Positions 1 to 64,000 of a stretch of 64,000 nt of DNA are shown here, piece after piece. How positions within the stretch are numbered: the stretch's first letter is position 1; each line of letters opens with the position of its first letter. The DNA is taken from positions 88,561,313 through 88,625,312 of the forward strand of contig NC_068990.1 in the NCBI RefSeq assembly GCF_001194135.2, given 5' to 3'. The translations under genes and the position numbers were made by a program. The notes under the pieces were generated by a model. That model did no database searches. It saw only the letters and a program-made list of their open reading frames with translations, and was not told where the DNA came from. Source of the DNA: Octopus bimaculoides (lineage: Eukaryota).

Positions 1-534
1 GAGGGGGCTGAGAATTAATCCTTGGTGAACTCCTTCCTGTACACTGAATTCATTACTGTACTCATTCCCAACCTTCACCTTACTGGCAGCATCCCTGAAC
101 ATAGCTTGTACAGCACCCACTAACCATTCATCTGTCCCTAGCTTCTACATTGACGACTAGATAAGGGAGTGGGAGACCCTGTCAAAGGCTTTCTCCACCT
201 CAGTGAAAGCCAAGTACAGAAGTTTATTTTTGGCTAAACACTGCTGCTGTTTCCTTACCAGGAATATAGCATCAGTCATGCTTCTATAAATCCAAACTGC
301 ATCTCATCAACGCTAGATCATCAAGTTTAGATACTCATGTAGAAGTACCATATAGCTGAAAGTTTGAATAAAATATCTGAAAGTCATCTGGTTCATTATA
401 TTTTAAATGGACAATTTATTATAAAAATACAATCCATCCAAAAATTATTTTTCTGCATGAAATACCCTTCTCATAATTGATGTAAGTTCTAGTACATCAT
501 GAGTCACACATGGAACCTTGCCTCATGGTTTTAG

Positions 535-701
535 GTTGTAGATAATACATTTGTACACCCCTCTTCTGATGGTGTGCTTTTGTTTAAGATTAAATGACCA
601 CAAGGACACTTCACATGCTGGTTGACATTGTTTTGAATTATGTTTAAATTGTACAAAAGCACACCATTAGAAAAGGAAGGTACAAATGGATTACATGCAA
701 C
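535..701. repeat. 49-bp imperfect inverted repeat upstream of Ba exon
   Basis: 535-583 versus 653-701: 40/49 Watson-Crick matches plus 2 G-U; retained at ~20445-20582 and ~44135-44300. Confidence 0.75.
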
Positions 702-906
702 TTAAGTTTTGAAACAAGGTTTCAAATGAGTCTGAAGATGTGGATCAATTATTTGTTTATAATAAATTGCCAAATCCATGCCAGCAAGGAAAACAGTCAG
801 TGATACTCATTTTTAAAAGAAATTATGCACCAGATGCTGTATAAAATTTAATATGTGTATAAGAGAGTATAAAATGTACTTTTTGTTTCCTTTCTATTTT
901 TTCCAG

Positions 907-1140
907 CCTCTGATGATCTTTTCACATTTAAAAAAACTTCTATACCAGAGAAGGATACATTAAAACGACTGAAGAACATGAACTTCAAGAACTGTTATGA
1001 AGCTTGTTATAAAAATTCAGAATGTCACTCTTTTGAGTATAATAAAAAAGCTAAGCTCTGTGATCACAGTAATGCAACTCACTTGACTCATGACCTTCAA
1101 CCCAATAAAAAGGGTTGGGATACTTACGTCATTAACCCAG
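907..1140 (+). CDS. Unit 1 exon Ba, PAN/apple type B
   Basis: ttccag|CC...CCAG|gtcagt; 234 nt; SDDLFTFKKTSIPEKDTLKRLKNMNFKNCYEACYKNSECHSFEYNKKAKLCDHSNATHLTHDLQPNKKGWDTYVINP (not in the supplied ORF track). Confidence 0.9.
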
Positions 1141-4100
1141 GTCAGTAAAATGCTTTCATTTTAGTTTTTGAGTGTGCACGTGCATGTATATGTTCATGTG
1201 TATATACATAAAGATATACATGTTTATAATACACACATGCACACACACATATAAGTGTACATCAGTTCAAAGGGACCCTGTAGCTCATAGTCAACAGCTT
1301 GTTAGCATCTCACATACATGAGGCTTGAATAAAACAATCACAGGAAAAACTAATCAATCAATAAGATTTATTAATTTATTTATATTACATTCATTTCATT
1401 CCATAAATGACTTTATGAAGTAATTTTGATAAGATAACAGATTCTGCACAACTCCAGGTTCAGTTGTAACTTACTTTACACAGTATATGATAAATAAACA
1501 TATGAATAATAAAAATGGACGAATCCATTTAAGTACAACACATGTTTCTGAAGCTGATACATTCACACTATAAGTGTGATTACATCATATTAGTATCAAA
1601 TCAAATTCCACATTGTCTGTTGATGTGGAATTGAAGTATATTCTGACACAATTATACTTATATTTGAATTTTTGTTTTGTTTTGCAAATATGTTGTACTT
1701 TCTTGCTAAATAAGTCACCTGTAGTTGGATACATGTCACAAATTGAATTGGCTATGACACCACAAAAGTTGACTTAGAATCAGTTTAACAGATTCTATCA
1801 GTTGGTGCTATTAAGTTACACGTGACAAAAGAGTAGTTAATAGACCTAATGCAGTGACCAGGCTCTCAAATTGTCTTAAGTATTGTGATCAGGGCAATCA
1901 AGGATAGGAAGGTAGGAAAAGCAGCTGGTTCATCAGGAATCATTACTGTTAGGCTTAAAATATCTGGCAAATTGGATTACAGGCTAGTTACTAAAGTAAT
2001 ACAGGAAAAATCATAAACAATGATTAGAGTAGCCTCAACTACTACAAATACAACAGTGATGCACTAGAGAGAGGAGACCACAGAAGAATCAGATTTTTAT
2101 TAATGTTATGACAGTGACAGAAAGGGTAATTTATTAAGAACAAGAATAGACTGCATAAGACGCTTTATGCTGTGTTCCTAGTGAAAGTTGTTGAAATATT
2201 TAGCTAACAGCAAACTCCTATATTTAGCATTGATCAATATAGAGAAGGCCTTGATCAGAGTCACATGTTCTGTGGTTTTATAAGCAAGGTAGGAATAGAT
2301 GGATGTCTTATGAAGGCCATACAGTCTTTGGACGGAGGTGCATTCAGCAAAGTGAGAGTCAGTGATACGTCCCACAATGCATTTGCAATACCAGTGCTGA
2401 TACCTGTTGGCTTGCAGGTGGGATACTCTGTTGGCTTTCAGAGGAAATCAGCTCCATGTGTACATCTTGCAAGATTCTGATAACAACTAGAAAATTCCAC
2501 AAAACAGTGATATTGACGGACATTAAACGATGATGATAATGATTTTAATACAGTTTACAAGTAACACTATACTTATTTAAGTAGAATTTGACTAATTTGC
2601 TCTTTTAGATACAGAAAAAAGTGACTAATTAGACAAACTTACATTTTAGCTGAACAGTTTTGTACTATAAATTTAAAAGATGAGAACTGTCAAGAGTGAT
2701 AAATTAGAAGAACTGGCATTCTTTGCTGCAATATTTTAAGTAAAAAGTTTCTTATTCTTTACTTTACTTGAAGTAATAGTTTGTCCTATACTTTTACAGG
2801 TATAATAACTTGTCCTGTAGTTTTCCATGTTTATAATCTTAAGAATATTACTTTTCATGCTTGCATTTTTCAATGTAATACACATATGTTTCTATATGTG
2901 TGAGCAATTTTCTTCAAATTGATTCACATATTGATTTGTTTTAACCTTGTCATAATCTCCTCATTGTCACCCTCCTCGTAAAATGCACACACCAATGTAT
3001 CAATTTCTGTTTTCAATTCCAGCTCATGACAAAATAAACTGTGCACCACCAAGAGAGATTGTTGGTGCATCAAAGTACTACAGTTCCACCACCTACAGAA
3101 GTGAAGTGACCTACACATGTCCACATGGAGGCAAACTAAAGTCAAAATGCGGAAAGGACTATAAATGGACTTCAGTAAATTCTACCTGTGAAGGTAATGC
3201 AAATAGCTGCTCTCTTTTTGTCTCTGTCTATGTGATTTTGTTTTATTTTTATGCTAAATGTCTTTGTCTAACTCTATGGCAATTTCTACAGTGATTGTGG
3301 GTGGTGGGAGGTAGGAAGGAAGCTTTCCTCAGATCGGAGACCTCTTCAAATGCTTGCAACAGAGTGGACATCATCAATTCTACCGAAGGGCCAGGTATTA
3401 AAATGGATGATGGATTAAGTCTGCCAACCAAATAGGAGAAATGCAGAAGTTTCTCCTTTCAGCAGGCTTCCACATAGCTTTCAGCTACCAAATTTCATCC
3501 TTTGTTGCGGAGCAAATTTTTAACCACATAAGCAAGACTCCACCCAGGACCACAGAGTTGTGAAGTAACCCCAGAAATAGGGTTAAAATTTAAAAGATCA
3601 ATATATAGGGCGTTTGCTGGAAAATCCAATTTCTGTGTGTCCTTAGTGTTTATTGTTCCTCCACATCTGCCACATACAAGACTACTTTCTCTGTTAATCT
3701 TCCCATAGTTCTACTACTGCACCTCTCATATGTCCATATCTTGCACTGAGTATATCATATGGAATTCCTACCAATGCCTTTCCTACTCATTTAGCAGGGT
3801 ACACACACATAATTTACATGCAACATTGATGTCAATTTCTGTTTTCAATTTCAGCTTATGAAGACATTGACTGTGGAAATCCAAAAGACATTGCTGGTGC
3901 CACAAACTCCTATGAAACCACCACCTATAAATCTGAAGTGACCTATACTTGCCCAGAGGGAGAACAACTAAAGTCAGTATGCGAAAAAAACAACAAATGG
4001 ACTCCAGTTGTGGAAACCTGTAACGGTAACATAAGTAGCTTCTTTCTTGTTCTCTCTGTCTATGCAATTTTGTTTTAATTTTGTGTTAAATGCATTTGTC

Positions 4101-7100
4101 AGAGGAAGACTGACTGAATACATGACTAGTTCCTCAATGTCTGTGGGGGAGAACTAGTTATTTTCAGACCAGGGATCTCACAGACGCTTGCAACAAAGTG
4201 GTAGGGTAAAATTATGTTGATGTCTTATTTTGGTCATGAAATTCAGAAGAGAGAGCCTTGTGAATATAATCACATTTTTTTTTTCATCTCATTGAAAGTA
4301 AAATTTTGATGAATTAAAATTTCTTGACTTGCTACTTGAAGTAGTGAGTGTCCATATTTACTATATATTTATATGATTCACAAGATGGTGATGGAAGGGA
4401 AATGATTTTTGATTTCCAAGACAAACCTTTTCAAAATAGTAAAGTGGTGAGCTACATCCTTTTACATTCTCAGTTCAAATTCAAACAACTATTATAATTC
4501 TGAGGTTGATTTATTTTCATTTATATATTTACTATATATATTTACTACTCAGTGTGTGGCCTTCTATTTGAGTTAGGAACCACTATCATTAATATTGTTA
4601 TCATCAATAATAATTATAATTATTCTTGTTGTTAAGAGTAATAGGTTGACACAATCATCTGAGCATCAGACAAAATGTGTTGTGTTATCTGCTCTGCTTC
4701 TTTAGCTTCAGAGTTCAAATGCTGCTGATATTTTGTCCTCTCAGGACCAATGAAATATGATACTGGTCAGGTGTAGATGCCAATTTCATTGATCAATTCC
4801 TACCTCAAAGTTCTGACTTGTTTTTTATGATGGTAAATTATTATAGTTGTTGTTGATGTTATTGTTTATTGGTTTCAATTTTGTTTTAATTCTAGATCCT
4901 CAGATCCATTTTGTGAAAGTAAAAGGTGCAGCTCTGGATGTGCCAGGGAAATTATTGTGGAAGAAAAAAAATGTAACAGCAAAAGCCTGTGCAGAAAAAT
5001 GTTTGTCAGACAAAAAATGTTTATCATTTGAAATAAATAAAGAAAATGGAAAATGTTTCTTATCAAAGCAAACTGCAAGTTCCTCCAAGAAAATAAAGAA
5101 AGTCAAGAACAAAGATTACTACCAACGAGTAAAATGTAATTATTCTGTAGTATATTCTGCTTGTGTATTCTTGCACTGAGTGGGTGCTACATAATTTCCT
5201 TACATCAATTTGTTTTGAATTAAGAAAAGCGTCCAAACAATAATGATACTCTTTATTGTTTATGTACAATATGTACAATATGTACAATTTAGTCAATCAT
5301 CAATAGAACGTTACACACACAACACTCTTCTGTTTGGTATATATTTTGGTACATTCAAAATAGACTTTTATCATGAACATGTAACAAATGTTCATTAGGA
5401 CAGTCAACAACAATTGAAATATATAACTTGAAACATCTCGAATTTATGAGTTGGTAATTAAACAGCAAAACTAGAGTTGATCAAACACCTGTGAGAAACA
5501 ATCTCACAGAAACTCCAGCAGCAAACAGAGCTGGTCAAGTTCCATGCGTCTGGGACAAGAGCATAGGCGAATTGCTAGTGAAAACACGTCTGCAATGTTC
5601 AACGGCTGAACCTCGAGTCAAAAACGCTAGCGAGAAACGCGATGAAATTTTTTCGCAAGTTTTAAGCACATGCTCTTGAGGGAACTTCTGTAGGCCTTCC
5701 AGAAGATTCTGACCCGCGCATGCATGCTGAAAATTCTCAAAAATGACTTCACTACAATTCTTAGTATTTTATTATAAGAATTATCCTCTCCTCTTCTTCT
5801 GAAATTTGTGATTCCATTTGAATTTCTAGATTACTTACGGACAACTATTTCTGTAAAGACATTGAAGGTTCATCTGTAAAAGAAAAAAAAATATTAAGAA
5901 TTGAAAAAATTCTAAAAAGACATTGTCATACAGCATTTGTTCACCTTGAAAACTTTTATGCATGTTTTCAATTGTATGTTGTGTGCATGCATGCATGCAT
6001 ATGTGCATATCAGAAAGGAAATTCCTGTTCTCTTTCTTAAACCCACATAGTTGTAGTAGTGGTGGTGGCAGTGGTAGAAGCAGTGATTGTGGATTTTCTT
6101 TACCTCTCCATGTTGACATGGCTTTGACAGTACTTTTACAGCACAATGTCTCACTTCTAGTAGCTGTGCTACATAATCTAATATACAGAATAATAGAAAA
6201 AGTAATACCACGCTATGTAGTGCATTTCCTATATTTTCTCATAGTTAATATAGCAAGATACCCTTCCTATCATTTTCCCACAAATATAATTTTTTATTGT
6301 TTGAGGAATTCATTATGATTAGGAGTGTGCTGCAAAGCACTAATTACAACTGATAAAGTGGCAGAGCTGTCATACAGAGCAGAAATAAACAGGATTGGAT
6401 CTGCACACAATTAAAAGAGAGGTGTACAAATATATTATCTGCAGCATAACTATGGAGACAAGGTTTCAAATAAGTCTGAAGATGTTCTACAAATCATATG
6501 CATTCTGAAAATTTATTTATTTGTTTATGATAAATTGACCATTTACAAAATTATGCACCACATGCTTTACAATATTTAACATATGCTAGGAAATGTGTAT
6601 GTATGTGTCCTTGAGTGGGTAGATGCATATGAAATATATTTCTTGTTTTCTATTTTGTTTCAGCTGATGAAGGGCCTGTTATGTTGAAAAAGGTTAGCGT
6701 ACCAAGTAAGGCTACTTTAGGACGGCTTAAGGATAAGACCTTAAAGAAGTGTAAAAATTCTTGTCAACAATATACAGGATGTAACTCTTATCAGTACAAT
6801 GCTGAAGCTAAGTTGTGTGATCTGAGTAATGTGACTCAGTTGAATGATGAACTTAAACCCAACGATGGAAGTTGGGATATATTCTTAACTAACCCAGGTC
6901 AGTAGAGTGTTTCCATTTTATTTATTTTGTGCATGCCTGTGTGTATTATCATACATATGTGTGTGTATACATATCTGCCTCTGTCCTAAATATGCTTCAT
7001 GTTCAGTCTGTTGAAAATTTATACATCATGTCCTTAGTATATTTCCCCCTCATTCCAGTCATGCAGCTTGTTTGTTCACAGTGCACCCACCCATTTCTTC

Positions 7101-7948
7101 CTTCTGTATCAGATACTTTCTTCTTCTTCTTATTTTTTTTTCTCGTCCTCCTCCTCTTTTTTTCTTCTTCCTTCTCCTCCTCCTTGGGAAACTTGTATCA
7201 GAAAACTTTTTCTTTCCTCACCACCCTTCCACTCACACCAACATTTTATTAACAACAGTATTGCAATATAAAAGGCATAGCTAGCATTCTCACCTCAGGA
7301 ATGTGACTCCAGTTGACTAATTAATCAGTATTATTTATATTTCATAAACAATGGTTGTCTACTACACCCTCTTCTGGTAGATGCAGGGGGACAAACTGAT
7401 ATGGTTTACCTGTTGGCAACATCCATACAAACATATTCAGATGCTGAATGCTGTTCACTAACCACCTGTTCCCTCTTGTCATGCATTCCACATCCATAGA
7501 GTTAACACAGTCAATGTAGGCACATTGAAAGTTGGGTCTAGTAGTAAACTTGTCTAAATGCAAGAACAGAGACATGCAGATGTGTGGTGCATTCAAGAAG
7601 TAAGGTGGAGGGAACTTCAGCCAGGTTCATCTCAGGCAAAGAACGTAAGTGTAAAATATTCTGGGTAGATAATGGTGGTAGGCTAAATGGTGTAAGCATA
7701 TTTCTAGATGAAAACTAAATGGATAAAGTGATCAAAATAGTTAGAATGTGTGATAGGATACATATGCTTAGACTAGTTTTGCCAAGTAGTACAGCAACTG
7801 TACTACATTGTTGTTGGAGAGAAGTGTGTTCAGATGGATGGATACACTTGCACTTAGTGATTCTACAAGGAAAGAGTTTTCGGTCAGCCAATCTGTGACA
7901 AAATTAGAGAAATAAGTGACTGTGTGATAAACTTGAAAAAATTAATAT

Positions 7949-7982
<34 letters not shown>

Positions 7983-10900
7983 NNNNNNNNNNNNNNNNNN
8001 NNNNNNNNNNNNNNNNNNNNNNNNNNNNNNNNNNNNNNNNNNNNNNNNNNNNNNNNNNNNNNNNNNNNNNNNNNNNNNNNNNNNNNNNNNNNNNNNNNNN
8101 NNNNNNNNNNNNNNNNNNNNNNNNNNNNNNNNNNNNNNNNNNNNNNNNNNNNNNNNNNNNNNNNNNNNNNNNNNNNNNNNNNNNNNNNNNNNNNNNNNNN
8201 NNNNNNNNNNNNNNNNNNNNNNNNNNNNNNNNNNNNNNNNNNNNNNNNNNNNNNNNNNNNNNNNNNNNNNNNNNNNNNNNNNNNNNNNNNNNNNNNNNNN
8301 NNNNNNNNNNNNNNNNNNNNNNNNNNNNNNNNNNNNNNNNNNNNNNNNNNNNNNNNNNNNNNNNNNNNNNNNNNNNNNNNNNNNNNNNNNNNNNNNNNNN
8401 NNNNNNNNNNNNNNNNNNNNNNNNNNNNNNNNNNNNNNNNNNNNNNNNNNNNNNNNNNNNNNNNNNNNNNNNNNNNNNNNNNNNNNNNNNNNNNNNNNNN
8501 NNNNNNNNNNNNNNNNNNNNNNNNNNNNNNNNNNNNNNNNNNNNNNNNNNNNNNNNNNNNNNNNNNNTATATATATATATATTAATGGCAATGGAAGCAA
8601 CTCTAACAGAAATAGCAATAGTATCATAACTAATGATAATGCTAAGAATGGTAACAATGATACCATTGACAACAGCCACTAACAATGCAGACAGAATGGT
8701 CTAGCTCTGGAGAAGATTATGGGATTGATTAATAAATGTGATAATTGTATTTGGGAACTATGATTCTACAACCTCATCAGAAACATGCATAAGCTAGCTG
8801 GAATAAATTATGTGAATATCCATCATCTTTGTACCTTTTCTGTTATGCTCTGTAACTGTTGTATATACCAATTTTCCTTGGTGACTAAGCTTTTCACCAG
8901 GATCCTTAAGGATCACTTCCTTTCATGTGATATCTGTATGTCTGTATGCGTGTGCAAATGTCTTCAGTTTGTTATACAGTCAATATCTTTTATTCTAGAT
9001 TTGTCCTTATCTCCTCATTCTCCCCCTCCTCCTCCTGCCATAGATTCACTATTGATATCAGTTTCTCTTATCACTTCCAGTTGTTACAAAAGTTAACTGT
9101 GGACCTCCAAAGGATGTTGTTGGTGCAAAGAAGTCCTACACTGACACCACCTATAAATCTGAAGTGACCTACACATGTCCAGGAGGACAACAGTTGAAGT
9201 CAAAGTGTAAAGATGACAATAAATGGACTCCAGTTGCATCCAATTGTGAAGGTAATGTAAATAGGTTCTCTCTTGTTGTCTCTGTCTATGTATTTTTGTT
9301 TAAATTTTTATTAAATATCTTTGTCAGAAGAAGAATGTCTGTATCCATGACAATTTCTATGGAATTTGTGGCTGGTTGAAGGGAGAGCGAGAGCTATCCT
9401 CAGACCAGAAAACTTTCCAAATTCATGCAACTGAGCAGACTTGCATAAGCTATCCATGGATGAGGTAATGGTATTAATTTGAGTGATGGATTAAGTTTAC
9501 CATCCAAGAACATCAAGTGAGGAAGTGTGTTCTCTCCAGCAGGCTTCAGCATAGTTTCCATTCATTAAATTTCATTCCCAATCCTTAGTCATGAAGCAGA
9601 TTGGGTAGCATCAACAATAATTATTTATGCTGGTGATGGATTGAGAAAATCATCAGAACATCAGACAAAACATTTCTGGCTCTTTTCCATGGCCAATAAA
9701 ATAAAATACCAGTCAAGTGTAAGGCCCACTTTAATCAGTCACTTCCGACCTCAAATGTTTGTCCTTTTTTTATGTTAGAAATTTTTGTTTTTGGTGTTTA
9801 CAATTGTCTAAATCTTATTTTAATTCCAGTTTCTAAGATCCATTTTGTGAAAGTAAAAGGTGCAGTTCTGGATGTACCTGGGAAAACTTTGGCGAGTAAT
9901 AAAAGTGTAACAGCAGATGTTTGTGCAGAAAGATGTTTGTCTGACAAAAATTGTTTATCATTTGAAATAACTGAAGAAACTGGAAAATGTTATTTATCAA
10001 AGGAATCTGCAGCTTTTTCCAAGAAAATAAAAGCAGCCAAAAGCAGAGATTACTACCAACGAGTAAATCGTAATTATTCTTTGTGTTTTTCTTTTCCACT
10101 AATTTTGAAATTTGTGATTCCATTTCTACTTTGTGATGCAGTTTTCTCTTATAGAATATCTACTTTTAAGTGGGGATAAATATTATATCTTGATATTAAT
10201 ACTGCCTCTGTCACTAATATGTATTTTTCAACAAGCTAACTGGCTAATCATGACACCAGCACATGTTCTCACACTGTGATTCTATATATTGCTGGTGAAG
10301 AGATGAATTGCAGCTACCTGTAGCAGTCAAGTGTCCAACATTGACAAGATCAAAGAAGGTTGAAATTACATGATCCAGTGATTTCGGTGCTGAACATAAC
10401 AAGGATTTATCTCGCCACTAGCGATATAAACAAGAGTGCATTTTGCACCAAAATTCCAGTATGACTATCTCTCATGGTAACTACTTCGGTAGATGTTACT
10501 TTAGACTTTAAGTCAGACATTACACAAAGAATACTCCATGAAAAACTTAAGAAGTAGAACAGAAGACTTCATGGGAATTTCATCTTCTACTTCCAAGCTA
10601 TAATATCAAATTCACTAGCAAGTATTACTGAAAAAATCTCCAATTTAGCCACAAATCTTTTATCTTCTATCTTTTAGCTGTTTCAGTCATTTGATTGTTG
10701 AGGCAACACCTTGAAGTATTTTAGTTGAACAAATCAACTCTAAGATTTATTTTTTGAAGCCAAGTACTTATTCTATCAGTCTCTTTTACTAAACTGCTAA
10801 GTTACAGCATTTCTCTGCATAATCACTCTTCTCAAAATGCATACGCAGTGTATTATATCATAAGACATACTTGGAAGCTCACCTCATTGTTTAAGTTGTA

Positions 10901-12294
10901 CATAAATTATATGTACACCCTTCTTCTGTTGGTGTGCTTTTCTTTAAGATTAAATGGTTCTAACAACACTTGACACATTGGCTAAACACCTGTTGATCAG
11001 CACTTAGACAATACTAAATTAATCAATTAGAAAAAGATATACAAATGATACACACATTTTGAAAGAAGGTTTCAAATGAGTATGAAGATGGGCTAAAACT
11101 CACATGAATTCCAAGTTGTCATTTTGTGGATCAATTATTTGTTTATAATAAATTGTCCATTTAAATTAAATTATGCACCAGATGCTATATAATGTTTAAT
11201 GTGTGTGTGTATGGGATTATGAAATGTAATTCTCATTTACTTTCTTTTTTTATCTAGCCAATAAAGATATTTTAAAATTTAAAAGAACTTCCATACCAAG
11301 AGAAGATGCATTTAAACGGCAGGAAAATATGACCTTAAAGGAGTGTGACCATGCTTGTCATCAAACTCCAGGATGTAATTCTTATGAGTATGATAAGAAA
11401 GCTAAGTTCTGTGATCAAAGTAATGCAACTCACTTGACTCATGACCTTCAACCAGATCAAAAGGATTGGGATATTTACGTCATTAACCCAGGTCAGTAGA
11501 GTGTTTTCATTTTATTTTATTATGCATGTACTTGCATGTAACTGCGTGTTTGTGTGTATTATTTACACATACATACATGTGTTTGTGCAATATATATATA
11601 GAGGCAATTATATATTTATATAGAGGCAATTATGTAAATAAACAAATTAGACAGATTAAATATATTAAATATCTATTATAGTAAAAGCAAAATTTTGTCT
11701 GTCTGGGACCCTTGTATCTCAGTCTACATTTGCTCTACAAAGACATATTATACCTTTTGGAATCAGAATGATCCCAGGATTGAAAATCTGCCCTTCATTT
11801 GGTTCTTGAACATCCAGTATTGGGATCTGATTTAAAAACATTTGGATTACTACTTCTTGCAGGTAAATATCTTTGTCTTTAAGGTATTTGTACGTTCTCC
11901 CTACAACATTACTTTACTTATTTAAAATTTTTGGCACTCCATCTATTTAAATACACTATTTACATTTCTCCCTCTATGCTTGAGAAGAGTTGTTAAGCCA
12001 AGTGATATCATAGCTATGGATGATGCTGGTGTCACGTAACTGGCATCCCTGCTTGTGGCACATAAAAAGCCAAATAAGACTGGCGCAGCCTTCCAGCTTG
12101 CCAGCCCTGGTAAAACCATCCAACCCATACCAGCATGAAAAATGGACGTTAAATGATGATGAAGATTACACAGTTCACTCTGATTACCAATTAATCAGAT
12201 TAATCCAGTTAGCTAAGCGGTGTTATCACAGAATGATCAAAAAAGAATTTGACTGGATTTTACCATCATGTGTTGAGAGAGAGAGAGAGAGAGA

Positions 12295-12341
<47 letters not shown>

Positions 12342-15300
12342 NNNNNNNNNNNNNNNNNNNNNNNNNNNNNNNNNNNNNNNNNNNNNNNNNNNNNNNNNNN
12401 NNNNNNNNNNNNNNNNNNNNNNNNNNNNNNNNNNNNNNNNNNNNNNNNNNNNNNNNNNNNNNNNNNNNNNNNNNNNNNNNNNNNNNNNNNNNNNNNNNNN
12501 NNNNNNNNNNNNNNNNNNNNNNNNTGTGTGTGTGTGTGTGTGTGTGTATTTGTATTTGTATCTATGTGCAAATTACTTCAATTCGGTTCACTGAATATCT
12601 TTTGTCTTAAATGTGTCATTATCTCCTCATTTTCACCCTCTTCCTGACACATACTCACAAATGATATCAATTTCTCTTTTCAATTTCAGCTTTCGCAAAT
12701 ATTAACTGCGGGCTTCCCAAAGATATTGTTGGTACATCAAAGTCCTACAAAACCACTGCATATAAATCTGAAGTACTCTATACTTGCTCAGATGGAGTAC
12801 AACTAAAGTCAATATGTCAAAAAGACAACAAATGGACTCCAGTAACGTCTTCTTGTAAAGGTAACATAAATAGCTTCTCTCCTGTTGTCTCTCTTTAAGT
12901 AATTTTCTTAAATTATTGTGTTAAATGTCTTCACCAAAAGAAGACTGGCTGATTCCATTATTATTTCCAGTGTTTGCAGCTGGTGAGAAGGAGAGGGAAG
13001 TTATCTTCAGACCAGAGACTTCTCCAAATACTTGCAATGTAGTGGATTCCATTGATATTACCATAGAGCCTGATAATACTATTAAATTGAGTGATGGATT
13101 AAGTTTGCTGACCAAGAAATTGAAGTCTAGAGACTTATCACCAGTTAGCTTCCAAAATGTTTCCATCCATTAATTTTCATCCACAATGTTAATATATATG
13201 TTACAGTAGGAAACATTCATATTAACCCAGAGTTGCTCAGGCTGGGCAAGAACCACTTTAATCTCACATATTTAGGAGAGAAGATGACCTGAGAAATTCA
13301 TGGCTAAATGGTTTCTGCCATGGATAGCTTATTAAAACATATAAATATTTTCGAATTGTAATCAATTATGTATTCTTTTGTTCATGACTAAACATAATTA
13401 GAGAAAGAGATTGTGATATTCATGTCTTTCTCAAGGGCACTAAATGTCTATGTAACATGAACTGATCATTGACTCACACCACTCAATCCAAATTTATACT
13501 AAAAGAACAACTATGGAAAAATACTCAGAGTTACTTCCTCTATGGAAAACAAATAGTAAAATAAAGATATTGTGATCAACTGTAATTTTACCGTGATTGA
13601 TCATTAAAATGGATAGTCTAATAAATAAATTCAGAAGAGACAACCTTATAAATATGAATTGCCTTTTTCTTCCTATCACTGAAAGTTTAAGTTTGGTGAA
13701 TTTACTACATATTCATATTTACTACATATTCATATTTATTTACTAGATGAAGATGATAGTCAAATCATTTTAGTTTTCCAAGACAAAACACTATAAAATC
13801 AGTAGAGCGACTAGCCATATTTAGTTATGTACTTTTACATTCTAGGCTCAAATCCCACCAAGATGTACTTCACTTTTCATACTTCTGAGATTGATTAAAC
13901 AAGCACTATTCAAGAACAGAGGTTGATAATTTTTTGTGTATCCTCCCTGCAGGATCTGTAGCCTTGTGTTTAAGTTAGGAACCATTATCATTAATATTGG
14001 AGACTTCAACAATGATTATGATTATTCTTGATAATAAGGGTAATGTATTGACAGAATCATTCAAGCATCAGACAAAATATGTTGTGGTATTTGTTCTGGC
14101 AATTTTATTTCTTAGTTTAAATCTCGTTGATGTGAACTTTGCCCATTTTAAGTTAATAAAATAAGACATCAGTCAAGTGTAGGGACTAATTTAATTGACC
14201 AGTACTTACCTAAAGATTTGGCTTACTTTTTATGTTAGAAATTATTGTAATTGTTGTTATTTTTCATTAGCCTAAATTTTGCTTTAACTTTAGATCCTCA
14301 GCTCCATTTTGTGAAAATAAAAGATGCTGCTCTGGATGTACCTGGGAAAACATTGTTGGATAAGGAAGATGTAACAGCAGATGAATGTGCAGAAAAATGT
14401 CTGTCTGATGAAAGCTGTTTATCATTTGAAATAAATAAAAAAAATAGAAAATGTTACTTATCAGAGAAATCTGCAGCTACCTCCAAGAAATTAAAGGCAG
14501 ACAAAGACAAAGATTACTACCATCGATTAAAGCGTAATTATTCTTTGTATTTTATTATTGGAATTCTCTTTTCCATTATTTCTGAAATTTGTGATTCCAT
14601 TTGTACTTTCAAACCATATAGACCCCAATTTCTGTAAAGACATTAACAGGTTTACCTATAAGGCCAGATATACACACATTCTAGAAATAAGCAATATTAA
14701 GAAATGTAAATACTGTTAAGATATTCTCATACAACTTTTATTCACCTTGAACAAGATTTTGCAACCTTCATTCTCAGTGAATCTTTCTGGTATTTGGTCA
14801 TACCACGTTTTTGGTCTTTATGGGCCATAATTTCCACAAAGCTCCCAATGTATCATTCTTGCCACATAGTTATGTCCTTTGTATTTGCATTGGGCTAATT
14901 TCAGGCTTTCACTAACAATGCACCGTATTGTTTAACCCTCTCACTACACATTCTGCATTTGTCACTTTCAGTTGTGTTGTCAGTTCTGTACTTCACATTG
15001 TTTGTCCTCAATGCTTGTTCTAGTGCCATGCATATGAGTGCTTTGGTTTCTATCTTCTGGTCACTCCTCCACATCCAGAACAACTGGTCTTCTGTAACTG
15101 TCTTCGAGGAATTTGTATATTTTGCAAACTGACTATACATTTTGCCCCATGCTATTTCATTTTCTTCTTTTTTTTTTGTATTCTTTTCCTCTTTATGTTT
15201 CTTCCTTTACACTATTATCACTTTTGATGATGCCAAACTTCACATATTTCAGCAATGGTTTTATTGCATTTTTTACATACCACCCCAAGAGTTGTTTTCC

Positions 15301-18300
15301 TCTACTTCAACAAAATCCTGACAACTGATCAAACATCTCCCATTATTATTATTATCATCTTTCAGCATAAGATACATTTCTAAGAATGAATACGTATTCT
15401 TGTGCACCAGGACACATATGTAAAAGCTCACCTGTATGTTTCAGTTGGAGGTAATCCATTTGTACATCTGTCTTCTGATGATCTGTTTTTCTTTAAGACT
15501 GAATGGCCATAGCTAGCACATGATATGTTTAAGGTATTGTCAACCCTACAAATATACACCATGAGAGGAGATGTGTACAAATATATTGTCTGCACCCTAT
15601 GTATTGAGACAAGCTTTTAAAAGAAGTTAGAAAAATGTTCTATAACATAGATGAAGTCTGATTAAGATATCATTTTGTAGATCAGTTATTAGTTTATTAA
15701 TAGAACATCAAATTAAAAAATCATGCACCACATGCTTTTCAATATTCAATATATGTGTGTGATGCATGTGATGTGTATTTGGGATTAAGTTGGTGGATGA
15801 CTATAAAATATATTTCTTGTGTTTTTCTTCCCTTCCAGTTGATGACAAGCCTTTCATGATGAAAAAAGTTAGCATACCAAAGAAAACTAAGATAGAAGAG
15901 CTTCAGGATATGAAATTAAAGGAGTGTGACGAAGCTTGCAGTCAATATGCAGGATGTAACTCTTATCAGTACAATAAGAAAAAGAAGATATGTGATCTGA
16001 GTAATGTGACTCAGTTGAGTGATGAACTTAAACCCAACAATGGAAGCTGGGACATATACATAGTTAACCCAGGTTAGTAGAATGTTTCCACCTTATTTGT
16101 TGCATGCATGTCTGTGTGCATTTATATACACACATATGTATGTGTGTATGTAAGGCAGATGTTAAAGGATGATCATGATATCAAGGGTTTATATACAGGG
16201 ATTTCACATAACGAAGGACTTTGTATAATCAAACACTTCCTAGACCTTCGACCTAACCCCCAACCTGACACCTCCACACTTCTTTGTCTGGCTGAACTTG
16301 TTCTCTCCCTCAACTGCTTCTCATTCATGGGGTATTTTTATTAACAATTCTTGGGAGTGGCCATGGGAATGAGAATGGGCCCTATCTATGCGAACCTATT
16401 TGTTGGTTATACTGAGGCCCAAATATTCTCACAATTCACTGGTCCCACTCCCGAACTATATGGTTACTATATTGATGACTGTATCAGTGCAACCTCACAC
16501 TCCTGCAAACAACTAGACTCTTTCTTCTCTTTTGTCTAATCCTTCCATCCTGCCCTCAAATTCTCCTGCACAATTTCCAACACTTCCGTTGCATTTCTCA
16601 ACATTTCAATCAACATACACCACTCTGCTCTCACTACCTCTATCCACTACAAACACACCGACTCACACTCATAGCTTAACTTCTCCTCCCACCCTATCCA
16701 CACCAAGCTCTCCATCCCTTTCTCCCAATTAGCTCCACTCATAGCTTTCCACTTCATCCTTCATAGATATCCCCTCACCACTATCCATACAGCCCTTGTC
16801 AGAGTACATTCTGTGGACCATACCTCTGCTTTCTCACCCCACACCTACCCTGCCGTTGCCTGTTTCTTTTTCACTTTGCTTCTCTCTATATATCTCTCTC
16901 TAGCTCTAAGATTTATAACTTATTTTATTATTTTATATTTATATATTTTACATTTTTTCCTATTTATTGTTGTCCATTTTAGTTATTCCTTTCTCTTTTC
17001 ATTGATTACAGGCCTCTTTTTTTTTTTTACTCCTCTCCTTTCTGTCTGTTTTTTTTTTCAGGCATTTGCTCTCTATCTACTTCTCTCAGCATACTTCTAA
17101 CAACTGTACAACTTCACACGTTTGATCTCTAATATAATGCAATGAAATTTTCCCTTGATGATCTGTTTGTGGTTTGGCATCCAGTTGTGCTTGGAACATT
17201 CAATTTAAGTAACCACAATAGTTAAGTGTACAAGGGGAAAAAATGATATAAAATTGTGTTTATCATAATTTCTCCTACATTTGCCCTGTGTATCATAACC
17301 AGTTTACTATGCTGTGTGTATGAAAATGATTCATTTTATTTTAGTTAATATCTTTTATTCTAAATATGTAATTATCTCCTCATTCTCCCCTTCTTTCTAA
17401 CATATACTCACAATTGACATCACTTTCTTTTATCAATTACAGTTATCACAAAAATTAACTGTGGACCACCAAAAGATGTTGTTGGTGCATCTAAATCCTA
17501 CAATACTACTACCTATAAATCTGAAGTGATCTATACTTGTCAAAAAGGAGGAATATTAAAAGCAACATGTAAAGAGAACAGGAAATGGGCTCCAGTAGTA
17601 TCTTGTAAAGGTAATGTAAATAGGGTGTTTCTTTTTGACTCTGTCTCGGTAATTTTGTTTTAGCTTTAAGTTCCAAGTTTATGTCAGAGGAAGTCTGACT
17701 TTGTCCGTGACAATTTCCTTTGTGTTTGTGATCGGTAGGAGGGTGAGAGCTAGTTATCCTCAGACCAGAGATTTTCCTAAATGCTTGCAACACAATTTAT
17801 TTCATTAAAGATATTTAAGAGCCAGGTAATGGTAATAATTTGGTTGATGAGTTAAGTCTTCACCAAAGAACAGAAAGTAACGAAGAGCGTTCTCTCCTTC
17901 AGGCTTCTGCTAGTCTCTATCCACTAAACTTCATCTACAATGTTTAGTTGTGAATCAGAATTTTAGCAACACAGCCACAAGTCTACAGAATATGACATTC
18001 TTAAGTACACTTATTACTTCCAGGAATATACCTCAGCTCAGTTTTGGAGTTTTTCTCTTAATTTTTAATTTAACTTTTCTCATCCAATCTTTATTTCATC
18101 CTCTGAAACACTGTACAATACAATGCACTGAATTTTTATTTACTAGAATTCAACAATCATGCAAGACATCCATTCCACCATCCTAAATCGTAATGAGACA
18201 AATAATAAAAGTGGTTTCTGATGGCAAAAGAGTCAGTACTTTTCTATAGAAAAATGCTAGTCATTATCCTTACATCCAATGCTTGGCTGCTGTTTTGTGT

Positions 18301-21300
18301 TGTTGACCCACCCCCTTACAAGAATGAAAGGTAAAGTTAGCATCGGCTGGATTTCAACTGCAAACATGAAAATGCTGAATACATTCCATAAAAAAATCTC
18401 TTCCAAAGCTTTAATTAGTATACATGTATATATTTAATATAAAAATGAGAATGATGATGTGATTTTCTAGAGTGTTGAAGAATCTTTATCTAAAACTAAT
18501 TGAAGAAACCCACTGTCAAAGACCACCATGAACTCCAAGAAGTGCCCTCTCCATTTAATATTCTTTGACCAACAGGTTTTATGCACTGTGGGACCCATTC
18601 ACCCTCAAGTCACTTTCAATAATTTTCTTTGAGGAGAATATCTTCCCATCCACCCTCATCTTCTTTACAAGTGAAACTTTAAAAATACAGATTAGGGATT
18701 GACTAAAGAAGAAAGTCCCCATTGTCAGACCCTTGAACCACATCCATCACCTAACTTCTTTTGCTATAGCTAGCAGACAGAGGAAAAGGAACTTTTCTGC
18801 TTGGTTAAAGGAGGATGTGAGGCAATCATAATGATGGACTTGAATGACAGCTGGATCTGTCTCACACATGATATCTGCTGTTTGACATGAATTTACGAGT
18901 CAATAATGCCTGGACACTGAACAAGTGCATATAAAATTAATTTGTTCTACTGTGAACATCTTGAACAGCACTGCCTGTTAGAACTTCTATGACTACATTT
19001 TATTTTGGTTTCATAGACCAATTTGATAACACTACCAAGGGCTCCAGAAAGTTTCCCATAGTATTCCATGGTCAAGAAGTTTTTTGAAACAAACTTCCTA
19101 CCTTATTCTCATCAAACCCCAGAATATCCCTGAGAATATCAATGATCTTCCCCTCAGTTAATCTTCTATAGATTACATTGCCCAAGTTTTTGTTCATTTT
19201 TCTTCATTAGAAATTATTGATGTTGTTTTTGTTGTTTACATTTATCTCAATCTTACTTTAATTCCAGTTACTAAGAGCAAATTTTTGAAAGTAAAAAGTG
19301 CAATGTTGGATGTACCTGGAAAAACTTTGTGGAGAAAGAAAAATGTAACAGCAGAAGCCTGTGTAGAAAAATGTTCATCTGACACAAATTGTTTATCATT
19401 TGAAATAACTAAAGGAAGTGGAAGATGTTACTTATCGAAGGCAACTGCAGCTTCCAACAAGAAAATAAAAGAAGCCAACAGAGATTACTACCAACGAGTA
19501 GATCGTAATTATTCTTTGTGTTTCTCTTTACCTCATTTTCTGAAATTTGTGATCCATTTGTACTTTGTAGTTTATAGAAAACCATTTCTGTAAAGACATT
19601 GATAGATTTATCTCTAGGGACAAACATAAACACATTCGTGAAATAAGAAATTTTGGGAACTATAAATACTATTAAGTCATTCTCATAGAGCATTTGTTTA
19701 TCTTGAACACTTTTCTGCAATATGTTTTCAATCATTTCAAAAATAGGTATTTTAGACACATCTTGCAGTATTACAAGGTGTTAGCTGGAATTGGATTTAG
19801 TAAGAAGTCAATAAAAAATTAGCATTCTCCACCTCCATAGTTGAAGGCTGTAAGAAAGAAGAAATGTGAAGTGATTTTTTAGTCACAGACCTGCATTATT
19901 ATTAGGAGTTTTACAAAACATCTATATCAACCAACGAAATGGTGCAGGTGCTGAACATTGTGCGGGGACCCAATCACTAGGACCTGCTCTGCTCTGTGAG
20001 CTGTATTTCCACCTACCAAACATGCTCCCTTCACATTTAGAAATCAGTTCGTCTTGATGCAGCTGTACTCATCCATATGCATCACATAAACATACCAGTG
20101 CAGCCCTCTCTCTTGTACACATCTGATGCCTTGTATACCCAACTTTTCTCTCAGATCACTTGCACTCTGTTGTACATGAACACTAACGTTACCCATCCTG
20201 CAGAGCATGCTGGCTTCATTTCTTTCAAGCTTTCACGCATTCTCAGATGTCACAGCCCATGTCTCACTGCCATGTAACATAGCTGTTCATACACAGGCAC
20301 CATACAATCTATCTTTCCCACTGAGGAAGAGGCCTTGTGTTACTAACAGAGGTAGTAACTCTCAGAATTTTGCCCAGTCCAATCTTTTTCTTGCAACTAT
20401 GCATTCAAAACTACTTCCTCCGCTGCTAACTTTGTGACCTAAGTAATGTAGATAATACATTTGTACACCCCTCTTCTGATGGTGTGCTTTTGCTTAAGAT
20501 TAAAGGATCATCTTTTGAACTATGTTTAGATTCGACAAAAGCACACCATTAGAAAATAAGGCACAAATGGATTACATGCAACTTAAATTTTGAAACAATG
20601 TTTCAAATGAGCCTCAAGATGTTCTACATTCACATTAATTCTGACTTAATTGTCATTTTGTGCATCAATTATTTGTTTATAATACAGGCATGTCCAACCC
20701 ATGCCTGCATGGAAAACGAATGTAAAATGTTTATGATGATGATAACCATTTAAAACAAATTATGCAACAGATGTTATATAATATTTAATATGTGTGTGAA
20801 TATAAAATGTCTTTCTTTCATTTCTTCTTTATCTAGCCGATGATGATGTTTTTACATTTAAAAGAACTGCCATACCAGGGCATGATTCACCTGATCGGAT
20901 TAAAGGAATCAGTTTAAAGGAGTGTGATCGTGCTTGTCTTCAAATTCCAGGATGTAAATCTTATGAGTATCATGAAAAAAAAAAATTCTGTAATCCATCT
21001 AATGAGACTCACCTGACTTATGACCTTAAACCCAACAAAGATGGATGGGATATACATATCATGAACCCAGGTCAGTGGAGTGTAATTCATTTATTTCACG
21101 TATCTGTATGCATGTGTGTGACAGTTTGTTTATAAAACACACATACAGATGTAGATCAGTTTAAAGGAATCCTGTAGCTTGTTAGCATCCTGTAGCTTGT
21201 TAGCATCAAATTCCACGTTGAGTACTGATGCAAATATCAAGTGTGTTATGAAATAAATACACATATGAGTTTTTCTACTTTGGAAATGTGCTGTATTTAA

Positions 21301-24300
21301 CTGCATTTGTTCATTATTATTATTGATATGGCAGTTTGACCAAGGGAGCCCAACAGAGTAAGAACCAGATTTAAAAATGGGTACTGGATTCAGTTTATGT
21401 GTGTGTAACATAATCCCAAATTTAAAAGAGTGGGATAGGTAATATGTAAGCTACATACATTTCTTAACTAGCTGAAGTTCATTACGTAAGTATTATGTAA
21501 CAAACTATTTACTTATATAAATTGGAAGACAACACACTAGAAGTCCACTGCAATCTATACTTAACATTTTTTAAAAAGACTTTTAATGCCTGAATACATA
21601 CCCCCTTATTCTCCAGAATGACACCAATTTTTTCTTTTCTCTTTCCATTCCTTTTCTTTCTCCTTTTCTTCCTACTCTTTGACCCTTAACCACACCCACT
21701 CTATCCATTATTTCAGTTCCACCTTACACCAAAACATTCAGTGCTTTTTTAAACTTGCTTTCTTTGTTTTGTTTTGTTTTTTGTTATTGACTTTACTATC
21801 CATTTAGAATTCCTCAGCAATGCAAATTTCACTGAGAACCTTTGAATGTCATATATTGAATAGTTTCTCTCAGACAGCACCTGGGAAACAAAAGCAACAA
21901 GAATAAATACATAAACCTAGTACTGAAAAGCAAAGAGAACAGTATCATGTATCTCAGCAGTGATCTCTGCAAGAAGCAATCTCTTCATAACCCAAAAGAA
22001 TCTGACTAACATACTTCAAAGAAGTCCCAGATGTGAAGCACACAGCACACCAAAAAAAAAAAAGGCTATGCTTGTGTGTATTTCTTGAAGACTTAAAGAA
22101 GACAGAAATATTGACATGAAATGCAGCCTTCTTGGACTCATGACCACTACATAATGTCACACTTCAAAGCTTATTTGTTTGCTATATGTACTGAATACAC
22201 CTCTATCCAAAGGCTGTATGGCCCTCATAAGACATTCATCTCTTAGCTTGCTTAGTGACTATAAAATCAAAGAGCATGTGACCATGATTAAGGCTTTCTC
22301 TAAGTTGATCAATGCTAAATAACATCACACTTCGAAGCCAAGAGAAGGTGATTGATACAAAATACCCAATAAATAAAAGAAGCAGGGAAGCCATTGGAAA
22401 CTCAACGTGCAACAAGACATGTCAATTATGTCATATTTCTGTGGAAAACATCACAAATCTGATCAACAATTAACCAAAAATGTCAACAATGTACTATTTC
22501 CTAATGTGACATGATGTTGTAACTAACACAATATATAATGCTATCTGAAAACAAGAATGTTCCTGGATGACTACTGAGGATCCCTCTATAATCAAATATA
22601 TGCACAAGCATCAATACAAGGAGAATTGCTGGAACATTACCTTCAAAATTTCTAGCAAACTAGATAGTGCTGTTTGAGAGGGATAAGAAAAAGCATGTAC
22701 AGTTATAGACATCAGCTGCCTCACTCGTGAACATCTCTTCAAAAAATTAAAGCGAAAGTGAATAACTATGAACAACTGGTTTGAAACTTCAGCTTTTATA
22801 CCTATCCTGACTACAAATTCACATTTATACCATTCATAACTGGTGCAATTGGTCTTGTGAATAAATGCCTACATGAGATTCTAGATGAGTTACAGTTTTC
22901 AGAAGAAAGAAATCAACCAGCTAATACACATGTTACAAATATAATCTGGAAGTGGAACAGTGAAAATATGCAAGACGTTCATAAAGTTCAGAATATAAAT
23001 TTGTTTTCATCTCCATTCCAACAATGGAGCTTTGTATGTTCCTAGGAACCAGCTTCTTCCTTACAGGAAGTCTTCACATAATTAAGAATAGTAGAAAACT
23101 ACAAATATACACGTGTTTCTATGTGTGAGCAAATTTCTTCTATTTGATTCATGCAATATGTTTTATTCTAACATTGTTATTATCTCCTTATTGTCACCCT
23201 TCTCCTAACATGTACACATCATTGATATCAATTTTTGTTTTCAATTCCAGTTTACAGCAAAATAAAATGTGGACGACCAAGAGACATTGCTGGTGTATTG
23301 ATGTCCTACAATTCCACCACCTATAGATCTGAAGTGACCTACACATGTCCAGACAGAGAAGAACTGAAGTCAAAATGTGAAAAGGACCGAAAATGGACTT
23401 CAGTAGACTCTGTTTGTGAAGGTAAGGCAAATAGCTTCCTTCTTGCGGTTTCTGTCTATGTAATTTTGTTTCACCTTGTGCTAAATGTCTTAGTCAGAGG
23501 AGGGCTGGCTCACTCTATAGCAATTTCCACAGTGATTGTGGATGGTAGGAGGGAGAAAGGAAGCTGTCCTCAGATCAGGGAACTCATCAAACAGAGTAGA
23601 CATCATTTATTCTACCCAAGGGCCAGGTATTAAATTGGATGATGGATTAAGTCTGCCAGCCAAATAGGATAAGTGTGGAAGTTTCTTCCCCCAGCAAGTT
23701 TCCACGTAACTTTCATCTACCAAATTTCGTCCTCAGTTGTAGAGCAAATTTTTAACCAAAAAACCAAGACTAGTAACTCTTCCATGTTGAAAGAACAAGC
23801 TGTTCAGCATGAGTACCAATATCTTATCACCAAAAATGCTGTGGTGAGAATTGTACATATTGGGTATAAGAACAGTATTACCCAAATAAATATTTGGATA
23901 CAGTTATCTAGAATAACCCTTCATAGAATTATTGATGAATAACCCTTCATACATACATACAGTGTGGGATATATAACACACTGCCTAGGTGCCAAGCTTG
24001 GGAAATTAGGCTTCTCAAAACCAGAAACGAGAAAGCTGATTCAAAGACAACAGATCCAATCCATCACTGGAACTGTAAAAATTTGTAAAACTTTTCAGAA
24101 GTTTATCATTTAAGTATATATGAGAATGTCTAGATATGGAACTATATGCATGAGATTGTACACATAAAACAAAACATACAAGTCTGCACATATACATACA
24201 TACCCTACTGTTGATGTTGAAATTCCAATGAAGGAATTTTTAATCAAGCAGTTATACATTCAGAATATCTTCCTTCACTGCTAATTAGGTCACCCATGTA

Positions 24301-25540
24301 ACAGACACTGTCTACAACTTTTAGGGAGTCTCCTGAAAAATCCAATTCCTGTGCGTTCTTAATGTTTATTGTTCCTGCACATCTGACACTTAAAAAGACC
24401 ATTTTCTCTGTTAAACTACCTGTAATTACACTGCACTTCTGATGTGTGCATATCTTACACTGAGTACACCATATGGAATTCCAACCAACACCTACTTATT
24501 TAGCAGGGCACACACATAAAATAGATGCAACATAGATGTCAATTTCTGTTTTCAATTTCAGTTTTTAAACACATTGACTGTGGAAATCCAAAAGACATTG
24601 CTGGTGCAACAAAGTCCTATGACACCACCACCTATAAATCTGAAGTGACCTATACTTGCCCAGAGGGAGAAAAACTAAAGTCAACATGTGAAAAGGACAA
24701 CAAATGGACTCCAATTGTGGAAACCTGTAACGGTAACATAAGTAGCTTCTTTCTTGTGCAATTTTGTTTTAGTTTTGTGTTAAATGTGTTTGTCATAGGA
24801 AGACTGACTGAATACATTGCAAGTTCCTCAGTGGTTGTGGTTGTTGGTGGGGGAGAACTAGTTATCCTCAGACCAGAGATCTCACAAATGCTTACAACAA
24901 TGTGGACATAGTCAATTCCACTCAAGGCCAGGTAATGGTATTAAACTGGATGATGGATTAAGTCCACCAACCAAGAGCTGGAACTATGGACAGTTTTTTC
25001 TCTCTTACTCTCTTCCACATTGTTCACATCCACCAAATTTCTTCTTCAAGTCTTAGCTGTGAAGTGAATTTTTAACCATGCAGAAATAACTCTACCTTAT
25101 ACCTTATGTTTGACAAGTAAACTTATTACTTCCATAGCTATACTACAGCACATTTTGATAGATTTTCTCTTAACTTCTAACAGGAAATTTCTTTGCCATA
25201 CTTTGTGCTATCATCCAGAACTCTGTAAATATAATGTCTGAGTTTTTCTTTACTAGAATGTAGCAATCCCCTGATACAGACTTCTGATGCCCTTGTTATC
25301 TTTCAGTCAACTACCTATAATTATACTACTACTAATAACAACAATGGTTTCTGATTTAGGCACAAAGCAGTAGTTTTTAATGGATTGCATTTAGCCAAAA
25401 CCATGACCATTGCTAATTGCCTGGCACATTGTTTTATTCAACCGCGCAAGATTGAAAGCTCTTGGTTTAATTTGAACTGATGGACAAAAGAGCCTGATTA
25501 CTTATTGTAATGCATTTCTTGTAATACTCTAATTAGTACC

Positions 25541-25576
<36 letters not shown>

Positions 25577-28500
25577 AATGAACAACATTATCATTATTAA
25601 CATCATTATTTAGCACCTGTTTTCTATGCTGGCATGGGTTGGACAGTTTGATAGTGTCCAGTGAACTGAAGAGCTGCATTAAGCCCAATGTTATCTTTGA
25701 CATGGTTTCAATGGCTGAATACCATTCCTCAGACTAACCACTATAGAGTGTGTACTGGGTCCCTTTCCTTGGTACTAGTAAGGTCACCAATAACTTGCAG
25801 GACAAAATTAAAAAAAGGGAAAGCAAAAAGACCCCTCAGCTGAGTGAGAGTGTATTTGAGAGAGTGGGAGGTAGATTTGTGCCATGTATTTAAGGCTAAG
25901 GTATGATAGAGTGACAAGCATAGGTATCTTACTATAGAGGAGATACACAGCTACTCTATATTACATGCTGATGGGTAAGAGCAGGAGTGTCAAACTTAAT
26001 CACACATGGGACCAAAACTCAAAGCACACTTTAGGTCGCAGGCCGAACATGATAAACATCTATTGAACAGACTAAAACTTTATGAACATGAACATGTATT
26101 GAAACAGATGGTATATAATTTTATTCCAAAAGTAAATTAACTTTAATTTAAATTACTTAAAATATTTTACTCTGCATGAAAATATCTTTTGTCAAAATTA
26201 TAAAAATTTAAAATAAGAATAAGTTGCAAAAAAAAACAAAAAGAAAATATAAATAAAATATGTGCTTCTTAGTGAAAATTAAAATAATAAATCAAAACTT
26301 TCAATTTTCTTTACCCAATTCTGTCCAAGCTACATACTTGGCATCTTTTCTTGGCAACATGTTCATTGATGTTTGGGGCAAGGTTCTGTGTTGTTGAGAC
26401 TCTTGGGATGGATTGCAAGTGTTCATCTGTGAGATGACTCCTATGTGACGTTTTATTCATCTTCATCACAGAGAACAGCTGTTAGCACAGATATGTGCTT
26501 CCAAACAAAACAGCGTTCAAGCTACATGTAAATGGAGCTGGGGCATTGCTTTGGGTATGAAGCAAGTGAACTGTACGGGTCCCACAGTGTCATACTTTGT
26601 TTTTAATGTCCCATTACACTGCAGTTCTATCAGCTCCATTTGAATCTGTACAAGTGCAGTTTCCACATTCACAGCAAATGGGTTGCGAAGCAGCTTGAAA
26701 TTATTTTTCCTTGCTTCAAAGTCACTAAAGCACCATGAGAATTCAGTGTGAAGCACTCTCAATTTGTCTGCAAAGTGTTGCTTTGGGAACACCGTAGCAC
26801 TGACTTGGCTCAACATTACTTGGCAACAGGGAAAGTGAGACAAATCTTTGAAAAACATTGGATGGACGAAATGAAAATGTGTCTAGTTTTAAGAACACTA
26901 GTGACAGCAGAGCATGAGAAGTATAGTAACTTCATACTGCCAAAAGAAGTATCCAACATAAATTTCACCAACACAGTTCACATTTTGGTTGTGAAATTCA
27001 GAAAAGAAAGCCTTGTGAAGGTAATCACTTACTTTTTTTCATCTCATTAAAAGTAAAATCACTAGATGATGATGGATGCTATTCCAAGCAAAACTTTGCT
27101 AAATAGTAAAGTGGTAAGTTACATCCTTTTACATTCTCAGTTCAAATCCAAACAAGATGTGCTTCAGCTTTTATAATTCTGAGTTTGATAAAACAGGTAT
27201 TAGTCAAGTTCTGAGGTTGATTTATTTTCATTTATATTTACTGCTCAATGTGTGGCCTTGATTATGTGTTAGGAACCATTATCATTAATATTGTTACCAT
27301 CAATAATAATTATAATTATTTTTGTTGTTAAGGGTAATAGGTTGACATAATCATTTGAGCCTCAGACACACTGTGTTGTAGCATTTGTTCTGGTTCATTA
27401 GCTTCAGAGTTCAAATGCTGCTGATGTTAACTTTACTCTTCCAGGGCCAATGAAATATGATACTAATCAAATGTAGAAGGAAATTTCATTCATCAATTCC
27501 TACGTCAGTTTTGTCTTAATTTCTATGATGGAATATCATTTATTTTGTTGTAGGTGTTATTGTTTATTGGTTTCAATTTTGTTTTAATTCTAGATCCTCA
27601 GATCCATTTTGTGAAAGTAAAAGGTGCAGCTCTTGATGTACCAGGGAAATTATTGTGGAAGAAAAAAAAAGTAACAGCAAAAGCCTGTGCAGAAAAATGT
27701 TTGTCAGACAAAAAATGTTTATCATTTGAAATAAATACAGAAAATGGAAAATGTTTCTTATCAAAGCAAACTGCAAGTTCCTCCAAGAAAATAAAGAAAG
27801 TCAAGAACAAAGATTACTACCAACGAGTAAAATGTAATTATTCTTAGTATTTTATTAATGAAATTATCCTCTTCTCTTCTTCTGAAATTTGGGATTGCAT
27901 TTGAATTTCTTGGATGTCACATTCATTGAAAGCATGTGAAATAACATGGAAAAGAAAAAAAAACCTACGAAACAAAACTCCATTGCTGGAAAACTCACAC
28001 TCCCTCAGTGAGCCAACAGGTCATGGGTACTCTAGTAATATAATATAAATATATAAACAAAATCACAAATGTAAATGTTTCCTAACTTTCATCTAATTTG
28101 GTTTTACATTCAGATTAATTGCTATTTTTTTTTTTCTTTATTTCAGTTGTTTTTCCACAGATGTATATTTTTATTATGTTTGAGAAATTTATTATGATTA
28201 GGAGTGTGCTGCAAAGCACCAATTACAACTGATGAAGTGACTGAGCTGCAGTGTAGAGCAGAAATAAACAGGATTGGATCTGCGCACAATTAAAAGAGAG
28301 GTGTACAAATGTATTATCTGCAGCCTTACTATAGAGACAAAGTTTCAAATAAGTCCGAAGATGTTCTACAAATCATATGCATTCTGATTAGAGTGTCCTT
28401 TTGCAGATCAATTATTTGTTTATAATAAATTGGCCATTTACAAAATTATGCACCACATGCTTTACAAAATTTAACATATTGTTAGGAAATGTGTGTGCGT

Positions 28501-31500
28501 GTGCTTGAGTGGGTAGATGTATATGAAATATATTTCTTGTTTTCTATTTTGTTTCAGTAGATGAAGAGCCTGTAATGCTGAAAAAGGTTAGCATACCAAG
28601 TAACGCTATTTCAGGACGGCTTAAGGATAAGACCTTAAAGGAGTGTGATAAGGCTTGTCAACAATATATAAGATGTAACACTTATCAGTACAATGCTAAA
28701 TCTAAGGTGTGTGATCTGAGTAATGTGACTCAGTTGAATGATGAACTTAAACCCAACGATGGAGATTGGGATATATACATAGTTAACCCAGGTCAGTAGA
28801 GTGTTTCTATTTCATTTATTGTGTGCATACCTGTATGTATTTACATATACATGTATGTGTGTACGTGTGCATATACATATATACATATCTATCTCTCTAT
28901 TTATCTAAATATGTATATACATACACTTATATGTATGTATATAGATATATATATATATATAAGAAAAACCATTTTGTAATTGAATATACTGATGCTATAT
29001 CATCATCATCATCGTTTAATCTAGGAGCTCCAACAAAACCTGTGATAAAGAGAAATAATAATAGTAGAAAGAGGATGCAGAGTATATGGATGGGAAAGCA
29101 TGGCTCAGATATTAAGGAACAGATGTGTGGCAGCAGAAATGAAAGTCTCACATATTGTGAGAGTGTAGTAGGCTGGCCCAAAAGCACTACAAATGGAGGC
29201 ACAGTAATGTGGCTATATTCTTCTATTGGAGGCTATGTGAAAAGTACAGCCTGAACAGAACACGGAAATGATATGGACATGAACCAGAAGGAGTGACTGA
29301 GAACAAGGAGCATAAGATACTGTGGGATTTTACATTCTGAGAAGTAAAGCAATAATAATGATGATAATAATAATAATAATAATGATAAAGGTGAAAGCCT
29401 TTTGAGTGGCAGGTGTCCTGTGGTTGAGCAGCGGAGGCCTGGTCATTATCCAGAGACTGCTTATATATGAAGTCAGAGGCAGAGAAGAAGATGGGATGAA
29501 AAGGTAAACCAAACTGTTATTGAATGCTGAATCAGAAGTGAACCCAGTAGAAGGGGGATTCCAACAATGCATGAAAGCAAAATGAAGTAGGACTCTTCAA
29601 GATAAGTGAGCAATGTTTAGCCTACCACACAAGTGCAATAAGAACAAAAGTGTGGTTAACAGACATGGAAATTCAAGAGGTAAAAAGGAAAGTAGAAATA
29701 GTAATAATACTTCACCGGCAGATAACATGCCCAATGAGGACAGAGAAATGAATGGCATTAGTGAAGACATAGAGCAAAGTGTAAATATAAATGCACTCTC
29801 AGCAAATGAAGCAGAAGTAATGGGAAGAGCTATATCACAAGAATACGATGATGAGCAACAAGACATTTTGAGGATGATGTGCCGATATATTAGAGAAGGC
29901 CAGGATCAAGCAACCCCCAAACTGAGGTATATTGATCAACACAAACCAGTAGCTGAAGCCAAAAGGATAGATTCTGAAACTAACAAGATTACTTAAGCTG
30001 CAACTATGGCTGCTGCAGATAGAGTTGGATACAAAAGAAGAGAGCAGACAGAAGGTAAAGAACCGCACTGGCGTAGACAAATTTGTGAGAAAGACAAGAA
30101 AGTTCCTAATGATGCATGAGGCCCATCATTCATGTGCAGACACTGATCACCTACACACAAAGAGAATAAACAGCAGAAGGGGACTGATAAGTGTGGAAGA
30201 CTACATAACTATCGAACTCAAGAGCTTAACGAGATACCTATCCCAAAGTAAGGAAACTTTGTTAGTGTCAGTTAGGAATGAGGATGTATTGAAAGCAGAG
30301 AAAAAAGGGAAAGCAAACGAAGAAGTACAAAAAGGACATGAAGATGCAGTATGCAACAAGGGACTACAAAACCAATTCCATGTAGCCACAACTGAAGTTG
30401 CTGGAAACATAGGTGGGATTGGCTGAAGAAAGGGACACCAAAAAAAAGTATGGATTATCTGGTTTTCTAAATCTATCACAGCCCAATTTTGTTAGCCTAG
30501 TTTCATTTTCTTCATGGAGCTTACAAGATATTTCACCAGGCTCCTTAACCATTTCCTTTCATGTGATATATGTATGTCTGTATGTGTGTGCAGATGTCTT
30601 CAGTTTGTTATACAATCAATATCTTTTATTCTAGATTTGTCCTTATCTCCTCATTCTCCCCCTCCTCCTCCTGACATAGATTCACCGTTGATATCAGTTT
30701 TTATTATCACTTTCAGTTATTACAAAAATTAACTGTGGACCTCCAAAAGATGTTGTTGGTGCAAAGAAGTCCTACACTGACACCACCTATAAATCTGAAG
30801 TGACCTACACATGTCCAGGAGGACAACAGTTGAAGTCAAAGTGTAAAGATGACAATAAATGGACTCCAGTTGCATCCAATTGTAAAGGTAATGTAAATAG
30901 GTTCTCTTTTGCTGTCTCTGTCTAGGTATTTTTGCTTAATTCTTTTATTAAATATCTTTATTAGAAGAAGAATAACTGAATCCATGACAATTTCCATGGT
31001 ATTTGTGGCTGGTTGAAGTGAGAGAGAAAGTTATCCTCAGAGAAGATAACTTCCTAAATCCATGCAACAGAGTGAACTTAATTAAAGCTATCCAGGGCTC
31101 AGATAATGGTATTAATTTGGGTAATAGATTAAAACTGCCAAACAAGAGCAGCAAGTGAGAAAGTGTGTTGTCTCCAGCAGGCTTCTACATAGTTTCCATC
31201 CACCAAATTCCATTAGTCATGAAGCAGTTTTTTAATTATGCAGCCATAAGTCCAGACAATACCGCATTCTTGTTATTACCTCAGCTAACCAAGGTAGTTT
31301 TTCTCTTAAATTCTAACTTCAGCTTTCTTTCACACTTTGTTTCATCCTCTGAAACACTGCACAACACAATGCACTTAATTTTTCTTTACTAGAATTCAAC
31401 AATCATCCAAAACTTCTGATACTCTAATGGTCATCCATTCCACCATCCTAAATCATAGTGAGATAAATAATAATACTGATTTCTGATGGAAAAAGAGCCA

Positions 31501-34416
31501 ATGCTTTCCTATAGAAAGATGTTAGTATCATTACCTCCAATATTTGACTGCTATTTTGTGTTGTTGACCCACCCCTTACATGAATGAAATGTAAAGCTAA
31601 CACGGGCTGGATTTGGACTGGAAACATGAAGAGCCTGAATGCATAACATAAAGTATCTCTTCTAATACTCTAACTAGTATTCATGGATACGTTTAATATA
31701 AAAATTAGAATGATGATGAACTCCGCTTGAAAGTTGGATCTTTATCTCAAACCAATTGAAAAGCCTGACTAGCAAAGACTACCATGATCAATTAATATTC
31801 GTTGACCTTTAGGTTTTATTCTCTGTGGGACCAATCCACTCTCACATCACTTTCGACAATTTCCCTAGAAGTGAATATCTTCTTCTCCATCCCCATCTTC
31901 TTTATAATCAAGTATAATCTGATGCCTGGTTCAACACTGCCGCATGACCCTTTAGGTGGGCGTGGCAAATGTGGTCAAGAATACATGGTCAATGATAAGG
32001 TGTCTATTACAGATGCAAACATTCACATTGAGCCGAAGATGCTCTGGTTGGACAGGGATGATATGAATCTCACAAGTGTAGGATGGAGGATGCCATCAAC
32101 ACTTTATGGAATTGCTGTTTCTGTCATGATTTGCTACTTAAGAAATAAAAATCCAAGCTCATTTTAATTAATCATGTACTTATTATTTAGGTACATGGCA
32201 AACACAATTAGAGAAAGCTATGAGGTTGTGTGATATTCACATCTTTCTGAAGGGCAATAATTGTCTATGTAAAGTGGACTGACTTAGATTGAGAATCAAA
32301 CCCAGATCATTGATTCACACCACTCAATTCATATTTATATTAAAAGAACAAGTGGGGAAAAATACTCGCATCACTTTCTGCATGGAAAACAAATAGCCGT
32401 GTGTTTATGGAAGTGCATTTACAAGTATGCAAGCTTCTTGTTATTCTTTCTGAAATTTTATTAATGACCTTCTCATTGGTCCACAAAATGTGCACCGATT
32501 TTTTGGAGCATAGTCTGCATCTTTTGGAAAGGGCATTCTGTAGTGGTGCATATCTTATTATGTACCAAGTCAGATTACATTTGATCATATTATCTTTAAT
32601 TTGCCACACAAGTACCAACATCACTGGGATGTCTCTTGGCATGCTAGTAAATGACCATTCACACAATATAGTGGATACAAATTAGCATAACCGTTGACAA
32701 ATTATTAATCACAGTTTACCTAACTGTATGGATGAATAACCACAATCTCCTCATTCTTAGAAACACCCCACCACACAAGTTACCAACACCACTGTGATAA
32801 CTCTTACCCCTTGCATACTGCTTCAAGAGAGATAAAAGCCAACTTGGGCCTGTCAATATATATCGCTATCCAAAAGATGAAAACACAACAAACCTACAAG
32901 TAACTGCACTGGATATCCTAAACCTGGCATTGATATTTTCTACAGGTTATTAGTTGTTTTATTAGCCAGTGAATGTACATTACCAGAAAACTACCAGGTG
33001 TATACCATACAACTTATAAACTACTAACAACATTTATATATAGTTAAGAATTTATTATCACAAATATTGGTAACATCAACAATAATTATAATTATTCTTG
33101 CTAATGATGGATGGAAAGAATCTGTAGAGCATCAGAAAAACTATGTTGGGTATTTTTTCTGGACATATATACTTTTGAGTTCAAATCCAGCTAATGTCAA
33201 CTCTGCCTTTTCAGGCCCATTAAAATAAAAAATAAAAAAAACAGTCAAGTGTAGGAGTCAATTTAATTGATTAACTTCTACCTCAAATTTTTGTCATTTT
33301 TCTATGTTAGAAATCATTGTTATTTACATTTGTCTCAATCTTCCTTTCATTCCAGTTTCTAAGATCTATTTTGTGAAAGTAAAAGGTGCAATTCTGGATA
33401 TACCTGGAAAAACTTTGGGGAGTAAGAAAAATGTAACAGCAGATGTCTGTGCAGAAAAATGTTTGTCTGACAAAAATTGTTTATCATTTGAAATAAAGGG
33501 AGAAAGTGGAAAATGCTATTTATCACAGGAAACTGCAGCTTCCTCCAAGAAAATAAAAGCAGCCAAAACCAAAGATTACTACCAACGAGTAAATGGTAAT
33601 TATTCTTTCTGTTTCTATTTTCTAGTTTTGCTGAAATTTGTGATTCCATTTCTATGTCATAATACATTCTGTTCCAATAGAACATCCACTTTTAAGTGGG
33701 GTTAGATATTATTTCTTAATATATATATATAGAACTGACAAGTTTATCTATAACCACAGACATAGACATGTTCCTAAAATAAGCAACTTTTGGAACTGTA
33801 AATACTATTAGGGCATTCTCGTATTAGAGAGGGAGCACCTTTATTCAATCTTTTATTCAACTTAAATATCTCAATGAACATGACTAGGAACCTTTTATCC
33901 TGTATTAGACACCATTTCTCAGGCACACACACAAGTATCACAAGCTTATGAATGTGCATAGGGTTAAAGTTTGTTACTCTTCCAGCATTGTATGTTACAA
34001 CAGGAAATGCATACACATATCCAGCTTTTATTCAAGATGCCTACTTGTAACTGTCAAAATCCATCAAGCTCTCTGCTGGGAGAACTCTACCTTTTTATGT
34101 CAGTGGTATATAGGGCAACTTTCACTCCAACTGATGGTTTCCCAGTAAATTACATGAGATTTACAGCCAGTGATTTCATGGAAATTTCACTCAGCCTATA
34201 TACTCTTTTAAGTTCATGTACAGGGAAAAGTCCACCTCAGTGTACTGTTTCATTTGGATTCTACCCAGCATAATCTGAAGCTTACTCACCAAATCCTAAT
34301 CTTTTTCTACCAGAACATTTAATTGCAGTCTTTGTCTTTCTAATCCATAGAAGATGAAAAACACATACACAATGTGTACGTATACAAGTGGGGGAGATGA
34401 ATATGTGTATGTATAG

Positions 34417-34449
<33 letters not shown>

Positions 34450-36831
34450 ATTGCATATGCATATATATGTATAGCTATGTAGTTGTGTATATTTTCTCGT
34501 ATGTATCTGTATTGTTTTTGAGACTTTCCAATAAGATTTTAGTCAAAGTTAAAAGCTTGTTCTTCAACAAAATATTTACCTTCAAACATTCCTACTTCTC
34601 AGCCTACATACATGTAAATGTGCATATATACATGCATACTTTCATATGTTTACGTATGTATTAATATGTGTATTCAAAAGAACTATGTAAGGCCAAATTG
34701 ATTCACTGTCGCATGAGTGGATCCTTTAGCCAAAAATGAAAGCACCAATTTGGCAGAAAACTCTTGGCACTTTGCTTGCCTAAATGTTATGTACAATTTG
34801 TACATAAGGTGTCACAACCAATCATTGTAAGTCCAATTTCTTAGGTGACTAATGAACAACCAGCTGGGAAGAAGGGGATGTGGGCTTTTCTTTAAGATTA
34901 AATGGTTTCAACAACACTTGACACATTGGCTAGCCATTTGTTGGTCCGCACTTAGACAATACTAAATTAATCCATTAGAAAAAAGGATATACAAATGATA
35001 CTCAACTTAAATTTTGAAAGAAGATTTCAAATGGTTTGTTAAAACTCACATGAATTCCAAGTTGTCATTTTGCAGATCAATTATTTGTTTATAATAAATT
35101 GTCCATTTAAAACAAATTATGCACCAAATGCTGTATAATATTTAATGTGTTTGGGAGTATAAAATGTTTTTCTTGTTTTCTTTCTTTTCTTTTCTAGCTG
35201 ATGACGATATTTTAAAATTTAAAAGCACTATCATACCAGGAGAAGATATATTTAAACGGCTGAAAAATGTGACCTTAAAGGAGTGTGACCATGCTTGTCA
35301 TCAAACTCCAGGATGTAACTCTTATGAGTATAAGGAACGAGTTATGTTCTGTGATCGAAGTAATGTGACTCACTTGACTCGTGACCTTGAACATAACGAA
35401 GATGGTTGGGATACTTACGTCATTAACCCAGGTCAGTAAAATGTATTCATTTCATTTTATTATGCATGTGCTTGTAACATGTGTTCGCTCCCGTGTAAAA
35501 AAAGAGTTCTGTTACGATGAAGTAGAGAAATTTGAAAAGACAACAAGAAACCGGTTATTTCTCCAAANNNNNNNNNNATATATATACAGCTATATATATG
35601 TGTGTGTGTGTGTGTGTTAAAAAAAAATTTGTATTTATACCTATGTGCAAATTATTTTAGCTTCACCCAATACCTTTCATTCTCCTCATTTTCACCCTCT
35701 TCATAACATACAACTGATATCAATTTCTCTTTTCAATTTCAGCTTATGCAAATATTAAATGTGGACCTCCCAAAGATATTGTTGGTACATTAAAGTCCTA
35801 CAAAACCACTGCCTATAATTCTGAAGTACTCTATACTTGCCCAGATGGAATACAACTAAGGTCAATATGTCAAAAGCACAACAAATGGACTCCAGTAGCA
35901 TCTTCCTGTAAAGGTAACATAAATCCTTTCCTTCCTATTGCCTCTAAGTAATTTTGTTAAGTTTTTCTGTTAAATGCCTTTGTCAAAAGAATACTGGCTG
36001 GCTCCATTACTATTTCCGTGGTGTTCGCAGCTGGTGGGAGGGAGAGAGGAAGTTATCCTCAGACCAGAGATTTCTTCAGAGGCTTGCAATGTAGTGGATT
36101 CCATTAATATTATTCAAGTGCCAGATAATGCTATTAAATATGGTGATAGATTAAGTTTCCTGACAAAGAAATTGAAGGCTAGAAACTTGTCACCAGTTAG
36201 CTTCCAAAAAGTTTCCATCCAGTAATTTTCATCCACAAGGATTTGTTGTGAAGCAGATTTTTAACCACACACACAAAACTCTACCCAATACTTCACTGTT
36301 GTTAAGTAAACTTATTAGCTATACTTCACCTCATCTTGATACATTTTGCTCTTAATTTCTAACGTGATCTTTCTCACCCATATTTTATGTCATCATCCAA
36401 AACTCAGTACAANNNNNNNNNNNNNNNNNNNNNNNNNNNNNNNNNNNNNNNNNNNNNNNNNNNNNNNNNNNNNNNNNNNNNNNNNNNNNNNNNNNNNNNN
36501 NNNNNNNNNNNNNNNNNNNNNNNNNNNNNNNNNNNNNNNNNNNNNNNNNNNNNNNNNNNNNNNNNNNNNNNNNNNNNNNNNNNNNNNNNNNNNNNNNNNN
36601 NNNNNNNNNNNNNNNNNNNNNNNNNNNNNNNNNNNNNNNNNNNNNNNNNNNNNNNNNNNNNNNNNNNNNNNNNNNNNNNNNNNNNNNNNNNNNNNNNNNN
36701 NNNNNNNNNNNNNNNNNNNNNNNNNNNNNNNNNNNNNNNNNNNNNNNNNNNNNNNNNNNNNNNNNNNNNNNNNNNNNNNNNNNNNNNNNNNNNNNNNNNN
36801 NNNNNNNNNNNNNNNNNNNNNNNNNNNNNNN

Positions 36832-36863
<32 letters not shown>

Positions 36864-39139
36864 CATATATTAAGGATTATTTTTATGTTCAATTATAATA
36901 AAAACAGTTTTACATTAATCTGATGGGTTACCCTATACTTTTGTAGGGTACAAATTTATTCTTATACAAAAATGTTGTTGAGCAACATTGAAGTTTCAGC
37001 CAGCCAAGCCTTTGTTTGATGATGGCTTAGCAGGCTGAAACCTCAAAATCACTGTCAACAACACTTTTCTAGAAGAATAATATATATGTATATATATTAA
37101 TATTTTTGAGAAAATGAAATATTGTTTAGAATGTGGAGGAAAAGAATTTTCATTTATATTTACTTACTAGATGAAGATGAAAGTGAAATTATTTTAGTTC
37201 TTCAATGAAAAACATTCTAAAATCAGTGGAGTGATGCCTTGACTAGCCATATTTAGTTACATCCTTTTACATTCTGGGCTCAAATTCTACCAGGGTGTAC
37301 TTTGCTGAGGTTGATTAAACAAGCACTGTTCAGGATCTGTGGCCCTGTGTTTAAGTTAGAAACCATTATCATTAATATTGGAGACTTCAACAATAATTAT
37401 AATTATTCTTGTTATGGGTACTGGATTGACAGAATCATTCAACCGACAGACAAAATATGTTATGGTATTTGTTCTGGCGATATTATGTTTGAGTTCAAAT
37501 CTTGTTGATGTTAACTTTGTCCTTCTTATGTCAATAAAATAAGCTGTCAGTCAAGTGTAGAGGCTAATTTAATTGGCCAGTTCTTACCTAAAAATTTGGC
37601 TTACTTTTTATGTTAGGAATTGCTGCTGTTGCTGTTGTATTTCATTGACCTAAATGTTACTTTACCTTTAGATCCTCTGGTCCAGTTTGTGAAAATAAAA
37701 GATTCAGCTCTGGATGTACCTGAGAAAACCTTGTTGGATAAGAAAGATGTAACAGCAGATGAATGTGCAGAAAAATGTTTGTCTGGCAAAAGTTGTTTAT
37801 CATTTGAAATAAATAAAGAAAATGGAAAATGTTACTTATCAAAGAAATCTGCAGCTACCGCCAAGAAATTAAAGGCAGACAAAGACAAAGATTACTACCA
37901 ACGATTAAAGTGTAATTATTCTTTGTATTTTATTATTGGAATTCTCTTTTCCATTATTTCTGAAATTTGTGATTCCATTTGTACTTTCAAACCATATAGA
38001 CCCCAATTTCTATAAAGACATTGACAGGTTTACCTATGAGGCCAGATATACACACATTCTAGAAATAAGCAATATTAGAAAATATAAATACTGTTAAGAC
38101 ATTCTCACACAACTTTTATTTACCTTGAACAATTTGATGCATATTTTTAATTGTTTTTATATGTAAGAAAGGAAATTCTTGTTGTTTTTCTTCAGCCTCA
38201 GTAGTAGTAGTATTAGTAGTAGTGGTGGTGGTGGCATTAGCAATAACAGTAGCTTTTTCTTCATTTCTCCATGTTAGCATCACTTAGTACTGTTACAACA
38301 CAATGTCTTGGCTCTAGTTTTTGTCCTTCATTATCCAGTATTCAAAATAACAGAAAATGTAATGCCAATTTATGTAGTTGTATATTTCCTAGATTTTCCC
38401 ATGGTTAATGTAGCAAGATACCCTTCCTACCACCAACCATTATACTAAATGAAGTGAGTATAGTTTCCCCATGTGTGTGCAGAGTGATATATTTATTTCT
38501 GTTTAACAAATCAGAGAAATGAAAATGGAGCAACAAACATAAGATCCCACCCTTGGGCAAGGACAAAACACAGATTGACATACACACACACACACTTATG
38601 TATACATATATGTACATCTACAGATCTATCTTCTTAAGCTTAATTAAAATATAGTTTGTTTTTAAAATACAAAAATTAATTATACTTAAATCCAATTTTT
38701 TGCCTTATCTATATTTTTTCAACTTTTTTTATACAATTTTTTTTTTTTTTGCATGGAACCAAAGCTATGAAATTCCTCATGCTTTATTCTATCATTGAAG
38801 CAAAGATAAATATATTTTGCTTTTAAAAGTTATTTAGATCTAAATGTGATTGGTGGCATTACTTACTCTCCTATAATGTTACTACAAATTTTGGTGTAAA
38901 CTTTTTTCTATTGGACCATATCTCAATTTTTTAATGCCAAAATGTAGCTAGGGACCAGTCCTCTTCGAAAATGTTAACAGTTTTCAATTTAGTTAAGAAC
39001 TAAATTAGCGACAAACTCTGGAAGATGCTGCATGTGTGTAAATTGTGGCCTTAAGAATATTTTTCAACTACTACCATAGTTGGATGATCAACTACTACCG
39101 TAGTTGAATGATATACATCCACATATAAATATACCCAGA

Positions 39140-39189
<50 letters not shown>

Positions 39190-42100
39190 NNNNNNNNNNG
39201 TGTAAATATGCACACACACATATATATATGTTGGGTCATCCCATAAATAATATGGTTTTTTTATAATTCTTTTATTTTTCAAAATTAAGATAAAGTTATT
39301 TTTTAATCTAAAATATACTCTCTTTCATTTTTTACAATACTCTTCCATTTTATGATGCTCTTTATCTGATAGACTTGCAATGCTTCTCTTCCAAAATTCA
39401 CCTATTCACGTCGAAAAATACTCCTCCAATACTGTTCTGACCTTGTCTACAGAATTCTTATTTTTCCCATCAAAATGATTTTGAAGGCTGCAGAATAAAT
39501 GATAATCAGACGGGGCAATGTCCAGCAAATATGGTGGCATTATAAAATTATTTTCTTTTATTGTTTAATATGTTTCAGTCATATGACTGTGGCCATGCTG
39601 GAGCACTGCCTTCTAGCCAAAGAAATTGACCCCTGCACTTATTCTTTGTAAGCCTGGTACTTATTCTATTGGTCTCTTCATCTGCAGAGACATAAACAAA
39701 CCAACATTGGGGAGACAAACACAGACACCAAAACAAACACATAAACATATACATATATATACAAAAGGCTCCTTTCAGTTTCTGTCTACCAAATCAACTC
39801 ACAAGGCTCTGGTCTTCCTGAGGCTATAGTAGATGACACTTGCCCAAGGTGCCATGCAGTGGGATTGAACCCAGAATCATGTGGTTGAGAAGTAAGTTTC
39901 TTACCACACAGCCTAAAAAAATCATGTACCACATGCTTTTCAATATTTAATACATGTGTGTGATGCATGTGATGTGTGTTTGTGATTGGTCAATAAATGA
40001 CTATGAAATATATCTCTTGTGTTTTTCTTCCTTTCCAGTTGATGACAAGCCTCTTGTGATGAAAAAAGTTAGCGTACCAAGAAATGCTACTGTAGAAGAG
40101 CTTGAGGATGTGAACTTAAAGGAGTGTAGTGAAGCTTGCAATCAATATCTAAGATGTAACTCTTATCAGTACAATGAGCATGATAAGATATGTGATCTGA
40201 GTAATGTGACTCAGTTGAGTGATGAACTTAAACCCAACAATGGAAGCTGGGACATATACATAGTTAACCCAGGTTAGTAGAATGTTTCCACCTTGTTTGT
40301 TGTGCACATGTCTGTGTGCATTTATATATACATATATGTATGTGTATATGCAAGGCAGATGTTAAAAGATGATGATGATGATGATCCAGGTCAGTAGTGT
40401 GTTCCCATATTATTTATTGTGTGCATATCTGTGTGTATGTATATATACATATATATGTGTGCGTATGCGGAAAACAGACATTAAAAGATGATGATGATGA
40501 TATATATGATGTCTGATCAATAAGTATCCGGACTGGTGCTATAAAAACAAAACTATAATACATACCAATTTTGAATTTAATCTCCTTTAAAGTACTCCCC
40601 CTTTGGAAGCCACACACTTAATCCAGCGCTATTTCCATTGATGGAAGCATTCCTGGAACTCCTTTCCTCTGTTAATCAGCAGTTGCCACGTCACATTCAC
40701 ATGGATTTCCTCAACATCTTGAAATCTTCTTCCTTTCAAGCAAGATTTGAATTTTGTATGAAGTTACTGCCCTCATTAGGAAAAGATTTAAAACACCATT
40801 GCTTTAAAATTTTGAGTTCAGATTTATCAACTGTTAAATCTAAAGCTTTTTCATGCTTATAACAAGAATTTTGGATGTCTATAAAAACTTATTGGATTTA
40901 GTTGGATTGAAATGCAAGCTAAAATTAGGTTACGCTTCACATTTTGCAAAGCAAGTGTCAAACATCCAAGAAATCACAAGCATAATATGAGAGCTTGAAC
41001 TAAATCAAGTTCTGGCCAATGTAACAAATTTATTTTGTCTCTTTCTGCCACATCTGCTTCCTGTGAGAAACCACTTTCTTCATTAAAGCAAGAAGATAAT
41101 TATATGACATGTTCTGAAAGTGAAGAGAAATTCAGTAATTTGGTCTTCATTTCCATGAATAAAAGAACTTCTGAAGATGAAGGAAGAGCGTGGTGCTGAT
41201 ACATTTTAAACCAAAGTGATCGATGAATTTGTCAATAAGAAATGAAGAAGTAAACTCATTTACCAATAAATTTTAAATAGCTCATTATTTTTAGGTTCTC
41301 TTGTTTTCTCAGATTTCTCTTTTAAACAATAATAGTCATCATGGCAATCCCTTTACCAGGGTATTGTTAATAGGGAAACATCAAATCTAGTGGAGAGGAT
41401 ATCAAGCTTGAAGTGTACCCTGTTAGTAGAAGTGCATTTTCACACATTAAGATTAGTTTATACAACATTCAGCCTTTGGTGAGGAGGACAGTAATATACT
41501 CCTGACCCTCTTTTCACCTTGAGAATTGGCCTGCATTATGAACTGCATGCTCTGGTTTCCAAGTCACCCTTCATCACTGGTATGTGTGCGTGTGCATGCA
41601 AATGATTCAGTTTTCTTTAGTCAATAACTTTTACTGCAAATTTGTTACTATCTCCTCATTCTCCTTTTTCCTCCTGTCATAAACTCAAAATTGATATGAA
41701 TTTCTCTCATCACTTCCAGTTGTCACAAAAATTAACTGTGGAGCACCAAAAGATGTTGCTGGTGCATCTAAATCCTATAGTACTACTACCTATAAATCTG
41801 AAGTGATCTATACTTGTCAAGATGGAGAAGAATTAAAGGCAACATGTAAAGAAAACAAGAAATGGGCTCCAGAAGTGTCTTGTAAAGGTAATGTAAATAG
41901 GTTCTCTCTTTTTGGCTGTCTCGGTAATTTTGTTTTAGCCTTGTGTTCAATTTCTATGTCAGAGGAAATCTGATAATGTCCATGAAAATTTTCATTGTTT
42001 GTCACTGCTTGGAGGGTCAGAAATAGTTATCCTCAGACCAGAGACCATCCTAAATGCTTGCAACACAGTTGGCTTCATTAAAGATATTGAAAAACCAAAT

Positions 42101-44862
42101 AACGGTATTAATTTGGTTGATGGATTAAGTTTGCCAAACAAGAGCAGTATATGAGGTAGTGTGTTCTCTCCAGCAGGTTTCTGCATAGTTCCCTTCCACC
42201 AAATTTCATTCAGAAGCTTTACTCATGAAACAGATTTTTGACCATGCATCCATAAGTCCAGACAATACCACATTTTTGTTAAGTAAACTTATTACTTTCA
42301 CAGCTCTACCTCAGCTAACCAGTTGCATACTGGGGTTGATCTAATCGACTGGCCCCCTCCCCAAAACTTTCGGGCCTTGTGCCTAAAGTAGAAAAGAATA
42401 CTTATTTACTTGATGATGAATGTGAGATTATTTTAGTTTTCCAAGACAAAACATTGCAAAATCAATGTAGGCATGGGTGACAGTTTTTTCCATCACTAGT
42501 CATACTAGTTAAAACATTTCACATTCTGAGTTCAAATCCCATCTAGATGTACTATACCTTTCATACTTCTCTAGTCAAGTAGAGAGTTTTGCTCATTTTA
42601 GTGTACCCTCACTGCAGAATGTGTTATCATGAATATTGGTAACATCAACAATGATTATAAATATTTGTTTTGGTGATGGATTGAAAGAATCATCAAAACA
42701 TCAGATGAAATGTGTTGTATTTGTTCTGGCTCTTTGACATTTGAGTTCAGATCTGGCTGATATCAACTTTGCTTTATCAGAGCCAATAAAATAAAATACC
42801 AATCAAGTATAGGGGCCAATTTAATCAATTAGCTCCTACCTCAAATTTTTGTCCATTTTTCTACATTAGAAATTATTGATGTTGATGTTGTTGTTTCCAT
42901 TTGTTTCAATCTTACTTTAATTCTAGCTACTAAGATCAATTTTGTAAAAGTAAAAGGTGCAATTCTGGATGTACCTGGAAAAACTTTGTGGAATAAGAAA
43001 AATGTATCAGCAGAAGCCTGTGCAGAAAAATGTATTTCTGACAATACTTGTTTATCATTTGAAATAACGAAGAAAAGTCAAAAATGTTATTTATCAAAGG
43101 AGACTGCAGCTTCTATCAAGAAAATGAAAACAGCCAAAGACAGAGATTACTACCAACAAGTAAAACGTAATTATTTTTTGTGTTTCTCTTTTCCTCATTT
43201 TCTGAAATTTGTGATTCCATTTGTGCTTCGTAGTTTATAGAAAACCATTTCTGAAAAGATATTGACAGATTTATCTATTGGGACAGACATAAACACATTC
43301 CTGAAATAAGAAATTTTAGGAACTATAATTACTGTTAGGGCATTCTCACACTACATTTGTTTAGACTGAACACTTTTATGTATTATATTTTCAATTGGTT
43401 CTTTTTTGTGTATAAGAAAGGAAACACTTGTCATTTTCTTTAAACATGAACAGTAGTTGTAGGTGGTGGTGTGGTTTCAAATTTTAGCACAAGGCTAGCA
43501 GATTTGAGGGAAGTTTTAGTTTAAACCACCATCCACAATTCTTCACTGCTATTATGTTGTATGGAAGGATGAAAGGCAGTTATCCCTGGCAAAGTTTGAA
43601 TTTGAAATGTTTGAGATATGTAGCAAGGTAGCATGGCATTTTCCTCATCATTTGTTATTCTCCTCCATAATATGATGTATAAAATAACAAAAAATGTAAT
43701 GCTAATCTATTTAGTTGTGTATTTCTGATATGTTTGCATCCTTTTTATGGTTGGATGCCCTTATCACCAACTGTTTTACCAAACTTCTGCCTTATTACTA
43801 GATGGTCAGGCTGGTTAAATTGCTTGGGGCTTACTTTGGTCCAGAGAAATGAGAAATGAGATGGTGATGAGCAATGTAACCAGTATCTCCCAGACATGAG
43901 AGAAAGCTAAGCCTGAAAGTTCGGGCAGAAGTGGTAAACTATTACATCAACTTCATCAATATCTTTTTAAATATTTGAAAACCATCTTTTTCATTATTTT
44001 CTAAAAGGATTATTTAATATGAAAATACAGTCCGTCCACAAAATTATTTTTCTGCCTGAGATATCCTTCTCAGAATTAATGTAAATTCTAGTACATCATG
44101 AGACACACATGGAACCTTGTCTCACTGTTTTAGGTTGTAGATAATACATTTGCACACCCCTCTTCTGATGGTGTGCTGTTTTTAAAGAATAAATTACCAA
44201 AAGGATACTTCACATGCTGGTTGACCATCTTTTGAACTATGTTCAGATTCTACAAAAAAGCACACCATTAGATAGGAAGGCACAAATGGATTACATGCAA
44301 CTTATTGAAAGAAGGTTTCAAATGAGCCTGAAGATGTTCTACATTCACATGAATTCTGACTAAATTGTCATTTTGTGGATCAATTATTTGTTTATAATGC
44401 AGGTATGTGCAACCCATACCTGCATGGATAATGATGACCATTTAAAACAAACTGAAAGATGAATTCTATATAATATTTAATATGCATGTGTGAATATAAA
44501 ATGTCTTTCTTGTTTTCTTTCATTTCTTCTTTATCTAGCCGATGATGATGTTTTTACATTTAAAAGAACTGCCATACCAGGGCATGATTCACCTGATCGG
44601 ATTAAAGGAATCAGTTTAAAGGAGTGTGATCGTGCTTGTCTTCAAATTCCAGGATGTAAATCTTATGAGTATCATGAACAAAAAAAATTCTGTAATCCAT
44701 CTAATGAGACTCACCTGACTTATGACCTTAAACCCAACAAAGATGGATGGGATATACATATCATGAACCCAGGTCAGTGGAGTGTAATTCATTTTATTTT
44801 ATGTGTGTCTGCATGCATGCATGTGTCTACATATACCCATATGTATTATATATATGTTTATA

Positions 44863-44927
<65 letters not shown>

Positions 44928-47900
44928 TATATACCTCAGTTGAAGGGAATACTGTAGCTCATAGTCAACAGCTTGTTAGAACACTCAAGGGCAAAAATAA
45001 TAGATCAATAAAATTCATTATTCAATATATCACATTCACTTCATTGTATATCAAAATTGATGGAGTAGTTTTGTTAAGATGACAAATGCTCCAAATTGAA
45101 TAGCTATGTAGATTGCCCAGTATGTGATGAATAAACTTTGGGAATAGTGAAAAATGAAGATATACACTCAAGTACAATGCATATTTGTGAAGCAGAAAAA
45201 TCCAAACAATAAGTGTAATCACATGATGAAATAATGATATAATACACTTCATCTTCAGGTATGACAACACTTAGATCAAACCAAATTCCACATTGAATAT
45301 TGATGCTTTGAAAACTCGTTGCCACTTTTATATACTTGTATTGGATATATAATATAATAAAGTAGTGGGGAAGAATGTATATACATGATGCACTCCTATT
45401 ACTATTACATGAGCTTCAATGCTCTATATCAAAGGCTCATAGTGAAGTGTTACCAACACAAACTGCCAATTGCTTGCCATTTTTCAATTTATAACAATGA
45501 GTGACTCCACCTTTAGTCACTTGGGGGTTGGTAGGAATTCTTCCACAACACATGTGTGTGAGCAAATTTCTTCAGTTTGATACTCACAATATGTTTTATT
45601 GTAACAGTTTCTTAATTTCCTCATTCTCACCCTCCTCCTAACATGCACACACCATTGATGTCAATTTTTGTTTTTTGTTTTCAATTCCAGCTTACAACAA
45701 AATAGACTGTGGACCACCAAGAGACATTGCTGGTGCATCAAAGTCCTACAATTCCACCAAATATAGATCTGAAGTGACCTACACATGTCCACGGGAAGAA
45801 AAACTAGTGTCGAAATGTGAAAAGGACAAAAAATGGACTGTGGTAGATTCTGGTTGTGAAGGTAAAGCAAATAGATTTTCTCTTGTTGATTCTGTCTGTG
45901 TAATTTTGATTTATCTTTGTGCTAAATGTCTTTTTGTCAGAATAGGAGTGGCTAAGTCTATGGCAATTATGGATGGTGGGAGGGGCTGAAATTCATTGCA
46001 TACTTTCAGTACAATATGGGGACAATGCTCTACCATACTGAAGTGGGTGTCAGTGGATTTAGATGTTTAAAAATGGCCAAACATGCATGTAGCATGAAGT
46101 GGGCACAGGATACCTATCAACCTCTTCCACTGACAAGAAGATTCAGAAAGCTCAAGAAATGGTCCTGGTGAATTGATGAGTGACCATCGATGGGGTGGCA
46201 TAAAATCAGAAAATTAGTTATCATTCTGCATATGAAATTATTGGGGTCCATGCAACAAATAATAAATTTGGGACTCATGATAGTATTGTAAGAGTTCTTG
46301 AAAAAATTTTGCTTCCAATATTTGTATTGGTACATATTACATGAAATAGCTCTGTTTGTTTCTCTAACATTTTACATAGTTCAACCTACACAAGTTAATA
46401 ATGTGTGTAAAACAAAATTGGAATTTTAAAAGTTTTCTATAAAACTAGTTATTAATCATTGAATGGCTATGGAGCGCCACTAGAATAAAATGATAATCAA
46501 AGGGGTTATAGATAAAAAATGGTTGAGAACCCCTGATTTAGATAGAAAGTATAAATCGATCAAGTCTCTTAAAGATGTTTCTAGAATAGCCAAGCATGTG
46601 GATCATGATATTGAGTAAGAATTCCATAAAAGGCATAGGTAGAAACTCTATAAGTGTATGTGGCAGATGTTCAGGAGCAATAAACATGGAAAATGGGGGG
46701 GTATAGTTTAGGACAATCAGTAAGTTGTCATAATAGGGCTCACAGTTTCAAATGCTGGAGCTAAGAGCTACGTTGCATTTTTATTGGCTATTATGACAAT
46801 AAACGCTATAAAAAACATCATTGAATACAAGGGAAGTTACTTTAATAGGTAGGGAAAAATCTAAATGATAAAAAATACATGCAACCATATTCTTACAATA
46901 CACTGACATTAAAACCTCCTCTGTGTGTGTGTATGGATATGTGTATGAATGTGTAAATGCACATATACGTTTGTGCGTGTATGGGCATGTACATATACAT
47001 ATTTGTGTGAGTGTGTACGTATGTAGACGTTATGAACACAGGAGGTTTTCATGTCTAGCAAAGATAATAGCTCTCTAGACTTTCTGTATCTGCTTTTTAA
47101 TCAAGCAACTATGCATTCAGAATATCCTCCTCTGCTGCTGATTAGGTCACCCATGTAACAGACACTGTCTACAACCTCCAGGGGGATTCCTGGAAAATCC
47201 AATTCCTGTGTGTCCTTAATTTTTACTGTTCCTGCACATCTGCCACATACAAAGACTACTTTCTCTGTTAACCTTACAGTAATTCCACTGCACCTCTCAT
47301 ATGTCCTTATGTTACACTGAGTACATCATATGGAATTCCTACCAACACTTTTCCTACTTACTTAACAGGGCACACACATAATATACATTCACCATTGATA
47401 TCAGTTTCTGTTTTCAATTTCAGCTTTTGAAGACATTGACTGTGGAAATCCAAAAGACATTGCTGGTGCAGAAAAGTCCTATGAAACCACCACCTATAAA
47501 TCTGAAGTGACCTATACTTGCCCAGAGGGAGAAAAACTAAAGTCAATATGTGAAAAGGACAACAAATGGTCTCCAATTGTGGAAACCTGTAATGGTAACA
47601 TAAGCAGCTTCTTNNNNNNNNNNNNNNNNNNNNNNNNNNNNNNNNNNNNNNNNNNNNNNNNNNNNNNNNNNNNNNNNNNNNNNNNNNNNNNNNNNNNNNN
47701 NNNNNNNNNNNNNNNNNNNNNNNNNNNNNNNNNNNNNNNNNNNNNNNNNNNNNNNNNNNNNNNNNNNNNNNNNNNNNNNNNNNNNNNNNNNNNNNNNNNN
47801 NNNNNNNNNNNNNNNNNNNNNNNNNNNNNNNNNNNNNNNNNNNNNNNNNNNNNNNNNNNNNNNNNNNNNNNNNNNNNNNNNNNNNNNNNNNNNNNNNNNN

Positions 47901-50497
47901 NNNNNNNNNNNNNNNNNNNNNNNNNNNNNNNNNNNNNNNNNNNNNNNNNNNNNNNNNNNNNNNNNNNNNNNNNNNNNNNNNNNNNNNNNNNNNNNNNNNN
48001 NNNNNNNNNNNNNNNNNNNNNNNNNNNNNNNNNNNNNNNNNNNNNNNNNNNNNNNNNNNNNNNNNNNNNNNNNNNNNNNNNNNNNNNNNNNNNNNNNNNN
48101 NNNNNNNNNNNNNNNNNNNNNNNNNNNNNNNNNNNNNNNNNNNNNNNNNNNNNNNNNNNNNNNNNNNNNNNNNNNNNNNNNNNNNNNNNNNNNNNNNNNN
48201 NNNNNNNNNNNNNNNNNNNNNNNNNNNNNNNNNNNNNNNNNNNNNNNNNNNNNNNNNNNNNNNNNNNNNNNNNNNNNNNNNNNNNNNNNNNNNNNNNNNN
48301 NNNNNNNNNNNNNNNNNNNNNNNNNNNNNNNNNNNNNNNNNNNNNNNNNNNNNNNNNNNNNNNNNNNNNNNNNNNNNNNNNNNNNNNNNNNNNNNNNNNN
48401 NNNNNNNNNNNNNNNNNNNNNNNNNNNNNNNNNNNNNNNNNNNNNNNNNNNNNNNNNNNNNNNTATTCATCCCCACAAAATTGAAAGGTAAATTTGACCT
48501 TGGTTTAATCTGAACTGATGGCCAAATGAGCCTGATTACTTATTGTAAAGCATTTCTTGTAATACTCTAATTAGTACACATCATCATCATCATCATTTAG
48601 TTTTCTATGCTGGCATGGGTTGGACAGTTTGATAGTGTCCAATGAACTGTCGAGCTGCATTAAACCCAGTGTCATCTTTGACATAGTTTCCATCACTGGA
48701 TTCCTTTCCTAACACTAACCACTTTACAGTATGTACTGGATCCCTTTCCTTGGTACTAGTGAGGTCACCAGTAACTTGCAAGACAAAATAAAGAAAGGGA
48801 AACAAAAAGACCCCTCAGCTGAGTGGGAGTGTATTTGAGAGAGTGGGAGGTATATTTGTACCATGTATTGAAGACAAAGGTATGATAGAGCAACAAGCAT
48901 AGGTGTCTTACTATAGAGGAGATACACAGCTACTCTATATTATGTGATGATGGGTAAGAGTAACTGGAAGATAGATAAAGTTGGTGGTGGAAGAGTACTA
49001 GATCTTGCTCTCAAGGTAAAAGACGATGAATATAAGGGAGAATGTAGATTGTAGATGGAGAAGGAAGAAAAGGATGGGTAATTTCATAAGGATGTTGGAA
49101 GAGATTGGGCTAGAATTGGTTGTCTTGAGTGAAGAAAGAAAATGAAGATTTGAATGCTGGTAAGTATCGATATGAAGAGATGGAAGTGACCGAGGAAGGA
49201 GGAGGTGACAAATTAGAGTAGCAATGTCATATATTTGTTAGTAGATGAGAAATTAGGGAGGTGATATGTCGGGTTTTATAGTGGAGGGAGGTTAGAGTAT
49301 GATGAAATGTGGAAGTTATGGGTGTTGATCAATTCCTACCTCAAAGTTTTGGCTTAATTTCTATGATGGAATATCATTTATTTTGTTGTAAGTGTTATTG
49401 TTTATTGGTTTCAATTTTGTTTTAATTCTAGATCCTCAGATCCATTTTGTGAAAGTAAAAGGTGCAGCTCTTACTGTAGCTGGCAAAATATTTTGGAATA
49501 AGGAAAATGTAACAGCAAAAGCCTGTGCAGAAAAGTGTTTGTCTGTCCCAAATTGTTTATCATTTGAAATAAATAATGAAAATGGAAAATGTTTCTTATC
49601 AAAGCAAGCTGCAAGTTCCTCCGAGAAAATAAAGAAAGTCAAAAGCAAAGATTACTACCAACGAGTAAAATGTAATTATTCTTAGTATTTTATTATTGAA
49701 ATTATCCTCTCCTCANNNNNNNNNNAAGTGTTTGTCTGTCCCAAATTGTTTATCATTTGAAATAAATAATGAAAATGGAAAATGTTTCTTATCAAAGCAA
49801 GCTGCAAGTTCCTCCGAGAAAATAAAGAAAGTCAAAAGCAAAGATTACTACCAACGAGTAAAATGTAATTATTCTTAGTATTTTATTATTGAAATTATCC
49901 TCTCCTCATCTTCTGAAATTTGTGATTGCATTTGAATTTCTTGGAATAATTATGGACAACTATTTCTGTAAAGACATTGATAGGTTCATCTACATATAAC
50001 ACTAAACATAGACATGTTCCTGTAAAACAAAAACAATATTAAGAACTATAAATACTCTTAAAACATTGTCATACAGCATTTGTTCACCTTGAACATTTCT
50101 ATGGATGTTTTCAGTTGTATTTTGTGTGTGTGTGTGTATGTGTGTGTGTTTGTATGAGTGGAGGTGTATAAAATAAATTTCTCGTTTTCTATTTTGTTTC
50201 AGTTGATGAAGGGCCTGTTATGATGAAGAAGGTTGGCATACCAAAGAAGGCTACTTTAGGACAGCTTAAGGATAAGACCTTAAAGGAGTGTAATAAGGCT
50301 TGTGAACAATATACAGGATGTAACTCTTATCAGTACAATGCTGAATCTAAGTTGTGTGATCTGAGTAATGTGACTCAGTTAACTGATGAACTTAAACCCA
50401 ACGATGGAGAATGGGATATATACTTAACAAACCCAGGTCAGTAGAGTGCTTCTATTTCATTTGTTGTGTGCATGCCTTTGTGTATTTACATATATAA

Positions 50498-50535
<38 letters not shown>

Positions 50536-53500
50536 ACATCTATCTATTTATGTGTCTATTTATTTATATACATAAGCATATATATACAGGTATGTTGGTC
50601 GAAGCAGGAAAAATAGAACTCAAAGTATGAGTATATGTATAGCTCTAGAGAAGATTAATGGAGTTCGTTCTTTACTTCAATTGTTTGATTATGACATTTA
50701 TTAATAAATGTGATTATTGTATTTGGGAACTATGATACTCCAAACTTATCAGGTAAGCTAACTGGAATAAAATATGTAAATATCCATCATTTTTATACCT
50801 TTCCTATAGTACTCTGTAACTACATACCAGTTTACTTGGAGACTAACTTTAGGATTTACAAATTGGACTGGTGACGTTCTGTTAAAGCATGGATTATCTG
50901 GATTTCTAAATCTATCATGGCTCAATTTTGTTTGTCTGGTTTCCTTTTCTTCACAGAGAGCTTACAAGATATTTCACCAGGCTCCTTAACCATTTCCTTT
51001 CATGTGATATATGTATGTCTGTATGTGTGTGCAGATGTCTTCAGTTTGTTATACAGTCAATATCTTTTATTCTAGATTTGTCCTTATCTCCTCATTCTCC
51101 CCCTCCTCCTCCTGCCATAGATTCACCGTTGATATCAGTTTCTCTTATCACTTCCAGTTGTTACAAAAGTTAACTGTGGACCTCCAAAGGATGTTGTTGG
51201 TGCAAAGAAGTCCTACACTGACACCACCTATAAATCTGAAGTGACCTACACATGTCCAGGAGGACAACAGTTGAAGTCAAAGTGTAAAGATGACAATAAA
51301 TGGACTCCAGTTGCATCCAATTGTAAAGGTAATGTAAATAGGTTCTCTTTTGCTGTCTCTTTCTAGGTTTTTTTATTAAATATCTTTGTCAGAGAAAGAA
51401 TGACTGTATCCACGACAATTTCCATGGTATTTGTGGCTGATTAAAGAGAGAGAGAAACCTATCCTCAGAGAAGATAACTTCCTAAATCTATGCAATACAG
51501 AGAGCATAATTAAAGCTATCCAAGGTTCAGACAATGGTATTATCTTGGATAATGGATTAAATCTGCCAAACGAGAGCAGCAAGTGAGGAAGTGTGTTGTC
51601 TCCAGCAGGCTTCAGCATATTTTGTATCTAACATATTCCATTCAAAATACTTCATCACGAAGCAGATTTTTAATTATGGAGCCATAAGTCCTCACAATAC
51701 CACATTCTTGTTAAGTAAAATCTACAGCTCTACCTCAGCTAATCTTGGAAGTTTTTCTCTTAATTTCTAACTTCAGCTTTATTTCCCACACTTTGTTTCA
51801 TCCTCCAAAACTCAGTACACTACAATGCACTGATTTTTCTTTACTAGAAAAACTTCTGATGCTCTAATGGTCTTCCATTCCACCATCCTAAATCATTATG
51901 AGACAAATAATAATAGTGCTTTTAGATGGAAAAAGAGGCAACACTTTTCAATAGAAAGATGTTAGTAGCATTACCTCCAATACTTGGTTGCTATTTTGTG
52001 TTGTTGACCCACCCCTGGCAAGAATGAAACATAACTTTTGAGTTCAAATCCTGCTAATATCAACTCTGCCTTTTCAGGCCCATTAAAATTTTTAAGAAAC
52101 CAGTCTAATGTAGGAATCAATTTAATTGATTAACTTCTACCTCAAATTTTTGTCTTTTTTCTACATCATTGTTGTTTTTGGTGTTTACATTTGTCTCAAT
52201 CTTCCTTTAATTCCAGTTTCTAAGATCCATTTTGTGAAAGTAAAAGGTGCAATTCTGGATGTACCTGGAAAAATTTTGGAGAGTAATAAAAGTGTAACAG
52301 CAGATGTTTGTGCAGAAAGATGTTTATCTTACAAAAATTGTTTATCATTTGAAATGAAGAGAAAAAGTGGAAAATGTTATTTATCAAAGGAAACTGCAGC
52401 TTCCTCCAAGAAAATAAAAGCAGCCAAAACCAAAGATTACTACCAACGAGTAAATGGTAATTATTCTTTCTGTTTCTATTTCCTATAAGGAGATGTACTT
52501 GCACAGCAAGTGACCTGATCTTAGATCATGTGCTGAAACAAAAACAATTGCAGCATGGAAGGTGTTTATAAGCCATTTAAAGCCACACAAAAGCCGTTAA
52601 ATTTAAATTTAATTTGCCAAAATATTTTTGTCACTGTGAGACCGCGACCTGTTCACTGACAAAATTCTGTGCTGTATCTATTTTGGAAAATTAAATTTAA
52701 ATGTTGAAGTGAATCTAACGGCTTTTGTGTGTTTCTAAATGACTTATAACACCTCCCATGCTGCAATCGTTCTATTTTCTAGTTTTACTGAAATTTGTGA
52801 TTCCATTTCTATGTCATAATATAGTCTGTTCCAATAGAACATCCTCTTTTAAGTGGGGTTAGATATTATTTCTTAATATATATATAGAGAGAGAGAGAAC
52901 TGTTTCTGTAAAGACATTGGCAAGTTTATTCATAACCACAGGCATAAACACATTCCTGAAATAAGCAATTTTAGGAACTGTAAATACTGTTAAAGCATTC
53001 TCATACAACATTTGTTCATAAGTAACACTTTTCTGTATGTCTTCAGTTGCTTCTTTTTTGTGTGCGTGTGTAAGAAAAGAAATTCTTGTTATTTTCTTTT
53101 AATGCTGAATGCTAGTAGTAGTAGTATTAATAGTAGTAGTAGCAGCAGCAGCAGGAATTTCAAAGTTTGTTATGACGGTGTTAGTTTATATCACCAGCCT
53201 CAGTTCTTTACTGGTATTATATTGTAACTACACCAGAAGGATGAAAAGCAGTATTTCCCAATAGAGTTTGAACTTGGATTGTAAAGAGTTTGAACATGAA
53301 AAGTAAATGGCTTTTGCACAGTATTTCATTATTTGTTGCTCCCTTCTGATATGCAGACTAACAGGATCAAATAATATTATTTCTCAGACACACACACAAG
53401 TATCACAAGCTTTTGAATGTGCATAGTGTTAGAGTTTGTTACTCTTCCAGCATTGTATGTTACAACAGGATGTGCATACACATATCCAGCTTTTATTTGA

Positions 53501-56500
53501 GACACCTACTTGTAACTGTTTAAATCCATCCACCTCTCTGCTGAGAGAATTCTACATAAAACCATGGTATATAGAGCAAGCTTCACTCCAACTGACGGTT
53601 TCCCTGTGAATTTCATGAGGCTTACAGCCAGTAACTTCATGGAAAGTTTCACTCAGCTTATATACTCTTTTAAGTTCATGTACAGGGAAAAGTCCACCTC
53701 AGTGTACTGTTTCATTTGGATTCTACCCAGCATAATCTGAAGCTTACTCACCAAATCCTAATCTTTTTCTACCAGAACATTTAATTGCAGTCTTTGTCTT
53801 TCTAATCCATAGAAGATGAAAAACACATACACAATGTGTACGTATACAATGAATATGTGTGTGTATAGATCTATATATTGTATATGTGTGTGTATAGATC
53901 TATATATTGAATATGTGTGTATAGATCTATATATTGTATGATTGCGTATGCATATATTTATAGCTTTGTATATTTTTTTGTGTATACATGTATATATTGC
54001 TTTTGAGACATTCCAATAAGTTAAAACCTTGTTCTTCAACAAAAAATTTCAAATCAAACATACCTACTTCTCAGCCTACATACATGTAAATGTGCATATA
54101 TACATGCATACTTTCATATGTTTACGTATGTATTAATGTGTGTATTTAAAAAAACTATGTAAAGCCAAATTGATTCACTGTTGCATGAGTGGATCCTTTA
54201 GCCAAAAATGAAACCACCAAGTTGGCAGAAAACTCTTGGCACTTTGCTTGCCTAAATGTTATGTACAATTTGTACATAAGGTGTCAGAACCAATCATTGT
54301 AAGTCCAATTTCTTAGGTGACTAGTGAACAACCAGCTGGGAAGAAGGGGGTGTGGGCTTGTGCCAAACAACTTTTGATAAACACAATTGAGCTTTCCAAA
54401 GTATGAAAACACAGTGGAATCCTTGTGGTTATATGGCTAAATTACAATATAAGTATATATATATTAATAGTGTGTTTTTTTTTATGTTCAGTTATAATAA
54501 TAACAATTTTACATTAATCTGAAGGGTTACTCTATACATTTGTATAGTACAAAATTATCATTCGTATGCAATAATGTTGTTGACAGTGACTTTGAAGTTT
54601 TGGCCAGCTAAGCAGTCTAACAATGCTTTAGAAGGCCAAAACTTCAAAGTTACTGTCAACAACATTCTTATATAAGAATAATATATGTGTTTGTGTATTT
54701 GTCTCTTTGTTTACATCCCAGTAACATAGCAATTTGGCAAAATTAACAAATAAAATAAATATGTCCAGATTCCAAATTCTGCCAAGGTCAGCTTTGCCTT
54801 TTGTCCTTTTGAGGTTGAGCATTGGGGCTGATGCACTTGACTGGCCCTCTCCTCAAAATTTCAGGTTTTGTGCATATTGTAGAAAGGATTTGTGGCAAGT
54901 AAATGAAATCCTCATTATTATTATGATTAAGGCAGTGAGCTGGCAGAATCACTGGCACACTGGGCAAAATGGTTTGCGGCATTTTGTCTGTCTTTACCTT
55001 CTAAGTTCAAATTCTGCCACAGTCAACTTCGCCTTTCATCCTTTCAGGATCGATAAAATAAGTACCAGTGAAACTCTAGGGTCAATATAATCGACTATTC
55101 TCTTTCCCCAAAATTTCAGGCCTTATGCCTAAAATAGAAAGGATTATTAATATATGTTTGGGTTTTGCTTTGTATTTGTACAAGCTGACTTTATGTCTTG
55201 CCCAGACACTTTAAGACACAACAGGTTAGAAGTTCAAGTTGGTGTTATAACTAGAATGCCATATTTTTAGGTTCTGCACAGAGTATTGTTCTAGAGAATG
55301 TTTAAGAAAACAAAAGGAAATTATGAGTTTGTTTTAAAATTTGAGGTTACATAGACAGTATTTTATGTAGGATATGGACAGTTCCCATGAGTACTATCTT
55401 TTGAATTTCTGCCATTTTGGGGTTTCTTGGTATCTGAGCTGGGTAGCAATCAGCCCCTTTTAATATCATTCATAGGGCACCTATGACAGCAGGTATTGTT
55501 TTAGTCTTGAGGTTCCACATTTTGCCAATTTCTATTTCAAGATCTTTGTACTTGCTCAGTTTTTGGTAGGTCTTGATAGATACATTTATGTCGATTGGGA
55601 CAGTCATATCAATGAGGAGGCTTTCTCCATTATGATATAGATACTACTACTATTATGTTCTGTGTTAAAATATTATATAACTATATAGAAATACCACGTA
55701 ATCAGAATTTTAAAGAAAATATTCCAAAGCCATCTCATTCATTATTTTTATACAATTTTTTATCAAAGGCACACTCAGTCCACAAGAATATCTTTTTGCA
55801 TAGTCACGCTTCTCAGAATTCATGTGCATTCTATTTTATCATAAGATGATTTTGGAAGCTCACCTCATAAGTTACATGTAAATTCCTCTTCTGCTGGTGT
55901 GCTTTTCTTTAAGATTAAATGGTTTTAACAACACTTGACACATTGGCTAAACATTTGTTGATCAGCACTTAGACAATACTAAATTAATCCATTAGAAAAA
56001 GTATATACAAATGATACACAATTTAAATTTTGAAGGAAGACTTCAAATGAGTCTTAAGATGTGCTAAAACTCACATGAATTCCAAGTTGTCATTTTGCAG
56101 ATCAATTATTTGTTTATAATAAATTGTCCATTTAAAACAAATTATGCACCAAATGCTGTATAATATTTAATGTGATTGGGAGTATAAAATGTATTTCTTG
56201 TTTTCTTTCTTTTCTTTTCTAGCTGATGATGATATTTTAAAATTTAAAAGAACTTCAATACCAGGAGAAGATATATTTAAACAGCTGAAAAATGTGACCT
56301 TAAAGGAATGTGACCATGCTTGTCATCAAACTCCAGGATGTAACTCTTATGAGTATAAGGAAAAGCGAAAGCTCTGTGATCGAAGTAATGCGACTCACTT
56401 GACTCATGATCTTGAACCCAACAAAAAGGGTTGGGATACTTATGTCATTAATCCAGGTTAGTAGAATGTTTCCATTTTATTTGATTTTATTATGCACATG

Positions 56501-59500
56501 CTTGCATATATGTATGTGTTTGTGTATATTTACATAATCATACATGTGTTTGCGCAATATATATTGATACGTATATATATATATATACATATGTATTCAT
56601 CTTACATTGAAAGTCAACAAAATAATGGACAAAATAATAGAAACACCTAGCATCATACCATCGTAATTTTGAAATATCTATAAAACCGTCAAAAGCTTGT
56701 TTATTTTTATGTTTTTTTATTTATTATTAGTGTTGCTTAATATGTTTTGCTAAAATTGCTGTTTGTTTTCAGATATCAGCAAAAAAATGTAATAGAAATT
56801 CATTAAAATGACTGATCTATCAGACTTTCAAAGAGGTCAAATTGTTGGTGCTCATATGGCAGGCACTAGCGTAATGAAAACAGCCGAAATGTTTGGTGTA
56901 TCAAGAAGTACTATCGAGAAGGAACATTCTAGTAAAGTTGAACATCTGGCCACCACAGTCCCAGATCTGAATATTATTGAACATTTAGGGTGCATTTTAG
57001 AAAAACAAGTAAGGAGTCGATATCCTCCACCATCATCACTACAAGAACTGGAGACTATTTTAAGAATGGACAAAAATTCCTTTGGAAACAATTCTAACTT
57101 TGTATGATTCCATACCTCATAGAATTCAAGCTGTAATTACTGCCAAAGGTGGTCCTACCTCATATTAAAATAAATTTGTTTGAAATTTTAAGGTGTTTCA
57201 TTATTTTGTCCAACCCCTGTATATATAGTTTTATATATCTCTATATGTATTTATATATGTACACACATCAACTAATAGTGGAAAAAGGGGAGTTAAGATG
57301 CAAATTGTTTTAATATTTCCATTGAGGATACAGCACTTAATGTCCACTTTTCCATGCTAGCATATGTCAGACAGAATTTGTTGAGTTGAATTTTCTATGG
57401 TTGGATGCCCATACACATACGAAGGACTTCTTTCAGCTCCCATCGACTAAAATTCACTCACATGCATTGATTGGCTCATGGCTGTAGTAGAAGACACTTA
57501 CCTAAGGTGCCATGCAGTTAAACTGAACCCAAACTTCTTACCACATGATCATGCCACCTTCTCCTCCTCTTCATCATCATCATCATTTAATACCTGTTTC
57601 CCATGCTAACATGGGTTGGATGGTCTGACTGAGAACTGGTCAGCTGGGGAGCTGCATCAGGTTCCAGTTTGATTTGGTATGGTTTCTATGGCTGGATACC
57701 AACCACTCCAAGAGTGTAGTGGGCAATTTTTACATGCCACTGGCATGGGTGCCAGTTATTTAAACCAGCATCAGCCATGTCTATGATCTCACTTAGCTTG
57801 ACAGATCTTCCCAGGCACAGTATATTGCCAAAGGTCTTGGTCACTTTTCACTGCCTCTACGAGGCTCAGTGTTCAAAAGGTGCTTTCTGCATGCCACCAG
57901 CATGGGCACCAGTCATATGGCTCTGTCATCAGTCATGACTACAATTTCACTTAACCTGATAGGTCTTCTCAAGCACAGCATATCACCCAATGTTCAAAGA
58001 GCGCTTTCTACATGGAGCTACCATGAGCGTTTGAAAGGCAGAAACTTTGAATAAGAACCGACTCAGGTTGATTCAACCTGTCCAGTTTGCACATAAGCAT
58101 AACATGGATTTTAAACATTCTTCATTCTATTTTGTGTTTCATACAATACTCTGAAGTCTTCAGAAGCAAACTTTGGATTTACTACTCAAACAGGAGTACA
58201 AGGGAAATCGTCTGGGTTACACAGTTCACTCTAATTATCTCTTGATTACCACTCATCAATCTAGTGAGCCAAGTTGTGTTATCACAGAATGATCAAAAGA
58301 GAATTTGCCTGCACTTCACTGTCACTATGCCTTTGAGTCGTGTGTGTGTGTGTTAGGTATGTATGTATACATGCATTAAGTAGCTATGTATGTCTATGCA
58401 CATACACGTATTTGTATGTAGATGTACATATACAGGTATATGCACATATAACATATGAGTGTAAATTACTTCAATTTCTTAGATACGATGACTTAGTAAC
58501 TGAAATTGTAGATATTTCAAGTGCGTGTGTGTGTGTGCACATATGTATATGTGCATATTTGTATTTATATCTATGTGCAAATTCAATTTGATTCACTAAA
58601 TACCTTTCATTTTTTTCTTCTTTATCTCCTCATTCTCACCCTCTTTATCTCCTCATTTTCACCCTCTTCATAACATACAACTGATGTCAATTTCTCTTTT
58701 CAATTTCAGCTCATGCAAATATTAACTGTGGGCCTCCCAAAGATATTGTTGGTACATCAAAGTCCTACAAAACCACAGCCTATAAATCTGAAGTACTCTA
58801 TACTTGCTCAAATGGAATACAACTAAAGTCAATATGTCAAAAGGACAGCAAATGGACTCCAGTAGCATCTTCTTGTAAAGGTAACATAATTTTTTGTATA
58901 TCCTCACTGCAGGATCTGTGGCCTTGTGTTTAAGTTAGGAACCATTATCATTAATATTGGAGACTTCAACAATAATTATGATTAATCTTGATAATAAGGG
59001 TAATGTATTGACAGAATCATTCAACCGACAGACAAAATATGTTGTGGCATTTGTTTTAGCAATTTTNNNNNNNNNNNNNNNNNNNNNNNNNNNNNNNNNN
59101 NNNNNNNNNNNNNNNNNNNNNNNNNNNNNNNNNNNNNNNNNNNNNNNNNNNNNNNNNNNNNNNNNNNNNNNNNNNNNNNNNNNNNNNNNNNNNNNNNNNN
59201 NNNNNNNNNNNNNNNNNNNNNNNNNNNNNNNNNNNNNNNNNNNNNNNNNNNNNNNNNNNNNNNNNNNNNNNNNNNNNNNNNNNNNNNNNNNNNNNNNNNN
59301 NNNNNNNNNNNNNNNNNNNNNNNNNNNNNNNNNNNNNNNNNNNNNNNNNNNNNNNNNNNNNNNNNNNNNNNNNNNNNNNNNNNNNNNNNNNNNNNNNNNN
59401 NNNNNNNNNNNNNNNNNNNNNNNNNNNNNNNNNNNNNNNNNNNNNNNNNNNNNNNNNNNNNNNNNNNNNNNNNNNNNNNNNNNNNNNNNNNNAAGAAATT

Positions 59501-61277
59501 AAAGGCAGACAAAGACAAAGATTACTACCAACGATTAAAGTGTAATTATTCTTTGTATTTTATTATTGGAATTCTCTTTTCCATTATTTCTGAAATTTGT
59601 GATTCCATTTGTACTTTCAAACCATATAGACCCCAATTTCTATAAAGACATTGACAGGTTTACCTATGAGGCCAGATATACACACATTCTAGAAATAAGC
59701 AATATTAGAAAATATAAATACTGTTAAGACATTCTCACACAACTTTTATTTACCTTGAACAATTTGATGCATATTTTTAATTGTTTTTATATGTAAGAAA
59801 GGAAATTCTTGTTGTTTTTCTTCAACCTCAGTAGTAGTAGTATTAGTAGTAGTGGTGGTGGTGGTGGCATTAGCAATAACAGTAACTTTTTCTTCATTTC
59901 TCCATGTTAGCATCACTTAGTACTGTTACAACACAATGTCTCTGCTCTAGTTCTTGTAATGCTGAAGGGTTGTATCTGATTTATTTAGAAATTCTTCTTC
60001 CTAAGTTATTTAAATATATATATACACATATAGATTGAAATAGGCAAAGTTAAGGGAAGAGAGAAATACATGTAATATACATATTCACACATATACATAC
60101 ATATGCAGATATATGTGCATACACACATTTGTCCACACCTACAATAACACACCCAAACCCATATAAACAACTATATATTTACACACACACACATAAACAT
60201 ATGCATGTGCACGAGTGTGGTTACATATACATATACACACAAACACACTCATGACCTTGCACATATATATATTCACGGGACTATCTACTGAGGGTGACAG
60301 ACCAAGGGTGATATGGTGATGGAACAGTGATATTGATAGGGCCATAAAAGAGAAGAGGTGCACCTGGCAAGAATGAAAAAGTGGGGGCAGCGAAGCATCT
60401 TATCAGAAAGCTAAAAGGGAAGACACACACATAAACATATACATATATACANNNNNNNNNNNNNNNNNNNNNNNNNNNNNNNNNNNNNNNNNNNNNNNNN
60501 NNNNNNNNNNNNNNNNNNNNNNNNNNNNNNNNNNNNNNNNNNNNNNNNNNNNNNNNNNNNNNNNNNNNNNNNNNNNNNNNNNNNNNNNNNNNNNNNNNNN
60601 NNNNNNNNNNNNNNNNNNNNNNNNNNNNNNNNNNNNNNNNNNNNNNNNNNNNNNNNNNNNNNNNNNNNNNNNNNNNNNNNNNNNNNNNNNNNNNNNNNNN
60701 NNNNNNNNNNNNNNNNNNNNNNNNNNNNNNNNNNNNNNNNNNNNNNNNNNNNNNNNNNNNNNNNNNNNNNNNNNNNNNNNNNNNNNNNNNNNNNNNNNNN
60801 NNNNNNNNNNNNNNNNNNNNNNNNNNNNNNNNNNNNNNNNNNNNNNNNNNNNNNNNNNNNNNNNNNNNNNNNNNNNNNNNNNNNNNNNNNNNNNNNNNNN
60901 NNNNNNNNNNNNNNNNNNNNNNNNNNNNNNNNNNNNNNNNNNNNNNNNNNNNNNNNNNNNNNNNNNNNNNNNNNNNNNNNNNNNNNNNNNNNNNNNNNNN
61001 NNNNNNNNNNNTATATATATACATATATATCATCATCATCATCATCATTAACCCAGGTCAGTAGAGTATTTCCACATTATTTATTTTGTACATATCTGTG
61101 TGTATTTGTGATACACACACACACACACACACATACACACACACTCATATATACAACTCTTCTACTTGTTTCGATCATTTGACTACAGCCATGAATTGGC
61201 CTGCATCATGGACTGCATGTTGTAGTTTTGAAGTAATCTTCATCACTGATGTGAGTGTGTGCATGTTTGCATATGCA

Positions 61278-61340
<63 letters not shown>

Positions 61341-64000
61341 ATACAAATGATTGAGTTTTCTTTAGTCAATAACTTTTACTGCAAATTTGTTACTATCTCC
61401 TCATTCTCCTTTTTCCTCCTGTCATAAACTCAAAATTGATATGAATTTCTCTCATCACTTCCAGTTGTCACAAAACTTGACTGTGGACCACCAAAAGATG
61501 TTGTTGGTGCTACTAAATCCTACAATACTACTACCTACAAATCTGAAGTGATCTATACTTGCCAAGATGGAGAAGAATTAAAGGCAACATGTAAAGAAAA
61601 CAAGAAATGGACTCCAGAAGTGTCTTGTAAAGGTAATGTAAATAGGTTCTCTCTTTTTGACNNNNNNNNNNNNNNNNNNNNNNNNNNNNNNNNNNNNNNN
61701 NNNNNNNNNNNNNNNNNNNNNNNNNNNNNNNNNNNNNNNNNNNNNNNNNNNNNNNNNNNNNGGAACCATTATCATTAATATTGGAGACTTCAACAATAAT
61801 TATGATTAATCTTGATAATAAGGGTAATGTATTGACAGAATCATTCAACCGACAGACAAAATATGTTGTGGCATTTGTTTTAGCAATTTTAGTTTTGAGT
61901 CCAAATCTTGTTGATTCTAACTTTGCCCTTCCTATGCCAATAAAATAAGCTATCAGTCAAGCATAGAGGCTAATTTAATTGGCCAGTTCTTACCTAAAAA
62001 TTTGGCTTACTTTTTATGTTAGGAATTGCTGCTGTTGCTGTTGTATTTCATTGACCTAAATGTTACTTTACCTTTAGATCCTCTGGTCCAGTTTGTGAAA
62101 ATAAAAGATTCAGCTCTGGATGTACCTGGGAAAACCTTGTTGGATAAGAAAGATGTAACAGCAGATGAATGTGCAGAAAAATGTTTGTCTGGCAAAAGTT
62201 GTTTATCATTTGAAATAAATAAAGAAAATGGAAAATGTTACTTATCAAAGAAATCTGCAGCTACCGCCAAGAAATTAAAGGCAGACAAAGACAAAGATTA
62301 CTACCAACGATTAAAGTNNNNNNNNNNNNNNNNNNNNNNNNNNNNNNNNNNNNNNNNNNNNNNNNNNNNNNNNNNNNNNNNNNNNNNNNNNNNNNNNNNN
62401 NNNNNNNNNNNNNNNNNNNNNNNNNNNNNNNNNNNNNNNNNNNNNNNNNNNNNNNNNNNNNNNNNNNNNNNNNNNNNNNNNNNNNNNNNNNNNNNNNNNN
62501 NNNNNNNNNNNNNNNNNNNNNNNNNNNNNNNNNNNNNNNNNNNNNNNNNNNNNNNNNNNNNNNNNNNNNNNNNNNNNNNNNNNNNNNNNNNNNNNNNNNN
62601 NNNNNNNNNNNNNNNNNNNNNNNNNNNNNNNNNNNNNNNNNNNNNNNNNNNNNNNNNNNNNNNNNNNNNNNNNNNNNNNNNNNNNNNNNNNNNNNNNNNN
62701 NNNNNNNNNNNNNNNNNNNNNNNNNNNNNNNNNNNNNNNNNNNNNNNNNNNNNNNNNNNNNNNNNNNNNNNNNNNNNNNNNNNNNNNNNNNNNNNNNNNN
62801 NNNNNNNNNNNNNNNNNNNNNNNNNNNNNNNNNNNNNNNNNNNNNNNNNNNNNNNNNNNNNNNNNNNNNNNNNNNNNNNNNNNNNNNNNNNNNNNNNNNN
62901 NNNNNNNNNNNNNNNNNNNNNNNNNNNNNNNNNNNNNNNNNNNNNNNNNNNNNNNNNNNNNNNNNNNNNNNNNNNNNNNNNNNNNNNNNNNNNNNNNNNN
63001 NNNNNNNNNNNNNNNNNNNNNNNNNNNNNNNNNNNNNNNNNNNNNNNNNNNNNNNNNNNNNNNNNNNNNNNNNNNNNNNNNNNNNNNNNNNNNNNNNNNN
63101 NNNNNNNNNNNNNNNNNNNNNNNNNNNNNNNNNNNNNNNNNNNNNNNNNNNNNNNNNNNNNNNNNNNNNNNNNNNNNNNNNNNNNNNNNNNNNNNNNNNN
63201 NNNNNNNNNNNNNNNNNNNNNNNNNNNNNNNNNNNNNNNNNNNNNNNNNNNNNNNNNNNNNNNNNNNNNNNNNNNNNACATATTCACACATATACATACA
63301 TATGCAGATATATGTGCATACACACATTTGTCCACACCTACAATAACACACCCAAACCCATATAAACAACTATATATTTACACACACACACATAAACATA
63401 TGCATGTGCACGAGTGTGGTTACATATACATATACACACAAACACACTCATGACCTTGCACATATATATATTCACGGGACTATCTACTGAGGGTGACAGA
63501 CCAAGGGTGATATGGTGATGGAACAGTGATATTGATAGGGCCATAAAAGAGAAGAGGTGCACCTGGCAAGAATGAAAAAGTGGGGGCAGCGAAGCATCTT
63601 ATCAGAAAGCTAAAAGGGAAGACACACACATAAACATATACATATATACACAACAGGCTTCTTTCAGTTTCTGTCTACCAAATCCACTCACAAGGCTTTG
63701 GTCAGCCTGAGGCTAAAGTAGATGACATTTGCCCAAGGTGCCATGCAGAGGGACTGAACCCGGAATCATGTGGTTGGAAAGTAAGCTTCTTACCACACAG
63801 CCTATGCAATCATGCATCACATGCTTTTCAATATTTAATACATGTGTGTGATGCATGTGATGTGTGTTTGTGATTGGTCAATAAATGACTAGGAAATATA
63901 TCTCTTGTGTTTTTCTTCCTTTCCAGTTGATGACAAGCCTCTTGTGATGAAAAAAGTTAGCGTACCAAGAAATGCTACTGTAGAAGAGCTTGAGGATGTG
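907..64000 (+). CDS. Interior of a giant multi-exon gene encoding a PAN/apple-PAN/apple-Sushi(CCP) repeat extracellular protein; 5' and 3' ends outside the window
   Basis: 39 exon segments with polypyrimidine-AG acceptors and GT donors, lengths all multiples of 3, all phase 1-1, no internal stops. PAN motif C-x3-C-x5-C-x-S/T-F/Y...C-x-L/H/Q/R/P-S...D-Y/I/T-Y/H; Sushi motif C-G-x-P...Y-x-C...C-x5-W...C. Confidence 0.9.
1880..2060 (+). mobile_element. Degenerate RTE-like LINE reverse transcriptase fragment
   Basis: Translates RAIKDRKVGKAAGSSGIITVRLKISG, resembling the K-GKA-GP-GI--E-LK motif at the N-terminus of LINE RT. Confidence 0.5.
3023..3193 (+). CDS. Unit 1 exon Sa, Sushi/CCP
   Basis: ttccag|CT...GAAG|gtaatg; 171 nt; HDKINCAPPREIVGASKYYSSTTYRSEVTYTCPHGGKLKSKCGKDYKWTSVNSTCE. 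Confidence 0.9.
3855..4025 (+). CDS. Unit 1 exon Sb, Sushi/CCP
   Basis: tttcag|CT...AACG|gtaaca; 171 nt; YEDIDCGNPKDIAGATNSYETTTYKSEVTYTCPEGEQLKSVCEKNNKWTPVVETCN. Confidence 0.9.
4896..5135 (+). CDS. Unit 1 exon Aa, PAN/apple type A (Lys-rich)
   Basis: ttctag|AT...AAAT|gtaatt; 240 nt; PQIHFVKVKGAALDVPGKLLWKKKNVTAKACAEKCLSDKKCLSFEINKENGKCFLSKQTASSSKKIKKVKNKDYYQRVK. Confidence 0.9.
5146..5756. mobile_element. Solo LTR, 611 bp, inserted 10 nt after the unit 1 Aa donor
   Basis: Termini TGTAG...CTACA, 4-bp TSD attc (5142-5145 and 5757-5760). The empty site gtaattattcttagta is present at the paralogous positions 27834 and 49672. The interior is CpG-richer than its flanks. Confidence 0.8.
6664..6897 (+). 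CDS. Unit 1 exon Bb, PAN/apple type B
   Basis: tttcag|CT...CCAG|gtcagt; 234 nt; DEGPVMLKKVSVPSKATLGRLKDKTLKKCKNSCQQYTGCNSYQYNAEAKLCDLSNVTQLNDELKPNDGSWDIFLTNP. Confidence 0.9.
9081..9251 (+). CDS. Unit 1 exon Sc, Sushi/CCP
   Basis: ttccag|TT...GAAG|gtaatg; 171 nt; VTKVNCGPPKDVVGAKKSYTDTTYKSEVTYTCPGGQQLKSKCKDDNKWTPVASNCE. Confidence 0.9.
9830..10069 (+). CDS. Unit 1 exon Ab, PAN/apple type A
   Basis: ttccag|TT...AATC|gtaatt; 240 nt; SKIHFVKVKGAVLDVPGKTLASNKSVTADVCAERCLSDKNCLSFEITEETGKCYLSKES...DYYQRVN. Confidence 0.9.
11258..11491 (+). CDS. Unit 1 exon Bc, PAN/apple type B
   Basis: atctag|CC...CCAG|gtcagt; 234 nt; NKDILKFKRTSIPREDAFKRQENMTLKECDHACHQTPGCNSYEYDKKAKFCDQSNATHLTHDLQPDQKDWDIYVINP. 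Confidence 0.9.
12275..12548. repeat. (GA)n(GT)n microsatellite spanning an N gap
   Basis: Direct reading. Confidence 0.9.
12690..12860 (+). CDS. Unit 1 exon Sd, Sushi/CCP
   Basis: tttcag|CT...AAAG|gtaaca; 171 nt; FANINCGLPKDIVGTSKSYKTTAYKSEVLYTCSDGVQLKSICQKDNKWTPVTSSCK. Confidence 0.9.
14294..14533 (+). CDS. Unit 1 exon Ac, PAN/apple type A
   Basis: ctttag|AT...AAGC|gtaatt; 240 nt; PQLHFVKIKDAALDVPGKTLLDKEDVTADECAEKCLSDESCLSFEINKKNRKCYLSEKS...DYYHRLK. Confidence 0.9.
14770..15110 (-). mobile_element. RLE-type (R4/Dong-like) non-LTR retrotransposon 3' fragment
   Basis: ETKALICMALEQALRTN...DKCRMC and HNYVARMIHWELCGNYG...WYDQIP...ENEGCKILF motifs. Confidence 0.7.
15839..16072 (+). CDS. Unit 1 exon Bd, PAN/apple type B
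   Basis: ttccag|TT...CCAG|gttagt; 234 nt; DDKPFMMKKVSIPKKTKIEELQDMKLKECDEACSQYAGCNSYQYNKKKKICDLSNVTQLSDELKPNNGSWDIYIVNP. Confidence 0.9.
16190..16750 (+). mobile_element. Penelope-like element reverse transcriptase fragment (pseudogenised)
   Basis: LAELVLSLNCFSF..Y*Q..GVAMGMRMGPIYANLFVGYTE...YYIDDC...FHPALKF...AFLN...KHTDSH, with in-frame stops. Confidence 0.8.
17443..17610 (+). CDS. Unit 1 exon Se, Sushi/CCP (one codon shorter)
   Basis: ttacag|TT...AAAG|gtaatg; 168 nt; ITKINCGPPKDVVGASKSYNTTTYKSEVIYTCQKGGILKATCKENRKWAPVVSCK. Confidence 0.9.
19268..19504 (+). CDS. Unit 1 exon Ad, PAN/apple type A (one-codon deletion)
   Basis: ttccag|TT...GATC|gtaatt; 237 nt; TKSKFLKVKSAMLDVPGKTLWRKKNVTAEACVEKCSSDTNCLSFEITKGSGRCYLSKAT...DYYQRVD. 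Confidence 0.9.
20030..20445 (-). mobile_element. RTE-clade LINE fragment
   Basis: Minus strand YLGHKVSSGG...KRLDWAKF*ELLPLL...RLYGACV*TAMLHGSETW...LERNEASML...LREKLGI...LHWYVYVMHM. Confidence 0.75.
20837..21070 (+). CDS. Unit 2 exon Ba, PAN/apple type B
   Basis: atctag|CC...CCAG|gtcagt; 234 nt; DDDVFTFKRTAIPGHDSPDRIKGISLKECDRACLQIPGCKSYEYHEKKKFCNPSNETHLTYDLKPNKDGWDIHIMNP. Confidence 0.9.
22560..22950 (+). mobile_element. RLE-type non-LTR retrotransposon endonuclease fragment
   Basis: DKKKACTVIDISC...VNNYEQL...YPDYKFTFIPFITGAIGLV-like PD-(D/E)xK region across frameshifts. Confidence 0.55.
23251..23421 (+). CDS. Unit 2 exon Sa, Sushi/CCP
   Basis: ttccag|TT...GAAG|gtaagg; 171 nt; YSKIKCGRPRDIAGVLMSYNSTTYRSEVTYTCPDREELKSKCEKDRKWTSVDSVCE. 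Confidence 0.9.
24562..24732 (+). CDS. Unit 2 exon Sb, Sushi/CCP
   Basis: tttcag|TT...AACG|gtaaca; 171 nt; FKHIDCGNPKDIAGATKSYDTTTYKSEVTYTCPEGEKLKSTCEKDNKWTPIVETCN. Confidence 0.9.
25541..25575. repeat. (CAT)n microsatellite
   Basis: Direct reading; shorter paralogue at ~48580. Confidence 0.9.
25982..26880 (-). mobile_element. hAT (SPIN/Charlie/GTF2IRD2-like) transposon 3' fragment
   Basis: TIR-like CAGGAGTGTCAAAC at 25982; minus strand QMELIELQCN...KY...FGSTYLC*QLFSVMKMNKTSHRSHLTDEHL (hAT dimerisation region). Confidence 0.8.
27594..27833 (+). CDS. Unit 2 exon Aa, PAN/apple type A
   Basis: ttctag|AT...AAAT|gtaatt; 240 nt; only 4 nt differences from unit 1 Aa by manual alignment. Confidence 0.9.
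28558..28791 (+). CDS. Unit 2 exon Bb, PAN/apple type B
   Basis: tttcag|TAG AT (NAGNAG acceptor)...CCAG|gtcagt; 234 nt; DEEPVMLKKVSIPSNAISGRLKDKTLKECDKACQQYIRCNTYQYNAKSKVCDLSNVTQLNDELKPNDGDWDIYIVNP. Confidence 0.9.
29240..30445 (+). mobile_element. Composite, internally deleted RLE-type non-LTR retrotransposon fragments
   Basis: HEPEGVTENKEHKILWDF; EPHWRRQI; ADTDHLH...RRGLISVED...ETLL; GLQNQF...WLKKG. The 3' junction resumes the Sc-intron sequence seen uninterrupted at ~50890. Confidence 0.7.
30717..30887 (+). CDS. Unit 2 exon Sc, Sushi/CCP
   Basis: tttcag|TT...AAAG|gtaatg; 171 nt; ITKINCGPPKDVVGAKKSYTDTTYKSEVTYTCPGGQQLKSKCKDDNKWTPVASNCK. Confidence 0.9.
32440..32670 (-). mobile_element. 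Possible non-LTR retrotransposon zinc-knuckle relic
   Basis: Minus ORF ...SKRCRLCSKKSVHIL... resembles the CRxC...ET..HI motif. Confidence 0.35.
33356..33595 (+). CDS. Unit 2 exon Ab, PAN/apple type A
   Basis: ttccag|TT...AATG|gtaatt; 240 nt; SKIYFVKVKGAILDIPGKTLGSKKNVTADVCAEKCLSDKNCLSFEIKGESGKCYLSQET...DYYQRVN. Confidence 0.9.
35198..35431 (+). CDS. Unit 2 exon Bc, PAN/apple type B
   Basis: ttctag|CT...CCAG|gtcagt; 234 nt; DDDILKFKSTIIPGEDIFKRLKNVTLKECDHACHQTPGCNSYEYKERVMFCDRSNVTHLTRDLEHNEDGWDTYVINP. Confidence 0.9.
35743..35913 (+). CDS. Unit 2 exon Sd, Sushi/CCP
   Basis: tttcag|CT...AAAG|gtaaca; 171 nt; YANIKCGPPKDIVGTLKSYKTTAYNSEVLYTCPDGIQLRSICQKHNKWTPVASSCK. Confidence 0.9.
37672..37911 (+). 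CDS. Unit 2 exon Ac, PAN/apple type A
   Basis: ctttag|AT...AAGT|gtaatt; 240 nt; PLVQFVKIKDSALDVPEKTLLDKKDVTADECAEKCLSGKSCLSFEINKENGKCYLSKKS...DYYQRLK. Confidence 0.9.
39230..39540 (-). mobile_element. Mariner transposase 3' fragment
   Basis: Minus strand PPYLLDIAPSDYHLFCSLQNHFDGK, matching the mariner YSPDLAPSDYHLF motif. Confidence 0.8.
39565..39913 (-). mobile_element. Second SINE family, inserted in the pre-Bd conserved intron element
   Basis: Minus head ggctgtgtggtaagaa...gggttcaatcc...ggcaccttgggcaagtgtc; same site occupied at 63650-63802 and empty at ~15715. Confidence 0.65.
40039..40272 (+). CDS. Unit 2 exon Bd, PAN/apple type B
   Basis: ttccag|TT...CCAG|gttagt; 234 nt; DDKPLVMKKVSVPRNATVEELEDVNLKECSEACNQYLRCNSYQYNEHDKICDLSNVTQLSDELKPNNGSWDIYIVNP. 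Confidence 0.9.
40505..40760 (-). mobile_element. Deleted mariner element (TIR plus transposase C-terminus)
   Basis: TIR-like tatgatgtctgatcaataagtatccggact; minus strand EFQECFHQWK*RWIKCVASKGEYFKGD*. Confidence 0.7.
41720..41887 (+). CDS. Unit 2 exon Se, Sushi/CCP
   Basis: ttccag|TT...AAAG|gtaatg; 168 nt; VTKINCGAPKDVAGASKSYSTTTYKSEVIYTCQDGEELKATCKENKKWAPEVSCK. Confidence 0.9.
42927..43166 (+). CDS. Unit 2 exon Ad, PAN/apple type A
   Basis: ttctag|CT...AAAC|gtaatt; 240 nt; TKINFVKVKGAILDVPGKTLWNKKNVSAEACAEKCISDNTCLSFEITKKSQKCYLSKET...DYYQQVK. Confidence 0.9.
44539..44772 (+). CDS. Unit 3 exon Ba, PAN/apple type B
   Basis: atctag|CC...CCAG|gtcagt; 234 nt; differs from unit 2 Ba at one position (AAA/CAA). 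Confidence 0.9.
44865..44922. repeat. (CA)n microsatellite
   Basis: Direct reading. Confidence 0.9.
45691..45861 (+). CDS. Unit 3 exon Sa, Sushi/CCP
   Basis: ttccag|CT...GAAG|gtaaag; 171 nt; YNKIDCGPPRDIAGASKSYNSTKYRSEVTYTCPREEKLVSKCEKDKKWTVVDSGCE. Confidence 0.9.
46100..46536. mobile_element. Probable hAT-type non-autonomous element
   Basis: Right end ggttgagaacccctg is the reverse complement of CAGGGGTTCTCAACC, a typical hAT TIR; left end degenerate. Confidence 0.4.
47424..47594 (+). CDS. Unit 3 exon Sb, Sushi/CCP
   Basis: tttcag|CT...AATG|gtaaca; 171 nt; FEDIDCGNPKDIAGAEKSYETTTYKSEVTYTCPEGEKLKSICEKDNKWSPIVETCN. Confidence 0.9.
49432..49671 (+). CDS. Unit 3 exon Aa, PAN/apple type A
   Basis: ttctag|AT...AAAT|gtaatt; 240 nt; PQIHFVKVKGAALTVAGKIFWNKENVTAKACAEKCLSVPNCLSFEINNENGKCFLSKQA...DYYQRVK. 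Confidence 0.9.
49726..49908 (+). other. Probable assembly artefact: 183-bp exact duplicate of 49533-49715 across a 10-N gap
   Basis: Identical sequence on both sides of the gap; the copy lacks an acceptor. Confidence 0.8.
50203..50436 (+). CDS. Unit 3 exon Bb, PAN/apple type B
   Basis: tttcag|TT...CCAG|gtcagt; 234 nt; DEGPVMMKKVGIPKKATLGQLKDKTLKECNKACEQYTGCNSYQYNAESKLCDLSNVTQLTDELKPNDGEWDIYLTNP. Confidence 0.9.
51158..51328 (+). CDS. Unit 3 exon Sc, Sushi/CCP
   Basis: ttccag|TT...AAAG|gtaatg; 171 nt; one nt different from unit 1 Sc. Confidence 0.9.
52217..52456 (+). CDS. Unit 3 exon Ab, PAN/apple type A
   Basis: ttccag|TT...AATG|gtaatt; 240 nt; SKIHFVKVKGAILDVPGKILESNKSVTADVCAERCLSYKNCLSFEMKRKSGKCYLSKET...DYYQRVN. 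Confidence 0.9.
52482..52769. mobile_element. 288-bp hairpin-forming insertion (MITE-like) 25 nt after the unit 3 Ab donor
   Basis: Flanked by ttctattt (52474-52481 and 52770-52777); internal inverted arms ~52547-52625 and ~52679-52767; absent at the paralogous site ~33610. Confidence 0.75.
53852..53940. repeat. Short minisatellite, ~3 copies of atgtgtgtgtatagatctatatattg
   Basis: Direct reading. Confidence 0.7.
54929..55149 (+). mobile_element. tRNA-derived SINE, relatively intact copy (octopus-type)
   Basis: aaggcagtgagctggcagaatc...gttcaaattc (B-box-like)...ctttcatcctttc...gataaaataagtaccag...ggccttatgcct...gattatta tail. Confidence 0.65.
56223..56456 (+). CDS. Unit 3 exon Bc, PAN/apple type B
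   Basis: ttctag|CT...CCAG|gttagt; 234 nt; DDDILKFKRTSIPGEDIFKQLKNVTLKECDHACHQTPGCNSYEYKEKRKLCDRSNATHLTHDLEPNKKGWDTYVINP. Confidence 0.9.
56626..57221 (+). mobile_element. Internally deleted Tc1-like transposon
   Basis: TIRs tggacaaaataatagaaacacct (56626) and aggtgtttcattattttgtccaacccctg-TA (57191-57221); MTDLSDFQRGQIVGA...GVSRST HTH start joined to PDLNIIEHL...IPHRIQAVITAKGGPTSY* end. Confidence 0.85.
58710..58880 (+). CDS. Unit 3 exon Sd, Sushi/CCP
   Basis: tttcag|CT...AAAG|gtaaca; 171 nt; HANINCGPPKDIVGTSKSYKTTAYKSEVLYTCSNGIQLKSICQKDSKWTPVASSCK. Confidence 0.9.
59493..59541 (+). CDS. Unit 3 exon Ac, 3' end only (rest lies in N gap 59067-59492)
   Basis: KKLKADKDKDYYQRLK followed by T|gtaatt donor and the Ac-type downstream intron. 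Confidence 0.8.
61465..61632 (+). CDS. Unit 3 exon Se, Sushi/CCP
   Basis: ttccag|TT...AAAG|gtaatg; 168 nt; VTKLDCGPPKDVVGATKSYNTTTYKSEVIYTCQDGEELKATCKENKKWTPEVSCK. Confidence 0.88.
62078..62317 (+). CDS. Ac-type PAN/apple exon, probably the displaced full copy of the unit 3 Ac exon
   Basis: ctttag|AT; 240 nt ending exactly at a gap; 3' end identical to 59493-59541 and upstream flank identical to 58938-59066; one nt from unit 2 Ac. Confidence 0.75.
63650..63802 (-). mobile_element. SINE, paralogous insertion to 39565-39913
   Basis: Same head sequence and same junction with the ...tcatgca(c/t)cacatgctttt element. Confidence 0.65.
63927..64000 (+). CDS. Bd-type PAN/apple exon, 5' part (runs off window); probably belongs in gap 60452-61011
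   Basis: ttccag|TT GAT GAC AAG CCT...; DDKPLVMKKVSVPRNATVEELEDV, identical to the start of unit 2 Bd. Confidence 0.8.

Follow-up and report, generated by a model that had tools for sequence, protein, structure and literature searches.

Amino-acid change at or above the neutral pace in the newest copies of a PAN exon from a tandemly repeated octopod gene

Introduction

In gene models of Octopus bimaculoides, exons encoding a B-type PAN domain, a Sushi domain and an A-type PAN domain are spliced in that order, along an array that spans about 570 kb and has a GON domain at its end. The gene family is uncharacterised and known only as predicted Octopus proteins. The window, i.e. the whole 64-kb stretch of DNA analysed here, shows the same splicing order and comes from the interior of a very large octopod gene, predicted to encode a secreted-type mosaic protein in which PAN(B)-Sushi-PAN(A) triads recur. 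Among the most recent copies of one PAN exon in this locus, amino-acid replacement proceeds at about the pace of neutral DNA or exceeds it, a pattern suggestive of selection for diversity on about one third of the PAN domain.

Results and Discussion

Each domain is encoded by a single symmetric exon, and the 37 exons of the window, all on the forward strand, are in phase 1-1 with AG/GT splice sites (one donor falls inside an N gap). They form a block of 13 exons and four triads (Ba-S-S-A, Bb-S-A, Bc-S-A and Bd-S-A), about 22-24 kb long and present in at least three tandem copies. As laid out by self-BLAST and tblastn, unit 1 covers 907-20836, where every exon is AG..GT and in phase 1-1, and unit 2, with the same 13-exon order, covers 20837-44538; unit 3 (44539-64000) is incomplete and its final 5 kb or so looks mis-scaffolded. 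Spliced together, the 26 exons of units 1 and 2 encode 1830 amino acids with zero stops. Pfam PAN_1 and Sushi matches exceed the curated cut-offs, with PAN_1 scores of 29.6 bits for Bb1 and 43 bits for the PAN-A exon class to which Aa1 belongs.

The Sushi exons, Sa1 being a Pfam Sushi match, are Sa1 (3023-3193), Sx1 (3855-4025, the second Sushi of triad a), Sb1 (9081-9251), Sc1 (12690-12860) and Sd1 (17443-17610, 168 nt) in unit 1; Sa2 (23251-23421), Sx2 (24562-24732), Sb2 (30717-30887), Sc2 (35743-35913) and Sd2 (41720-41887) in unit 2; and Sa3 (45691-45861), Sx3 (47424-47594), Sb3 (51158-51328), Sc3 (58710-58880) and Sd3 (61465-61632, outside the expected order) in unit 3. The PAN-A exons are Aa1 (4896-5135, a PAN_1 match), Ab1 (9830-10069), Ac1 (14294-14533) and Ad1 (19268-19504, shorter by one codon); Aa2 (27594-27833), Ab2 (33356-33595), Ac2 (37672-37911) and Ad2 (42927-43166); and Aa3 (49432-49671), Ab3 (52217-52456) and a misplaced exon of Ac type (62078-62317), the donor of which lies inside the N gap.

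The window carries 11 N-gaps, exact duplicates beside gaps (49533-49715 is identical to 49726-49908, and 60079-60451 to 63278-63650) and, at 59-64 kb, a scrambled exon order (Sc3, gap, Sd3, Ac-like, Bd3). One could thus imagine that what look like paralogues are wrongly assembled haplotypes, or error-rich contigs from a gap-rich draft, and that their differences are not true paralogous substitutions. We regard this as very improbable: exons and introns alike diverge between units by 10-30%, and introns also differ in length, far above allelic variation or sequencing error, yet reading frames and splice sites stay intact through all these differences, and the exons compared come from contiguous stretches well away from the suspect 59-64 kb region. 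They consist entirely of uninterrupted read bases, touched by neither of the two intron gaps nearby (7983-8567, between Bb1 and Sb1, and 12342-12524, between Bc1 and Sc1), and their reading frame is set by splicing, independently of the gaps. The intron ends beside the unit-1 exons run colinear with their counterparts in units 2 and 3 (6898-6970 corresponds to 28792-28864, and 8892-9080 to 30531-30716), and units 2 and 3 hold no extra exon at the places matching the two gaps.

The exons are functional coding sequence. All 37 have open frames and keep every cysteine, which, together with their splice sites, shows that they are not decaying; no stop codon occurs in any of them (P ~1e-11 under neutral change), and indel openings number 1.5 per kb in exons versus 11.7 in the flanking introns. 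The Sb exons differ by only 1-4 nt among units, even though the HSPs around them, which consist mostly of intron, have diverged by about 12-13%. Among the PAN-B exons, the four cysteines that the sequence-only reading had described as fixed (codons 29, 33, 39 and 51) are indeed invariant in 11 of 11. The CDLSNVTQL core, also described as fixed, is identical, almost to the nucleotide, in Bb1-3 and Bd1-2, but it differs in the Bc and Ba exons.

That reading had also drawn attention to an excess of amino-acid-changing differences between two PAN-B exons, Bb1 (6664-6897, codon k starting at 6666+3(k-1)) and Bb2 (28558-28791), each of 234 nt, AG...GT, in phase 1-1 and with 77 complete codons. Our recount reproduces its figures exactly, 19 amino-acid-changing and 2 purely silent codons (24 nucleotide differences in 21 codons). 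Since about 80% of sites are nonsynonymous, neutrality predicts roughly 4:1, and 22:2 was observed. The pair alone is nevertheless not significant (p=0.08-0.18): NG86 gives dN/dS=2.81 (S=45, N=186, Fisher p=0.18) and maximum likelihood an omega of 3.24 (LRT against omega=1 of 3.02, p=0.08), and among 34 within-family exon pairs none is more extreme. Bd1 (15839-16072) and Bd2 (40039-40272), of the sister family of Bb, differ by 18 amino-acid-changing and 0 purely silent codons, with no outgroup to polarise them; Bd3 (63927-64000) is truncated by the window end. The second example put forward, Bc2 (35198-35431) against Bc3 (56223-56456), was correctly counted at 12 changed and 5 silent codons but goes in the opposite direction, with omega at 0.34-0.37, and omega is also under 1 for Bc1 (11258-11491) against Bc3.

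The copies in the window are recent, as judged from sequence divergence. Bb1, Bb2 and Bb3 (50203-50436) form a clade, sister to the O. bimaculoides orthologue o87845, and dS among the paralogues is 0.05-0.10 versus a pS of 0.25-0.29 to the orthologue. Divergence is asymmetric: Bb1 has stayed near the orthologue (86% amino-acid identity; 15 nonsynonymous differences, against 22 to Bb2) and Bb2 is accelerated, with 12 unique amino-acid changes versus 2 in Bb1 (p=0.013). Likewise, Bc1 is accelerated, with 13 unique changes versus 1 in the conserved Bc3 (p=0.002).

Selection was assessed on pooled sets of 5-6 short paralogous exons (77 codons) from one draft assembly, with our own maximum likelihood code rather than PAML or HyPhy. 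With the O. bimaculoides orthologue as outgroup, a two-ratio branch model gives omega_recent=2.33 versus omega_old=0.60 (p=0.01) and, on the pooled recent paralogue branches, rejects omega_recent=1 (p=0.021); the ratio of nonsynonymous to synonymous changes is 22:2 on recent branches versus 8.5:10 when the stem and the orthologue are taken together (Fisher p=0.002). Site models on Bb and Bd place 36-40% of codons at omega 3-6 with LRTs of 21-28: M2a against M1a gives 24.2 (GY94) and 28.5 (MG94), M8 against M7 26.1 and M8 against M8a 24.2, and adding the orthologue leaves an LRT of 20.9. The maximum LRT in null simulations under M1a was 7.0 (n=40). Correction for codon and AT bias, which the sequence-only reading had named as a possible source of the excess, raises omega instead of lowering it. 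No selection signal was detected in the Bc+Ba, Aa+Ac and Sb+Sd clades.

A rival and rather unlikely explanation is that purifying selection has only been relaxed: the extra PAN-B exons would be redundant and their non-fold positions would drift at omega ~1, the scaffold being kept because a misfolded module harms the whole protein, and values above 1 would be sampling noise from very few synonymous changes. The single-pair tests are non-significant, as this would have it, and the asymmetric acceleration fits a redundant copy. Measured against the intron rate, omega for the whole exon is only 0.99-1.08, so that an exon-wide omega above 1 hinges on very few synonymous changes (13.8 in the five-exon tree); pS over all exon pairs (~0.12) is near the intron mismatch fraction (0.128), which suggests that dS in Bb and Bd is low by chance. 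Omega in PAN-A and Sushi exons is also high, at 0.7-1.2, indicating that much of the pattern is a locus-wide weakness of constraint. However, M1a, which already permits any fraction of neutral sites, is rejected even when more than 570 intron columns largely set the neutral rate: in fits that treat introns as a neutral partition, LRTs are 21.6-26.5 and 36% of codons are at omega 3.3-3.5. Six codons each took 4-5 replacements in a five-exon tree with only ~0.3 synonymous changes per synonymous site; beyond the rejection of omega_recent=1, a dual-rate test with class-specific synonymous rates also speaks against relaxation alone (LRT 8.4, p=0.004; bootstrap null maximum 3.6, n=57). Thus, the proposal that dN/dS exceeds 1 for Bb holds in the pooled branch and site models, but neither in the single pair nor for the whole exon against introns.

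The array shows clear gene conversion or segmental exchange. Only 1 nt separates Ba2 (20837-21070) from Ba3 (44539-44772), Ac2 from the Ac-type exon of unit 3, and Sb1 from Sb3, whereas Ba1 (907-1140) differs from Ba2 by 69 nt, or 30%; the closest units vary by exon (2 and 3 for Ba, 1 and 2 for Aa, 1 and 3 for Sb). Ba1 is a mosaic that changes its tree position between exon halves, the first grouping with Ba/Bc exons and the second with Bc1. Short tracts from other B exons, within or beyond the window, may have brought in clustered differences and homogenised the rest, synonymous sites included, so that codon models would take the replacements for parallel ones on a background of low dS. Over codons 39-68, the Bb and Bd families have nearly identical nucleotides, and Bb2 has Y-I-V and R38 in common with Bd exons: its ATA-GTT (codons 74-75) occurs in Bd1 and Bd2 alike, its AGA (codon 38) in Bd2 only. 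The variable codons also carry more synonymous changes per site than the rest (0.65 versus 0.17), which hints at mutational or conversion input. PHI gives p=0.04 at a single window size when all B exons are taken together, and 0.004-0.02 for Sushi exons; inside Bb+Bd, the set tested, it is not significant (p=0.88), and the two clades have bootstraps of 100% and 98% and a topology unchanged between exon halves. Recombination-like label swaps inflated false positives to 13%, but the null LRT reached at most 11.8 in 79 simulations, as compared to 24-28 observed. Bb1 and Bb2 show 3 double-hit codons where random scatter expects ~3.6, and the donor families stand at omega 0.5-0.8 against Bb, such that imported tracts should bring many silent changes too. 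As the source of the signal, conversion or multi-nucleotide change thus appears improbable.

We consider it somewhat probable that recent tandem copying of the block was followed by diversification of a PAN-B binding face, through relaxed constraint combined with positive selection on a subset of positions. Tandem copying of the 13-exon, four-triad block, at least three times over, would postdate the split from the O. bimaculoides lineage; one PAN-B copy would then stay near the ancestral sequence (Bb1, Bc3) while its sisters (Bb2, Bb3, Bc1, Bc2) gather amino-acid replacements. These replacements fall on some 22-28 codons, which a structural model of moderate confidence places in the N-terminal strands and loops, the non-cysteine positions of the helix, the post-helix loop and the beta3-beta4 hairpin. 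None of them touches the N-x-T glycosylation sequon, the four disulphide cysteines or the hydrophobic core. Redundant PAN modules may in this way diversify their putative binding faces, with constraint relaxed at every non-scaffold position and positive, diversifying selection acting on a subset, and the PAN modules along the array may come to differ in putative ligand specificity. An arms race in immunity or gamete recognition, as brought up by the sequence-only reading, is a hypothetical setting for such change.

The AlphaFold2 model of Bb1 (moderate confidence, pLDDT 72) has the order beta-beta-alpha-beta-beta-beta, and its variable sites lie in loops, at alternate strand positions and at helix positions not occupied by the two cysteines. 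These sites are also where 22 O. bimaculoides B exons vary most (entropy 2.10 versus 1.37), as would be seen if they were simply the least constrained. In a Foldseek search with the Bb1 model, the top PDB matches were all PAN/apple modules.

Architecture of the exon array

Six-frame translation, tblastn and self-BLAST of the 64-kb window (G+C about 34%, 11 N runs) reveal 37 complete exons and one cut exon, all on the plus strand and of three kinds: B exons of 234 nt encoding a PAN domain (PAN-B), S exons of 171 or 168 nt encoding a Sushi/CCP domain, and A exons of 240 or 237 nt encoding a second PAN type (PAN-A). Every exon carries one domain, is in phase 1-1 and is flanked by an acceptor AG and a donor GT, bar one whose donor sits within an N gap. 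The exons follow each other in B-S-(S)-A triads, and four distinct triads (a to d) make up a higher-order unit of 13 exons and about 22-24 kb, of which the window contains 2.7 copies (907-20836, 20837-44538 and 44539 to the end of the window); the families Ba, Bb, Bc and Bd agree with those named in the sequence-only reading, and a trailing digit gives the repeat unit. The 26 spliced exons of units 1 and 2 encode 1830 residues with zero stops, and the array runs past the 3' end of the window within exon Bd3. The repeated B-S-(S)-A order on one strand, as in LOC106869402 and its relatives, is found both in the window and in the O. bimaculoides loci.

The two N-gaps between Bb1 and Bb2 (7983-8567 and 12342-12524) are intronic, the intron ends adjoining the neighbouring exons align colinearly with those of the other units, and no exon occurs at the matching places in the other units of the window; the gaps therefore affect neither the comparison of these exons nor the frame. 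The intron after Bc3 holds an open frame (56796-57104, plus strand) with weak helix-turn-helix matches, one of them to the Sleeping Beauty transposase HTH domain with a score well under the cut-off; from its sequence, this frame is probably a transposon remnant.

Codon evolution of the PAN-B exons

Recounting the exons Bb1 (6664-6897) and Bb2 (28558-28791), each of 77 complete codons, gives 24 nucleotide differences across 21 codons, 19 changed and 2 purely silent, precisely the counts that the sequence-only reading had taken to point to a dN/dS above 1. The counts are real and the pooled tests favour the same direction, but the inference from one pair was too strong. With 45 synonymous and 186 nonsynonymous sites, the replacement:silent ratio of 22:2 is to be set against about 4:1 under neutrality. 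The NG86 dN/dS of 2.81 has a Fisher p of 0.18, and the GY94 maximum-likelihood omega (dN/dS) of 3.24 (kappa 3.5) gives a likelihood-ratio test (LRT) against omega = 1 of 3.02 (p = 0.08), cruder codon-frequency models giving p = 0.048 and 0.024. As this pair is also the most extreme among 34 within-family exon pairs, we do not accept it as proof of selection. Because about four-fifths of sites are nonsynonymous, simply counting changed and silent codons makes the evidence look stronger than it is, a caution that applies to sequence scanning in general. AT or codon bias can be discarded as the cause, since F3x4, F1x4, equal-frequency and MG94 models all give an omega at or above the NG86 value. 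The pair put forward as a second example, Bc2 (35198-35431) and Bc3 (56223-56456), does show 12 changed and 5 silent codons, but its omega of 0.34-0.37 is nominally below 1 (p = 0.03) and runs contrary to the claim. The unit-1 versus unit-2 pairs Bc1-Bc2 (omega 2.2) and Bd1-Bd2 (omega 2.8; 18 replacement codons, 0 purely silent) lean like Bb1-Bb2.

Over the whole exon, Bb1 and Bb2 diverge at 24 of 231 sites, the same level as in their upstream intron (38 of 383 sites, and 30 of 300 in the partly overlapping stretch 6273-6573; proportion of differing sites about 0.10). Forced global alignment of 400-nt flanks reached non-homologous sequence and (TG)n runs in several pairs, so that only clearly homologous intron columns were used thereafter.

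Bb1-3 and Bd1-2 form a clade (neighbour-joining bootstrap 100/100/98, with the same topology from both exon halves) whose M0 omega is 1.83. In this clade, neutral models are rejected by M2a versus M1a (LRT 24.2 with GY94-F3x4, 28.5 with MG94), by the M7 versus M8 comparison that had been proposed as a check (26.1) and by M8 versus M8a (24.2), the site models placing about 36-40% of codons at omega 3-6. The likelihood code was our own, not PAML or HyPhy; it behaves as it should on simulated nulls, and its results match those of counting methods. In M1a simulations the LRT had a 95th percentile of 3.7 and a maximum of 7.0 (n = 40), and under the fitted M1a the M0 omega was never above 1.12.

Because the exon has few synonymous sites, homologous intron columns were added as a neutral HKY partition with common branch lengths. 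The whole-exon omega of the Bb and Bd clade then drops to 0.99-1.08, while the site-model LRT comes to 21.6 when 117 flank columns are used and to 26.5 when about 570 are, 36% of codons lying at omega 3.3-3.5. The result thus depends on the neutral yardstick, with synonymous sites giving an exon-wide omega of 1.8-2.3 and introns one of about 1.0. An exon-wide value above 1 hinges on about 14 synonymous changes, and pS over all exon pairs (about 0.12) is near the intron mismatch fraction (0.128), which is why we prefer the intron-anchored estimate as safer, with an omega of about 1 for the exon as a whole and values above 1 in a subset of codons. Codons with a posterior above 0.9 are 3, 5, 12, 14, 15, 17, 18, 20, 22, 24, 25, 30, 31, 34, 37, 38, 46, 47, 48, 50, 69 and 75.

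The 11 B exons together give omega 1.10 (M2a LRT 11.5, p = 0.003), and PAN-A is intermediate (all A exons: omega 1.17, LRT 5.7; Ab and Ad clade: LRT 9.5, p = 0.009). All S exons together give omega 0.71 and an LRT of 10.9, and the clades Bc+Ba, Aa+Ac, Sb+Sd and Sa+Sx+Sc show no site-model signal.

Polarisation by an outgroup favours an acceleration after duplication. Among 22 B exons taken from four O. bimaculoides loci, o87845 (a B exon from the CM046610.1 loci) is sister to the window Bb clade and a clear orthologue (86% amino-acid identity). Its comparison with Bb1 (pS 0.25, pN 0.08, ratio 0.32) is, on the sequences compared, one of ordinary purifying selection. Bb1 nevertheless has 15 replacement differences from o87845 and 22 from Bb2, though dS to Bb2 is five times smaller, and relative-rate counts assign 2 unique amino-acid changes to Bb1 versus 12 to Bb2 (p = 0.013), and 1 to Bc3 versus 13 to Bc1 (p = 0.002). 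A two-ratio branch model gives omega 2.33 for post-duplication versus 0.60 for older branches (LRT 6.65, p = 0.01), and M2a versus M1a with o87845 included gives an LRT of 20.9. The Bc copies are asymmetric in the way the Bb copies are: Bc3 is near o82699, another B exon of those loci (pN/pS 0.33), and Bc1 (0.71) and Bc2 (0.57) are accelerated. Since the conserved Bb copy belongs to unit 1 and the conserved Bc copy to unit 3, none of the units can be singled out as "the functional one".

Together, the pooled, outgroup-polarised and site-heterogeneous analyses favour a genuine acceleration that followed a recent tandem duplication and in which one class of PAN-B codons outpaces neutral change. 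We lean, by a modest measure, towards diversifying selection on a subset of PAN-B codons as its cause. Pure relaxation of constraint is a possible but doubtful account: the intron-anchored exon-wide omega near 1 agrees with it, but fixing the recent-branch omega at 1 worsens the fit (LRT 5.34, p = 0.021).

Constraint, conversion and assembly

Pseudo-exons or outright decay can be rejected. Frames and splice sites are intact, and no exon contains a stop codon, which would have a probability of about 1e-11 were the roughly 555 inferred substitutions neutral. Indel openings amount to 1.5/kb in exons versus 11.7/kb in flanking introns, a six-fold deficit, and exon lengths differ by whole codons only. 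The neighbouring Sushi exon is also near-invariant: the Sb exons (9081-9251, 30717-30887 and 51158-51328) differ by 1-4 nt, 0-1 of these synonymous. Intact exons next to a near-invariant Sushi domain imply that the fast change of Bb is domain-specific and not a decay of the whole unit. The HSPs holding the Sb exons consist mostly of intron and have diverged by about 12-13%, and the PAN-B exon lying some 2 kb upstream by about 10%; the near-identity of Sb reflects either very strong constraint or exon-limited conversion.

Conversion or a mutational artefact would be an unlikely source of the PAN-B pattern, although conversion is evident elsewhere in the array. Ba1 is a mosaic exon, differing from Ba2 by 69 nt (30%), and Bb2 has Y-I-V (codons 73-75) as in the Bd exons and, as in Bd2, R38. 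The closest pair of units varies from exon to exon (Ba2/Ba3, Ac2/Ac3 and Sb1/Sb3 differ by 1 nt each, Aa1/Aa2 by 4 nt), a patchwork that points to gene conversion or repeated segmental exchange. The PHI test gives p = 0.88 on the Bb and Bd set and mixed p-values over the other exon sets, with little power at 165-240 nt. Simulations with recombination-like segment label swaps raised the LRT to a 95th percentile of 6.9 and a maximum of 11.8 (n = 79), below the values observed. Synonymous changes are enriched in variable codons (0.65 vs 0.17 per site). The harshest test gave the fast class its own synonymous rate, the null being a neutral class at an 11.7-fold rate and the alternative an omega of 3.2 for 35% of codons; it still returned an LRT of 8.4 (p = 0.004), the parametric bootstrap null reaching at most 3.6 (57 replicates). 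Many B exons are flanked on both sides, at no more than about 60-100 nt, by (TG)n/(CA)n microsatellites (e.g. 6570-6600, 6935-6970, 44864-44925 and 50470-50530), at which homology between the units is lost; these may be recombination or conversion boundaries.

Between 59000 and 64000 the exon order is impossible (Sc3, gap, Sd3, an Ac-type PAN-A exon, then Bd3), and segment pairs of 100% identity lie beside N-gaps (49533-49715 vs 49726-49908; 60079-60451 vs 63278-63650). From the sequence, the final 5 kb or so of the window looks mis-scaffolded, with contigs mis-ordered or duplicated. An assembly artefact is, however, a scarcely credible explanation of the PAN-B pattern: this part lies outside the compared exons.

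Domain identity and predicted structure

Against the PAN profile (PF00024; cut-off 21.4 bits, the Pfam gathering score) the B exon scores 29.6 bits and the A exon 43.3 bits; the Sushi profile (PF00084; gathering score 20.7 bits) is matched at 24.4 bits, and the C...C...C...W...C pattern is seen in 15/15 S exons. The PAN-B core is C-x3-C-x5-C-x11-C with a two-cysteine helix, and its cysteines (C29, C33, C39 and C51), candidate disulphides whose pairing is predicted, are invariant in 11/11 window B exons, with zero entropy in the 22 O. bimaculoides B exons; the sequence-only reading had described all four as fixed when it compared Bb1 with Bb2. The CDLSNVTQL core, described at the same time as fixed, is so in the five Bb and Bd exons and only there. 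S54, N55 and T57 are invariant in 11/11 B exons, as is the N-x-T sequon (NVT/NAT/NET) of codons 55-57 (e.g. 6828-6836 in Bb1), a motif that would fit a secreted glycoprotein.

The AlphaFold2 model of Bb1 (pLDDT 72; elements E5-7, E17-22, H26-35, E41-45, E50-54 and E70-74) has a predicted beta-beta-alpha-beta-beta-beta fold, which is the PAN order, an antiparallel sheet with one packed helix. Its top Foldseek PDB matches (2yil, 1nk1 and 4dur) have TM scores of 0.58-0.69 with an E of only 0.03, and the leading ones are all PAN/apple modules (SML-2 lectin, HGF N domain, plasminogen and MIC4). Such modules, which bind proteins or carbohydrates, include the HGF N domain, plasminogen PAp, the apple domains of prekallikrein and factor XI, apicomplexan MIC4, the Sarcocystis lectin SML-2 and leech antiplatelet protein. 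The window exons resemble them in HMM match, cysteine core and predicted fold, but identity to solved PAN modules is just 14-20%, and true apple domains have six cysteines where PAN-B has four.

On the Bb1 model the candidate codons map to strand 1, the loop preceding strand 2, strand 2 itself (positions 17/18/20/22), the helix (30/31/34, between and beside the invariant C29 and C33), the post-helix loop and the 46-48 hairpin. Such a placement is to be expected of a binding face, and we regard it as a candidate face on the predicted structure. In the O. bimaculoides B exons, too, variability is highest at these positions (p = 3e-4), a pattern compatible with low constraint as well as with recurrent diversification.

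SVEP1 is defined by vWA, EGF-like, pentraxin and HYR domains alongside Sushi repeats. Profile searches of the window, of the 4470-aa O. vulgaris model and of the O. bimaculoides homologue found no vWA, EGF or pentraxin match; PAN and Sushi were found in the window and the O. vulgaris model, with a GON domain in addition in LOC106869402, and for the remaining short matches (MBD, SH3_3, Get5_N and Nup188_N) no stretch passes alone. The SVEP1 identity, a pipeline name, is thus unjustified. The GON domain is seen only in the O. bimaculoides homologue, the window stopping short of the 3' end of the gene. The O. bimaculoides array terminates in it (E = 1.2e-34) like the GON proteins ADAMTS9/20 and C. 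elegans GON-1 (PF08685), but, unlike in these, no metalloprotease or thrombospondin repeats were found.

Relatives in other octopus sequences

A whole triad is matched only by predicted, uncharacterised proteins of O. bimaculoides (LOC128248837, LOC128248838, LOC128248840, LOC106869402 and LOC106869390), O. sinensis (LOC118764741 and LOC118764742, XP_036361601) and O. vulgaris (CAI9728790, 4470 aa, auto-named "SVEP1-like") at 50-61% identity, and, distantly, by one Sepia protein. The Octopus PAN-Sushi-PAN proteins have in common with the window the B-S-A triad order and one domain per phase 1-1 exon. The homologous O. bimaculoides array lies on one strand of chromosome CM046610.1 (88.248-88.826 Mb, about 570 kb). 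DNA identity between this locus and the window is 70-80%, the introns adjoining exons are still 70-80% identical between the window and its O. bimaculoides relatives, and no protein or DNA match close to 100% was found among the predicted Octopus relatives. The three-fold 13-exon higher-order repeat of the window appears lineage-specific. In the annotation the CM046610.1 array is broken into six or more gene models (709-4083 aa). Several of them begin mid-domain, and the GON domain occurs in the last one only; together they may be one giant gene. The gene directly downstream is CACHD1-like. A PAN-Sushi-PAN giant gene is apparently restricted to cephalopods, and literature searches on the octopus PAN/Sushi family, its LOC genes, and PAN domains with tandem exon duplication returned nothing relevant.

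Possible meaning for recognition

If diversifying selection does act on these codons, a giant, uncharacterised gene (about 570 kb in O. bimaculoides, with dozens of PAN and Sushi modules) becomes a candidate recognition molecule whose binding surfaces would become different in one copy after another once exon blocks had been duplicated in tandem. The immune or gamete-recognition arms race named in the sequence-only reading would be a hypothetical setting for such selection. The locus would then offer a natural experiment, conserved and accelerated copies of one module lying 22 kb apart in one genome, with about 22 codons listed as candidates for ligand specificity.

By analogy with arthropod Dscam and abalone VERL, the array could be a PAN-built, repertoire-generating recognition locus with a role in non-self or gamete recognition, a reading that we hold to be quite improbable. 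Tandem duplication and diversifying selection, possibly with variable exon inclusion, would in that case put many PAN specificities on one giant secreted protein. As every exon is in phase 1-1, any subset of exons can splice in frame; against this reading, the available gene models include consecutive exons constitutively.

In VERL and other reproductive or recognition repeat proteins of molluscs, some repeats are homogenised by concerted evolution and others diverge under positive selection. VERL, the abalone egg receptor, reportedly consists of a binding domain repeated in tandem (Galindo, Vacquier and Swanson, 2003). The octopus array resembles it as a large extracellular tandem-repeat protein with both homogenised and diverging repeats, an analogy of process and not of membership: VERL has ZP-N domains, a known partner (lysin) and a known tissue, whereas the octopus array is built of PAN and Sushi domains and is known from sequence alone.

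The fold matches also include the Brassica S-locus receptor kinase ectodomain and Plasmodium AMA1 (6kyw and 4r1c). Both are recognition proteins that contain PAN domains and bear hypervariable surface patches under positive selection. They have in common with the octopus exons a PAN fold used as a recognition surface (putative here), variation in loops and a fixed disulphide scaffold. Their variation is allelic and under balancing or immune selection, whereas that of the octopus lies between tandem exon copies in one genome.
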